From contig NC_009483.1 of the NCBI RefSeq assembly GCF_000016745.1, forward strand, positions 4,020,001 to 4,052,000: a stretch of 32,000 nucleotides of DNA, written 5' to 3'. This document shows positions 1 to 32,000 of this stretch, piece after piece. The translations under genes were made by a program, and so were the position numbers. The notes under the pieces were generated by a model. It was not told where the DNA came from and made no database searches. It saw only the letters and a program-made list of their open reading frames with translations. The number at the start of each line of letters is the position of its first letter. The stretch's first letter is position 1. This DNA comes from Geotalea uraniireducens Rf4 (lineage in GTDB: Bacteria > Desulfobacterota > Desulfuromonadia > Geobacterales > Geobacteraceae).

Positions 1-605
1 TCGTCCTCCAGTTCCTCGATACGCTCCCCCACCCGTTCCAGGACCACGAAATAGTTGTCGACAATGGCGTCCATAAGGGCATAGGCGAGATAGTCGGTCC
101 CCATCTCCCTGATCCTCCCTTTACCGCTCCTGAGACGCTCCCTGATCGGGTTGAAAACGTCCCCCTCCATTCCTTCCTGGAAAGAAATGACGAAGTTGCT
201 CCCGAGAATGAGGCTCACCTGCTCGGTGACGATTCCCCCCCCTTCCTCGTTGCGCAGCATTTTCAGAACAATGTAGAGGTAATCACCGTAATCCTCCACC
301 TTCGGGCGCTGGTCGGTGTTGAGGATGTCCTCCAGAACAAGGGGGTGGAGACCCTGACAATCCCCCACCTGCTGGACGATCTCGATCTCGTGGAGGCCCT
401 CCACGTCGATCCAACTGACGATGGAGGTGTCGGAGTAATAGAAGCACTCCTTAAGGGCCTTGATCTCCTTTTCCTCGCAGCCTCCGGCATGGTAATCCAT
501 GACGGTGATCTTGATTTCCCGGTCGCTCTTCTCGCCGATGTGGACGAGGGTGCCGGGGGGGAGACCGCTCTTGATTGATCTCTTCTTGATATTTTTCGCC
601 ATCAT
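1..605 (-). CDS. corA: Magnesium/cobalt transporter CorA, N-terminal ~200 aa (3' end runs off the left window edge)
   Basis: It is absent from the ORF track because it is open at the window edge. My reverse-complement translation from ATG at 605/602 reads MMAKNIKKRSIKSGLPPGTLVHIGEKSDREIKITVMDY...WIDVEGLHEIEIVQQVGDCQGLHPLVLEDILNTDQRPKVEDYGDYLYIVLKML...FNPIRERLRSGKGRIREMGTDYLAYALMDAIVDNYF, a typical CorA cytoplasmic domain. The listed 75/77-aa ORFs here are out-of-frame artefacts. Confidence 0.85.
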   Translation of the reverse strand, partial: MMAKNIKKRSIKSGLPPGTLVHIGEKSDREIKITVMDYHAGGCEEKEIKALKECFYYSDTSIVSWIDVEGLHEIEIVQQVGDCQGLHPLVLEDILNTDQRPKVEDYGDYLYIVLKMLRNEEGGGIVTEQVSLILGSNFVISFQEGMEGDVFNPIRERLRSGKGRIREMGTDYLAYALMDAIVDNYFVVLERVGERIEELED

Positions 606-627
606 TTACCGCCTGAAAGTAAAGTGG

Positions 628-960
628 CTAAGGCATCTTGAGCAGACGTTCGCTGCGCCAAACGCGGACAATGCGAATCCGGATGTCATCGAGCCGATAA
701 ATTATACGAAAAGGTGGATATACAATCTCTCTCAAATGAGCAACCCCAAACTCAGGCACAATGCGACCGCTTTCAGGGTAGTCGGTAAGTCGTTCCACCT
801 GAGAAACCACTTCTCCCAGCAGTCGTTCGCCCACGTCCGGAACTTGCTGTTCAGCATACCACTCCAGTATTTCTTCAAGATCCTTCACTGCCGATGCAGC
901 GAATGTGATTTGCTGATTCCGCGGCATGGTTTCAACCCAAGCCGAGATGTTTTTTGACAT
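628..960 (-). CDS. Type II toxin, ParE/RelE superfamily
   Basis: The 110-aa ORF contains ...AVKDLEEILEWY...GERLLGEVVSQVERLTDYPESGRIVPEFG...LREIVYPPFRIIYRLDD.IRIVRVWRSER, the ParE-type pattern. It lies immediately downstream of a Phd/YefM antitoxin. A more likely start is ATG at 927 (MPRNQQITF...), 4 nt after the antitoxin stop. Confidence 0.8.
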   Translation of the reverse strand: MSKNISAWVETMPRNQQITFAASAVKDLEEILEWYAEQQVPDVGERLLGEVVSQVERLTDYPESGRIVPEFGVAHLREIVYPPFRIIYRLDDIRIRIVRVWRSERLLKMP

Positions 961-1207
961 CTGAAAGCTTCATTTCCCGCCCCTCTTCCAGGTCCATCAA
1001 GCCCTGGACTACGCCACGCAGGAACGCCCGCTCTTCAACTTCCGTCTCGTAATCCTTAAGTGACTGGACAACGGCAACGCCTCGCCCCCTGTTGGTCAGG
1101 AGCACCGGTCTATGAGTCTTATCGACCTGATTGACAACTCGACCGGGATTAACCTTCATATCGCTTAACGGGACGATATCTTCGGAAAACTTGGTAGATG
1201 TTTGCAT
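932..1207 (-). CDS. Type II antitoxin, Phd/YefM family
   Basis: The 91-aa ORF contains ...VPLSDMKVNPGRVVNQVDKTHRPVLLTNRGRGVAVVQSLKDYE, a Phd/YefM N-terminal fold signature. It forms an operon with the ParE-like gene. Confidence 0.8.
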   Translation of the reverse strand: MQTSTKFSEDIVPLSDMKVNPGRVVNQVDKTHRPVLLTNRGRGVAVVQSLKDYETEVEERAFLRGVVQGLMDLEEGREMKLSDVKKHLGLG

Positions 1208-1220
1208 AGCTTCTCCTTAA

Positions 1221-1251
1221 CAGTGCCTTTTATAGCACCAATGATAGCACC
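1221..1251 (-). promoter_or_regulatory. Putative operator/promoter of the Phd-ParE operon
   Basis: Two direct copies of ATAGCACC (1232-1239 and 1244-1251, 12 bp apart) and a GTGC..GCAC inverted pair lie just upstream of the antitoxin start. The TATAAA-like sequence on the minus strand overlaps them. Type II TA operons are typically autoregulated at such repeats. Confidence 0.35.
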
Positions 1252-1294
1252 CGTTAAAAGGTCTGGCAAGTGATCAATGTCGCCCTCAATTCTA

Positions 1295-2971
1295 CTATAA
1301 TCCGGTTATCTCGCGATCCTTGGGGTACTCCACCAGAATGCCGAAGGTCAGATCCTTCTTCTCACCCGCTTTGAGCGGAATTTTCCAGGTGACCTTGCCG
1401 TCGGTCCCGAACTCATCCGGCTTGATGGACGGGTCATCCAGGGAGACCTTTATCTCTTCGTCACCCGCCAGCGGCAACTGGTCGCGAAGGATGACAGTCA
1501 CCGGCTCCTTGCGGAAATTGACCAGTTCGATGCGGTAACGGTAGCTGACGCGGCTGTTGCCGAACATTCCGGCTTCCTTGTGCTGTTTCAGCTCTTCGCG
1601 CTTGACCGTCACCTGATCGTCCGTACCGAAGAAGAGGTCGAACTTCTCTCCGACGGCGACCTTCTTCAATTGCGAGCTGCCGGTGTAGGTGTTGCCGGTA
1701 AAGGTGTTGACCTTGCCCGGCAGGAGCGGGTAGGCGGCCCGGTTGACGATCTCGGACTTGAGAAACACATATGGCGAGAGTTTCGGAATCGCCATGAACT
1801 CCAAGCTGACCGGCAGTTGTTCGATGGCAACGACGCTGCCGTGCTGTGTGCCGTCGGAAGGGACATCAAGCGGACGTGGAATGTGAAAGGCAACGGAGGA
1901 TTGCTCTTCACTCATCTGGGCAGTCTCAAACTCAGCAGGCGCCTCTTCGGCACGTTTATCTTCTACCAGACCACTGTCTGTGTATATCCGACGTCCCTTT
2001 TTCGCTATAAAACCCACGACCGGTGCAGCTGGGGCAGCTTCATACACCCTCTGCGCCTCCAATAGCGGCTGCGGGCGTAAAAATGATATGCGCCAGGGGA
2101 ACAATTCCGGGGGAGCGCCGCCGGCAGCGGGCCGGGCGGTGGAAAGGGTCAGGTCCACATTGTTCCAGTCCTCGCCGGTCTGCTGGCGCACCATAGCCCG
2201 GAAGGTCAACTCGGCAGTTTTGGCGTCTGCGGCCAGACGGACATCATAGGAGGGGACCCAGCCTGCCTGTGGAATAACCGTAGCAAGGTCGAGCGTCAGG
2301 TTTCCCTCACGGGCCACATCCAGCATCACCTCTACGATTTTGGTTTCTTTCCGGCGCGAACCTGTCGATTCATCCCGCTGGCGGCGCAGGGCATCGATCT
2401 TGTCCCGGATGCTCTTCTTTTCCGTCTCGATCGCAAGGTTCTGTTCCTCAATCCTGGTGACACCCGTGCCGACAAAGCCGGCGGCGTCCTGCAGTTCCGC
2501 CGCAGTGGGGCGGCCGATTGCCAGTTCCTTGGAGATGCGGTCTCCCCAGGCGACACGGATCGATTGAAGAAACGCTCCCTGTGAAGACAGGCCGGCCTTT
2601 TTGGCGTCCAGCGCACCGGAACGTTGCTCCAGAGCGCGGATTTCCTCGTCAAGCTCCTTCACCCGCGTCTCGCCGCTCTGCTCAAGAAAGGCCCGTTTGA
2701 CCTCCAGTCCCACGATTGTCGCCCCGGCGCTCCCCTTGCCTTCCACCCGTACCGAATCGTCCTGAATCAGCGTGGGAAGGCTGTCGAAAGTGATCAGATA
2801 ATTGCCGGGCTTGAGGTTGTGAGAAGCAGTGCGCAAGGTCAGGGCGCGGTCGGGAAACACAGTTACGGCGGTAATGCGGGAGGCGGCCGGTATCCGTTTC
2901 AGATCAGCGGAAAAGGTGAGTGTCGGCGCCAGCAGGAGAATCAGAAACAGAAAGTATCGCAGGTTCTTCAT
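1295..2971 (-). CDS. Secreted DUF4139/DUF4140 (mucoidy inhibitor MuiA-like) family protein
   Basis: The signal peptide is MKNLRYFLFLILLLAPTLTFSA. The N-terminal ...VTVFPDRALTLRTASHNLKPGNYLITFDSLP..IQDDSVRVEG, a central coiled-coil and the C-terminal ...YRYRIELVNFRKEPVTVILRDQLP match the pattern I recall for the MuiA/TIGR02231 family. I moved the start to ATG 2971 because AAGGAG lies 7 nt upstream; the track start at 2989 is a TTG. Confidence 0.75.
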   Translation of the reverse strand: MKNLRYFLFLILLLAPTLTFSADLKRIPAASRITAVTVFPDRALTLRTASHNLKPGNYLITFDSLPTLIQDDSVRVEGKGSAGATIVGLEVKRAFLEQSGETRVKELDEEIRALEQRSGALDAKKAGLSSQGAFLQSIRVAWGDRISKELAIGRPTAAELQDAAGFVGTGVTRIEEQNLAIETEKKSIRDKIDALRRQRDESTGSRRKETKIVEVMLDVAREGNLTLDLATVIPQAGWVPSYDVRLAADAKTAELTFRAMVRQQTGEDWNNVDLTLSTARPAAGGAPPELFPWRISFLRPQPLLEAQRVYEAAPAAPVVGFIAKKGRRIYTDSGLVEDKRAEEAPAEFETAQMSEEQSSVAFHIPRPLDVPSDGTQHGSVVAIEQLPVSLEFMAIPKLSPYVFLKSEIVNRAAYPLLPGKVNTFTGNTYTGSSQLKKVAVGEKFDLFFGTDDQVTVKREELKQHKEAGMFGNSRVSYRYRIELVNFRKEPVTVILRDQLPLAGDEEIKVSLDDPSIKPDEFGTDGKVTWKIPLKAGEKKDLTFGILVEYPKDREITGL

Positions 2972-3058
2972 CGATATGCTCCTTATCAAACGTGATATGG
3001 ATTATTCCTTTTTTATCACGGCAAGGGCCAATATAGTTCCAGTTCATGCTATTCCTCT

Positions 3059-3349
3059 TTACTTCATTCCCCCAGCTCGTCGATGGCGTTGTTTGTGCTG
3101 CTGTTGTTCCATGACAGCACGGAGAAGCTTATTAGCCCTTGTCTGGTAGCCTCTTCCTTCCTTTTTCAGCCAGTCGATAACATCAGCATCAAGGCGAATA
3201 GCAATGAGCTTTTTCGCTGGAGGTAATACAAGTGCTTTTTCAAAAAACTCGTCACCCAGTTCAGGTATATCCGAATAATCAATATCCTCGTCCTTAATGG
3301 CGTCGAGTCTCTTCAAGTCGCTTTTTATAGATTTCTTTTTCTCTTTCAT
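3059..3349 (-). CDS. brnA: BrnA-family antitoxin (type II TA)
   Basis: The 96-aa ORF contains ...DEDIDYSDIPELGDEFF...KKLIAIRLDADVIDWLKKEGRGYQTRANKLLRAVME, the characteristic BrnA (COG3514) motif set. Confidence 0.8.
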   Translation of the reverse strand: MKEKKKSIKSDLKRLDAIKDEDIDYSDIPELGDEFFEKALVLPPAKKLIAIRLDADVIDWLKKEGRGYQTRANKLLRAVMEQQQHKQRHRRAGGMK

Positions 3350-3434
3350 TGGCTTTCCTCATTGATATGATTCGCGTTGCACTGCTGCGGCGGGTGTAGA
3401 TTAGGACGACCACACGACCCCTCCCCCTCACGGT
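3294..3434 (-). pseudogene. brnT: Remnant of BrnT toxin (C-terminal ~46 codons only)
   Basis: My translation of the minus strand gives TVRGRGRVVVLIYTRRSSATRIISMRKANEREKEIYKKRLEETRRH*, which resembles the BrnT C-terminus (..VVVYT....IRIISARKA.K.E...Y). It overlaps the brnA start as in intact brnTA operons. A TAG at 3435-3437 closes the frame upstream, and the N-terminal part cannot fit before the next gene at 3535. Confidence 0.45.
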
Positions 3435-3534
3435 CTACTTGGATATTAATACCGGATTTTGTCTTATTGTGGGCTGGATAATACGGTTTTTATGAAGGGA
3501 TTTCAATAGAGATTGTGATTGGATGGGGTGTATT

Positions 3535-3939
3535 CTACTTACTCTCTTGAAAACCACTCGGAGGTGAGGTGTTCGTTCCTGCAGGGGAAACAACGATTAT
3601 TTTCTTCACATCGACCTCGGGAGAGGACATAAATTCCTTGTCGATTTCACCTGTTATTTCAACAAGTGTAGTAGGGTTTATGGGGGTTCCGTAAGGAAAA
3701 TACTTGTCGTCTACATCTATTGTGATTTGACCGGTACTATCAGCAAAAATATACTTGTCGTGGGATATTTTCTTGAGAATATGCCCCCTCAATGTAACCC
3801 ACATATCATCCACAGGGTTTTGTAATACTGCTTTTACGCTCGTTGGGTTTGTATGTTCAGTGCTTACGAATTGCCCAACCGAAGGGACTGCCGTTCCGAT
3901 TACAACAAGAAGCGCCATGACAAATAAACATTTACGCAT
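3535..3939 (-). CDS. Periplasmic OB-fold stress protein, YgiW/YdeI (BOF) family
   Basis: It has a signal peptide (MRKCLFVMALLVVIGTAVPSVG). It then reads ...SVKAVLQNPVDDMWVTLRGHILKKISHDKYIFADSTGQITIDVDDKYF...VEITGEIDKEF...EVDVKKI, the YgiW pattern. Confidence 0.8.
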   Translation of the reverse strand: MRKCLFVMALLVVIGTAVPSVGQFVSTEHTNPTSVKAVLQNPVDDMWVTLRGHILKKISHDKYIFADSTGQITIDVDDKYFPYGTPINPTTLVEITGEIDKEFMSSPEVDVKKIIVVSPAGTNTSPPSGFQESK

Positions 3940-4097
3940 GAAATCCTCCTTTCATATTTTTTCTTAAAACTCTCAAGACCATGGTTGCGTCTTCGGCCCT
4001 CTCAGGACCAACCCACAGGCTGGATTCCAGCGAGCATAAGGACCGTTGGGGCAATATCGATCAACCTTGCGGGCTCGGCCTGGAGTTGGCGCCGGGG

Positions 4098-5156
4098 CTA
4101 CCGGCGCGCCCCGACGAAGGATACCCGCCGCAGCCAGGCCTCTGTCGGGAAGGCTTGCTCCGTCCAGGTAGCCCCGCCATCCGTGGTGTGCAGGATGATG
4201 CCCCGGTTTTCGGTGCCCCCGCCGACCACCCACGCCTGCCGCTCATCTGTCGCGGTCACGCCCAACAGGTAGAAGCCGGTCCGGGGCACGGTCTGCTTGG
4301 TCCAGGTTGCGCCGCCATCGGTGGTCTTGTGAATGCCGTCGAAATCGGTAACCACCCAGACGGTGGACGAGTTCACCGCGCAGACACCGTTGGCGTCGCC
4401 GGGATCGAGGGATATGACCTGGGTCCAGGTGCTGCCGTCGAGGGTGCGACAGACGACTTGGCCGGGGGGGTTGAGGGGTGTGCCGCCTACAGCCCAGGCG
4501 GAAATGGGACTGAGGGCGCTAACGTCAATCAGGTGGTCGGAGAAGATGCCCGGCCCGCCCTGCCGCGTCCAGTGGGCGCCCCGGTCGGTACTGTACTCCA
4601 CCACCGGATAGTCGGTGCCGCCTTTGTCGCCGACGACCCAGACCGCCCCGGAACCGACCGCGTCCAGCCGCTGGAAGTTCGATGGAGGAATAGCCGGGGT
4701 GTTCTGCTTCACCCAGGTCCGGCCGGCGTCGGTGGTGTGCAGGATAACGCCGCCGGAGCCGCAGGCCCAAGCCTCGCTGGGGCTGACGGCCTTGATGCCG
4801 GACAACTCCTTCCCCGCATCGGGGGGAACCGTCTGCCGGTTCCAGGTGCGTCCGCCGTCGCTCGTGTACAGGATCACGCCGAGGTTCTCCGCGCCACCCA
4901 CTGCCCAGGCGGTGAGGTTGTCCACTGCCGTGACGTCATCAATCTCCACGTTGGGAATCTCCGCGGGCGAGCCTTGCCGCACCCAGGTCCGGCCGCCGTC
5001 GGTGGTGTGCAGGATCACGCCGTAGCCGGCATCCGGCTTGCCCACCGCCCACCCTACCGGCCCTCCCGACCACGAGTCGTTGCCGCCGCACCCCGCGGCC
5101 AGCAGGCTCAGCCCCACCACCACAGTTGCCATCGCTCCATAGACTAACGCACGCAT
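4098..5156 (-). CDS. Lipoprotein with 7-bladed BNR/Asp-box (Ycf48-like) beta-propeller
   Basis: I set the start at ATG 5156, which has GGTGGAGGA 7 nt upstream. The lipobox is LSLLAAGC. There are seven Asp-box repeats: HTTDGGRTW, YTSDGGRTW, HTTDAGRTW, YSTDRGAHW, RTLDGSTW, KTTDGGATW and HTTDGGATW. It is the last gene of the cytochrome cluster, 46 nt after the preceding stop. Confidence 0.8.
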   Translation of the reverse strand: MRALVYGAMATVVVGLSLLAAGCGGNDSWSGGPVGWAVGKPDAGYGVILHTTDGGRTWVRQGSPAEIPNVEIDDVTAVDNLTAWAVGGAENLGVILYTSDGGRTWNRQTVPPDAGKELSGIKAVSPSEAWACGSGGVILHTTDAGRTWVKQNTPAIPPSNFQRLDAVGSGAVWVVGDKGGTDYPVVEYSTDRGAHWTRQGGPGIFSDHLIDVSALSPISAWAVGGTPLNPPGQVVCRTLDGSTWTQVISLDPGDANGVCAVNSSTVWVVTDFDGIHKTTDGGATWTKQTVPRTGFYLLGVTATDERQAWVVGGGTENRGIILHTTDGGATWTEQAFPTEAWLRRVSFVGARR

Positions 5157-5202
5157 CTTCGCATCCTCCACCTGACAGATAAACCCGGGTTCCGAACCAC
5201 CA

Positions 5203-7908
5203 TCACCACGAATAGTTGCTATGATTCTCACCGCCGCAGCTGCCGTTGCAGGTGCCGTGACCGTCCCCTTTTCCCGAACGGGTGTAGGTAAAGCCGCTGG
5301 GCATTTGTATAATCACGTTCGCATCGTTGTGCAGCGTCCTGTTGCTCGGCCCGTGAGTGGATTGCCCGTGGCCTGCTGTACCGTGGCAGCTGGTGCATGC
5401 GATGCTGCCATGATGATCGGTGTGCAGGCCGCCCACGTCAGGGAAAGTGGTGCCGATTGGCCGGCCGGCGTTCGTGCTGCTGCCGTGGCAGGAATAGCAG
5501 CCGGTCGTCGGGCTCCCTTTCGGTGCAGCTTTGGTGTGGCATCCCTGGCAGTCGGGCGGCGTACCGGCAGTCGGAGGATAGGGGTAGCCGGTCGTTTTGC
5601 CGTTGGTGTGGCAGCCGCTCGTCACGCAGCCTGAGAATGGAGAAGCTCCTGCCGCCGACATGTGCGCTGCTCCGGTATAGGGGAAGCTGTGGCCGCCGCT
5701 CGGCTTGAATGCGTCGATGGTCGAACTTCCCGTATGGCTGTGGCAGCTGGTGCAGCGAATGCCGGCGTTGTGCCCGTCGCCGCTCGTCTGGGTATAGTGG
5801 TTGGTCGTGGTATGACAGGCGTTGCAGATGCCGTTGAAGGGGGCCGCGCTCTTCGCATAGTCGGTGCCCGTCGGGGTCGCCGACAGCGTGAAGGTTACGC
5901 TCTGGGAGCTCTGGGTCGTCGGGGCTCCCGTGGCCGCATCGGAAGCCACCGCCACCAGAGAGCGTACCATGAACCGGTTGGCATTGCCGGTGCCGTGCGG
6001 TTCGTGGCAGTCCCAGCAGTATCGACCACCGGAAAGGGTGCTGGTGTGTTTTGCGCCAAAGTGGGAGGAGCCGACCTTGCCGGCGCTGGAAGCGTTCCGG
6101 CTCGCTCCGCCGACCGTCACACCCGCAGAGCCCGCGGCGTGGCAGAGCATGCAGGCGCCGTTTTTACCCCAGGAGGCGTCCGCCAGGTTGCGCAGACGGA
6201 ACGGGTTGGTGGAAACATTATGGGCTATGGTCGAGTCGTGGCACCATTCGCAGTAGCTGGCGACGCCGGTGAAGTTGGCCGGCGGGTTGCCGGAGCCGGG
6301 ATAGTTGCCGGACGCGGTCGGACGGCCGTGACCGTTGTCCGCCCACGACCCGGTGCCGGTCATCTTGAACTTGGAGATGGCGCCGTTGTTCCAGAAGGTG
6401 GCGCCGAAATCGGACACCGAGGCGCTTGCCGCGTTGCCGTGGCAATCCTGGCAGTAGACGGCTGTTGTGCCCCACAGGACTGGATTGCCGCCGTGGCAGG
6501 AAGTGGCCGAACAGCTCTTGGTCCCGGCGGCCCAGGTGGCGCCGCTCCCCGCCTTGGCGCTGTTGAAGGTCACGTCGATGGCGCCGTTGTTATGGAGTAC
6601 CGAGCCTGCCGCGATGGCCGCGCCGGTGCTGGTCGTGCCGTTGTGGCAGGTGGCGCAGTCGGCGGCTGACGTCACATGCTTGGGATGGCTGTTGGCCAGG
6701 ACTGCGGCAGCGCCGGCATTTGCGTAGTCGGGCGCGCCGGTTGTGGTGGAAGCGCCGTGGCAGCCGTTGCACCCAATGGCGGCGCCGGTCCAGGCGGGCG
6801 CGACTGGTTGCGGGGCGGTCGCTTTGCCTGCGCTATGACAGGTGGTGGCTGAACAGGTCTTGGTCCCGGCGTTATAGGTCCCGCCGCCGACAAATGCCAC
6901 TGTTTTGCTTCCATCCACGTGGCTGGCAATCCCGGTGATCAACCGGTCGTTCCCCACGCTGACGGTGCTGCTGTGGCAGCGGGCGCACTCCAGGTTGGTG
7001 CCGAGGAAGGCAGTCTGGTTGATGTGCTTGGGGTGCAGGCCGCTGGCAATGACCGTGGCCGCCGAGGCGTTCCCGCCATGGCAGCCGGAGCAGTCCGCAG
7101 GGAGCGTGCTCCCCCAGACCGCGGCGGTTTTGGGTGCGCCGCCGATGCCGTCGCTGTGGCAGTACAGGGACGAACAGGTCCCGTTGCGGAGCGGATTCCG
7201 GCTCGGCAGGTAGCCGGGATATGTCACGTTGCCCGAATAGCTGCCGCCGCTGTTGGGTGGGGCGCCGAATACGATGATGAGACCCCTTTTACCAACGCTG
7301 GTGGCGTGGGCGAAGGGCTTGGCTTCCGCTGTGTGGTCCGCATGGCATTTTATGCAGGAGCCTGCGCCGGTCCCGTAATAGTCGCCATGCTTCTTGCCCG
7401 GCCCGCTCAGGGACGGATGGTTGCCGTCGCCCGGAGGGGCGCTGTGGCAGGTGCTGCACCCGGCAGGGGACGTGAGCGGCGCTGACGCCCACGGAGTGGT
7501 AACCGCTTCGAAGTGGCAGTTGACCTTGGAACAGGTTCCCATCACGGGAACGGAAGTCTGGTTGAAGAACACCCCTTTGCTGTAGGTGGCTGTGGCAGGC
7601 GAGTTGTAGATGTTGGAAGACAGCTCGATCACGCCGTTCATGTGGTCCTCGGTGTAGGTGCGGCTCCCGGTGTGACAGATCTCGCAGTTGGAAGGCAGGG
7701 CAACTGCCGGCTGGTGGGTTCTATGGCTCCCTCTGAAACCGCCGGTGGTGATGTTGCGGTAGAGCGCATCGATGGGGGGCATGCCGTGACAGTCGGAGCA
7801 GGTGGAAGCCGCCTCAACCGGGGCCGAGGCAACCAGCAAAACTCCCAGGACAAAGAAGATCGTCAAAACAGGTCTCTGCACATATCCCATGCCGTATGCC
7901 GCTCTCAT
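5203..7908 (-). CDS. Secreted multiheme c-type cytochrome, 901 aa (hand count 17 CXXCH + 5 CX4CH)
   Basis: AAGGAG lies 6 nt upstream of ATG 7908. The signal peptide is ...VLGVLLVASAPVEAAS. It carries dense CXXCH and CxxxxCH motifs of the Geobacter CxxxxCH...CXXCH repeat type (TIGR01904, from memory). Its N-terminal 478 aa are nearly identical to the next gene. Confidence 0.9.
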   Translation of the reverse strand: MRAAYGMGYVQRPVLTIFFVLGVLLVASAPVEAASTCSDCHGMPPIDALYRNITTGGFRGSHRTHQPAVALPSNCEICHTGSRTYTEDHMNGVIELSSNIYNSPATATYSKGVFFNQTSVPVMGTCSKVNCHFEAVTTPWASAPLTSPAGCSTCHSAPPGDGNHPSLSGPGKKHGDYYGTGAGSCIKCHADHTAEAKPFAHATSVGKRGLIIVFGAPPNSGGSYSGNVTYPGYLPSRNPLRNGTCSSLYCHSDGIGGAPKTAAVWGSTLPADCSGCHGGNASAATVIASGLHPKHINQTAFLGTNLECARCHSSTVSVGNDRLITGIASHVDGSKTVAFVGGGTYNAGTKTCSATTCHSAGKATAPQPVAPAWTGAAIGCNGCHGASTTTGAPDYANAGAAAVLANSHPKHVTSAADCATCHNGTTSTGAAIAAGSVLHNNGAIDVTFNSAKAGSGATWAAGTKSCSATSCHGGNPVLWGTTAVYCQDCHGNAASASVSDFGATFWNNGAISKFKMTGTGSWADNGHGRPTASGNYPGSGNPPANFTGVASYCEWCHDSTIAHNVSTNPFRLRNLADASWGKNGACMLCHAAGSAGVTVGGASRNASSAGKVGSSHFGAKHTSTLSGGRYCWDCHEPHGTGNANRFMVRSLVAVASDAATGAPTTQSSQSVTFTLSATPTGTDYAKSAAPFNGICNACHTTTNHYTQTSGDGHNAGIRCTSCHSHTGSSTIDAFKPSGGHSFPYTGAAHMSAAGASPFSGCVTSGCHTNGKTTGYPYPPTAGTPPDCQGCHTKAAPKGSPTTGCYSCHGSSTNAGRPIGTTFPDVGGLHTDHHGSIACTSCHGTAGHGQSTHGPSNRTLHNDANVIIQMPSGFTYTRSGKGDGHGTCNGSCGGENHSNYSW
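6503..7332. repeat. 830-bp direct repeat, copy 1 (identical to 10954-11783)
   Basis: Line-by-line comparison at an offset of 4,451 bp shows mismatches only at 6502 and 7333. Spurious ORFs in the track are letter-identical between copies (6590-6772 = 11041-11223; 6672-6929 = 11123-11380; 6905-7213 = 11356-11664). Lower-identity homology extends over 6491-7925. Confidence 0.9.
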
Positions 7909-7932
7909 CTGCGTCTCCTTGCGAATCGGCCC

Positions 7933-7967
7933 GAAGCCGGAAGCAAAAATCCTTTTGTTCCGGCTTC
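7933..7967 (-). other. Intercistronic stem-loop between the 1457-aa and 901-aa cytochrome genes
   Basis: GAAGCCGGAA (7933-7942) pairs with TTCCGGCTTC (7958-7967), a 10-bp perfect stem with a 15-nt loop. No U-tract follows on the minus strand, so it is not a classical terminator. Confidence 0.5.
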
Positions 7968-7985
7968 AGGCGCATTTCTATCCCT

Positions 7986-10900
7986 TTATTTTACGGTGCT
8001 CCATTTCTTGGACGCCTTGAAGTGGCACCTCACGTTGAAACAGCTGCCGGTCGCATTGGCCCCGCCGTCGAGGAGGACGCCGCTGTACTGGTTCGGTCCC
8101 AGTGGCAGCAACGGATTGAATTTATAACGGTCCGCCAAATCGATGGTGATCTTGCTCGGTGCAATCGGCAGCAGCATGGTGTGCGTGGCGGGACTGAACG
8201 AACCGTTGCCGTGGCATGGGGTACAATTGGCCCATCCTTCCGAAGGACGTGCCGTTTTCTTCACATGGCGCGGGAAGAGGTGGGCGCCCCCCCCTCCCGG
8301 ATAATCCTCGGCCCTGGCGCTGGAGTAATTCCCATGGGTGCCGACGAAACCGGCGGGAGCAGGCGGATATCCGTGACACGCGTCGCAATCGGCAGTCGGC
8401 CTGAATGCGTCGATGGTCGAACCTCCCGTATGGCTATGACAACTGGTGCAGCGGACGCCGGCGTTGTGCCCGTCGCCGCTCGTCTGGGTGTAGTGATTGG
8501 TCGTGGTATGGCAGGCATTGCAGACGCCGTTGAAGGGGGCCGCACTGTCCGCGTAGTCGGTGCCGGTCGGGGTCGCCGACAGCGTGAAGGTTACGCTCTG
8601 GGAGCTCTGGGTCGTCGGAGCGCCCGTGGCCGCAGAGGAGGCCACCGCCACCAGAGAGCGGATCATGAGCTGGTTGGTATTGCCGGTGCCGTGCGGTTCG
8701 TGGCAGTCCCAGCAGTATTGCCCGCCGGAAAGGGTGCTGGTGTGTTTTGCGCCAAAGTGGGAGGAGCCGACCTTGCCGGCGCTGGAAGCGTTCCGGCTCA
8801 CGCCGCCGACCGTCACCCCCGCAGATCCCAAGGCGTGGCAGAGCATGCAGACGCCGTTTTTACCCCAGGTGGCGTCCGCCAGGTTGCGCAGACGGAACGG
8901 GTTGGTGGAAACATAATGGGCGATGGTCGAGTCGTGACACCATTCGCAGTAGCTGGCGACGCCGGTGAAGTTGGCCGGCGGGTTGCCGGAGCCGGCGTAG
9001 TTGCCGGACGCGGTCGGGCGGCCGTGACCGTTGTCCGCCCACGACCCGGTGCCGGTCATCTTGAACTTGGAGACGGAGCCGTTGTTCCAGAAGGTGGCGC
9101 CGAAATCGGACACCGAGGCGCTTGCCGCGTTGCCGTGGCAATCCTGGCAGTTGACTGCTGTAACGCCCCACTGGACTGGATTGCCGCCGTGACAGGCGAC
9201 GTTGTTGCAGGTCCCGGCAGCCCACGTGGCCGTCGTCCCGGCTTTGGCTGCGTTGAAGTAGACGTTCGGCGTGCCGTTCAGGTGGTACGAAACAGCCGAG
9301 TAGTCCTTGAACTTGCCGGCGGCGGTCATGCTCGCGCTCTTCACGTGGCAGTTCGAGCAGACGGTGGTGTCGGCTGCACCGGCGACGTGTTTTGAGTGGC
9401 TGTTCGCGGTCGCACTGCCCGCTCCCCCGTTGGCATAATCAGGTGCGCCGATGGCGGAGCTGGTGCCGTGGCAGCCGTTGCAGCCATAGGTGATAGCGGA
9501 GTTCCAGGCAGCCGGGTTGGCGTAGACGATTGCTCCCGGATTGCCGTTGCTGTGGCAGTAGATAGAGAAGCACTGCCTGGTGCTGCGGTTGTATTTTGCG
9601 TTCCCCCCGGCCCTCGCGCCGGTGTAGTCGATAAATTTATTGATATGCCTGCTTTTGTCGCTGATGGTGGTGTTGCCGGCAGCCGTCCTGGCGTGGCAGT
9701 CGATGCAGTTGAGACCGTTGCCGAGTCCAATGATCGGGTTGCCGGCCGGGTTCATGTGCTTGTCGTGCTTGCCGGAAAGCCGGGTTGCGGTCGCACCGGT
9801 CTGCTTGGTGTCGTGGCATTGTACGCAGGTGCCGCTGCCGGCGGTGGTTGACCATGATACCGCCGTGAGGCCGTTGCTCCCCTGGCCGTTGCTGTGACAG
9901 TAGGTCGTGTTGCATCCACCGCCGCCGTTGGTCCATTTGAAACCGTTGTCGGTACCTTGGGTAGTGCCATAGGTGTAGCTCCCCTTGCGGGTGTTGGTGG
10001 TAAAGCCGTAAAACACTTCGGCTGCCCCCACCGCATTGGCAGGCCCTCCGGCATGGGTGGCCTTGCCCGCGCCTGAAGCGTGGCAGGACGAACAGGTGAA
10101 GCGATAGGCGGTTGCGCTGCTCACGTTGCCGGAGAAGTTGACGAATCTGGTCGGCAGCGCCGTGCCGGCATAGTGGATGCCGTGGGCGCCTGGAAGGGCG
10201 TTGTTGGCGGAATGGCACGCGTTGCAGGCCAGCGACGGCGCCCCCCATGGCGCCGAGGCCGCCGCACCGTGACAGTATGTGGCGGAACAGGTGGAGCCGT
10301 TCCAGCTGCCGGTGCTCCCCCCTATCGGCTTGAAGATCACGTTCGGCGTTCTGTTCAGGTGGTAACTGCCGGCGGTGTAGTCCTTGAACGCCCCGGCTCT
10401 GGTCTGGCTGACGGTCTTGGCATGGCAGTTTGCGCACCCCCTGGTGTCGATTATGCCTGCCCCGGCAACGTGCTTCGGATGGCTGTTTGCGGTCGTAGTC
10501 CCGGCTCCGCCATTGGCATAGTCCGGTGCGCCGGTTGTGGTGGAAGTGCCGTGGCAGCCGTTACACCCCATGGTCGCAGTGCTGCTCCAGGCAGGCGGGT
10601 TGACGGACACCAGGCTGCCCGGATTGCCGTTACTATGACAGTAGAGGTTGGTGCAGAGTTTGGTGGAGGCATTGTAATTCGCACTGCCACGGGCTTTTGC
10701 GCCGGAATAATCCACGAATCCGTTATTATGGTTGGCCGGGTTGGATATGGTCCGGTTGGCGCTCACGGTCTTGGCGTGACATTCGACACAGCCGAAATTG
10801 TTGCCGAGCCCGAGAATTGTGGGGTTGTTGACATGGGCGGTATGTTTACCCGTTGCAATGGCACTGGCGCTGGTGCTGTCGCCGCCGTGGCAACCGGTGC

Positions 10901-12359
10901 AGTCGGTCGGGAGCGTCCCCCCCCATACCGGCGCACTGGTCCCGTGGCAGGAGGTGGCCGAACAGCTCTTGGTCCCGGCGGCCCAGGTGGCGCCGCTCCC
11001 CGCCTTGGCGCTGTTGAAGGTCACGTCGATGGCGCCGTTGTTATGGAGTACCGAGCCTGCCGCGATGGCCGCGCCGGTGCTGGTCGTGCCGTTGTGGCAG
11101 GTGGCGCAGTCGGCGGCTGACGTCACATGCTTGGGATGGCTGTTGGCCAGGACTGCGGCAGCGCCGGCATTTGCGTAGTCGGGCGCGCCGGTTGTGGTGG
11201 AAGCGCCGTGGCAGCCGTTGCACCCAATGGCGGCGCCGGTCCAGGCGGGCGCGACTGGTTGCGGGGCGGTCGCTTTGCCTGCGCTATGACAGGTGGTGGC
11301 TGAACAGGTCTTGGTCCCGGCGTTATAGGTCCCGCCGCCGACAAATGCCACTGTTTTGCTTCCATCCACGTGGCTGGCAATCCCGGTGATCAACCGGTCG
11401 TTCCCCACGCTGACGGTGCTGCTGTGGCAGCGGGCGCACTCCAGGTTGGTGCCGAGGAAGGCAGTCTGGTTGATGTGCTTGGGGTGCAGGCCGCTGGCAA
11501 TGACCGTGGCCGCCGAGGCGTTCCCGCCATGGCAGCCGGAGCAGTCCGCAGGGAGCGTGCTCCCCCAGACCGCGGCGGTTTTGGGTGCGCCGCCGATGCC
11601 GTCGCTGTGGCAGTACAGGGACGAACAGGTCCCGTTGCGGAGCGGATTCCGGCTCGGCAGGTAGCCGGGATATGTCACGTTGCCCGAATAGCTGCCGCCG
11701 CTGTTGGGTGGGGCGCCGAATACGATGATGAGACCCCTTTTACCAACGCTGGTGGCGTGGGCGAAGGGCTTGGCTTCCGCTGTATGGTCCGCATGGCATT
11801 TTATGCAGGAGCCTGCGCCGGCCCCGTAATAGTCGCCATGCTTCTTGCCCGGCCCGCTCAGGGACGGATGGTTGCCGTCGCCCGGTGGGGCGCTGTGGCA
11901 GGTGCTGCACCCGGTGGGGGACGTGAGTGGCGCTGACGCCCACGGCGGGGTGACCGCTTCGAAGTGGCAGTTGACATTGGAACAGGTCCCCATCACGGGG
12001 ATGGTGGTCTGGTTGAAGAATACCCCTTTGCTGTAGGTGGCTGTGGCAGGCGAGTTGAAGATGTTGGAAGACAGCTCGATCACCTCGTCCATGTGGTCCT
12101 CGGTGTAGGTGCGGCTCCCGGTGTGACAGATCTCGCAGTTGGAAGGCAGGGCAACTGCCGGCTGGTGGGTCTGGTGGCTCCCCCTGAAACCGCCGGTGGT
12201 GACGTTGCGGTAGAGCGCATCAATGGGTGGCATGCCATGACAGTCGGAGCAGGTGGAAGCCGCCTCAGCCGGGGCCGAGGAAACCAGCAAAGCTCCCAGG
12301 GCAAAGAAGATCGTCAAAACAGGTCTCTGCACATATCCCATGCCATGTGTCATTCTCAT
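7986..12359 (-). CDS. Secreted multiheme c-type cytochrome, 1457 aa (hand count 26 CXXCH + 10 CX4CH)
   Basis: AGGAGG lies upstream of ATG 12359, followed by a signal peptide. A roughly 190-aa heme supermodule is repeated. The C-terminal CDACHGYPP...CFNVRCHFKASKKWSTVK domain is shared with the upstream cytochrome. Confidence 0.9.
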   Translation of the reverse strand: MRMTHGMGYVQRPVLTIFFALGALLVSSAPAEAASTCSDCHGMPPIDALYRNVTTGGFRGSHQTHQPAVALPSNCEICHTGSRTYTEDHMDEVIELSSNIFNSPATATYSKGVFFNQTTIPVMGTCSNVNCHFEAVTPPWASAPLTSPTGCSTCHSAPPGDGNHPSLSGPGKKHGDYYGAGAGSCIKCHADHTAEAKPFAHATSVGKRGLIIVFGAPPNSGGSYSGNVTYPGYLPSRNPLRNGTCSSLYCHSDGIGGAPKTAAVWGSTLPADCSGCHGGNASAATVIASGLHPKHINQTAFLGTNLECARCHSSTVSVGNDRLITGIASHVDGSKTVAFVGGGTYNAGTKTCSATTCHSAGKATAPQPVAPAWTGAAIGCNGCHGASTTTGAPDYANAGAAAVLANSHPKHVTSAADCATCHNGTTSTGAAIAAGSVLHNNGAIDVTFNSAKAGSGATWAAGTKSCSATSCHGTSAPVWGGTLPTDCTGCHGGDSTSASAIATGKHTAHVNNPTILGLGNNFGCVECHAKTVSANRTISNPANHNNGFVDYSGAKARGSANYNASTKLCTNLYCHSNGNPGSLVSVNPPAWSSTATMGCNGCHGTSTTTGAPDYANGGAGTTTANSHPKHVAGAGIIDTRGCANCHAKTVSQTRAGAFKDYTAGSYHLNRTPNVIFKPIGGSTGSWNGSTCSATYCHGAAASAPWGAPSLACNACHSANNALPGAHGIHYAGTALPTRFVNFSGNVSSATAYRFTCSSCHASGAGKATHAGGPANAVGAAEVFYGFTTNTRKGSYTYGTTQGTDNGFKWTNGGGGCNTTYCHSNGQGSNGLTAVSWSTTAGSGTCVQCHDTKQTGATATRLSGKHDKHMNPAGNPIIGLGNGLNCIDCHARTAAGNTTISDKSRHINKFIDYTGARAGGNAKYNRSTRQCFSIYCHSNGNPGAIVYANPAAWNSAITYGCNGCHGTSSAIGAPDYANGGAGSATANSHSKHVAGAADTTVCSNCHVKSASMTAAGKFKDYSAVSYHLNGTPNVYFNAAKAGTTATWAAGTCNNVACHGGNPVQWGVTAVNCQDCHGNAASASVSDFGATFWNNGSVSKFKMTGTGSWADNGHGRPTASGNYAGSGNPPANFTGVASYCEWCHDSTIAHYVSTNPFRLRNLADATWGKNGVCMLCHALGSAGVTVGGVSRNASSAGKVGSSHFGAKHTSTLSGGQYCWDCHEPHGTGNTNQLMIRSLVAVASSAATGAPTTQSSQSVTFTLSATPTGTDYADSAAPFNGVCNACHTTTNHYTQTSGDGHNAGVRCTSCHSHTGGSTIDAFRPTADCDACHGYPPAPAGFVGTHGNYSSARAEDYPGGGGAHLFPRHVKKTARPSEGWANCTPCHGNGSFSPATHTMLLPIAPSKITIDLADRYKFNPLLPLGPNQYSGVLLDGGANATGSCFNVRCHFKASKKWSTVK
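10954..11783. repeat. 830-bp direct repeat, copy 2 (identical to 6503-7332)
   Basis: See copy 1. The offset is exactly 4,451 bp and the orientation is the same. Confidence 0.9.
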
Positions 12360-12446
12360 GTCCGCCTCCTTACGATGTGCTGTTCGTTTATCGTATAAGT
12401 TTACAGATCATGCGGCGTTGACTTTCAGGTTCGGATTGCTGCTCCC

Positions 12447-15400
12447 TTATTTCACGGTGCTCCATTTCTTGGACGGCTTGAAGTGGCACTTCACGTTGGT
12501 ACAGCTGCCGGTCGCATTGGCCCCGCCGTCGAGGAGGATGCCGCTGTACCACCCCGGCCCCAGTTGCAGCAACGGATTGAACTTGTAACGGTCCGCCACG
12601 TCGATGGTGATCCTGCTCGGCGTAACCGGCAGCACCATGGTGTGCGTGGCGGGACTGAGCGAGCCGTGGCTGTGGCATTGGGCACAGTTGGCCCATCCTT
12701 CCGATGGACGCGCCGTTTTCTTCACGTGGCGCGGGAAGAGGTGGGCGCCCCCCCCTCCCGGATAATCCTCGGCCCTGGCGCTGGAGTAATTCCCATGGGT
12801 ACCGACGAAACCGACCGACGCCGGCGGATATCCGTGACAGGTATCACAGGCGCCGCTGGGTTGGAAGGCGAAAGCAGCCTTGTGGTTGTGGCATGACAGG
12901 CAGAACCCGGTCGGGTGGCCGTCCGGCGCCTGGCCCGCCCGGTAGTGGTTGGTTGCCGTGTGACAGGCCTGGCAAAGCCCGTCGAACGGGGGAACGGTTT
13001 TGACGAATCCGCTCGACAGGCTGGTGAAGCTGATGACTTTGCCGTTGATGGAGGTCTTGACCATGGAGAGGTTTGTCGTGCCATGGATATCGTGACACGA
13101 TTTACAGTCGCTCACGGCGGCTCCCCCCTTGACGAGCACGTGGGAGACCATCTTCTGTCTGGCGGGTGTCGGCACTTTGCCGGCGTCGTTATGACAGGAG
13201 GCGCAGAGACTGTTGTCGTCGGGGAGTGAAAGTCGTTTGTAACCCCCCAGCTTGCCGGAGATGTGCGGACTGTCCTGGTCATGGCAGGAGGTGCACTGGT
13301 TGCTGGCGGGAAACCGGCCGTGACCGGTCACGCCGAAGTTCGCCTTATAAGGCGCAGCCACGCCATTGGGAAGCACGGAGGGGAGTGCGGCATGGCAGGA
13401 GGTGCAGACAAGGCGGGTTGCAATCGTCCATGGAGGAATGGCCGCCGGGTGGCAGTTGGCGCAGGCGGAACCGGCGCCGGCAACCGCATCGACAGTGCCG
13501 TTGACATGGGTGGGGGCGGTATCGGTCGTATAGACATGGCAATTCTGGCAGACCGAGGGGTAGAGCGTGCCGAAATTCGGACCGTAGGGGGTGGTGAAGT
13601 GGGCGTTATGGGCATTGGTTGCCGGGACCGCGGCATGGCATGAACCGCAGGCCCCGCTTGCGGCGTTGAGCCAGTTCGGGGCCGTTAATGGAGCACCACC
13701 GCTACCGTCGCTGTGACACTTGCCGCCGGTACAGGTTGCGGCTGCCTCGTTCCAGACCGTGGCGGACGTCAATGGATCGGCAGTACTGAACACGACCGTT
13801 TTAACGCCATCAACATGCCTGGTCATGTCGGAGATGGTCGTATTGCTTGCAACAGTCGCGGCATGACAGGAGATGCAGCCGTACCCCCGGCTCAGGTGCT
13901 TGCCGTGCACGTTGCTGGTCGGTAAAGCCTCGTGACACATGCCGCATTCTCCAACAACGCCGGCTATGGTCCCCTTGCCGTTCGGCCAGACGACCGTCTG
14001 ATAAGTCAGCGTGCCGCCCCGCGGCGCGCCGTTGCTGTGACAGTAGACCGTGTTGCACGATCTGGCGGCCGGATCATATGCGGCGCCCGGTCCGGCGACA
14101 ATGCCGCTCTTGTCCATGAAGACATCCTGAAACGTCCCCGAGTTATGGGTATTCCCCTTGTGACACTCGTTGCAGGCATAACTGTTCGGCGCCCCGCCGG
14201 CATGGCTTGCGTGGGGCGTCCGCGATTCGTCGCTGAACGACGGCCGGGTGCTGTAAGCCGCCGCATATCCGTCAGGCCCCGCCGGCGTGTTGCTCTTCGG
14301 CGGATATCCGTGACATGAGGTGCATCCCCCTGCTACTGCCGAAAAAGCGCCCGTCGGATTGTTATGGAAATGACAGCCGTTGCAGACGCCGGCCGGTGCC
14401 GTAGCGAGGCTGTGCTCCGACGGGTAGCTGCCGCCGGTCGGGACCGCATGGCAGGCCTGGCAGACGCCGGTACCGTTCGCATCCTTGTAATTTCCGGCCG
14501 TAACCGAGGTGTATTGGAACAGCACCTTTCGGTTCCTCACCGAGCCGGAAGCGGTGGACACGTTCATATACCGCCTGACCAGATATGTATTGGCAACGGT
14601 CCCGTCTGCCAGGTCCACGTGGCCGGCGTGGCAGTCGGCGCACTGGACATTCTGGCTCCTGCCATTGTGATTCTGCTTGATATGGCAGTTGGTGCAGATG
14701 TTGGGGGCAGCCGCCGTTGCCCCTCGCAAATCAGTGCGCAGCAGGTAACCGGCGGAAGGTTTGAGCTTGTTGTATGTGGAATAGCCGTCAAAGGTCGAGC
14801 TGTCGGAATCGGCATAATGGACACCGTGACAGGTTGTACAGAGGACCGTTCCGCCCGCGAGCTTCATGGCAGAGGTTGGGTTGGAGGGGTTGCTGTTGAG
14901 CGGCGGGTTGTTGAATTCCGCCGGCTTGATTTTCACGAGCGAAGCGGCGCTCGTGTAATTGAAGTTGACCGGATGGGTGCCGACGGTATGGTCGATGGTG
15001 TTTCTGACCCGGTGGCAGTCAAGGCACATCTGGTCCCTGTCATTTGCCATGCGGAGGAACGGTCGGAAGATTTGAAGATGGGGATTATGACAGCGTGAAC
15101 AGGCGATCGTACCGACCGTCATGAGGGGGCCGGAAGCGCCGGAATTCAGCGCCTGACTCAAAGGCGGAAGCGCACCCGCTGCGGGAAGGTTGTCGGAGCC
15201 GACCCAGTTATGGGAGGTCTGATATAAGACTCCGGTCCGTACCGTCGGAAAGGTATGGAAAGGATCGGCGGCATCAACCGGGGTAAAAGGCTTCTTTCCC
15301 CCCTTGGCGATCCCCGGCCTGTGGCAGGTAAGGCAGACGTTAATCAGGCCCGCGCTGCCCAGGGTTTCCTGAATCGTATGACAAGTTGAACAGGTATAGC

Positions 15401-15500
15401 CGTTGCTCGGATCGTGGGGCGGATCGACTGCCAAAACCCCGACTGGGAAGAGTACCACGAGGATAGCGGCAAGAAGCTGGTAAACGACTGATCTTTTCAT
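12447..15500 (-). CDS. Secreted multiheme c-type cytochrome, 1017 aa (hand count 24 CXXCH + 3 CX4CH)
   Basis: I set the start at ATG 15500 (MKRSVVYQLLAAILVVLFPVGVLA), which has GGGAG 6 nt upstream. The N-terminal part has paired CXXCH..H motifs (CSRCHNPH...CLDCH, CTTCHGVH, CADCHAGH). The C-terminal 135 aa are about 90 percent identical to the C-terminus of the 1457-aa protein. Confidence 0.9.
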   Translation of the reverse strand: MKRSVVYQLLAAILVVLFPVGVLAVDPPHDPSNGYTCSTCHTIQETLGSAGLINVCLTCHRPGIAKGGKKPFTPVDAADPFHTFPTVRTGVLYQTSHNWVGSDNLPAAGALPPLSQALNSGASGPLMTVGTIACSRCHNPHLQIFRPFLRMANDRDQMCLDCHRVRNTIDHTVGTHPVNFNYTSAASLVKIKPAEFNNPPLNSNPSNPTSAMKLAGGTVLCTTCHGVHYADSDSSTFDGYSTYNKLKPSAGYLLRTDLRGATAAAPNICTNCHIKQNHNGRSQNVQCADCHAGHVDLADGTVANTYLVRRYMNVSTASGSVRNRKVLFQYTSVTAGNYKDANGTGVCQACHAVPTGGSYPSEHSLATAPAGVCNGCHFHNNPTGAFSAVAGGCTSCHGYPPKSNTPAGPDGYAAAYSTRPSFSDESRTPHASHAGGAPNSYACNECHKGNTHNSGTFQDVFMDKSGIVAGPGAAYDPAARSCNTVYCHSNGAPRGGTLTYQTVVWPNGKGTIAGVVGECGMCHEALPTSNVHGKHLSRGYGCISCHAATVASNTTISDMTRHVDGVKTVVFSTADPLTSATVWNEAAATCTGGKCHSDGSGGAPLTAPNWLNAASGACGSCHAAVPATNAHNAHFTTPYGPNFGTLYPSVCQNCHVYTTDTAPTHVNGTVDAVAGAGSACANCHPAAIPPWTIATRLVCTSCHAALPSVLPNGVAAPYKANFGVTGHGRFPASNQCTSCHDQDSPHISGKLGGYKRLSLPDDNSLCASCHNDAGKVPTPARQKMVSHVLVKGGAAVSDCKSCHDIHGTTNLSMVKTSINGKVISFTSLSSGFVKTVPPFDGLCQACHTATNHYRAGQAPDGHPTGFCLSCHNHKAAFAFQPSGACDTCHGYPPASVGFVGTHGNYSSARAEDYPGGGGAHLFPRHVKKTARPSEGWANCAQCHSHGSLSPATHTMVLPVTPSRITIDVADRYKFNPLLQLGPGWYSGILLDGGANATGSCTNVKCHFKPSKKWSTVK

Positions 15501-15620
15501 GCCAAACTCCCGGGAGCACAAATACTTCAGCTATCTGCATGGAAGGGCCAATGGCGATACCATCTTTGCAGGCTTTTCGAATTTATTGCATCAGGGTAAA
15601 GACTGGCAATTACAAGAACC

Positions 15621-15651
15621 CGTTTCCGTCACGCAGGGCGTGACGGAAACG
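15621..15651 (-). terminator. Stem-loop downstream of the lipoprotein gene and upstream of the cytochrome operon
   Basis: CGTTTCCGTCACG / CGTGACGGAAACG forms a 13-bp perfect stem with a 5-nt loop. On the minus strand it is followed by GGTTCTTGTAATT, which is only moderately U-rich. Confidence 0.5.
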
Positions 15652-15714
15652 TTCGATCCAACAGTTTCTCAAGCTTGGTCCGTCGTCAGACCGGTTTTCA
15701 TGCCTCCTCCTGCA

Positions 15715-16908
15715 TCACATGACCGTCAGGGCGGGTGTAAGACCGCTGATGGGGGCGCCGTTCTGGTCAACGACAGGCCCGAAAGAAATCACAACGAATT
15801 GGGATGGAGTGGGGACGTTAACCCCGGCAGCCACATCGCAGTTTATGGTCACGAATTCACCCACGCCGAAACCCGAAGAGCTGATGAGGGCCAACGTCAC
15901 CGTGCCCGGGACTGCACCAGATGCGGGTACGTATTTTGCGGCAACAAACGACCCGGTCGCCGCTGCACCCGACGCGGTTACGACCCCGGCAAGGGGTTGA
16001 CCGTTGGAGAAGTCGGCCCTCAATGTCACGCCGGTGGGAAGGCTGAATGTCGCCTCCAGCCCTCCGATGAGGGTGCCGGGAGAGAGGGTGCCGACGGTGC
16101 TCAGCTTGACGACCGCACTGAGGCCGCCGATGCCGGCAAGATTCGTCTGGTTGATGTCGGTTACGCCGGTCTGGTTGTTCGGACCGGAGAGGAACGCGGT
16201 CACTGCATCCGTCAGGGCGGTGGCGGATGCAACCGAAAGGTTGCCTGCGTTATTGATGTCATTGCTCAATGGGGCCAATGCGGCCTGCAATCCGCCCGAC
16301 GTCCTTGCCAATTGGGAAATTCCGGCCAGAAGGATGGTGTAGTCCTTCTGGGACTGGCTTGCAGCGGCAAAGGCAGTTGCAGATGGTTCAACCGGCTTGG
16401 TTGCGATGATGTCCACCATGAACAAATCCGTCACCAATGCATTGGCCGACGTGATCGCGGTTGGCGGCAGGGACGTGTCACCCGCCTTCACCACGGCAAG
16501 TTCGGTGATCGGCGTGACGGATACGGAGACGTTCCCGCTCGCACCGGCAACTGCCGCCCTCAGCGGCATCGGCAGGGGAACGGGGGAGGCGGATGACGAA
16601 GCAGACTCGTCCTTGTATGTCCCTCCGGTCACCCGAACGAGGAGGGCTCCCGAATAGGGACCTACACTTACGCTATAGCTCCCGTCAGCGTTGGTCGATC
16701 CAGTCCCTATGGGTACAGCGCCGACTGCGCCGCTCTGGTCCACGGCAAAGACGTTCACCGTTCCTCCGTTGATCAACCCCTTTGCGGCTACTCCGCTTAC
16801 CACCGTGGCGGGGGGTGCGGGAGTTCCGCCACCTCCGCCACCGCAGCCCCATATCGTCGAGGCGACGATAAGAGAAAATGTCAGGCCGAAAAGTTTAGTA
16901 ATTTTCAT
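15715..16908 (-). CDS. Lipoprotein of unknown function (397 aa), Gly/Ala/Thr/Ser-rich
   Basis: The lipobox is ASTIWGC, followed by a GGGGGG linker. The N-terminal GLINGGTVNVFAVD...TNADGSYSV resembles a carboxypeptidase-regulatory-like beta-sandwich. I recognise no other family. Confidence 0.7.
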   Translation of the reverse strand: MKITKLFGLTFSLIVASTIWGCGGGGGGTPAPPATVVSGVAAKGLINGGTVNVFAVDQSGAVGAVPIGTGSTNADGSYSVSVGPYSGALLVRVTGGTYKDESASSSASPVPLPMPLRAAVAGASGNVSVSVTPITELAVVKAGDTSLPPTAITSANALVTDLFMVDIIATKPVEPSATAFAAASQSQKDYTILLAGISQLARTSGGLQAALAPLSNDINNAGNLSVASATALTDAVTAFLSGPNNQTGVTDINQTNLAGIGGLSAVVKLSTVGTLSPGTLIGGLEATFSLPTGVTLRADFSNGQPLAGVVTASGAAATGSFVAAKYVPASGAVPGTVTLALISSSGFGVGEFVTINCDVAAGVNVPTPSQFVVISFGPVVDQNGAPISGLTPALTVM

Positions 16909-16967
16909 AGCGCGTCACCTTTTGTAACAATGAAAGCCGATTAGTACCAATCTTCTGAAAGATCAAG

Positions 16968-17090
16968 TCCCCCTTTATGAAAGGGGGATTTAGGGGGATT
17001 TGCCTTTCATCGCAGCCAGGAAAATCCCCCCTTGCCCCCCTTTCTCAAAGGGGGGTAACTTCTGCAGGGGTGTTTCCGTAACACCCCTGC
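16968..17090. repeat. Cluster of G5/C5-based palindromes and GGGGGATTT repeats in the NHL-lipoprotein spacer
   Basis: Three hairpins are present: TCCCCCTTT-atg-AAAGGGGGA (16968-16988), CCCCCCTTT-ctc-AAAGGGGGG (17035-17055) and GCAGGGGTGT-ttccgta-ACACCCCTGC (17064-17090). A tandem AGGGGGATTT x2 (16982-17001) is complementary to AAAATCCCCC (17021-17030), and ATGAAAGG pairs with CCTTTCAT, so alternative pairings are possible. Confidence 0.7.
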
Positions 17091-17101
17091 CCGGGATATT
17101 T

Positions 17102-19843
17102 CTACCAATTGACCAGGCCGACTGCTTTGCGCAGGATCACCAACGCATCGCCCACGTCGATTACTCCATCGGGCGACGGTTTACCGTCGATCAACGGTGC
17201 AACATCTCCGTGAAGAAGGTCGTTGTCGGTCTGGGTCAGAAGCCCGGCAGAGATTTGCAGTGCCCTGAGGGCGTCTACGATGTCCACTTTGCCGTTGCCA
17301 TCCAGGTCGCCGTCGGGGACGTTTGCCGCAGAGGCCAGTGTTTTCGTGCTCTTGTTCCCGGCGGCATCGGTCGCCGTTATGACGAGCGTTGACGGATCAT
17401 AGCTTGCGCCGGTCAGATCCAGGCTCCACGTGCCGCTCGTCGCACTCAACGTTCCGACGTTGCCGGTCTTGTCCTTGGCCGACAAGACCGCATCAGGTTC
17501 CATTGTCCCGCCGATATGAGTCGGCATAGGACCGGAAACAGGACTCATCGTTAACCGCGGCAGGGTCGTGTCGTAGATGACGTTACGGAATGTGGTGGCG
17601 ACATTGCCGGCATTGTCGGTCGCCTTGACAGCCACTGTGTAAACGCCTTCCGTCGGCAAATCCACCGTAAAACCGTAAGCGCCGTTGCTGGGAGCTACCG
17701 GTCTCTCGACCCCGTTGATTGAGGCCGTCAGTGCAGCGCCGCTGGATGCGGTCCCGCTTATGTTCAGATTCCCCTGGCTCGTGGCGAAATCCTGACCGGG
17801 AACCGTTACTGCTACCTCCGGCCCGGCAGGTTTGCATGTGATTGTTCTTTTCATGGCAGAACTCGCGCCGCTCAAGTCGGTCACCTTTATCTCGATAGTA
17901 TTGATGCCCGGAGCCAGGTTTACCAATGCGCTCCAGTTACCCTCGCTCACCTGGGCAGTTACCCCGTTCACGAGCACTGTGTTGTTGACGCCCGCTGTAC
18001 CGCTGACAGTCAGAGTACCGGCACTCGTGACGGAGCCGTCGACAGGCGAGACGACCGTAAATAGCGGCCTTGTTGCATCGAAAACAATGGTTCTCCTGTC
18101 GGTAGTCATGTTGCCCGCCAGGTCCTTCGCAACAACGGTTATGCTATTGGCGCCGTTGTTGAGAATCACCGGCATGCTGAATGCCCCATTTACAACCATT
18201 GCCGGCTGACTATTAACCGCTACCCGGTCAAAGTGGTCGTCCACAACGCTTCCCACAATATTCTGCACCTGAAGAGAAGTCGTAATGCCATCGGCAAGGG
18301 CTGAAACGGCAAGTGTCGGCGGAGTATCGTCCAGGACGATGACGACGCTTTCCGAGGTGCTCCCTCCTCCGGTTTTAGCCGCTGTTACCGTGATCTTGTT
18401 GTCACCGGGAACGAGCCCGGATATATCGCATTTCCAGGAAGTTGCGGTCGGGTAGACAACGGTCCCGGCCACGGCGCCGGTATTGGATCCGATGCTGACC
18501 GTTGCGCCATTATTGATGGTGCCGCTGATGGTCTGACTGTTGATATTGGTCAGAGCTGTTACCGGGTTGATGACAAGTTTCGGTGCGGCCACATCGAAGG
18601 TAACGGATGCTGTTTTCTTTGTCACATTGCCGGAAGCATCCGTAGCTGTCACAGTAATACCATTCACTCCGGGCACGAGACCGGAAACAGTATAACTCCA
18701 GGTAGTTCCCGTAACGGTCGCCTTGCCGCCTATGGCTGCAACGTCGCCGGCCACGGTGACGGTCGCCCCCGCGCTTACGTTCCCGCCGATAGTAAGATTC
18801 GGTACGTTGGTGCTCGTGGGAACAGGGTTCAAGGTCAGAACAAGCTGGGTTGCACCCGGGCTTGTTCCTGCGGCATCGCCTATTCCGTATACCGTCAGAT
18901 TGCCGTATCCGTTGGCAACGATCAGTCTGCTGTTGGAGGCGTCGAAAACAGCGTCCGAAGGAGCCATCAGTTGTCCGTTGTTCGCCCCATAACTTCCGAC
19001 AAAATTAAGAAAGGCGCCGCCTCCCTGAGGGTCGATTGCCTGTAGGTTACTCTGGAAGACATCAACCACATAGATTCTCTTTACCGCAGGAACCGGGTCT
19101 TTGGTGTATTCGAAGACAACCGCCTGCGGCGACGTGAATTTCAGCGGACCTGACCCGTAAGAACCCAGTGATTTCTGATAAATGCCTTGAAGACTGAAAA
19201 ACTGCACCCGGCCGTTCAGGGTATCGGCAACCGCCAACTGGTTCGAACTCTTCTCATAGGTTATGCCGGCCGGAACCGAGAACTGGCCGGGAAGATTCCC
19301 GAACGAACCGAAACTGTTGGCAGGCTTGCCGAGAGCAGCGGAGGCCATGACGATCGGGGCGCCCTTTGTGTTGAAAACCTGAACACAGTTGTCGAGACTG
19401 TCAACCACATAGATAAAGCCGGCAGAGTCTGTCGTTACACCATTGGCCATTTTGAACTGGCCGGTCCCGATCCCCAGACGGCTGATTTCCACGCCGTTTT
19501 TGTCGACGACTGCCGCATAATTACCTTGGGTTACGACCAGGTTCCCGTCCGGCGTCAAGGCCACCCCCTGGGGTGATTTAGCGGTCTTGATGACCTGCAA
19601 AAGCTTGCCGGAGCTGCTGTATTTCAACAACCCGCCCCCCCGGGGGTCGGCCAGGTACAGGTTCCCCTGCTGGTCAATTGCAACCCTGATGGGAGAGCTG
19701 ACCCCTTCCGTCACGAGGCTCAGCGGCGTCACCTGCGGAAGGGGTGAGGCGCAGGTCGTGCCTGCCTGAAATATGCAAAAAAGCGCAGACGGGAGAACAA
19801 CGCTAATTAAATTCTTCTTAACCAATGATACCAAAAAATCCAT
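17102..19843 (-). CDS. Secreted NHL-repeat beta-propeller / Ig-like repeat / C-terminal dockerin-like protein (913 aa)
   Basis: It begins with a signal peptide. Six NHL-like blades follow (e.g. PIRVAIDQQGNLYLAD, PQGVALTPDGNLVV, ANGVTTDSAGFIYVVDSLDNCVQVF, PAGITYEKSSNQLAVADTLNGRVQFF). At least six Ig-like repeats end in motifs such as GVNGITVTATDASGN, GANSITVVAKDLAGN and GVYTVAVKATDNAGN. The C-terminal pair of Ca-binding-type loops is DGDLDGNGKVDIVDALRALQ and GDVAPLIDGKPSPDGVIDVGDALVILR. Confidence 0.85.
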   Translation of the reverse strand: MDFLVSLVKKNLISVVLPSALFCIFQAGTTCASPLPQVTPLSLVTEGVSSPIRVAIDQQGNLYLADPRGGGLLKYSSSGKLLQVIKTAKSPQGVALTPDGNLVVTQGNYAAVVDKNGVEISRLGIGTGQFKMANGVTTDSAGFIYVVDSLDNCVQVFNTKGAPIVMASAALGKPANSFGSFGNLPGQFSVPAGITYEKSSNQLAVADTLNGRVQFFSLQGIYQKSLGSYGSGPLKFTSPQAVVFEYTKDPVPAVKRIYVVDVFQSNLQAIDPQGGGAFLNFVGSYGANNGQLMAPSDAVFDASNSRLIVANGYGNLTVYGIGDAAGTSPGATQLVLTLNPVPTSTNVPNLTIGGNVSAGATVTVAGDVAAIGGKATVTGTTWSYTVSGLVPGVNGITVTATDASGNVTKKTASVTFDVAAPKLVINPVTALTNINSQTISGTINNGATVSIGSNTGAVAGTVVYPTATSWKCDISGLVPGDNKITVTAAKTGGGSTSESVVIVLDDTPPTLAVSALADGITTSLQVQNIVGSVVDDHFDRVAVNSQPAMVVNGAFSMPVILNNGANSITVVAKDLAGNMTTDRRTIVFDATRPLFTVVSPVDGSVTSAGTLTVSGTAGVNNTVLVNGVTAQVSEGNWSALVNLAPGINTIEIKVTDLSGASSAMKRTITCKPAGPEVAVTVPGQDFATSQGNLNISGTASSGAALTASINGVERPVAPSNGAYGFTVDLPTEGVYTVAVKATDNAGNVATTFRNVIYDTTLPRLTMSPVSGPMPTHIGGTMEPDAVLSAKDKTGNVGTLSATSGTWSLDLTGASYDPSTLVITATDAAGNKSTKTLASAANVPDGDLDGNGKVDIVDALRALQISAGLLTQTDNDLLHGDVAPLIDGKPSPDGVIDVGDALVILRKAVGLVNW

Positions 19844-20192
19844 GGTTGTACAGACCTCCGAAATTTTTTCAGTCGTTACAAACTTTTGTTTTATATGAGT
19901 TATCTTGCGGCACGGGAGGCGATGCTATGCGCACTTTGCTGTCAGCGTTAAGGTTGTCCAAAGATAAAAAAGCATCAAATGAGGAAGGAATGCGGGGGGA
20001 TGCACCTGAATTACGACACTCGGTAACATTTTGGTATCATAACAGGAACAAAGTAGTTATATATGTGATGCGCGTCACATTTATACTGTTCCTTCAAATG
20101 TAAATGGCTGAAAAATCTGGAATACCGGGAATGGACAAGTTGTCTGGCAGGGTTTCACGTTACCTCGAACATCAAAAGAGTGTCTGAAAGAA

Positions 20193-20201
20193 TGGTATAA
20201 T
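20193..20201 (+). promoter_or_regulatory. Extended -10 promoter element (TGGTATAAT)
   Basis: A perfect TGnTATAAT lies at 20193-20201, about 145 nt upstream of the OMP gene start. The -35 is weak. There is no transcript evidence. Confidence 0.4.
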
Positions 20202-20347
20202 AATCGTTATAGGTCAGTGATGGTAATCACAAACTCAACCGAAGACCGGCCAGCGGCGGCGGGAAGTAAACCAAAAACGGCGATCTGCGTTTATATGGAT
20301 AATACGCCGTCTACTTCAACGGTCCGTCAAGAAAAGGAGGAGTGCCC

Positions 20348-21022
20348 ATGAAAAGGAACCTTATCGTTATTGCCGCTCTCGTAACCACCCTAGCATTACC
20401 CGCCGTCTGCCCGGCGGCCCCCGCACGCCCGGGCGCCTATGTGTCCGGCTTCCTCGGCGTGAATGTCCCCAGAGACGCCGACGTGACCGGCACCGACTTT
20501 TTGATAGGCGCGGACATCGATGAGCGGGTTGCGTTCGATCCCGGCCTCAATATTGGCGGGACCGGCGGTTACGACTTCGGCATCATCCGCCTGGAGGGAG
20601 AGCTTTCATACAAGCATGCAGAAATGAAGTCGATCACCGAACGGGCCAGCGGGACCCGGTTCAGCGATGTGGACGGCAACCTCGGGGTGCTGGCCATGAT
20701 GTTCAACGGCTTCTTCGACCTGCACAACAGCACCCCGGTCACCCCGTACTGGGGCGGAGGCATCGGTTTCGCCGCCATGCACCTGAGTGATACCTTCGTT
20801 TCCGGCGATCCGATTCCGTTTTACCAGGAAGACGACGACACCGTCTTTGCCTACCAGGCCGGCGCCGGCCTGGAGATCGCCCTCAACCGGCAGTTCTCGC
20901 TGGATCTGGGTTACCGTTACTTCGGCACAGCCAGTGCCACGTTCGGCTTAGACAAAGACATCACGACAGATCTGAAATACGAAAGCCACAATGCATCGGT
21001 AGGGTTCAGGGTGAAATTCTGA
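20348..21022 (+). CDS. Small outer-membrane beta-barrel protein (OmpA-like/OMP_b-brl type)
   Basis: AAGGAGG lies 7 nt upstream of ATG 20348, followed by a signal peptide. It has alternating amphipathic strands, GGGIGF and AYQAGAGLEIAL motifs, and a C-terminal ...NASVGFRVKF ending in Phe. Confidence 0.8.
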   Translation: MKRNLIVIAALVTTLALPAVCPAAPARPGAYVSGFLGVNVPRDADVTGTDFLIGADIDERVAFDPGLNIGGTGGYDFGIIRLEGELSYKHAEMKSITERASGTRFSDVDGNLGVLAMMFNGFFDLHNSTPVTPYWGGGIGFAAMHLSDTFVSGDPIPFYQEDDDTVFAYQAGAGLEIALNRQFSLDLGYRYFGTASATFGLDKDITTDLKYESHNASVGFRVKF

Positions 21023-21046
21023 CCGCAGTTTTTCCGCAAAAGATGC

Positions 21047-21076
21047 AAAGCCGCTGCCATTTCCGGCAGCGGCTTT
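21047..21076 (+). terminator. Rho-independent-type terminator after the OMP gene
   Basis: AAAGCCGCTGCC-atttcc-GGCAGCGGCTTT forms a 12-bp stem and ends in TTT. Confidence 0.6.
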
Positions 21077-21507
21077 GTCCTGCAAAGAGCCATCACTCGT
21101 CACGTCCCGTATTATAAACATTACTGCAACCAGCCTGGGATCTGCATAATTATCACCTGACTAATCAACCCCTGCCGGCAATATTATAACCATTGACTCT
21201 GCCTTTGCTCCTTTATCATAAAATCGTCCTGTGACTTTCAGCCCGTGATTATTCAGGCCAAAACGCCGAATATTATTCGTTTTTGCCGCGAGACCTTGAA
21301 AAACTTTTTTTCCGCAGTAGAATTAGACAGCGCTAACACGATTACGATCCGGCAGACAAGCTTGTTTCTTTATGTATTGGAAATCAGACTTCAACAAAGG
21401 AAAAATCCCCTGCAAACCATCATGAAGCCGTTGTGCCCGCGATCAATCCGGATGCTCGAATAAAATGAGCGCCAGGAGATGGCAACAACAAGAAAGGGAA
21501 GACAACC

Positions 21508-21741
21508 ATGATAAAAAAGTGCCTGGTTCTTTCGATTGTCTGGATAATTCTCCTCTCCCTGACAAGCATCAGGGCGCCCCTTGCTCAAAAGTATAAAGGC
21601 CCGGCAGCAGATGGTCCGGACAAGAACATTCAACCGCGAGAGGAAACTGTTATTGACAGAAGCTCTGTAATATTGCGCCACATAGCCCAGGCCCGTACGA
21701 AGATCCACGAAAATAATGGAGGTGGAACTGCCCATCCTTGA
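21508..21741 (+). CDS. Hypothetical small secreted protein (77 aa)
   Basis: AAGGGAAG lies upstream. An N-terminal hydrophobic signal-like segment is present (MIKKCLVLSIVWIILLSLTSIRAPLA). I recognise no family, and it may continue by frameshift into ORF 21716-22033. Confidence 0.4.
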   Translation: MIKKCLVLSIVWIILLSLTSIRAPLAQKYKGPAADGPDKNIQPREETVIDRSSVILRHIAQARTKIHENNGGGTAHP

Positions 21742-21902
21742 AACAGAAAAATACAGCATCAAAGCCAAAGAATATCTGGACGACAAGAATGCCGACAAAG
21801 CGAGCAGAAAGAATAAATCAGAGAGAACCGTTTCCGGATGGAAACTAGTTGTTTCCGATTCGGAAAGTGGGGATTTTATTCCAGACGAAGGGGGTTATGA
21901 CC

Positions 21903-22112
21903 ATGCTGATCAGGGTTATCTATCGCGATGCAAGTGTGGACCTTGTCAATTCGTCTTCACTCGCCCACTTGATAAAAAAGCAGGAGATTGTGGCATTCTG
22001 CAGGTCAGATGGATGGATTATGATAGATCGTGATCCCGTACGAAAAAGAAAGCGCCAGTTTGTAGGGCCTGGCAGAAGAGCAACCGACCTTGCCTCCGAT
22101 TATTACGGATGA
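21903..22112 (+). CDS. Small conserved protein (69 aa) of the M.I.V.Y.D...D.V....L..LI....I..F.RS.GW..I..DP.R type
   Basis: MLIRVIYRDASVDLVNSSSLAHLIKKQEIVAFCRSDGWIMIDRDPVRKRKRQFVGPGRRATD matches a small-protein family I recall as common in Geobacter and relatives (I believe it is labelled the GSU3473 family; unverified). A GGGGG Shine-Dalgarno sequence lies 8 nt upstream of ATG 21903. Confidence 0.6.
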   Translation: MLIRVIYRDASVDLVNSSSLAHLIKKQEIVAFCRSDGWIMIDRDPVRKRKRQFVGPGRRATDLASDYYG

Positions 22113-22210
22113 TGGCAATGCATGCGCCGTCAACCGGCAGAAAGGGATCGATAAAATCCAGGAAGTTGCATGGGGCGGGTAAAGATGGCGTAAAGCCGGG
22201 GGAATACGAA

Positions 22211-22241
22211 ACAGGGGCGGGTTGATAACATCCGCCCCTGT
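22211..22241. terminator. Bidirectional stem-loop between convergent genes
   Basis: ACAGGGGCGG-gttgataacat-CCGCCCCTGT forms a 10-bp GC-rich stem. T-rich sequence follows in both orientations. Confidence 0.55.
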
Positions 22242-22271
22242 TGTTCTAACAATCAACTGCCGGAAATAACA

Positions 22272-22955
22272 TCAATTTTTGACGATGTACTTGATGCTTG
22301 AATCCGTTGCCTCTACCACTTCGATCATGACGTTCTTTACATTAAGCATATTAACGGAGGTAATCTCGTAACTTAACCCTTGTGACACCGAAGGTTGTTT
22401 CTGATTGCCGACGAATTCCTGATAGGTAAGGTTTATCGTGGAATCGGTCTTCCCGTTGTAGATGAGTTGCTCCTTGTAAGAATCCTGCAACGGGACCTCA
22501 ATTGCTGAAAAAAGGCCGTGGAGGCGGTTTCGTTGTTCGGAAACCCGACGGGTATCGGCATAGTACAGACCATGGAATTCTCCCCACGGCTTAATAACGA
22601 AAATCGGCAGTTTGTCCGTTACCGGCGCCCCGGTGTCCGTAAGCACATCTTTCTGGGTTATCTCCGGATTGCTGCAAAGATAATCCCCGCCTTCCAGCAT
22701 GCCGCTGCACATCCAGATTGCCCCCCTTTTCACCGCTGGAAACACCAGGTTGTCCATTTCCGGCAAATAATAATTTGCCGTAGCGATAAAGCCCGGGAGC
22801 ACTTTCAACAGTCCCTTTTCGAACATCGGTTCACCAACAGACCTTGTCTGAACAACCCCCGAAACTAAGGTGTTGATGTTTTTCTCCGTCGGTTTGACCG
22901 TGGTAGCACAGCCAAACATGAGCAGACCCATAAGAATCACGGCAATATTTCTCAT
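22272..22955 (-). CDS. Lipoprotein of unknown function (227 aa)
   Basis: I set the start at ATG 22955, which has AGGAGG 6 nt upstream. The lipobox is LLMFGC. I recognise no family. Confidence 0.7.
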   Translation of the reverse strand: MRNIAVILMGLLMFGCATTVKPTEKNINTLVSGVVQTRSVGEPMFEKGLLKVLPGFIATANYYLPEMDNLVFPAVKRGAIWMCSGMLEGGDYLCSNPEITQKDVLTDTGAPVTDKLPIFVIKPWGEFHGLYYADTRRVSEQRNRLHGLFSAIEVPLQDSYKEQLIYNGKTDSTINLTYQEFVGNQKQPSVSQGLSYEITSVNMLNVKNVMIEVVEATDSSIKYIVKN

Positions 22956-23268
22956 TCTCAGCCTCCTCATAATATCCCCCTTGCTTTCCGGTCACTGGCC
23001 GTTGCACGGAACATGCTATAAACTTGCAATCTGCTGCCTGGGATGGAACATGTCCCATTATAATTTTAAAATACTTTAATACCACGATGCTTGCAAAAAA
23101 TTTGCCCATTTACAATATGGCTACAGAAGTACTTCTACATATTACAGGATTTTCTGCGATGGTGAAAAGACCGGGTGTTGAAAAATTAGCTGCCATAAAA
23201 CAAAAGACCCCGCTGGTCATGAAAACCCGCGGAGCCTTGACAGCAAATTGTTTGTGTTTATCAAATAC

Positions 23269-23475
23269 TTACTCGGCCTTCTCGGGAAAAGCAACCCGAC
23301 TGGACAGTGAATCCACGTAATCCGTCTGTAAACCAGGCACCCTTTTCATATTCCCGGAGTTTTCAATCAACCCTGCCTCCGCAAAATGCCCCTCCAGCTT
23401 GGCGATCAAATCTTTCTCCAGAAGATTTTCTGACTTTCTGTAGTCGTTCAAATAGAAGACTCTAGCTTTAGCCAT
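23269..23475 (-). CDS. Hypothetical protein (68 aa; possibly 118 aa from GTG 23625)
   Basis: GGGAGAG lies 5 nt upstream of ATG 23475 (MAKARVFYLNDYRKSENLLEKDLIAKLEGHFAEAGL...). I recognise no family. Confidence 0.4.
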   Translation of the reverse strand: MAKARVFYLNDYRKSENLLEKDLIAKLEGHFAEAGLIENSGNMKRVPGLQTDYVDSLSSRVAFPEKAE

Positions 23476-23693
23476 TGCCACTCTCCCATAAAGAACATCA
23501 AATTCATTTTCGAAGATCCGTTCCGGCGAATAAACTTGTAATCTTATCGGCAACCATGTGAAGTTCTTGACATATTTGAGATAAAAATGCCCGGCCCGGA
23601 TCAATTTTTTCCCGAATGACCGCACTGATTGAACTTCTCAGGCATTATTTAATTGACTTCCTCCCTCGCAATGTTTTAATCATGTCCATGCAC

Positions 23694-23791
23694 GGAAGCA
23701 CGTCGGTCGCTGGTGGGCCGCCCGGTCTTCAAAACCGGTGGGGGGGATGAGAAATCTCCCCGGTGGGTTCGATTCCCATGTGCTTCCGCCA
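23694..23791 (+). tRNA. selC: tRNA-Sec (selenocysteine, anticodon TCA)
   Basis: The 98-nt gene has an 8-bp acceptor stem (GGAAGCAC / GTGCTTCC) and an anticodon arm CCGGT-CTTCAAA-ACCGG with anticodon TCA. It also has a long variable arm (GGGGGGAT-gagaa-ATCTCCCC), a T arm GTGGG-TTCGATT-CCCAT, discriminator G and an encoded CCA. The architecture parallels E. coli selC (GGAAGATCGTCG...CTTCAAA...TTCGACTCC...GATCTTCCGCCA, from memory). Confidence 0.9.
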
Positions 23792-23882
23792 ATTACAACT
23801 TTATACTGTCCGATATAGCCCACCTCTATCCACTGCCCCTCCCGATCACGGGGAGAAACGCCCCCAAATTGCCAGATTTCAC

Positions 23883-23912
23883 TTGACGCCGTATCACTCA
23901 CTGATACATTAT
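23883..23912 (+). promoter_or_regulatory. Putative promoter with operator palindrome for the toxin/XRE-antitoxin pair
   Basis: TTGACG (23883-23888) is followed after 18 nt by CATTAT (23907-12). The palindrome GTATCA-ctcac-TGATAC (23891-23907) sits in the spacer. ATG 23918 follows 5 nt after the -10, so the leader is very short. Confidence 0.45.
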
Positions 23913-23917
23913 AAGCT

Positions 23918-24197
23918 ATGGCATGGATTGTTGTATATGGCCGCAAGGCGGCGAAATTGCGTGAAAAGCTGCCGGAACGTGTAAAAGCCGTCCTTGACGC
24001 TCTTATCAATTGACATACGCGCCACGGGACCGGTACGCGGCGACTGGCCCCACTACTCAAAACTATCCGACGGGTCGCACCATTGCCACTTGAAAAAAGG
24101 GCAACCGACATATGTTGCCGTCTGGCGGGTACAAGACAACGAAATTCATATTGTGGAGTTTACTTATGTTGGCACACACGAAAAAGCACCCTACTGA
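23918..24197 (+). pseudogene. RelE/HigB-like mRNA-interferase toxin disrupted by a +1 frameshift
   Basis: Frame 1 reads MAWIVVYGRKAAKLREKLPERVKAVLDALIN* (stop 24011-24013). The +1 frame continues ..IDIRATGPVRGDWPHYSKLSDGSHHCHLKKGQPTYVAVWRVQDNEIHIVEFTYVGTHEKAPY*. Together they make one RelE-family-like protein. Removing one T from the AATT at 24008-24011 restores the frame (..ALINDIRATGP..). Confidence 0.6.
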
Positions 24198-24516
24198 AAG
24201 CATCCGTCTTATCGGCTCCCCCGATGTCATAAGTCGTCTGCGAAAATATGCCCTCAAAGTCGGCGCCGACATCATCGAGGCGGCGAACAGCATCCCCGCG
24301 TCCGACATCTCGCCGGAACTGGACACCAATCCCGGCGGGGTGTATCTGCGCGGCATCCGCCTTCGCGAAGAGATGACACAGGAAGACCTGGCAAAGTTGA
24401 CGGGCATCCCTCGTGCCAACATCAGCGCCATGGAACATGGCAAACGGCCCATCGGCAAGGAGACGGCAAAGAAGCTGGCAACCGTCTTGCACTGCGACTA
24501 TCGCCGGTTTCTTTAA
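24166..24516 (+). CDS. XRE-family HTH antitoxin (HigA-like), 116 aa
   Basis: GGAG lies 7 nt upstream of ATG 24166, and the gene overlaps the toxin 3' end by 32 nt. The C-terminal Cro/C1 HTH reads LRGIRLREEMTQEDLAKLTGIPRANISAMEHGKRPIGKETAKKLATVL. Confidence 0.8.
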   Translation: MLAHTKKHPTESIRLIGSPDVISRLRKYALKVGADIIEAANSIPASDISPELDTNPGGVYLRGIRLREEMTQEDLAKLTGIPRANISAMEHGKRPIGKETAKKLATVLHCDYRRFL

Positions 24517-24711
24517 ATGCCGGAGTTTTTTTGACTCCCAAACCGACCGAAAAAGGGATAAGGAAAAACTTTTCAGGGGAACTTTAGGGGTAACACGCAA
24601 AATTCACATCCATATTGTCTTGCAAAAAAACAGCACGTTGAAAGCTTAATTGGCTTCCCATGTGCTCAGTGCAGACGCTTCCCTTATGCTTTGCTTTGTG
24701 GAGGCCAATCC

Positions 24712-24969
24712 GTGAGTCCCACTGTATTCAGGGAAGGCAGTTTCCGGTTTTACTTTTTCTCCCTTGAGGAGTCGCGAATGCATATCCACGTGCTGTTTGT
24801 CGAGTTGTTCGGAAAGAGGTAAGGGCACTTTCTCGATTTTGTCTATTGCATAGACCCTTCAGCTTCTCCCAACGAACTGCTGGCCATTTTCACAACAATC
24901 GCAAAGAAGTTAAAGCTGAACGCTGATTTTCATAATTCAACCTTCATCCTTATTGTTAATCGTCCTTGA
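24712..24969 (+). pseudogene. DUF4160-like gene with an in-frame TAA stop at 24820
   Basis: From GTG 24712 the frame reads (M)SPTVFREGSFRFYFFSLEESRMHIHVLFVELFGKR*GHFLDFVYCIDPSASPNELLAIFTTIAKKLKLN...*. The N-terminus matches the DUF4160 signature (..GGYRFFFFSNE...PHIHV). The whole 86-codon frame has typical DUF4160 length. The listed minus ORF 24646-24828 is its antisense artefact. Confidence 0.45.
24833..24867 (+). repeat. 35-bp exact direct repeat R1, copy a (identical to 26742-26776)
   Basis: TCGATTTTGTCTATTGCATAGACCCTTCAGCTTCT is present at both sites. In both it encodes (I)DFVYCIDPSAS inside a DUF4160-like frame. Confidence 0.9.
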
Positions 24970-25051
24970 CGATGCCGCCTCCAGGGGTGTATGTATGTGA
25001 GTAATTTTTTATGGAGTGCCCTGGAGGGGTGATGGGATGTCGGAGTGCAGG

Positions 25052-25100
25052 TTCAGAGAGCCGCTTGGTCAGTGTGGAAGCTGATGGGGCGGCTTTTTTT
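25052..25100 (+). repeat. 49-bp imperfect repeat R2, copy a; folds as a terminator-like hairpin plus T-run
   Basis: Copy a reads TTCAGAGAGCCGCTTGGTCAGTGTGGAAGCTGATGGGGCGGCTTTTTTT. Copy b at 26505-26553 reads TTCAGAGAGCCGCTTGGACAACTTGGAAGCTGATTGAGTGGCGTTTATT. In copy a GAGCCGC pairs with GCGGCTT and TCAG with CTGA, and T7 follows. Confidence 0.7.
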
Positions 25101-25123
25101 GTTCGATCCGCGGGAGGTGTGAC

Positions 25124-25582
25124 ATGAACATACTGTGGTGGCACTGGCTGGTAGTCGGCATGGTCCTTATCGGTCTGGAGCTCGTCGTCCCCTCCTTCAC
25201 CATCATCTGGTTCGGCCTCGGAGCCGTCCTGGTCGGCATTGTCATGGTGTTCGCACCGGGCTATCCCCTGCCCGCCCAGATTCTGACCTGGACCGTGGTC
25301 TCGGCGGTTCTCACCATCGCATGGTTCCGCTTTTTCAATCCCCGCAGCAACAAGACCTTCTCCGGCTCGGCGAAGGGGGCCGTAGTGGGAGAGACGGGGC
25401 TCGTTATCCGGGCCGCCGAGCCCTATGCCAGGGGGACCGTCAAGTTCCAGTTGCCGCTCCTGGGGGCTGATGAATGGCCGTGCATGGCCGAAGAGTCTCT
25501 GAAGGTGGGGGATCGGGTGAAGATAGTCGATGTGGAAGGACATGTGATGAAGGTCGAAAAAACCGGAAAAGGAGTGGACTAA
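25124..25582 (+). CDS. NfeD-family membrane protein (YbbJ-like, OB-fold C-terminus)
   Basis: GGGAGG lies upstream. It has two to three N-terminal TM helices (WWHWLVVGMVLIGLELVVPSFTIIWFGLGAVLVGIVMVF...). The C-terminal G.A..A......G.VKF.....G..W.......L..GD.V.IV.V.G..L.V pattern is present. Its stop overlaps the next start (TAATG at 25580-25584). Confidence 0.85.
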   Translation: MNILWWHWLVVGMVLIGLELVVPSFTIIWFGLGAVLVGIVMVFAPGYPLPAQILTWTVVSAVLTIAWFRFFNPRSNKTFSGSAKGAVVGETGLVIRAAEPYARGTVKFQLPLLGADEWPCMAEESLKVGDRVKIVDVEGHVMKVEKTGKGVD

Positions 25583-26433
25583 TGAATCCTGGAACAATCG
25601 TCTTGGGAGTTTTGTTTGCACTGGTAGTCGTCACGATCTTCATGGGGGTGCGGCTTGTTCCCCAGGGGTACGAGTTTGTCGTGCAGCGTCTCGGCAAGTA
25701 CCATTCGACCCTGAAGCCGGGGCTGAACTTCATCATTCCCTACGTCGATATTGTCGCCTACCGTTTGACGACAAAGGACATCCCCCTCGAAATCGGCGCC
25801 CAGGAGGCGATCACCAAGGACAACGCCGTCATCGTCGCCAATGCCATCGCCTTCATCAAGATCATCGATCCGGTGAAAGCGGTTTACGGCATCAGCAACT
25901 ACGAGTATGCGATTCAGAACCTGGTGATGACCTCACTGCGGGCCATTATCGGCGAGATGGAACTCGACCGGGCGCTGTCGTCCCGTGACATCATCAAGGC
26001 ACGCCTTAAAGACATAATTTCCGACGATGTCACCGACTGGGGCATCCTCGTCAAGTCGGTGGAGATCCAGGATATCAAGCCGTCCGATTCCATGCAGAAG
26101 GCGATGGAGCAGCAGGCCACCGCCGAGCGGCTGAAGCGAGCGATGATACTGGAGGCGGAAGGGAAAAAGGAAGCGATGATCCGGGAAGCCGAGGGGAAGC
26201 TGGAGGCGGCGAAAAGGGAAGCGGAGGCGCAGATAACGCTGGCCGAGGCGTCCGCCAAGGCAATTGAGGATATTGCCGGCGCGGTGGGGGAAAAAGAGCT
26301 CCCGGCGCTTTTTCTCCTGGGTGACCGCTACGTGAATGCGATCCAGAAGCTGTCCGCATCGCAGAATACGAAGACATTCGTCCTGCCGGCGGATATTCTG
26401 GCGGCCGTGAAGGGGATCGCGGGAAGGTCGTAG
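25582..26433 (+). CDS. SPFH/band-7 (stomatin/QmcA-like) protein, 283 aa
   Basis: An N-terminal TM segment is followed by RLVPQGYEFVVQRLGKYHSTLKPGLNFIIPYVD...ITKDN..V...A......I.DP..A.Y......YAI..L..T.LR..IG...LD. A charged coiled coil follows (EAEGKKEAMIREAEGKLEAAKREAEAQ). It is translationally coupled to nfeD. Confidence 0.9.
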   Translation: MNPGTIVLGVLFALVVVTIFMGVRLVPQGYEFVVQRLGKYHSTLKPGLNFIIPYVDIVAYRLTTKDIPLEIGAQEAITKDNAVIVANAIAFIKIIDPVKAVYGISNYEYAIQNLVMTSLRAIIGEMELDRALSSRDIIKARLKDIISDDVTDWGILVKSVEIQDIKPSDSMQKAMEQQATAERLKRAMILEAEGKKEAMIREAEGKLEAAKREAEAQITLAEASAKAIEDIAGAVGEKELPALFLLGDRYVNAIQKLSASQNTKTFVLPADILAAVKGIAGRS

Positions 26434-26504
26434 GGTAAGGGAGTGCGAGGAGTGAGTGTGCAGTGGGGGAATTGGAAACTGACTTTTCAAGACCCTTAAA
26501 GACC

Positions 26505-26553
26505 TTCAGAGAGCCGCTTGGACAACTTGGAAGCTGATTGAGTGGCGTTTATT
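26505..26553 (+). repeat. 49-bp imperfect repeat R2, copy b (degenerate terminator-like sequence after the SPFH gene)
   Basis: See copy a. Identity is about 80 percent by eye, the orientation is the same, and the T-run is degraded. Confidence 0.7.
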
Positions 26554-26578
26554 GTTCTTAATGGATAAATAGACAAGA

Positions 26579-26791
26579 ATGTCCCCACCGCCCTTTTCTG
26601 AAAAAAGACTATGGTTCATCCCATTCGGCAAGATTAAAGGCACAAAACTGGAAAAGCATATAGCAATAGATGCCAAGTTGGATAATGGAATAATCAATAT
26701 ACTCAGCATATTGACTTGGTCCGACCCTCAAGGACTTACTATCGATTTTGTCTATTGCATAGACCCTTCAGCTTCTTTGACAGGGAATTAA
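26579..26791 (+). CDS. Divergent DUF4160-like ORF (70 aa), possibly truncated
   Basis: MSPPPFSEKRLWFIPFGKIKGTKLEKHIAI... parallels MSPTVFREGSFRFYFFSLEESRMHIHV... of the copy at 24712. It contains R1 copy b encoding IDFVYCIDPSAS. Sequence downstream in other frames suggests further decay. Confidence 0.35.
   Translation: MSPPPFSEKRLWFIPFGKIKGTKLEKHIAIDAKLDNGIINILSILTWSDPQGLTIDFVYCIDPSASLTGN
26742..26776 (+). repeat. 35-bp exact direct repeat R1, copy b
   Basis: It is identical to 24833-24867. Confidence 0.9.
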
Positions 26792-26897
26792 ATATGGCGT
26801 CCCCAGAACTCCCGAAAAACTATCGATGTTGCGCTGGTTCGTGTTGAAAATTGGCTTGAAGCCCTAAAATATCGAGACGTGTGGAGGTTTTGAGGGG

Positions 26898-27383
26898 TTA
26901 TTCAGCCTGCTCTTCGGTCAGGAAGAAAGCCATGAAATTTGGGACGTTTGGTACCGATACAAAGTCCAGAGAGGTGTAGAGGGGGATAAGTTTATCGCTG
27001 GCAGGTTCGAGAACTATAGCAGTGAGTGGTAGAAAAGAAGCTATGTCGAGGGATTTGGCTATTACATGGCTCATCAGGTATTCCGAGGCGCTTAAGCCTT
27101 CTAGGGCTTCAAGTCTCTGTTTCCGATAGGGTTCCGAAACCAAAAGGTACAGGACCTGAAGATAGTGGAGTTTTTGCTCTGGGAACCTGTAGATGCCCAT
27201 GGCGACAAAGCCATAGTCCTGCTCATCAATGGAAAGGACATGAAGCTTAGCGTGGCCATTCTTGGCGAGCTTCGCTGCGGCTTTGGCGTTGGTTCGCTCA
27301 ATCTCCCGCCTGCAACGCCATCTGGCTAGGAAGGGGCCTGGCGCGAGATCAGCACCCGAGACGCAGGTAATCTGAGCAGGCAT
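26898..27383 (-). CDS. Hypothetical protein, weakly GNAT-acetyltransferase-like (161 aa)
   Basis: The long ORF lies in a lower-GC region. The segment ..LHYLQVLYLLVSEPYRKQRLEALEGLSASEYLMSHVIAKSLDIASFLPLTAIVLEPASDKLIPLYTSLDFVSVP has the strand-helix-strand layout of a GNAT core but lacks a clean Q/RxxGxG/A motif. It is tightly coupled (1-nt gap) to the upstream small ORF. Confidence 0.55.
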   Translation of the reverse strand: MPAQITCVSGADLAPGPFLARWRCRREIERTNAKAAAKLAKNGHAKLHVLSIDEQDYGFVAMGIYRFPEQKLHYLQVLYLLVSEPYRKQRLEALEGLSASEYLMSHVIAKSLDIASFLPLTAIVLEPASDKLIPLYTSLDFVSVPNVPNFMAFFLTEEQAE

Positions 27384-27384
27384 G

Positions 27385-27582
27385 CTAACCTTTCTTCGAT
27401 TTTGCTTCGATTGATTTTACTTTGGCAACGATCTCTGACGCACGCTTCGAGACTACACCTGTCTTGAAGAAGTGGATCGTTGTTCTCGGCAGTTTATCAG
27501 GTAGGGTACGGCCTACGACAAATCCGGTGTCTGCCTTCTTTGTCTTGGTCGCAGTTTTTGGACGAATTACTTTTGCAGTCAT
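27385..27582 (-). CDS. Small basic protein (65 aa from ATG 27582; the track ORF extends to a TTG at 27672)
   Basis: MTAKVIRPKTATKTKKADTGFVVGRTLPDKLPRTTIHFFKTGVVSKRASEIVAKVKSIEAKSKKG contains a K.DTG.FV.GR motif seen in small phage/TA-associated proteins. There is no clear Shine-Dalgarno sequence. A plus-strand ORF (27422-27712) competes for the same DNA. Confidence 0.4.
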   Translation of the reverse strand: MTAKVIRPKTATKTKKADTGFVVGRTLPDKLPRTTIHFFKTGVVSKRASEIVAKVKSIEAKSKKG

Positions 27583-27856
27583 GGATGCAATACTACTCGA
27601 GATTGCCAAGGACTGCAAGCCGGAATTTCGAAAAGCCTTAAGAACCTTATCCGAGGAGGTGGAGAGGGTCAAAGAAGTAGGGGAGGTAAGGCCTGACCCA
27701 TTAACCCCTTAAGATCAGCCATAACCGAGATCGGATCATCCCATCAACAATTGGTGTCCAACCACTCGGCGACAGACGGTCTCCGCTTCGCTCCGCCGCT
27801 GCGACTCGAAACCGTTGAGCGGAAGCGTTAAGTGCTACTGAGAATAAGGCAAAAAC

Positions 27857-28546
27857 ATGAAGAAGATTTGCATTGTGGGTGCATCCGGGAAACTCGGGCA
27901 GTATATGGTACAGCATGCACTGGATCGGGGATACGAGGTGGTTGGCGTTTGTCGGGAACGCAGCGTGGGCAAACTTGACGGGTTCAAGGGGCATATCACC
28001 GTCATTCCCGGTGCGACGAACGACCGCGAGGTGATCAAGAAGGCAGTTGAAGGGTGCGACGGTGTGCTCACCGTGCTGGTCCCTTGGGGGGTTCACCAAT
28101 ACTCGTCGGGAACGGTGCAGGCGGTACTCGACTATGCGCGTCCGGGCGCGCGCCTCATATTCTCATGTGGCTGGCACATTACGCGGGACGGCCAGGACGT
28201 GTACTCGCGGACCTTCATTTTGGGTGTGAAGGCTATCGGATGGATCGCGCGGATGCTCCGCGCTGTGGACATCGACGACCAGGTTGAAGCATGCCGACGG
28301 ATCTTTTCGAGCAACACTCGGTGGACTGTCGTCCGCGGCAGCGACCTCGAAGAAGGAGAGAGCCAAGGCCTTCCCGTATGGAGCAGACATGTCGGCGACC
28401 CCGTCCTCGCGAGCAACATCACGCGCCGCGTAGACTTTGCCCTTTTTATGGTTGCGGCCCTTGAGAACGACGAACTCATCCACGAGGCCCCCGCGATAGT
28501 CGGCTGCCGAACACCCTCGGCGCTTGCAATCAAGACGGGAAGCTAG
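27857..28546 (+). CDS. NAD(P)H-binding Rossmann protein (atypical SDR / NmrA-like), 229 aa
   Basis: MKKICIVGASGKLGQYMVQHALDRGYEVVGVCR carries the GxxGxxG motif plus an acidic/hydrophobic beta2 strand. Its size and the ..VVRGSDL.. segment are typical of the NAD(P)-bd_dom (BVR-B-like) family. Confidence 0.85.
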   Translation: MKKICIVGASGKLGQYMVQHALDRGYEVVGVCRERSVGKLDGFKGHITVIPGATNDREVIKKAVEGCDGVLTVLVPWGVHQYSSGTVQAVLDYARPGARLIFSCGWHITRDGQDVYSRTFILGVKAIGWIARMLRAVDIDDQVEACRRIFSSNTRWTVVRGSDLEEGESQGLPVWSRHVGDPVLASNITRRVDFALFMVAALENDELIHEAPAIVGCRTPSALAIKTGS

Positions 28547-28579
28547 GAGCCTGTCGGACTTAGGAAGGGAGAGACAAGG

Positions 28580-28647
28580 GTGTCGGGGCTACACATATGA
28601 CAAATACTGTAAAAGAAGGGATTTTGTAAAATGTGTAGCCCCGACAC
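28580..28647. repeat. 17-bp perfect inverted repeat with a 34-nt AT-rich spacer
   Basis: GTGTCGGGGCTACACAT (28580-28596) pairs with ATGTGTAGCCCCGACAC (28631-28647). It lies 34 nt after the stop of the NAD(P)-binding gene. No T-run follows. Confidence 0.8.
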
Positions 28648-28734
28648 GAGGAAAACAGAGGGATCCGCCCTTGACACGGGACAAGTCTCCTGCCCTCTTC
28701 ACGCACCGCCAGGAAATATCAAGTCATCCAATGC

Positions 28735-28776
28735 AAAAAAAACGCCGTGAAACCTTGTGTTGACTGGTTCCACGGC
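28735..28776 (-). terminator. Rho-independent terminator of the FKBP gene
   Basis: On the minus strand GCCGTGGAACC-agtcaacacaa-GGTTTCACGGC is followed by G plus T8. Confidence 0.8.
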
Positions 28777-28820
28777 ATCATGGCGTTTTAGTAATTTCAG
28801 CAGTACTTGCCCGATTGCGA

Positions 28821-29252
28821 CTATTTGATATTGAGCAGTTCAACCTCGAAAATGAGGGTCGCATTGGGCGGGACATCACTGCCGGCCCCACGGGAACCGT
28901 AGGCAAGTTCAGGCGGGCAGACCAGTTTAGCCTTGCCGCCGACCTTCATCATCTGTACCCCTTCGGTCCAGCAGGGAATGACGCCGGAGAGTGGAAAACT
29001 GATGGACTGATGACGTTTGTAGGAGCTGTCAAACTCCTTGCCGTTCGTCAGGGTGCCACGATAGTTGACTTCGACGGTGCTGGCGGCACTCGGCGACTTG
29101 CCTTTACCATCCTTTATGGATACATAGACCATCCCGGACCGGGTCTTCACAGCTCCTTTTTCCTTGGCGGCCTTGTCGATGGCATTGTTAGCTGCTGCAA
29201 AGGCCGGAACCGCTAAAATAGTGGCAATGGCTGCAATGACAACTTTCTTCAT
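28821..29252 (-). CDS. Periplasmic FKBP-type peptidyl-prolyl cis-trans isomerase
   Basis: A signal peptide is followed by V.Y.G.L.NGKEFDSSY.R....SFPL..VI..W.EG...MKVGGKAKLV.PPELAYG..G.G..VPPNATLIFEVELL, the canonical FKBP domain. Confidence 0.9.
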   Translation of the reverse strand: MKKVVIAAIATILAVPAFAAANNAIDKAAKEKGAVKTRSGMVYVSIKDGKGKSPSAASTVEVNYRGTLTNGKEFDSSYKRHQSISFPLSGVIPCWTEGVQMMKVGGKAKLVCPPELAYGSRGAGSDVPPNATLIFEVELLNIK

Positions 29253-29468
29253 CTGTGCTCCTCACTGTGACAGAATTTAAATTCAATGGGCGGTATCCTA
29301 ACATTTAAAATTTGTTGCCGTCAACAGTCGTGTAGAGTCCTGGGTCAGGCTGTGCATTCCGTGCTTGATTACTCACCTTCTAAAACGTTTGCTGACGGTC
29401 ACGCGGAATTCCGGGGACATACGTATCCGGGCATGAAGCGTCACGGGCGGCCGTTGACTGGAGTCGTC

Positions 29469-30512
29469 TCACTTCTGTCCAGGCTCAACCTTCGCCGGGC
29501 TACCGCCTTTGGCGGGGAGACTCGCATCGACCTCGGCATAAATCCTTGCGGAGATATCACGGATGACCTCCGCCTGGAGGGCCAGATCGTGCCCGCCGGT
29601 CATGATCCCCAGGATGTACGGCCCCTTCGGGTGATAGACGATGCCGAATTCGTGCAGCTGTTTATCCTCTCCGGGCAGCACATCGTTGCACTCTCCGAAT
29701 TTTGACGCAACCACGATCCCTTTAGGCACCCCCCCAACGATTCCCTGCGGGAAATCCTCCTGGCTCAAGAGCTGTAACGCCTTTTCCGACATATTGCGAT
29801 TCAGGTAGGACGCATTGTAGAGGACGCGGAAAAACCCCGAGAATCCGTGGACGGTCAGGGAATTACGGTCGTCTTTCGGATGGTTGTCGATATCCATGCT
29901 CAGCAGCACGTCCTCCAGCTCCGCTGCGCTCAGGCCTTCATAGAGCAATGACGTCGCATTGTTGTCAGAATAACTGATCATGTAACGCAGCAGTTCCTCA
30001 ACCGTATATGCCCGCCCCGGGGTGATCGTCTGCGCCGGCCTTATGGTCTGCAATGCGCTCAAGTTCTCCTTGCCGTCAAAGACAAACGTCTGTTTAAGTA
30101 CCCGCGGGTCTTTCTCGGCAAGCTCCAGCCAGGCGATCATCACCGGCACCTTCATCATGCTGGCCGGATTATACTCCACTTTCTCGTTGATCCCAAACCA
30201 CGGCCCATCAGACAGGTCACGGTAATAAACCGACAGGTTCCGAACCCGGCCGTTGTCGATCTGCCACTGCACGAAATCCTTGATCTTGCGCTTGAAGGGG
30301 ATAGGCTCCTGTCTGACTCCGTATCCTTCCGGGAGTTCTACATCGACCAGCGGACTGATGAAACGATACCCCGTAAGTCTGACCCGTCTATGGGCAGCAG
30401 AATGAAAGTGACGGTGATACCAGCCGTGGGCGTGCCACCCGGCGCCCAGCAACAGAACCGACATGGCCAGATATAAAGTGATATGTCGAATGTTAATTTT
30501 CCCTCCCTGCAA
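29469..30512 (-). CDS. Class-A beta-lactamase-related serine hydrolase (347 aa; start uncertain)
   Basis: It has an SxxK motif (NPASMMKVPV) and an SDN motif (YSDNNATS). A K(T/S)G-like KFG lies near the C-terminus, and there is an N-terminal membrane/signal segment. The track start is a TTG with no Shine-Dalgarno sequence; ATG 30464 is an alternative. Confidence 0.75.
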   Translation of the reverse strand: MQGGKINIRHITLYLAMSVLLLGAGWHAHGWYHRHFHSAAHRRVRLTGYRFISPLVDVELPEGYGVRQEPIPFKRKIKDFVQWQIDNGRVRNLSVYYRDLSDGPWFGINEKVEYNPASMMKVPVMIAWLELAEKDPRVLKQTFVFDGKENLSALQTIRPAQTITPGRAYTVEELLRYMISYSDNNATSLLYEGLSAAELEDVLLSMDIDNHPKDDRNSLTVHGFSGFFRVLYNASYLNRNMSEKALQLLSQEDFPQGIVGGVPKGIVVASKFGECNDVLPGEDKQLHEFGIVYHPKGPYILGIMTGGHDLALQAEVIRDISARIYAEVDASLPAKGGSPAKVEPGQK

Positions 30513-30962
30513 TCGCCAGCAAAACCCTGCCCACCATATATGTCCCCTTCGGATTGCCCTGTTCCTTTTTTGTTACACCGACTAAAATTTACTAGGAAGC
30601 CTTCAGGCTTGTCAACTGCAAATCCGGGCAGGAACCCACGACATAAGGTATCCCGGAAACAGCAATGCCGGCCGATTTCCCTTGGAAATGGTCATTGTTG
30701 TCTCCGCATTCCGAAAAATAGGGTCAACCTGTATGGTCACCCTTTCTAATAATTGTATACACTTTCTCATTTTTTATTAGGCAATTACCTTGAGTTATCC
30801 ACTAAATTTCAGCATCTTGGGTGTCGTCCACTCATTTCGTATCGTTAGAAAAATTCACTTGCGCGAAAATAAGTATTGACACGTAATTACAAGTAGTTAG
30901 ACAGCTGCCTTTCAAATAGTCAAAAAGCAGAAGTGCTTGAAGAAACGTTATATTTACAAATT

Positions 30963-31006
30963 TTATCCACAGTTATGGCCTGTTTATCCACATGGTTTGT
31001 GGATAC
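30963..31006. promoter_or_regulatory. Cluster of three DnaA-box sequences in an AT-rich spacer
   Basis: TTATCCACA occurs at 30963-30971 and 30984-30992 (both perfect, 21 bp apart). TGTGGATAC occurs at 30998-31006 (inverted, 8/9 match). A further TTATCCACT lies at 30795-30803. AT-rich tracts flank the cluster. Confidence 0.6.
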
Positions 31007-31203
31007 ACTTTAAACCTGACAATTATTCTAATAATTCATCTTACATTTGAGGCAGATGTCCCACAATTCCACCAACTGACCCAACCCATCCCTACTGGCT
31101 TTACCACAGGGGTACGTTAAACGCCCTGTTTAAAACAAAAAGAAAAAGCCCCTGAATTTCTCAAAGGCTTTTGTTCTTCTCCGGCCCTTGCAGGACCTTT
31201 AAT

Positions 31204-31270
31204 TGGAGGTGGCGGGAATCAATCCGCGTCCGAAAATCATCCACAGAAGGCGTCTGCATGCTTATAACAG
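31204..31270 (-). pseudogene. ssrA: 3'-terminal fragment of tmRNA (ssrA), degenerate
   Basis: The minus strand reads ATAAGCATGCAGACGCCTTCTGTGGATGATTTTCGGACGCGGATTGATTCCCGCCACCTCCA. The E. coli ssrA 3' end (from memory) is CTAAGCATGTAGTACCGAGGATGTAGGAATTTCGGACGCGGGTTCAACTCCCGCCAGCTCCACCA. The T-arm is defective (GCGGA-TTGATT-CCCGC), there is no CCA, and the 5' two-thirds cannot exist because the DUF2147 CDS ends at 31298. Confidence 0.55.
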
Positions 31271-31297
31271 TTTTGGGAGTCTATATTGATCAAGGTG

Positions 31298-31744
31298 CTA
31301 TCTGGTTAACGTGTAGGTACGACCAATGAAGGAAAAACCGATATACCCGCGCAAGTCAAGCCTGTCCGGAGCGACAAACCGCATCTTGCACTTGTAGGAT
31401 TTGCCACTTTCGGGGTCGTAACATACGCCTTTTTCCCACCTGTTGTCCCCGGCATAGATCAGCCGTTCGATTACCTGTAGTCCCAAAATGAGGCGTTTCT
31501 GCAGGGCCGGATCGGGATTTCTCCAATCGATTTTCACCTCCCCAACCGGGCCGTCTTCACTGCGGGTAAACCGGGGCTCCCTGAGCCAGCCGACCTTGCC
31601 GCAGATCTTCTCGCCACATCGGTACAACTCGATCCTCGACCGGTCACCAGCGGTTTTCCACAGCCCGAGCACATCATCGGGACCACTGGCAAATGCTGGT
31701 GCAGCCAGTAGAATCAATGTGACAACAATGAGCAGCTTATCCAT
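31298..31744 (-). CDS. DUF2147 domain-containing periplasmic protein
   Basis: A signal peptide is followed by GLWKT.......IELY.CG.KICGKV.WL...........D..NPDP.L..R...GL.....L......W..G..YDPE.GK.Y.C.M......L.LRGYIG....GRT..LTR, the DUF2147 pattern. Confidence 0.85.
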   Translation of the reverse strand: MDKLLIVVTLILLAAPAFASGPDDVLGLWKTAGDRSRIELYRCGEKICGKVGWLREPRFTRSEDGPVGEVKIDWRNPDPALQKRLILGLQVIERLIYAGDNRWEKGVCYDPESGKSYKCKMRFVAPDRLDLRGYIGFSFIGRTYTLTR

Positions 31745-31768
31745 GTATCACACATTCTACCCCGGTGC

Positions 31769-32000
31769 TCATGCTTCGGGTCTCTGGTAATCCGGGTTCA
31801 TCTGCCAAAGCGCCAGCGTAGCCCCGGTCGGATCGGTGATCACGCTGAACCAGCCGATACCGGGTATCTCGGTGACCTCCTTGCAGATCGTCGCCCCCAG
31901 AGATTTGGCCTTTTCGGTGGCGGCGACCGCATCGGCCACCAGGACGTAGGCCAGCCAGAACGAAGGGGAATCGGGCATCGGGTTTTTCATCATGCCGCCT
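31769..32000 (-). CDS. VOC (glyoxalase/bleomycin-resistance fold) family protein, C-terminal part (5' end beyond the window)
   Basis: ...SFWLAYVLVADAVAATEKAKSLGATICKEVTEIPGIGWFSVITDPTGATLALWQ is the typical second beta-alpha-beta-beta-beta half of small VOC proteins. The frame stays open to the right window edge. Confidence 0.75.
   Translation of the reverse strand, partial: GGMMKNPMPDSPSFWLAYVLVADAVAATEKAKSLGATICKEVTEIPGIGWFSVITDPTGATLALWQMNPDYQRPEA

Follow-up and report, generated by a model that had tools for sequence, protein, structure and literature searches.

In Geobacter sulfurreducens, a cGAMP riboswitch controls the OmcAHG operon (GSU2885-GSU2882), which drops 16-fold without cGAMP and shares its regulation with the extracellular cytochromes OmcS and PgcA for Fe(III) oxide reduction (PMC6456294). 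Two papers (PMC1950547, PMC2825233) cite omcG and omcH as required for OmcB production and for optimal Fe(III) reduction, and the first of them also cites a post-transcriptional effect of OmcG/H loss on the level of OmcB. Published structure predictions present OmcA, OmcH and OmcG as long heme wires of a single chain each, and all three are classed as extracellular by prediction (PMC11492766); a biochemical or structural characterization of these giant cytochromes was not found in the literature consulted. The G. sulfurreducens locus encodes, in order, an NHL-Ig protein, OmcA, a cytochrome of 895 aa, a cytochrome of 710 aa, ResB and CcsA. A cluster of six genes in the window analyzed here, a stretch of 32,000 nucleotides from Geotalea uraniireducens Rf4, had been put forward as the best candidate in the window for an undescribed electron-transfer or redox-scaffold system, with an architecture not known to be characterized, and its relation to OmcAHG was examined.

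Organization of the cluster and its relation to OmcAHG

Six ORFs, all co-oriented on the minus strand, lie in the order F-E-D-C-B-A: F at 17102-19843 (913 aa), E at 15715-16908 (397 aa), D at 12447-15500 (1017 aa from an ATG; the longest ORF has 1024 aa from a TTG at 15521), C at 7986-12359 (1457 aa), B at 5203-7908 (901 aa) and A at 4098-5156 (taking the ATG start with which the protein has a lipoprotein signal peptide; its longest ORF begins with a GTG at 5231). The intergenic distances are 193 nt (F-E), 214 nt (E-D), 87 nt (D-C), 77 nt (C-B) and 46 nt (B-A). A domain search of the cluster ORFs revealed no porin, and neither a small periplasmic cytochrome nor a secretion gene was found within the cluster; the sole barrel nearby is encoded outside it by a divergent 226-aa OMP_b-brl gene (20342-21022), which was not found in any related locus. 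The original prediction was thus accurate in its layout, namely the co-orientation of the six genes, the three short gaps of the cytochrome/BNR block, and the lack of a porin and a small periplasmic cytochrome, and its statement that the cluster is neither a porin-cytochrome conduit nor a filament of small subunits holds for the cluster.

Comparison with GSU2885-GSU2882 showed the same components in the same order: an NHL-Ig-dockerin protein, a 27-heme OmcA-type cytochrome and two OmcH/OmcG-type CX4CH/CXXCH cytochromes. The two loci differ in that the window has E inserted between the NHL and OmcA-type genes, a BNR lipoprotein downstream where the prototype has ResB/CcsA, and a larger middle cytochrome with 36 hemes. 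Furthermore, GEMM-I riboswitches were not found upstream of the window cluster, whereas GEMM-I elements, either in tandem or single, were present in 6 of 6 orthologous loci; without them, the window cluster may be regulated differently from the prototype and might also have another role.

These data indicate that the cluster is the G. uraniireducens version of a named Geobacter cassette, and hence no new electron-transfer machine. The claim of an undescribed system fails, since the genes are orthologues of the named and genetically studied OmcAHG genes with the same NHL neighbor, and the placement of multiheme cytochrome genes beside NHL beta-propeller genes had been noted before, in D. ferrophilus (PMC5815863) and for GSU2505 beside omcS (PMC9070056). 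The claim of an uncharacterized architecture stands in so far as no biochemistry or structure was found in the literature consulted, but long heme wires had already been predicted (PMC11492766).

The F-E intergenic region (16909-17101, minus strand) contains a GC-rich hairpin right after the F stop, followed by a long G5/C5-rich hairpin; its RNA fold is at -89.2 kcal/mol (z = -6.2 versus shuffles), and a terminator-like site lies at 16988-16968. These hairpins may terminate transcription in part, stabilize the RNA or belong to a repeat element. Matches to microRNA models in this region are spurious and merely flag the long hairpin. A terminator-like 14-bp stem in the E-D gap (15621-15651, minus strand) has weak support, coming from a consensus scan only, and terminator-like sites in the region are no more numerous than in shuffles. 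Given the strong hairpins in both the F-E and the E-D gap, the six genes may not all share one transcript.

The giant cytochromes, protein A and the related loci

The numbers of CXXCH plus CX4CH motifs, with no double counting, are 24+3 in D, 26+10 in C and 17+5 in B, or 27, 36 and 22 heme motifs and 85 in total, exactly as had been counted by hand. These counts are far above chance, since shuffled versions of each protein's own residues contained 0.3 motifs on average and never more than 4. Histidines outside the motifs number 32, 41 and 31 in D, C and B, respectively; they suffice in each protein, so bis-His ligation of the hemes is possible. Each N-terminus, read directly from the sequence, carries a hydrophobic signal-like segment without a cysteine and thus without a lipobox, in agreement with the original prediction. 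Matches to Pfam and NCBIfam models comprised Cytochrome_C7, Cytochrom_c3_2, GSu_C4xC__C2xCH/TIGR01904 and Paired_CXXCH. By sequence, D, C and B belong to the OmcA and OmcH/OmcG families of c-type cytochromes, with predicted Sec export, and consist of CX4CH/CXXCH (c7-like) triheme modules in repeated array.

D matches G. sulfurreducens OmcA (GSU2884) with 58% identity at 100% coverage and with the same 24+3 motif count, and all 27 of its heme motifs are invariant across a 12-sequence family alignment. The N-terminal region of the D family also matches OmcE weakly (E=1e-4). C contains nine tandem CX4CH-CXXCH-CXXCH triads, and TIGR01904 matches it over nine stretches (E=1e-87). In pairwise BLAST, B shares 60% identity with OmcG and 48% with OmcH, and the N-terminus of C shares 57% with OmcH/OmcG; identity of B and C to OmcH/OmcG is 57-60% over the N-terminal ~500-620 residues. 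At the DNA level, nt 1-1418 of B are 97% identical to nt 1-1418 of C, and nt 1409-2209 of B are 93% identical to nt 3164-3964 of C; as the two segments of B match separated segments of C, C corresponds to B plus a 1745-nt internal block. B and C are therefore a very recent duplication, differing by a 14-heme internal block. The C-terminal part of C resembles D/OmcA: residues 642-1457 of C are 36% identical to residues 287-1017 of D in pairwise BLAST, and the last 300 nt at the 3' end of C match those of D at 87% identity.

A total of 79 related loci were surveyed. Of 73 testable loci, 64 have an NHL gene immediately upstream of, and on the same strand as, the OmcA-family gene, although the loci were chosen through their cytochrome or E and adjacency counts therefore carry ascertainment bias; an NHL plus Ig gene occupies this position in 56 loci. 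Runs of two to four adjacent ORFs with at least 10 heme motifs each were present in 51 of 77 loci, and runs of two to three giant cytochromes are the norm. Two Geomonas loci (L008, L026) and one metagenome contig (L091) likewise have the order F-E-D-C. What lies between the NHL gene and the giant-cytochrome gene varies: this slot is empty in the G. sulfurreducens prototype and in 13 of the 56 NHL plus Ig loci, is filled by lipoproteins of ~180 aa in 21 other loci, and holds an OmcE-like tetraheme cytochrome in ~20 further loci, the GSU2886-type tetraheme being an OmcE homologue (7TFS, E=1.7e-20). Where the slot is empty or filled by the tetraheme, any anchor must therefore be encoded elsewhere. 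Altogether, the region represents a single copy of a Geobacterales cassette that is modular and occurs in multiple copies, with the OmcAHG operon as its named prototype.

Protein A (4098-5156, minus strand) is a BNR/Ycf48-like beta-propeller lipoprotein with the lipobox LAAGC. It scores 79.6 bits with PSII_BNR (cut-off 27) and 76.9 with the Ycf48 equivalog model, far below the cut-off of 326. A ribosome-binding site (GGAGGA) precedes it, and across the 46-nt gap it is probably co-transcribed with B. A was found in 0 of the 79 related loci; its homologues number more than 5300 in many phyla, the next distinct relative is only 48% identical, and one homologue (P0183, 45% identical) sits in a cytochrome-free context. 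A is a lineage-specific addition from a generic Ycf48-like family, outside the conserved cassette. The view of A as a second framing propeller was consequently abandoned, and of the conserved linkage expected for both propellers and the lipoprotein, only that of the NHL protein and the lipoprotein was recovered.

The NHL protein F and lipoprotein E

F (17102-19843, minus strand) is a secreted protein with a six-bladed NHL beta-propeller (~aa 40-325), about six Ig-like domains (~aa 335-842) and a C-terminal dockerin-type module. Pfam matches were to NHL, SGL (weak), Glucodextran_B (four times), Big_13 and Big_6; NHL propellers from the PDB align to residues 41-310, and no catalytic motif was identified. 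With 46% identity over its full length, F is, judged by sequence, the counterpart of GSU2885. The dockerin-type module (17105-17317, minus strand; aa 843-913) has two Ca-loop/helix repeats, GDLDGNGKVDIVDAL... and ...PDGVIDVGDALVILRK. Dockerin_1 is sub-threshold on F alone (E=0.03; 14.8 bits versus a cut-off of 22.9), but 31 of 50 F-family C-termini match it (best E 1e-6), and the family profile matches solved dockerins, among them 5m2o_B (5e-4), 4uyq_B, 1ohz_B and 8ajy_B. Of the NHL-Ig-dockerin architecture described originally, the NHL and Ig parts were thus confirmed directly and the dockerin at the level of the family. F is a conserved NHL-propeller/Ig-stalk partner ending in a dockerin-type module.

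E (15715-16908, minus strand) is a lipoprotein with the lipobox IWGC followed by a Gly6 linker, and it has no Pfam or NCBIfam match. An AF2 model of E (pLDDT 88.3) has three parts: residues 35-128 form a transthyretin-like sandwich, residues 133-241 a helical bundle, and residues 263-396 (nt 15721-16122), at the C-terminus, a cohesin-like beta-sandwich. Foldseek against the PDB returned many cohesins with probabilities of 0.96-1.00 and E-values of 3e-3 to 5e-2, none at E<=1e-3, and sequence-level tests of the cohesin assignment came out negative; it is thus the predicted fold that suggests a cohesin. The ~180-aa lipoproteins that fill the same slot elsewhere are homologous to this C-terminal domain, and their profile HMM matches residues 265-384 of E (E=4e-12).

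The gene immediately upstream of an E-family gene ends in a dockerin in 9 of 9 contexts (dockerin-HMM E 1e-15 to 1e-32), and contexts without cytochromes include L002, L004, L005, L092 and L093. Among 8096 ORF segments, 27 of 31 cohesin-like lipoprotein ORFs directly follow a dockerin ORF; on reading of the output, the other four were attributed to over-long stop-to-stop ORF calls (three) and to a contig without an upstream gene (one). True Pfam cohesin domains are present in dockerin-ending proteins adjoining E homologues in Oryzomonas and Geobacter FeAm09. Because the same pairing occurs on proteins unrelated to cytochromes, the pairing of a dockerin with an E-family protein would be a general surface-display device; in gene context, E goes with the dockerin, not with the cytochromes. 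E appears to be a docking partner, not previously described, for the propeller protein F, and is proposed as the membrane anchor for its dockerin.

Models for the cassette and comparison with known systems

As a whole, the cassette is probably best explained by lipoprotein E holding F, which organizes anchorless heme rods at the cell surface. Heme would be attached in the periplasm, and the rods D, C and B would then be moved to the outer cell face. In line with the proposal for OmcA/H/G, they would there act as long single-chain electron conduits to, or contacts with, Fe(III)/Mn(IV) oxides or further acceptors outside the cell. F would serve as a protein-protein scaffold holding or organizing the rods, and its dockerin would bind the cohesin-like domain of E, tethering F to the membrane. 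In paralogous cassettes, this place would be taken by a short lipoprotein with the same domain, by an OmcE-like tetraheme or by nothing, and A would be a local add-on outside the scheme. The F-E-cytochrome complex could also be periplasmic, because most Gram-negative lipoproteins face the periplasm.

It is unlikely, though worth weighing, that F helps the giant cytochromes to assemble, fold or be secreted, or serves them as an enzyme, and that the F-E pairing positions F without any bearing on cytochrome retention. An analogous role has been suggested for the NHL protein GSU2505, the gene of which adjoins omcS (PMC9070056); moreover, some NHL/SGL propellers are enzymes and the SGL model matches F weakly, the occurrence of the dockerin and E-family pairing apart from cytochromes fits such a helper, and so does the altered OmcB level upon OmcG/H loss as cited in PMC1950547. 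However, a stalk of about six Ig domains with a dockerin is typical of displayed surface proteins and not of chaperones, the adjacency to anchorless cytochromes (64/73) fits a stable partnership equally well, and F yielded no catalytic motif.

Even less probable is a periplasmic location of the cytochromes, as electron-storage 'capacitors' or as wires from inner-membrane quinol oxidases to outer-membrane conduits encoded elsewhere, with F and E on the inner leaflet of the outer membrane. The cluster has no porin, no lipobox on its cytochromes and no secretion gene, default lipoprotein sorting would face E and A to the periplasm, and wire cytochromes predicted to be periplasmic form a large pool that may connect the inner and outer membranes (PMC11492766). 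That same study, however, predicted OmcA/H/G to be extracellular; OmcG and OmcH have been termed outer-membrane c-cytochromes, and many such cytochromes are enriched in outer-membrane vesicles, OmcG/H not being singled out (PMC13442872). Dockerin, Ig and NHL architectures are also typical of cell-surface display, and the prototype operon is co-regulated with extracellular OmcS and PgcA (PMC6456294). Finally, the original view that all six genes, with both propellers and the lipoprotein, form one undescribed electron-transfer machine drew on their co-orientation, the short gaps in the D-C-B-A block and the lack of component structures or biochemistry in the literature consulted, but is very improbable and already largely refuted by synteny, as the core has its orthologues in the named OmcAHG operon, beside the same NHL neighbor, A belongs to a generic family and is absent from 79 of 79 related loci, and E pairs with the dockerin and not with the cytochromes.

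The favored arrangement, in which E holds F and F organizes the heme rods, shares features with several described systems. Like the porin-cytochrome conduits (MtrCAB, OmaB/OmbB/OmcB, ExtABCD and similar), the cluster has multiheme c-type cytochromes presumed to deliver respiratory electrons to extracellular acceptors in Geobacter; in contrast, it is without a porin-like barrel, an 8-12-heme periplasmic partner and a lipoprotein cytochrome, and its cytochromes are 3-4 times larger. The legend of Fig. 5 in PMC11492766 places GSU2884 among the cytochromes of porin-cytochrome operons; no barrel gene was visible in the GSU2884 locus as read here. The OmcE/OmcS/OmcZ nanowire filaments have likewise been proposed as extracellular heme wires, but they are polymers of subunits with 4-8 hemes, whereas each wire of the cluster would be one polypeptide with 22-36 hemes; no OmcE-like subunit is encoded in the window. 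As in cohesin-dockerin assemblies (cellulosomes and the cohesin/dockerin adhesins of ANME archaea and their sulfate-reducing partners), the cargo ends in a dockerin with two Ca-loop repeats, and a cell-anchored partner with a cohesin-like beta-sandwich is encoded adjacent to it; genomes of electron-exchanging ANME/SRB consortia are reported to contain both kinds of domain (PMC9012536, PMC10553843). The window differs in that the domain of E is cohesin-like by predicted fold and not by sequence, its binding being putative, that the anchor is a lipoprotein and not an S-layer-bound scaffoldin, and that the cargo is an NHL propeller linked to cytochromes and not a glycoside hydrolase. In Desulfovibrio ferrophilus (DFE_448-465), multiheme cytochrome genes adjoin, and are co-expressed with, genes for NHL beta-propellers, which have been proposed to take the place of a barrel in stabilizing a complex of outer-membrane cytochromes (PMC5815863). 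Both loci place NHL genes beside large multiheme cytochromes; they differ in lineage and in cytochrome families.

The cytochrome cluster and its relation to OmcAHG

All six minus-strand ORFs of the original prediction were present in the window, namely the NHL-Ig-dockerin protein F (17102-19843), the lipoprotein E (15715-16908), the cytochromes D (12447-15500), C (7986-12359), and B (5203-7908), and the propeller lipoprotein A (4098-5156). Pfam and NCBIfam searches of the six proteins upheld the domain calls: F carries an NHL propeller followed by approximately six Ig-like domains, the three cytochromes carry c7/c3-type and TIGR01904 CX4CH/CXXCH domains (TIGR01904 E=1e-87 over nine stretches of C; 2e-36 for B), and A carries a PSII_BNR/Ycf48-like propeller and a canonical lipobox; no family was recognised in E by these searches. 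The heme-motif counts proved exact, with 24 CXXCH and 3 CX4CH motifs in D, 26 and 10 in C, and 17 and 5 in B and zero double counting, and shuffling the residues of each of these proteins gave a mean of 0.3 chance motifs per protein. The cytochromes are without a lipobox, as had been claimed, because no signal region of D, C, or B contains a Cys. The cytochrome/BNR block (window 4001-15000) has a G+C content of 61-68% and a positive GC skew, and the flanks on both sides are at 43-57% G+C.

Neither a porin nor a small periplasmic cytochrome was found among A-F by Pfam and NCBIfam, and the cluster is thus porin-less, as originally described. A gene for a 226-aa OMP_b-brl barrel lies on the plus strand at 20342-21022, divergent from F; it was rejected as a hidden porin, since its size is OmpA/OmpW-like and none of the related loci has it. 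It should be noted that the legend of Fig. 5 in PMC11492766 lists GSU2884 among the cytochromes of porin-cytochrome operons; however, no barrel or porin was present among the called genes of the G. sulfurreducens locus (NHL, OmcA, OmcH, OmcG, ResB, CcsA). Further along the window, a tRNA-Sec gene (23694-23787, plus strand; Rfam 79.5 bits) overlaps a mechanical minus-strand ORF (23680-24111), and a 53-nt direct repeat, 83% identical and ending in a T-run (25052-25104 and 26505-26557), brackets an SPFH/Band 7 gene (25474-26433).

D aligned at 100% coverage and 58% identity with the G. sulfurreducens protein called OmcA in NCBI records; D has the same 24+3 motifs, and all of its heme motifs are invariant in the OmcA-family alignment. 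The N-terminal ~500-620 residues of B and C were 57-60% identical to OmcH/OmcG (the 895-aa and 710-aa proteins), and F matched the NHL protein GSU2885 from end to end at 46% identity. The gene order of the G. sulfurreducens locus is NHL-Ig (888 aa), OmcA (1038 aa, 24+3), the 895-aa cytochrome, the 710-aa cytochrome, ResB, and CcsA. On these alignments, F, D, C, and B are shown to be members of the families encoded by GSU2885-GSU2882, the 'OmcAHG' operon, for which tandem cGAMP (GEMM-Ib) riboswitches and a 16-fold drop in a gacA mutant have been reported (PMC6456294). In two sources (PMC1950547, PMC2825233), omcG and omcH are cited as required for OmcB production and optimal Fe(III) reduction, a role known from them only for the G. 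sulfurreducens genes. Rf4 genes have already been tabulated as omcG, omcH, and GSU2884 homologues (PMC9961858), and from that table we infer the locus tags Gura_3428 for D and Gura_3427 for C; zero mentions of the probable tags Gura_3426-3430 were found in the literature.

The three cytochrome genes are also related to one another. B and C share 97% DNA identity over the first 1418 nt, and with 1745 nt taken out of C the match resumes at 93% for another 800 nt; by this alignment, B lacks an internal block of 14 hemes that C has, and its tail is different. At their 3' ends, C and D share a 300-nt stretch of 87% identity (7971-8270 vs 12432-12731) that runs beyond the stop codon, and pairwise BLAST found the C-terminal half of C to be similar to D/OmcA. 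This pattern of identity points to recent duplication within the set of three genes or to gene conversion between its members, and the evolution of this cytochrome family is one of module gain and loss with gene conversion, which fits the broad size range in other loci. Nine regular triads (CX4CH, CXXCH, CXXCH) are spaced ~105-125 residues apart in C. When a c7-like tandem triheme arrangement, as in GSU1996-like multidomain cytochromes, was checked, Cytochrome_C7 Pfam matches were present and sequence matches to solved structures were not significant; C had zero matches among PDB sequences, the D family showed a weak, local match to OmcE, and an AF2 model of D built from 12 sequences (mean pLDDT 28.9) was unusable.

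Conserved and variable neighbours of the giant cytochromes

The OmcA-family alignment was scanned against one genome per GTDB species, which yielded 212 relatives, and 79 loci were fetched. Where the upstream sequence was long enough to score (73 loci), a same-strand NHL gene lies directly upstream of the OmcA-type gene in 64 and an NHL + Ig gene in 56. Runs of two to four adjacent ORFs, each with at least 10 heme motifs, occurred in 51/77 loci, with a single-protein maximum of 44; since such runs and sizes are common in related loci, the window set of 27, 36, and 22 motifs is typical. Two of the fetched loci (L015 16079-21478 and L033 13402-19452) each encode a cytochrome of 1800-2017 aa with 44 heme motifs, which exceeds any in the window.

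The original prediction had the cluster framed by two propellers, and the survey separates them: the NHL propeller of F is a near-constant partner, and the BNR propeller of A is incidental, with no A-like gene in any of the 79 related loci. The A family exceeds 5300 homologues and ranges from archaea to Chloroflexi; among the relatives of A, one metagenomic copy is 92% identical and the next distinct one 48%, and cytochromes are absent from the gene context of a relative 45% identical to A (P0183). A is therefore best regarded as a lineage-specific addition, given its absence from the related loci, its huge and scattered family, and this cytochrome-free relative, and on the same evidence it was rejected as a conserved second propeller. 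A and B probably share a transcript, to judge from the 46-nt gap and a ribosome-binding site.

Between the NHL gene and the giant cytochrome gene lies a slot, the content of which was scored across the 56 NHL + Ig loci. The slot is empty (gap <450 nt) in 13 of them, as in G. sulfurreducens OmcAHG, holds a 257-311-aa tetraheme cytochrome in 20, and holds a lipoprotein in 22; the ORF call was ambiguous in the one that is left (L031). Tetraheme-slot genes lie at ~9000-9970 in L012-L014, L017, L025, L033-L041, and others, and at 377-1216 in the G. sulfurreducens locus (L006), and the GSU2886-type tetraheme is a clear homologue of filament-forming OmcE (7TFS, E=1.7e-20). Among the lipoprotein loci, 21 encode a protein of 146-190 aa with an L-x-G-C-G-G-G-G lipobox and a linker, and one, from Geomonas (L026), encodes a full-length E-type protein. 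Full-length E-type lipoproteins were found in the window, in Geomonas (L008 and L026), and on a metagenome contig (L091). A profile of the short lipoproteins matched E residues 265-384 (E=4e-12), by which the short proteins are the counterpart of the C-terminal domain of E.

GEMM-I (c-di-GMP-I/cGAMP) riboswitches, mostly in tandem, were located directly upstream of the NHL gene in six of six orthologous loci (L006, L008, L009, L010, L026, and L091). In the window, neither the gathering threshold nor a limit of E<=10 yielded a GEMM-I element, and the F leader is AT-rich and 498 nt long (19844-20341); second-messenger control seems to have been lost or replaced in the window copy. In the F-E spacer (16909-17101, minus strand), a GC hairpin precedes a long G5/C5-rich one (fold of -89 kcal/mol, z = -6.2). 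This structure may serve to terminate or attenuate transcription or to stabilise the RNA, or may be a repeat element; a 14-bp terminator-like stem is present between E and D. Rfam searches of the cluster leaders returned nothing real, the only matches being spurious microRNA-like ones on the F-E hairpin.

A predicted dockerin and a cohesin-like lipoprotein

F ends in a 70-residue stretch with two Ca-loop/helix repeats. Dockerin_1 (PF00404) matched F alone at a sub-threshold E=0.03; 31 of 50 F-family C-termini matched this model (best E 1e-6), and the F-family profile retrieved solved dockerins with E=5e-4 to 5e-2. These matches show a dockerin at the level of the F family.

Cohesin is a nine-stranded beta-sandwich. 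An AlphaFold model of E, built with 19 family members (pLDDT 88.3), displayed a transthyretin-like sandwich, a helical bundle, and a C-terminal beta-sandwich, and Foldseek against the PDB returned many cohesins at probability 0.96-1.00, with TM values of ~0.35-0.52 (target-normalised) and E of only 3e-3 to 5e-2. Sequence searches for a cohesin among E and the short lipoproteins were negative: Pfam detected none in 21 members, a PDB profile search gave only signal-peptide or lipoprotein-like matches, and hhalign against a true cohesin-bearing neighbour gave a probability of 0.2%.

The strongest support for a partnership between E and the dockerin comes from genomic adjacency. In nine of nine contexts, the gene directly upstream of the E-family gene ends in the same dockerin module (HMM E 1e-15 to 1e-32), and the upstream protein otherwise varies, consisting of NHL + Ig, of a true Pfam cohesin + Ig, of BNR/Sortilin + Ig (this pair being located inside a flagellar cluster), or of no recognised domain. 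Across 8096 ORF segments from all fetched loci, 27 of 31 cohesin-like lipoprotein ORFs scored as directly following a dockerin ORF; the other four are probably due to over-long ORF calls or an incomplete contig. Both adjacency counts are biased by the choice of loci. Dockerin-ending genes and E-family genes form a conserved pair.

This pairing holds with or without cytochromes nearby, and E was rejected as a cytochrome-specific partner because its homologues also adjoin non-cytochrome surface proteins. E-family lipoproteins are encoded downstream of dockerin-ending true-cohesin proteins in Oryzomonas sagensis and Geobacter sp. FeAm09, and in Geobacter sp. DSM 9736 the neighbours are a Big_9 protein and two multicopper-oxidase genes. 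The contexts outside cytochrome cassettes (L004 7666-9966, L005 7798-9966, L002 11515-16606, and L092 4120-8964) hint at a general surface-display system. The cohesin and dockerin reports found in the literature concern only ANME archaea and sulfate reducers, where the proteins are described as adhesins, and no prior description of the dockerin/cohesin-like lipoprotein pairing or of the interchangeable slot was found in the literature searched.

A proposed attachment to the cell and comparison with known systems

Work on Geobacter has so far centred on porin-cytochrome conduits and on OmcS/OmcE/OmcZ filaments, and to our knowledge no mechanism has been described by which very large cytochromes without an anchor are placed and kept at its outer surface. 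The near-constant NHL-Ig partner, its dockerin, and a lipoprotein family of predicted cohesin-like fold that is its invariable neighbour wherever such a lipoprotein occurs together lead us to propose a concrete, testable attachment mechanism. The cytochromes would be matured in the periplasm and, as has been proposed for OmcA/H/G, brought from there to the cell surface by a route not encoded in the cluster; at the surface, each would be a long single-chain conduit that carries electrons to solid acceptors. F would be the scaffold that holds them, and E, as modelled, may tether F through a cohesin-dockerin-type contact. That F is an assembly helper rather than a scaffold is unlikely. A periplasmic location is somewhat less likely still; a 2024 survey classed OmcA, OmcH, and OmcG as extracellular, with AlphaFold models that are long, many-heme, single-chain wires (PMC11492766). 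A genuinely new six-gene machine is very improbable, since the cluster belongs to the known OmcAHG/NHL cassette family, and with that the original prediction of an undescribed electron-transfer or redox-scaffold system falls.

The points of interest that are left are the dockerin/cohesin-like lipoprotein pairing, the interchangeable slot, and the missing riboswitch in the window copy. Extending surface attachment through F and E, we tentatively suggest, as a possible rather than a probable generalisation, that Geobacteraceae display redox machinery by cellulosome-like docking, in which dockerin-ending outer-surface proteins (NHL-Ig partners of OmcA/H/G-type rods, cohesin-bearing adaptors, and others) would plug into cohesin-like lipoproteins (the E family and its ~180-aa short form) encoded directly downstream, and the content of the slot (a lipoprotein anchor, a filament subunit of the OmcE type, or nothing) would set how each rod is attached to the cell. 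Such a modular slot could account for the diversity of surface wiring among Geobacterales, and is of practical interest for engineered electrode or mineral contacts.

Among known systems, a porin-cytochrome conduit needs an outer-membrane barrel gene, of which A-F contain none, and pairs a periplasmic 8-12-heme cytochrome with a lipoprotein outer cytochrome, whereas the window has only three cytochromes of 22-36 hemes. The OmcE/OmcS/OmcZ filaments are built from a small subunit of 4-8 hemes with homology to a filament protein of solved structure, and no such gene is present in the window. Ycf48 is a photosystem II assembly factor and the host of the window is a non-phototroph; A scored 76.9 bits against the NCBIfam PRK13684 equivalog cut-off of 326, and belongs to the PSII_BNR domain family only. 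The OmcAHG cassette differs in the GEMM-I riboswitch of the NHL-gene leader, which the window is without and which is a regulatory trait, not a protein-defining one; the OmcA-type cytochrome, the downstream OmcH/OmcG-type pair, and the upstream same-strand NHL/Ig gene of that cassette are all matched by the window.

What the first reader, a model, noticed from the sequence alone, without database searches (positions are those of the whole stretch)
5203..12376. The 901-aa cytochrome is a deletion/recombination derivative of the 1457-aa paralog, with the breakpoint inside a CX4CH heme motif
Two collinear homology blocks link the genes. Region 6491-7925 matches 10942-12376 (offset 4,451 bp) and covers the RBS, signal peptide and first 478 aa. 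Region 5701-~6490 matches 8397-~9186 (offset 2,696 bp, roughly 90-95 percent identity by eye). The offset difference of 1,755 bp equals 585 aa carrying 15 predicted heme sites, which are missing from the short gene. At the protein level the junction reads ...TKSCSATSCHG|GNPVLWG in the short gene. The long gene has ...TKSCSATSCHG|TSAPVWG and ...GTCNNVACHG|GNPVQWG. This is what unequal crossover between internal heme-module repeats would produce. The length arithmetic closes exactly: 1457-585-137+166 = 901. It suggests heme-rod length is being varied by module-level recombination.
Basis: seen in the sequence. Interest (0 to 1): 0.7.

Follow-up and report, generated by a model that had tools for sequence, protein, structure and literature searches.

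The report
Tandem giant cytochromes swapping haem modules
Two neighbouring genes for giant multihaem cytochromes in Geotalea uraniireducens Rf4 differ by exactly five three-haem modules, but they are old tandem paralogues kept alike by gene conversion, so the short gene is not a fresh deletion copy of the long one.

Summary
The 901-aa gene (S, 5203-7908) and the 1457-aa gene (L, 7986-12359) share two collinear blocks at offsets 4451 and 2696. S lacks 1755 bp, which is 585 aa, 15 haem motifs and five in-register trihaem modules. The junction lies in the His-Gly codons after a CX4CH motif.

- **Wider repeat.** Block 1 continues upstream through the spacer into the 3' end of L, which matches the 3' end of the upstream 1024-aa cytochrome (T). 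This is the signature of a tandem segmental duplication in which L is the hybrid gene.
- **Both genes are old.** T, L and S, each with its own tail, exist in a relative about 85% identical. A similar gene pair exists in a relative about 60% identical.
- **Gene conversion explains the similarity.** S and L differ by dS 0.15, against 0.35-0.5 between orthologues. This includes a recent L-to-S tract of about 0.94 kb with an 830-bp perfect run that ends at the junction.
- **No extended homology at the junction.** Only 5-10 bp match there, so the event was microhomology-mediated, not homologous unequal crossover.

Loss of the modules from S is the more likely polarity (about 0.65) but is not proven. 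Module number varies across the family (4, 6 or 9). This is a clear DNA-level example of known modular cytochrome evolution and is of moderate interest.

The parts
12447..15521 (-). T: upstream 1024-aa multihaem cytochrome with 27 haem motifs. Orthologues are 1017 aa, so the true start is probably a few codons downstream of the TTG.
   Evidence: ORF. Motif count. TIGR01904, PF09698 and PF09699 hits. Orthologues lie upstream of L in L001, L002 and L010.
12447..12860 (-). Block A: the C-terminal 137-aa, three-haem domain of T. It is the first part of tandem copy 1.
   Evidence: It matches L's last 137 aa at 83% aa and 88% nt, with dS 0.26.
12360..12446 (-). T-L intergenic spacer with the RBS.
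   Evidence: Alignment. No stable fold.
7986..12359 (-). L: 1457-aa cytochrome (ABQ27583.1) with 36 haem motifs. Its architecture is m1-m9 + C + A.
   Evidence: TIGR01904 scores 288 bits over 9 stretches.
10941..12359 (-). Block B in L: signal peptide plus modules m1-m4 (aa 1-473, 12 haem motifs).
9186..10940 (-). Block M in L: modules m5-m9 (aa 474-1058, 15 haem motifs, 1755 bp). This segment is absent from S.
   Evidence: Each module has a one-to-one orthologue in G. pickeringii P0004 at 63-78% identity.
8400..9185 (-). Block C in L: a six-haem block (aa 1059-1320).
   Evidence: 93.4% identical to S 5704-6489 with no gaps, dS 0.151.
7986..8399 (-). Block A' in L: a C-terminal domain paralogous to T's tail. 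The start of tandem copy 2 (8378) lies 17 nt from the end of copy 1 (8396).
7909..7985 (-). L-S intergenic spacer with a conserved hairpin and the RBS.
5203..7908 (-). S: 901-aa cytochrome (ABQ27582.1) with 22 haem motifs. Its architecture is m1-m4 + C' + U.
6491..7434 (-). Recent gene-conversion tract from L to S. It has 3 mismatches in 944 bp, includes a perfect run at 6503-7332, and ends at the junction.
   Evidence: The probability of so few differences at 6.7% divergence is about 1e-22.
6491..6500 (-). Junction microhomology CCTGCCACGG (Ser-Cys-His-Gly codons). The crossover falls within CACGG.
5704..6489 (-). Block C' in S (aa 474-735, six haem motifs).
5203..5703 (-). Block U: the S-specific C-terminal four-haem domain (aa 736-901).
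   Evidence: Not present in L or T. An orthologue at 83% aa is in L003 (dS 0.50). Distant copies are in P0020, P0113 and P0121.
4098..5231 (-). Downstream Ycf48/BNR-like beta-propeller gene, part of the same minus-strand cluster.
   Evidence: PF14870 3e-22. 98% identical in L009.
15715..19843 (-). Upstream cluster genes: a 397-aa protein of unknown function and a 913-aa NHL/Ig-like repeat protein. Both are syntenic in all related loci.

Best explanation
The region is part of a minus-strand cluster in Geotalea uraniireducens Rf4. It encodes three tandem giant c-type cytochromes of the CxxxxCH/CxxCH (TIGR01904) family, whose N-termini look like secretion signals: T (27 haem motifs), L (36) and S (22). 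The bodies of L and S are chains of trihaem modules (CX4CH...CX2CH...CX2CH).

The most likely history has four steps.
1. **Starting point (inferred).** An ancestral two-gene arrangement: T (X-c-A) followed by G (m1-m9-C-U).
2. **Tandem duplication.** A tandem duplication copied the 4.4-kb unit [A, spacer, m1-m9, C]. This produced the hybrid gene L, which is the body of G joined to the tail of T. It left G downstream. This happened before the split from a relative that is ~85% identical.
3. **In-frame deletion (inferred).** The downstream copy lost m5-m9 by an in-frame deletion between the Cys-His-Gly codons that end m4 and m9. Only 5-10 bp of microhomology was involved. The result is S.
4. **Gene conversion (shown).** Repeated RecA-type gene conversion between L and S has kept m1-m4 and C 93-100% identical. 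The latest event was a ~0.94-kb transfer from L to S that stops where homology ends, at the junction.

The function is inferred from family membership only. The proteins are presumably periplasmic or extracellular electron conduits whose haem-chain length changes with module number.
For: **Identity and family**
- S is identical to ABQ27582.1 and L to ABQ27583.1 of strain Rf4.
- TIGR01904 and PF09698 hits are far above their cut-offs.

**Tandem-duplication signature**
- Copy 1 runs 12839->8396 and copy 2 runs 8378->5700. They abut within 17 nt inside L.
- The tail swap occurs at a conserved AFxP linker shared by all tail types.
- G. pickeringii and locus L017 have a similar cluster with different breakpoints. 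Their repeat unit is [c-A, spacer, m1-m4] at 77-83% identity. That gives a 4-module hybrid gene upstream of a 9-module gene. Independent duplications from a two-gene ancestor are therefore parsimonious.

**Age of the gene pair**
- L001 is collinear with the window from 16922 to 7831 at 84%.
- L003 carries the end of S's C block plus U.
- S-specific and L-specific spacers and 5' ends group by orthology.

**Concerted evolution**
- dS between S and L is 0.145 (B 5' part), 0.014 (B 3' part) and 0.151 (C). Between orthologues it is 0.34-0.50.
- The C-end quartet counts are 19 by genome versus 2 and 2 for the other groupings.
- Against the 98% strain, 44 sites group by orthology and none otherwise.
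- Strain mosaics give the direction. L010's L carries the Rf4 type, L010's S carries type 2, and L002's L carries type 2.

**Deletion as the polarity**
- m1-m9-C is contiguous, with one-to-one module orthology, in P0002, P0003, P0004 and P0005.
- If L is a copy of the ancestral body, the parent must have contained M.
- P0113 shows that an m9-C-U arrangement exists.

**Both genes are functional.** dN/dS is about 0.3 for B and C and 0.17 for U.
Against: - The S orthologue of the ~85% relative is not assembled across aa 26-623. Neither the age nor the polarity of the five-module gap is therefore observed directly.
- A U-tailed relative (P0020) and several others (P0024, P0037, P0042, P0100) have an m4-type module directly before C. 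An ancient short S, with its B and C blocks homogenised separately, remains possible.
- The two spacers are much more diverged than the coding repeats, so the duplication unit is not cleanly preserved.
- dS for A (0.26) differs somewhat from dS for B and C (0.15).
- The family is so mosaic that the deep reconstruction rests on parsimony.
- No structure or experiment supports the 'rod length' function. The AlphaFold model was unusable, with pLDDT 36.
Confidence: 0.6

Rival explanations
1. S arose recently from the present L, or from a fresh duplicate of it, through one unequal homologous crossover between internal haem-module repeats that removed 585 aa.
For: - The blocks are collinear, and dS is equal in the B 5' part and in C (0.145 and 0.151).
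- The junction is in register between modules of the same subtype.
- A 100%-identical tract abuts the junction.
Against: - S and L, each with its own tail, spacer and 5' end, already exist in a relative with orthologue dS of 0.35-0.5.
- An M-less S with a different B haplotype exists in a 98% strain. The identical tract is therefore a later L-to-S conversion and not a trace of the deletion.
- Only 5-10 bp of identity flank the junction.
- This model does not explain the A/A' repeat or the different tails.
Confidence: 0.08
2. S has been short for a long time. A U-tailed gene with an m4-type module directly before C is ancestral. No deletion of m5-m9 occurred in this lineage. The two homology blocks are separate gene-conversion tracts between old paralogues, and each stops at the edge of homology.
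For: - The U-tailed P0020 has an m4-type module before C. So do P0024, P0037, P0042 and P0100.
- Four-module genes of about 900 aa are widespread.
- Conversion is demonstrably frequent and runs in both directions.
- Divergence in the first 50 nt of C next to the junction is 12%, against 6.6% overall. This is as expected at the edge of old conversion tracts, though it is not significant.
Against: - It needs a further ancestral gene to carry m1-m9-C, which is orthologous to gene 3 of G. pickeringii.
- It does not explain why the end of copy 1 abuts the start of copy 2.
- The equal dS of the B 5' part and C would be a coincidence.
- P0113 shows an m9-C-U arrangement.
Confidence: 0.25
3. Insertion into L. 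The ancestral body was m1-m4 + C, and L later gained m5-m9 by internal module duplication or by import from another paralogue.
For: Short architectures are common. The blocks m5-m6 and m8-m9 are an old internal duplication, with m6/m9 63% and m5/m8 45% aa identical.
Against: - M has one-to-one orthologous modules in P0002 to P0005 at 63-88% identity, as conserved as its flanks.
- dS for M between Rf4 and L001 (0.45) equals that of B and C.
- The internal repeats are only 74-79% identical at the nucleotide level, so the expansion is ancient and not recent.
Confidence: 0.06
4. Assembly artefact. The short gene is a mis-join across the repeated sequence.
For: An 830-bp exact repeat is present. 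Metagenome contigs of relatives break inside this repeat.
Against: - The genome record is a single 5,136,364-bp sequence.
- The junction has only 5-10 bp of overlap.
- The independent contig L009 reads through the same junction.
- The S ORF is intact and under purifying selection.
Confidence: 0.01

Closest known systems
CxxxxCH/CxxCH domain c-type cytochromes (NCBIfam TIGR01904, Pfam PF09698 GSu_C4xC__C2xCH) of Geobacteraceae
   Same: S, L and T all score far above the family cut-offs. NCBI names S and L as members.
   Different: Nothing differs. They are ordinary members. No family member matched a solved structure by sequence, and I found no functional study of these two genes.
Modular evolution of multihaem cytochromes by 'grafting and pruning' (Soares et al. 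2022, PMC9250108; Desulfuromonadia cytochromome survey, PMC11492766)
   Same: Haem modules are lost and tails are swapped between related cytochromes. Haem number varies among homologues.
   Different: Those studies infer events over deep time from structures and trees. Here the DNA junctions, the microhomology, the tandem-duplication boundaries and ongoing gene conversion are all visible within one locus and among near-identical strains.
The omcB/omcC tandem 10-kb chromosomal duplication in Geobacter sulfurreducens (Leang and Lovley 2005, cited in PMC2825233)
   Same: Tandem duplication of an outer-surface cytochrome gene region that yields highly similar paralogues in a Geobacter genome.
   Different: That duplication copies whole genes without changing module number. 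Here the breakpoints lie inside genes. They create a hybrid gene, and one copy then differs by five modules.
Concerted evolution of bacterial paralogues by gene conversion (for example the survey in PMC6053082)
   Same: Paralogues are more alike within a genome than orthologues are between genomes, and the converted tracts have sharp edges.
   Different: A search of the held library found no paper reporting gene conversion among multihaem cytochrome paralogues. Here conversion acts on parts of genes that differ in length and in their tails.
GSU1996-type 'nanowire' cytochromes built from concatenated trihaem c7 modules (discussed in PMC11492766)
   Same: The polypeptide is a chain of repeated trihaem modules, so module number could set the chain length.
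   Different: The module family and motif pattern differ (CX4CH + 2 CX2CH). Linear geometry is not shown here.

Membership tests
TIGR01904 / PF09698 CxxxxCH/CxxCH cytochrome family | Profile match above the curated cut-off. | tested here: met
   TIGR01904 scores are 123.6 bits for S, 288 for L and 49.9 for T, against a cut-off of 27. PF09698 scores are 53.5, 104.2 and 42.2, against a cut-off of 21.7.
TIGR01904 / PF09698 CxxxxCH/CxxCH cytochrome family | Repeated CX4CH motifs, each followed by CX2CH motifs. | tested here: met
   L has 10 CX4CH and 26 CX2CH motifs in a regular pattern of one CX4CH then two CX2CH. S has 5 and 17.
TIGR01904 / PF09698 CxxxxCH/CxxCH cytochrome family | Covalent haem binding and export to the periplasm or cell surface. 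| not testable with these tools
   Only an N-terminal hydrophobic segment ending in ...VEA/AEA-AS is seen in the sequence. No signal-peptide predictor and no experiment were available.
Tandem segmental duplication | Two head-to-tail copies, with the end of copy 1 adjacent to the start of copy 2. | tested here: met
   Copy 1 is 12839->8396 and copy 2 is 8378->5700, 17 nt apart.
Tandem segmental duplication | A hybrid gene at the novel joint, with the flanking genes keeping their original ends. | tested here: met
   L is the body shared with S plus the tail shared with T. T keeps X-c-A and S keeps U.
Concerted evolution by gene conversion | Paralogues within a genome are closer than orthologues between genomes, despite conserved synteny. 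| tested here: met
   dS is 0.15 against 0.35-0.5. The quartet counts are 19 against 2 and 2. Synteny is shown.
Concerted evolution by gene conversion | Mosaic tracts with abrupt changes in identity that differ between close strains. | tested here: met
   There is an 830-bp perfect run next to sequence with 7% divergence. Rf4, L010 and L002 carry different combinations of haplotypes.
Homologous unequal crossover between repeats | Extended sequence identity, of tens of bp or more, on both sides of the crossover point. | tested here: not met
   Only CCTGYCACGG (9 of 10) matches. Upstream of it, identity between m4 and m9 is at the random level.
Microhomology-mediated (illegitimate or slippage) deletion | A short direct repeat at both ends, with one copy retained at the joint. 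| tested here: met
   CACGG is present at both L sites and once in S. TGYCACGG recurs 10 times in L. Of the 8 downstream partner sites, 2 keep the module register.
Microhomology-mediated (illegitimate or slippage) deletion | The ancestral state contained the deleted segment. | tested here: inconclusive
   Parsimony from the duplication model and from the contiguous m1-m9-C in outgroups favours this. No S orthologue with M was found, and some relatives have an m4-type module directly before C.

The most novel reading that the evidence does not exclude
Giant Geobacteraceae cytochrome clusters may act as a natural length-diversifying system. In this reading, intragenic tandem duplications, in-register module deletions at the ubiquitous Cys-His-Gly codon microhomologies, and frequent two-way gene conversion continually generate strain-level variants. 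These variants would differ in haem-chain length and tail domain, and selection on extracellular electron transfer would then sort them.
Probability: 0.25. Interest if true: 0.6.

Novelty: new member of a known kind. Interest (0 to 1): 0.4.

Why it matters
Multihaem cytochromes are the wires of extracellular respiration, and G. uraniireducens Rf4 is reported to hold the most per genome (75; PMC11492766). Their modular 'grafting and pruning' has so far been inferred over deep time. This locus shows the DNA mechanics at short range:
- a hybrid gene made by intragenic tandem duplication;
- a five-module (15-haem) length difference joined at a haem-motif microhomology;
- gene conversion still shuffling tracts between the copies in strains about 98% identical.

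There is also a practical warning. High identity between cytochrome paralogues does not date their origin. In addition, short-read assemblies break inside these genes, so module-number variation is under-sampled in metagenome-assembled genomes.

Tried and rejected
- **Exact-sequence look-ups.** The look-up of encoding contigs for S and for P0007 found nothing on record. The source organism was identified instead through identity to P0007 and the cluster look-up.
- **Protein searches with sub-sequences.** A search with the U tail returned one hit. A search with a junction-centred query returned none, although 8000 candidates were collected. No further junction-spanning S orthologues came from that route.
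- **Genome scan.** The genome-contig scan with S returned only 5 loci. It did not return the source genome or the middle of the S orthologue of the ~85% relative.
- **Polarising haplotypes.** I tried to polarise the B 3' haplotypes with L001 as outgroup. The result was 17 against 17, which is uninformative. The direction was inferred instead from which gene carries each haplotype in L010 and L002.
- **Structure prediction.** The AlphaFold2 model of S from a 31-sequence alignment gave pLDDT 36.4 and pTM 0.26. It was unusable, so no fold search was run.
- **Solved structures.** The PDB sequence search with L gave no hit.
- **Frame errors.** The first codon-based dS runs on the C-end fragments were out of frame (last lines) and were discarded. 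Nucleotide identities and quartet counts were used instead.
- **Promoters and terminators.** The scan gave nothing informative in the spacers.
- **Literature.** Aklujkar et al. 2013, on expression of G. uraniireducens cytochromes, is not in the held library.
- **Rejected idea.** I considered whether the 100%-identical tract marks the deletion event itself. I rejected this because an M-less S with a different haplotype exists in a sister strain.
Full report
**What is there.**
The window comes from Geotalea (formerly Geobacter) uraniireducens Rf4. The 901-aa product is identical to ABQ27582.1 and the 1457-aa product to ABQ27583.1. On the minus strand lies a cluster of genes:
- an NHL/Ig-repeat protein (17102-19843);
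- a 397-aa protein of unknown function (15715-16908);
- three giant c-type cytochromes: T (12447-15521, 1024 aa), L (7986-12359, 1457 aa) and S (5203-7908, 901 aa);
- a Ycf48/BNR-like propeller (4098-5231).

All three cytochromes belong to the CxxxxCH/CxxCH family (TIGR01904, PF09698), with scores far above the cut-offs. T has 27 haem-binding motifs, L has 36 and S has 22.

**Checking the observation.**
- Self-BLASTN confirms two collinear blocks. The first is 6491-8378 = 10942-12839 (93.9%, offset 4451). The second is 5700-6500 = 8396-9196 (93.4%, ungapped, offset 2696).
- The missing 1755 bp is L aa 474-1058 and carries exactly 15 haem motifs.
- The bodies of L and S are chains of trihaem modules, each with one CX4CH followed by two CX2CH. 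L is m1-m9 + C (six haems) + A (three haems). S is m1-m4 + C + U (four haems).
- The gap is therefore exactly five modules, in register.
- At the DNA level S follows L's m4 up to CCTGC, shares CACGG with both L sites, and continues with the sequence that follows L's m9.
The shared N-terminal block is 473 aa, not 478.

- **The first block extends further.** It does not end at the start codon of S. It runs on, with indels, through the spacer into the last 137 codons of L. Those codons are paralogous to the last 137 codons of T (88% nt). In gene orientation the locus reads X-[A, spacer, m1-m9, C]-[A', spacer', m1-m4, C']-U. The end of the first unit (8396) lies 17 nt from the start of the second (8378). 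This is the signature of a tandem segmental duplication with both breakpoints inside genes. Under it, L is the hybrid product, joining the body of the downstream gene to the tail of T, and S retains the original U tail. The tails switch at a conserved ...AFxP... linker that every tail type shares.
- **Identity is strongly heterogeneous.** 6491-7434 has 3 mismatches in 944 bp, with a perfect run of 830 bp at 6503-7332. The remainder of both blocks is about 93% identical. The probability of so few differences at the background divergence is about 1e-22.

**Relatives.**
- **A strain about 98% identical.** Contigs L002, L010 and L009 carry T, L and S. L009 reads through the same m4|C junction from 111 nt upstream, so the junction is real and shared.
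- **A relative about 84-85% identical.** Contig L001 (ENA) and contig L003 from Geobacter sp. MAG clean984 appear to belong to one lineage. L001 is collinear with the window from 16922 to 7831. That covers T, then L with the same m1-m9-C-A architecture, then the L-S spacer and the first codons of S. L003 carries the end of C plus U. The S-specific and L-specific spacers and 5' ends group by orthology. The contigs break inside the repeats, so the middle of that S orthologue is unknown.
- **A relative about 60% identical (L008).** It has an L-like gene (...m7 m5' m4' c A) directly followed by a U-tailed gene (m1 m2 m5 m4 m5 m4 C U).
- **G. pickeringii (L016) and locus L017.** The order is NHL gene, T-like gene, a 4-module gene (m1-m4 + c + A, about 900 aa), then a 9-module gene (m1-m9 + C + a long extension). 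The modules are orthologous one-to-one with those of L. The repeat unit is different, [c-A, spacer, m1-m4], at 77-83% identity.
- **Conclusion from relatives.** The simplest reading is that tandem duplications arose independently, with different intragenic breakpoints, from a two-gene ancestor.

**Concerted evolution.**
- dS between S and L is 0.145 (first 540 nt), 0.014 (the rest of B) and 0.151 (C). Between Rf4 and the 85% relative it is 0.34-0.45 for the blocks of L and 0.50 for U.
- For the C-end quartet, 19 informative sites group the sequences by genome and 2 group them by orthology. Against the 98% strain, 44 sites group by orthology and none otherwise.
- Both genes therefore predate the split from the 85% relative. 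Their shared parts were homogenised afterwards, and the roughly 7% divergence predates the split between the close strains.
- In the 3' half of B, Rf4's L and S and L010's L carry one haplotype. L010's S and L002's L carry another, and L010's L has a third segment.
- Conversion is therefore recent and runs both ways. In Rf4 it went from L to S, and the tract ends at the junction simply because homology ends there.
- The identical tract is thus not a trace of the deletion, because the sister strain has an M-less S with the other haplotype.

**Mechanism at the junction.**
- Modules m4 and m9 are the same subtype (50% aa identical). Their DNA matches only over CCTGYCACGG, and the crossover falls within CACGG.
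- That is too little for homologous unequal crossover. It fits microhomology-mediated deletion, such as replication slippage or illegitimate recombination.
- TGYCACGG occurs ten times in L because it encodes Cys-His-Gly. Of the eight partner sites downstream of m4, all are in frame but only two preserve the module register.
- The in-register outcome could therefore reflect chance or selection.

**Polarity of the gap.**
I favour loss from S, at about 0.65, for three reasons:
- m1-m9-C is contiguous and orthologous in P0002 to P0005.
- Under the duplication model, L is a copy of the ancestral body, so that body must have contained M.
- P0113 shows that an m9-C-U arrangement exists.

Several points count against this:
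- The U-tailed P0020 and several other relatives have an m4-type module directly before C.
- Conversion is frequent enough to have homogenised B and C separately in an anciently short S.
- No S orthologue that retains M was found.

A recent insertion into L is unlikely. M is as diverged from its orthologue as the flanking blocks are (dS 0.45), and its internal repeats are only 74-79% identical.

**Function.**
No solved structure matches by sequence, and the AlphaFold model was unusable (pLDDT 36). Both S and L are under purifying selection, with dN/dS about 0.3 in B and C and 0.17 in U. The idea that module number tunes the length of a haem 'rod' rests only on the modular sequence and on analogy with other modular cytochromes (PMC11492766).

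**Comparison with what is known.**
- Modular gain and loss in multihaem cytochromes, called 'grafting and pruning', is established (PMC9250108, PMC11492766).
- Tandem cytochrome duplications in Geobacter, such as omcB/omcC, are known (cited in PMC2825233).
- Concerted evolution in prokaryotes is known (PMC6053082).
- A library search found no report of gene conversion among multihaem cytochrome paralogues. The recent papers on modular evolution do not discuss the DNA mechanism.

**Verdict.**
- The locus is a new, well-resolved example of a known kind of evolution, not a new kind of system.
- Interest is about 0.4.

Noticed in passing
window 7925-7975 (minus strand), L-S intergenic spacer; L001 12514-12590: There is a strong hairpin between the stop of L and the RBS of S (-33.1 kcal/mol, z -4.45). 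The 84% relative keeps it with compensatory base changes (-49.1 kcal/mol, z -4.84). The T-L spacer has no such fold (z +0.8). It may be an intercistronic processing, stability or attenuation element.
   Followed up: partly
L010 about 2970-3040 (T-L spacer of the ~98% strain): A G/C-rich palindromic insertion of about 70 bp (…CCCCCTCCCCATCCCTCCCCCTCCTGGGGAGGGGGGAGG…) is present here and absent from Rf4 and L001. It may be a small repeat element.
   Followed up: no
window 5203-5703 (U domain of S); P0121, L004 10001-10464, P0020, P0113: The four-haem U tail is rare. It occurs as a stand-alone 247-aa protein (53% identical) and as a small ORF in an unrelated deltaproteobacterial MAG. It also forms the tail of two distant family members. 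It behaves as an independently mobile module.
   Followed up: partly
P0009 (Geomonas sp. Red32, 872 aa) versus L: Its architecture is m1 m2 m8 m9 C A. This is another five-module gap relative to the 9-module form, but with different breakpoints (m2|m8). In-register module loss therefore appears to recur in the family.
   Followed up: partly
L016 (G. pickeringii CP009788, 693980-719517) and L017: The syntenic cluster has the short and long genes in the opposite order to Rf4 and its own tandem repeat unit [c-A, spacer, m1-m4]. The ResB and CcsA cytochrome-maturation genes lie directly downstream.
   Followed up: partly
window 4098-5231 (minus strand): A Ycf48/BNR-like beta-propeller gene overlaps the stop of S by up to 29 bp if the GTG start is used. 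It contains short internal DNA repeats (4710-4752 = 4980-5022 at 95%).
   Followed up: no
window 3001-4000: GC content drops to 0.43, against 0.62-0.68 in the cytochrome genes. The two best promoter-like matches of the scan (3727-3755 on the plus strand, 3506-3478 on the minus strand) lie here, between the BNR gene and a DUF4139/DUF4140 gene (1295-2989).
   Followed up: no
window 3981-5147, 5662-6669, 7896-9395, 10080-11120 (plus strand): Long ORFs of 335-499 aa lie antisense to the cytochrome and BNR genes. They duplicate along with the repeats and are most likely by-products of high GC content and codon bias, not genes.
   Followed up: no
contig ends of L001, L002, L003, L009 and L010: Every short-read metagenome contig of this locus ends inside the L/S repeats. 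Module-number variants of such cytochromes will be systematically missed or truncated in metagenome-assembled genomes.
   Followed up: partly
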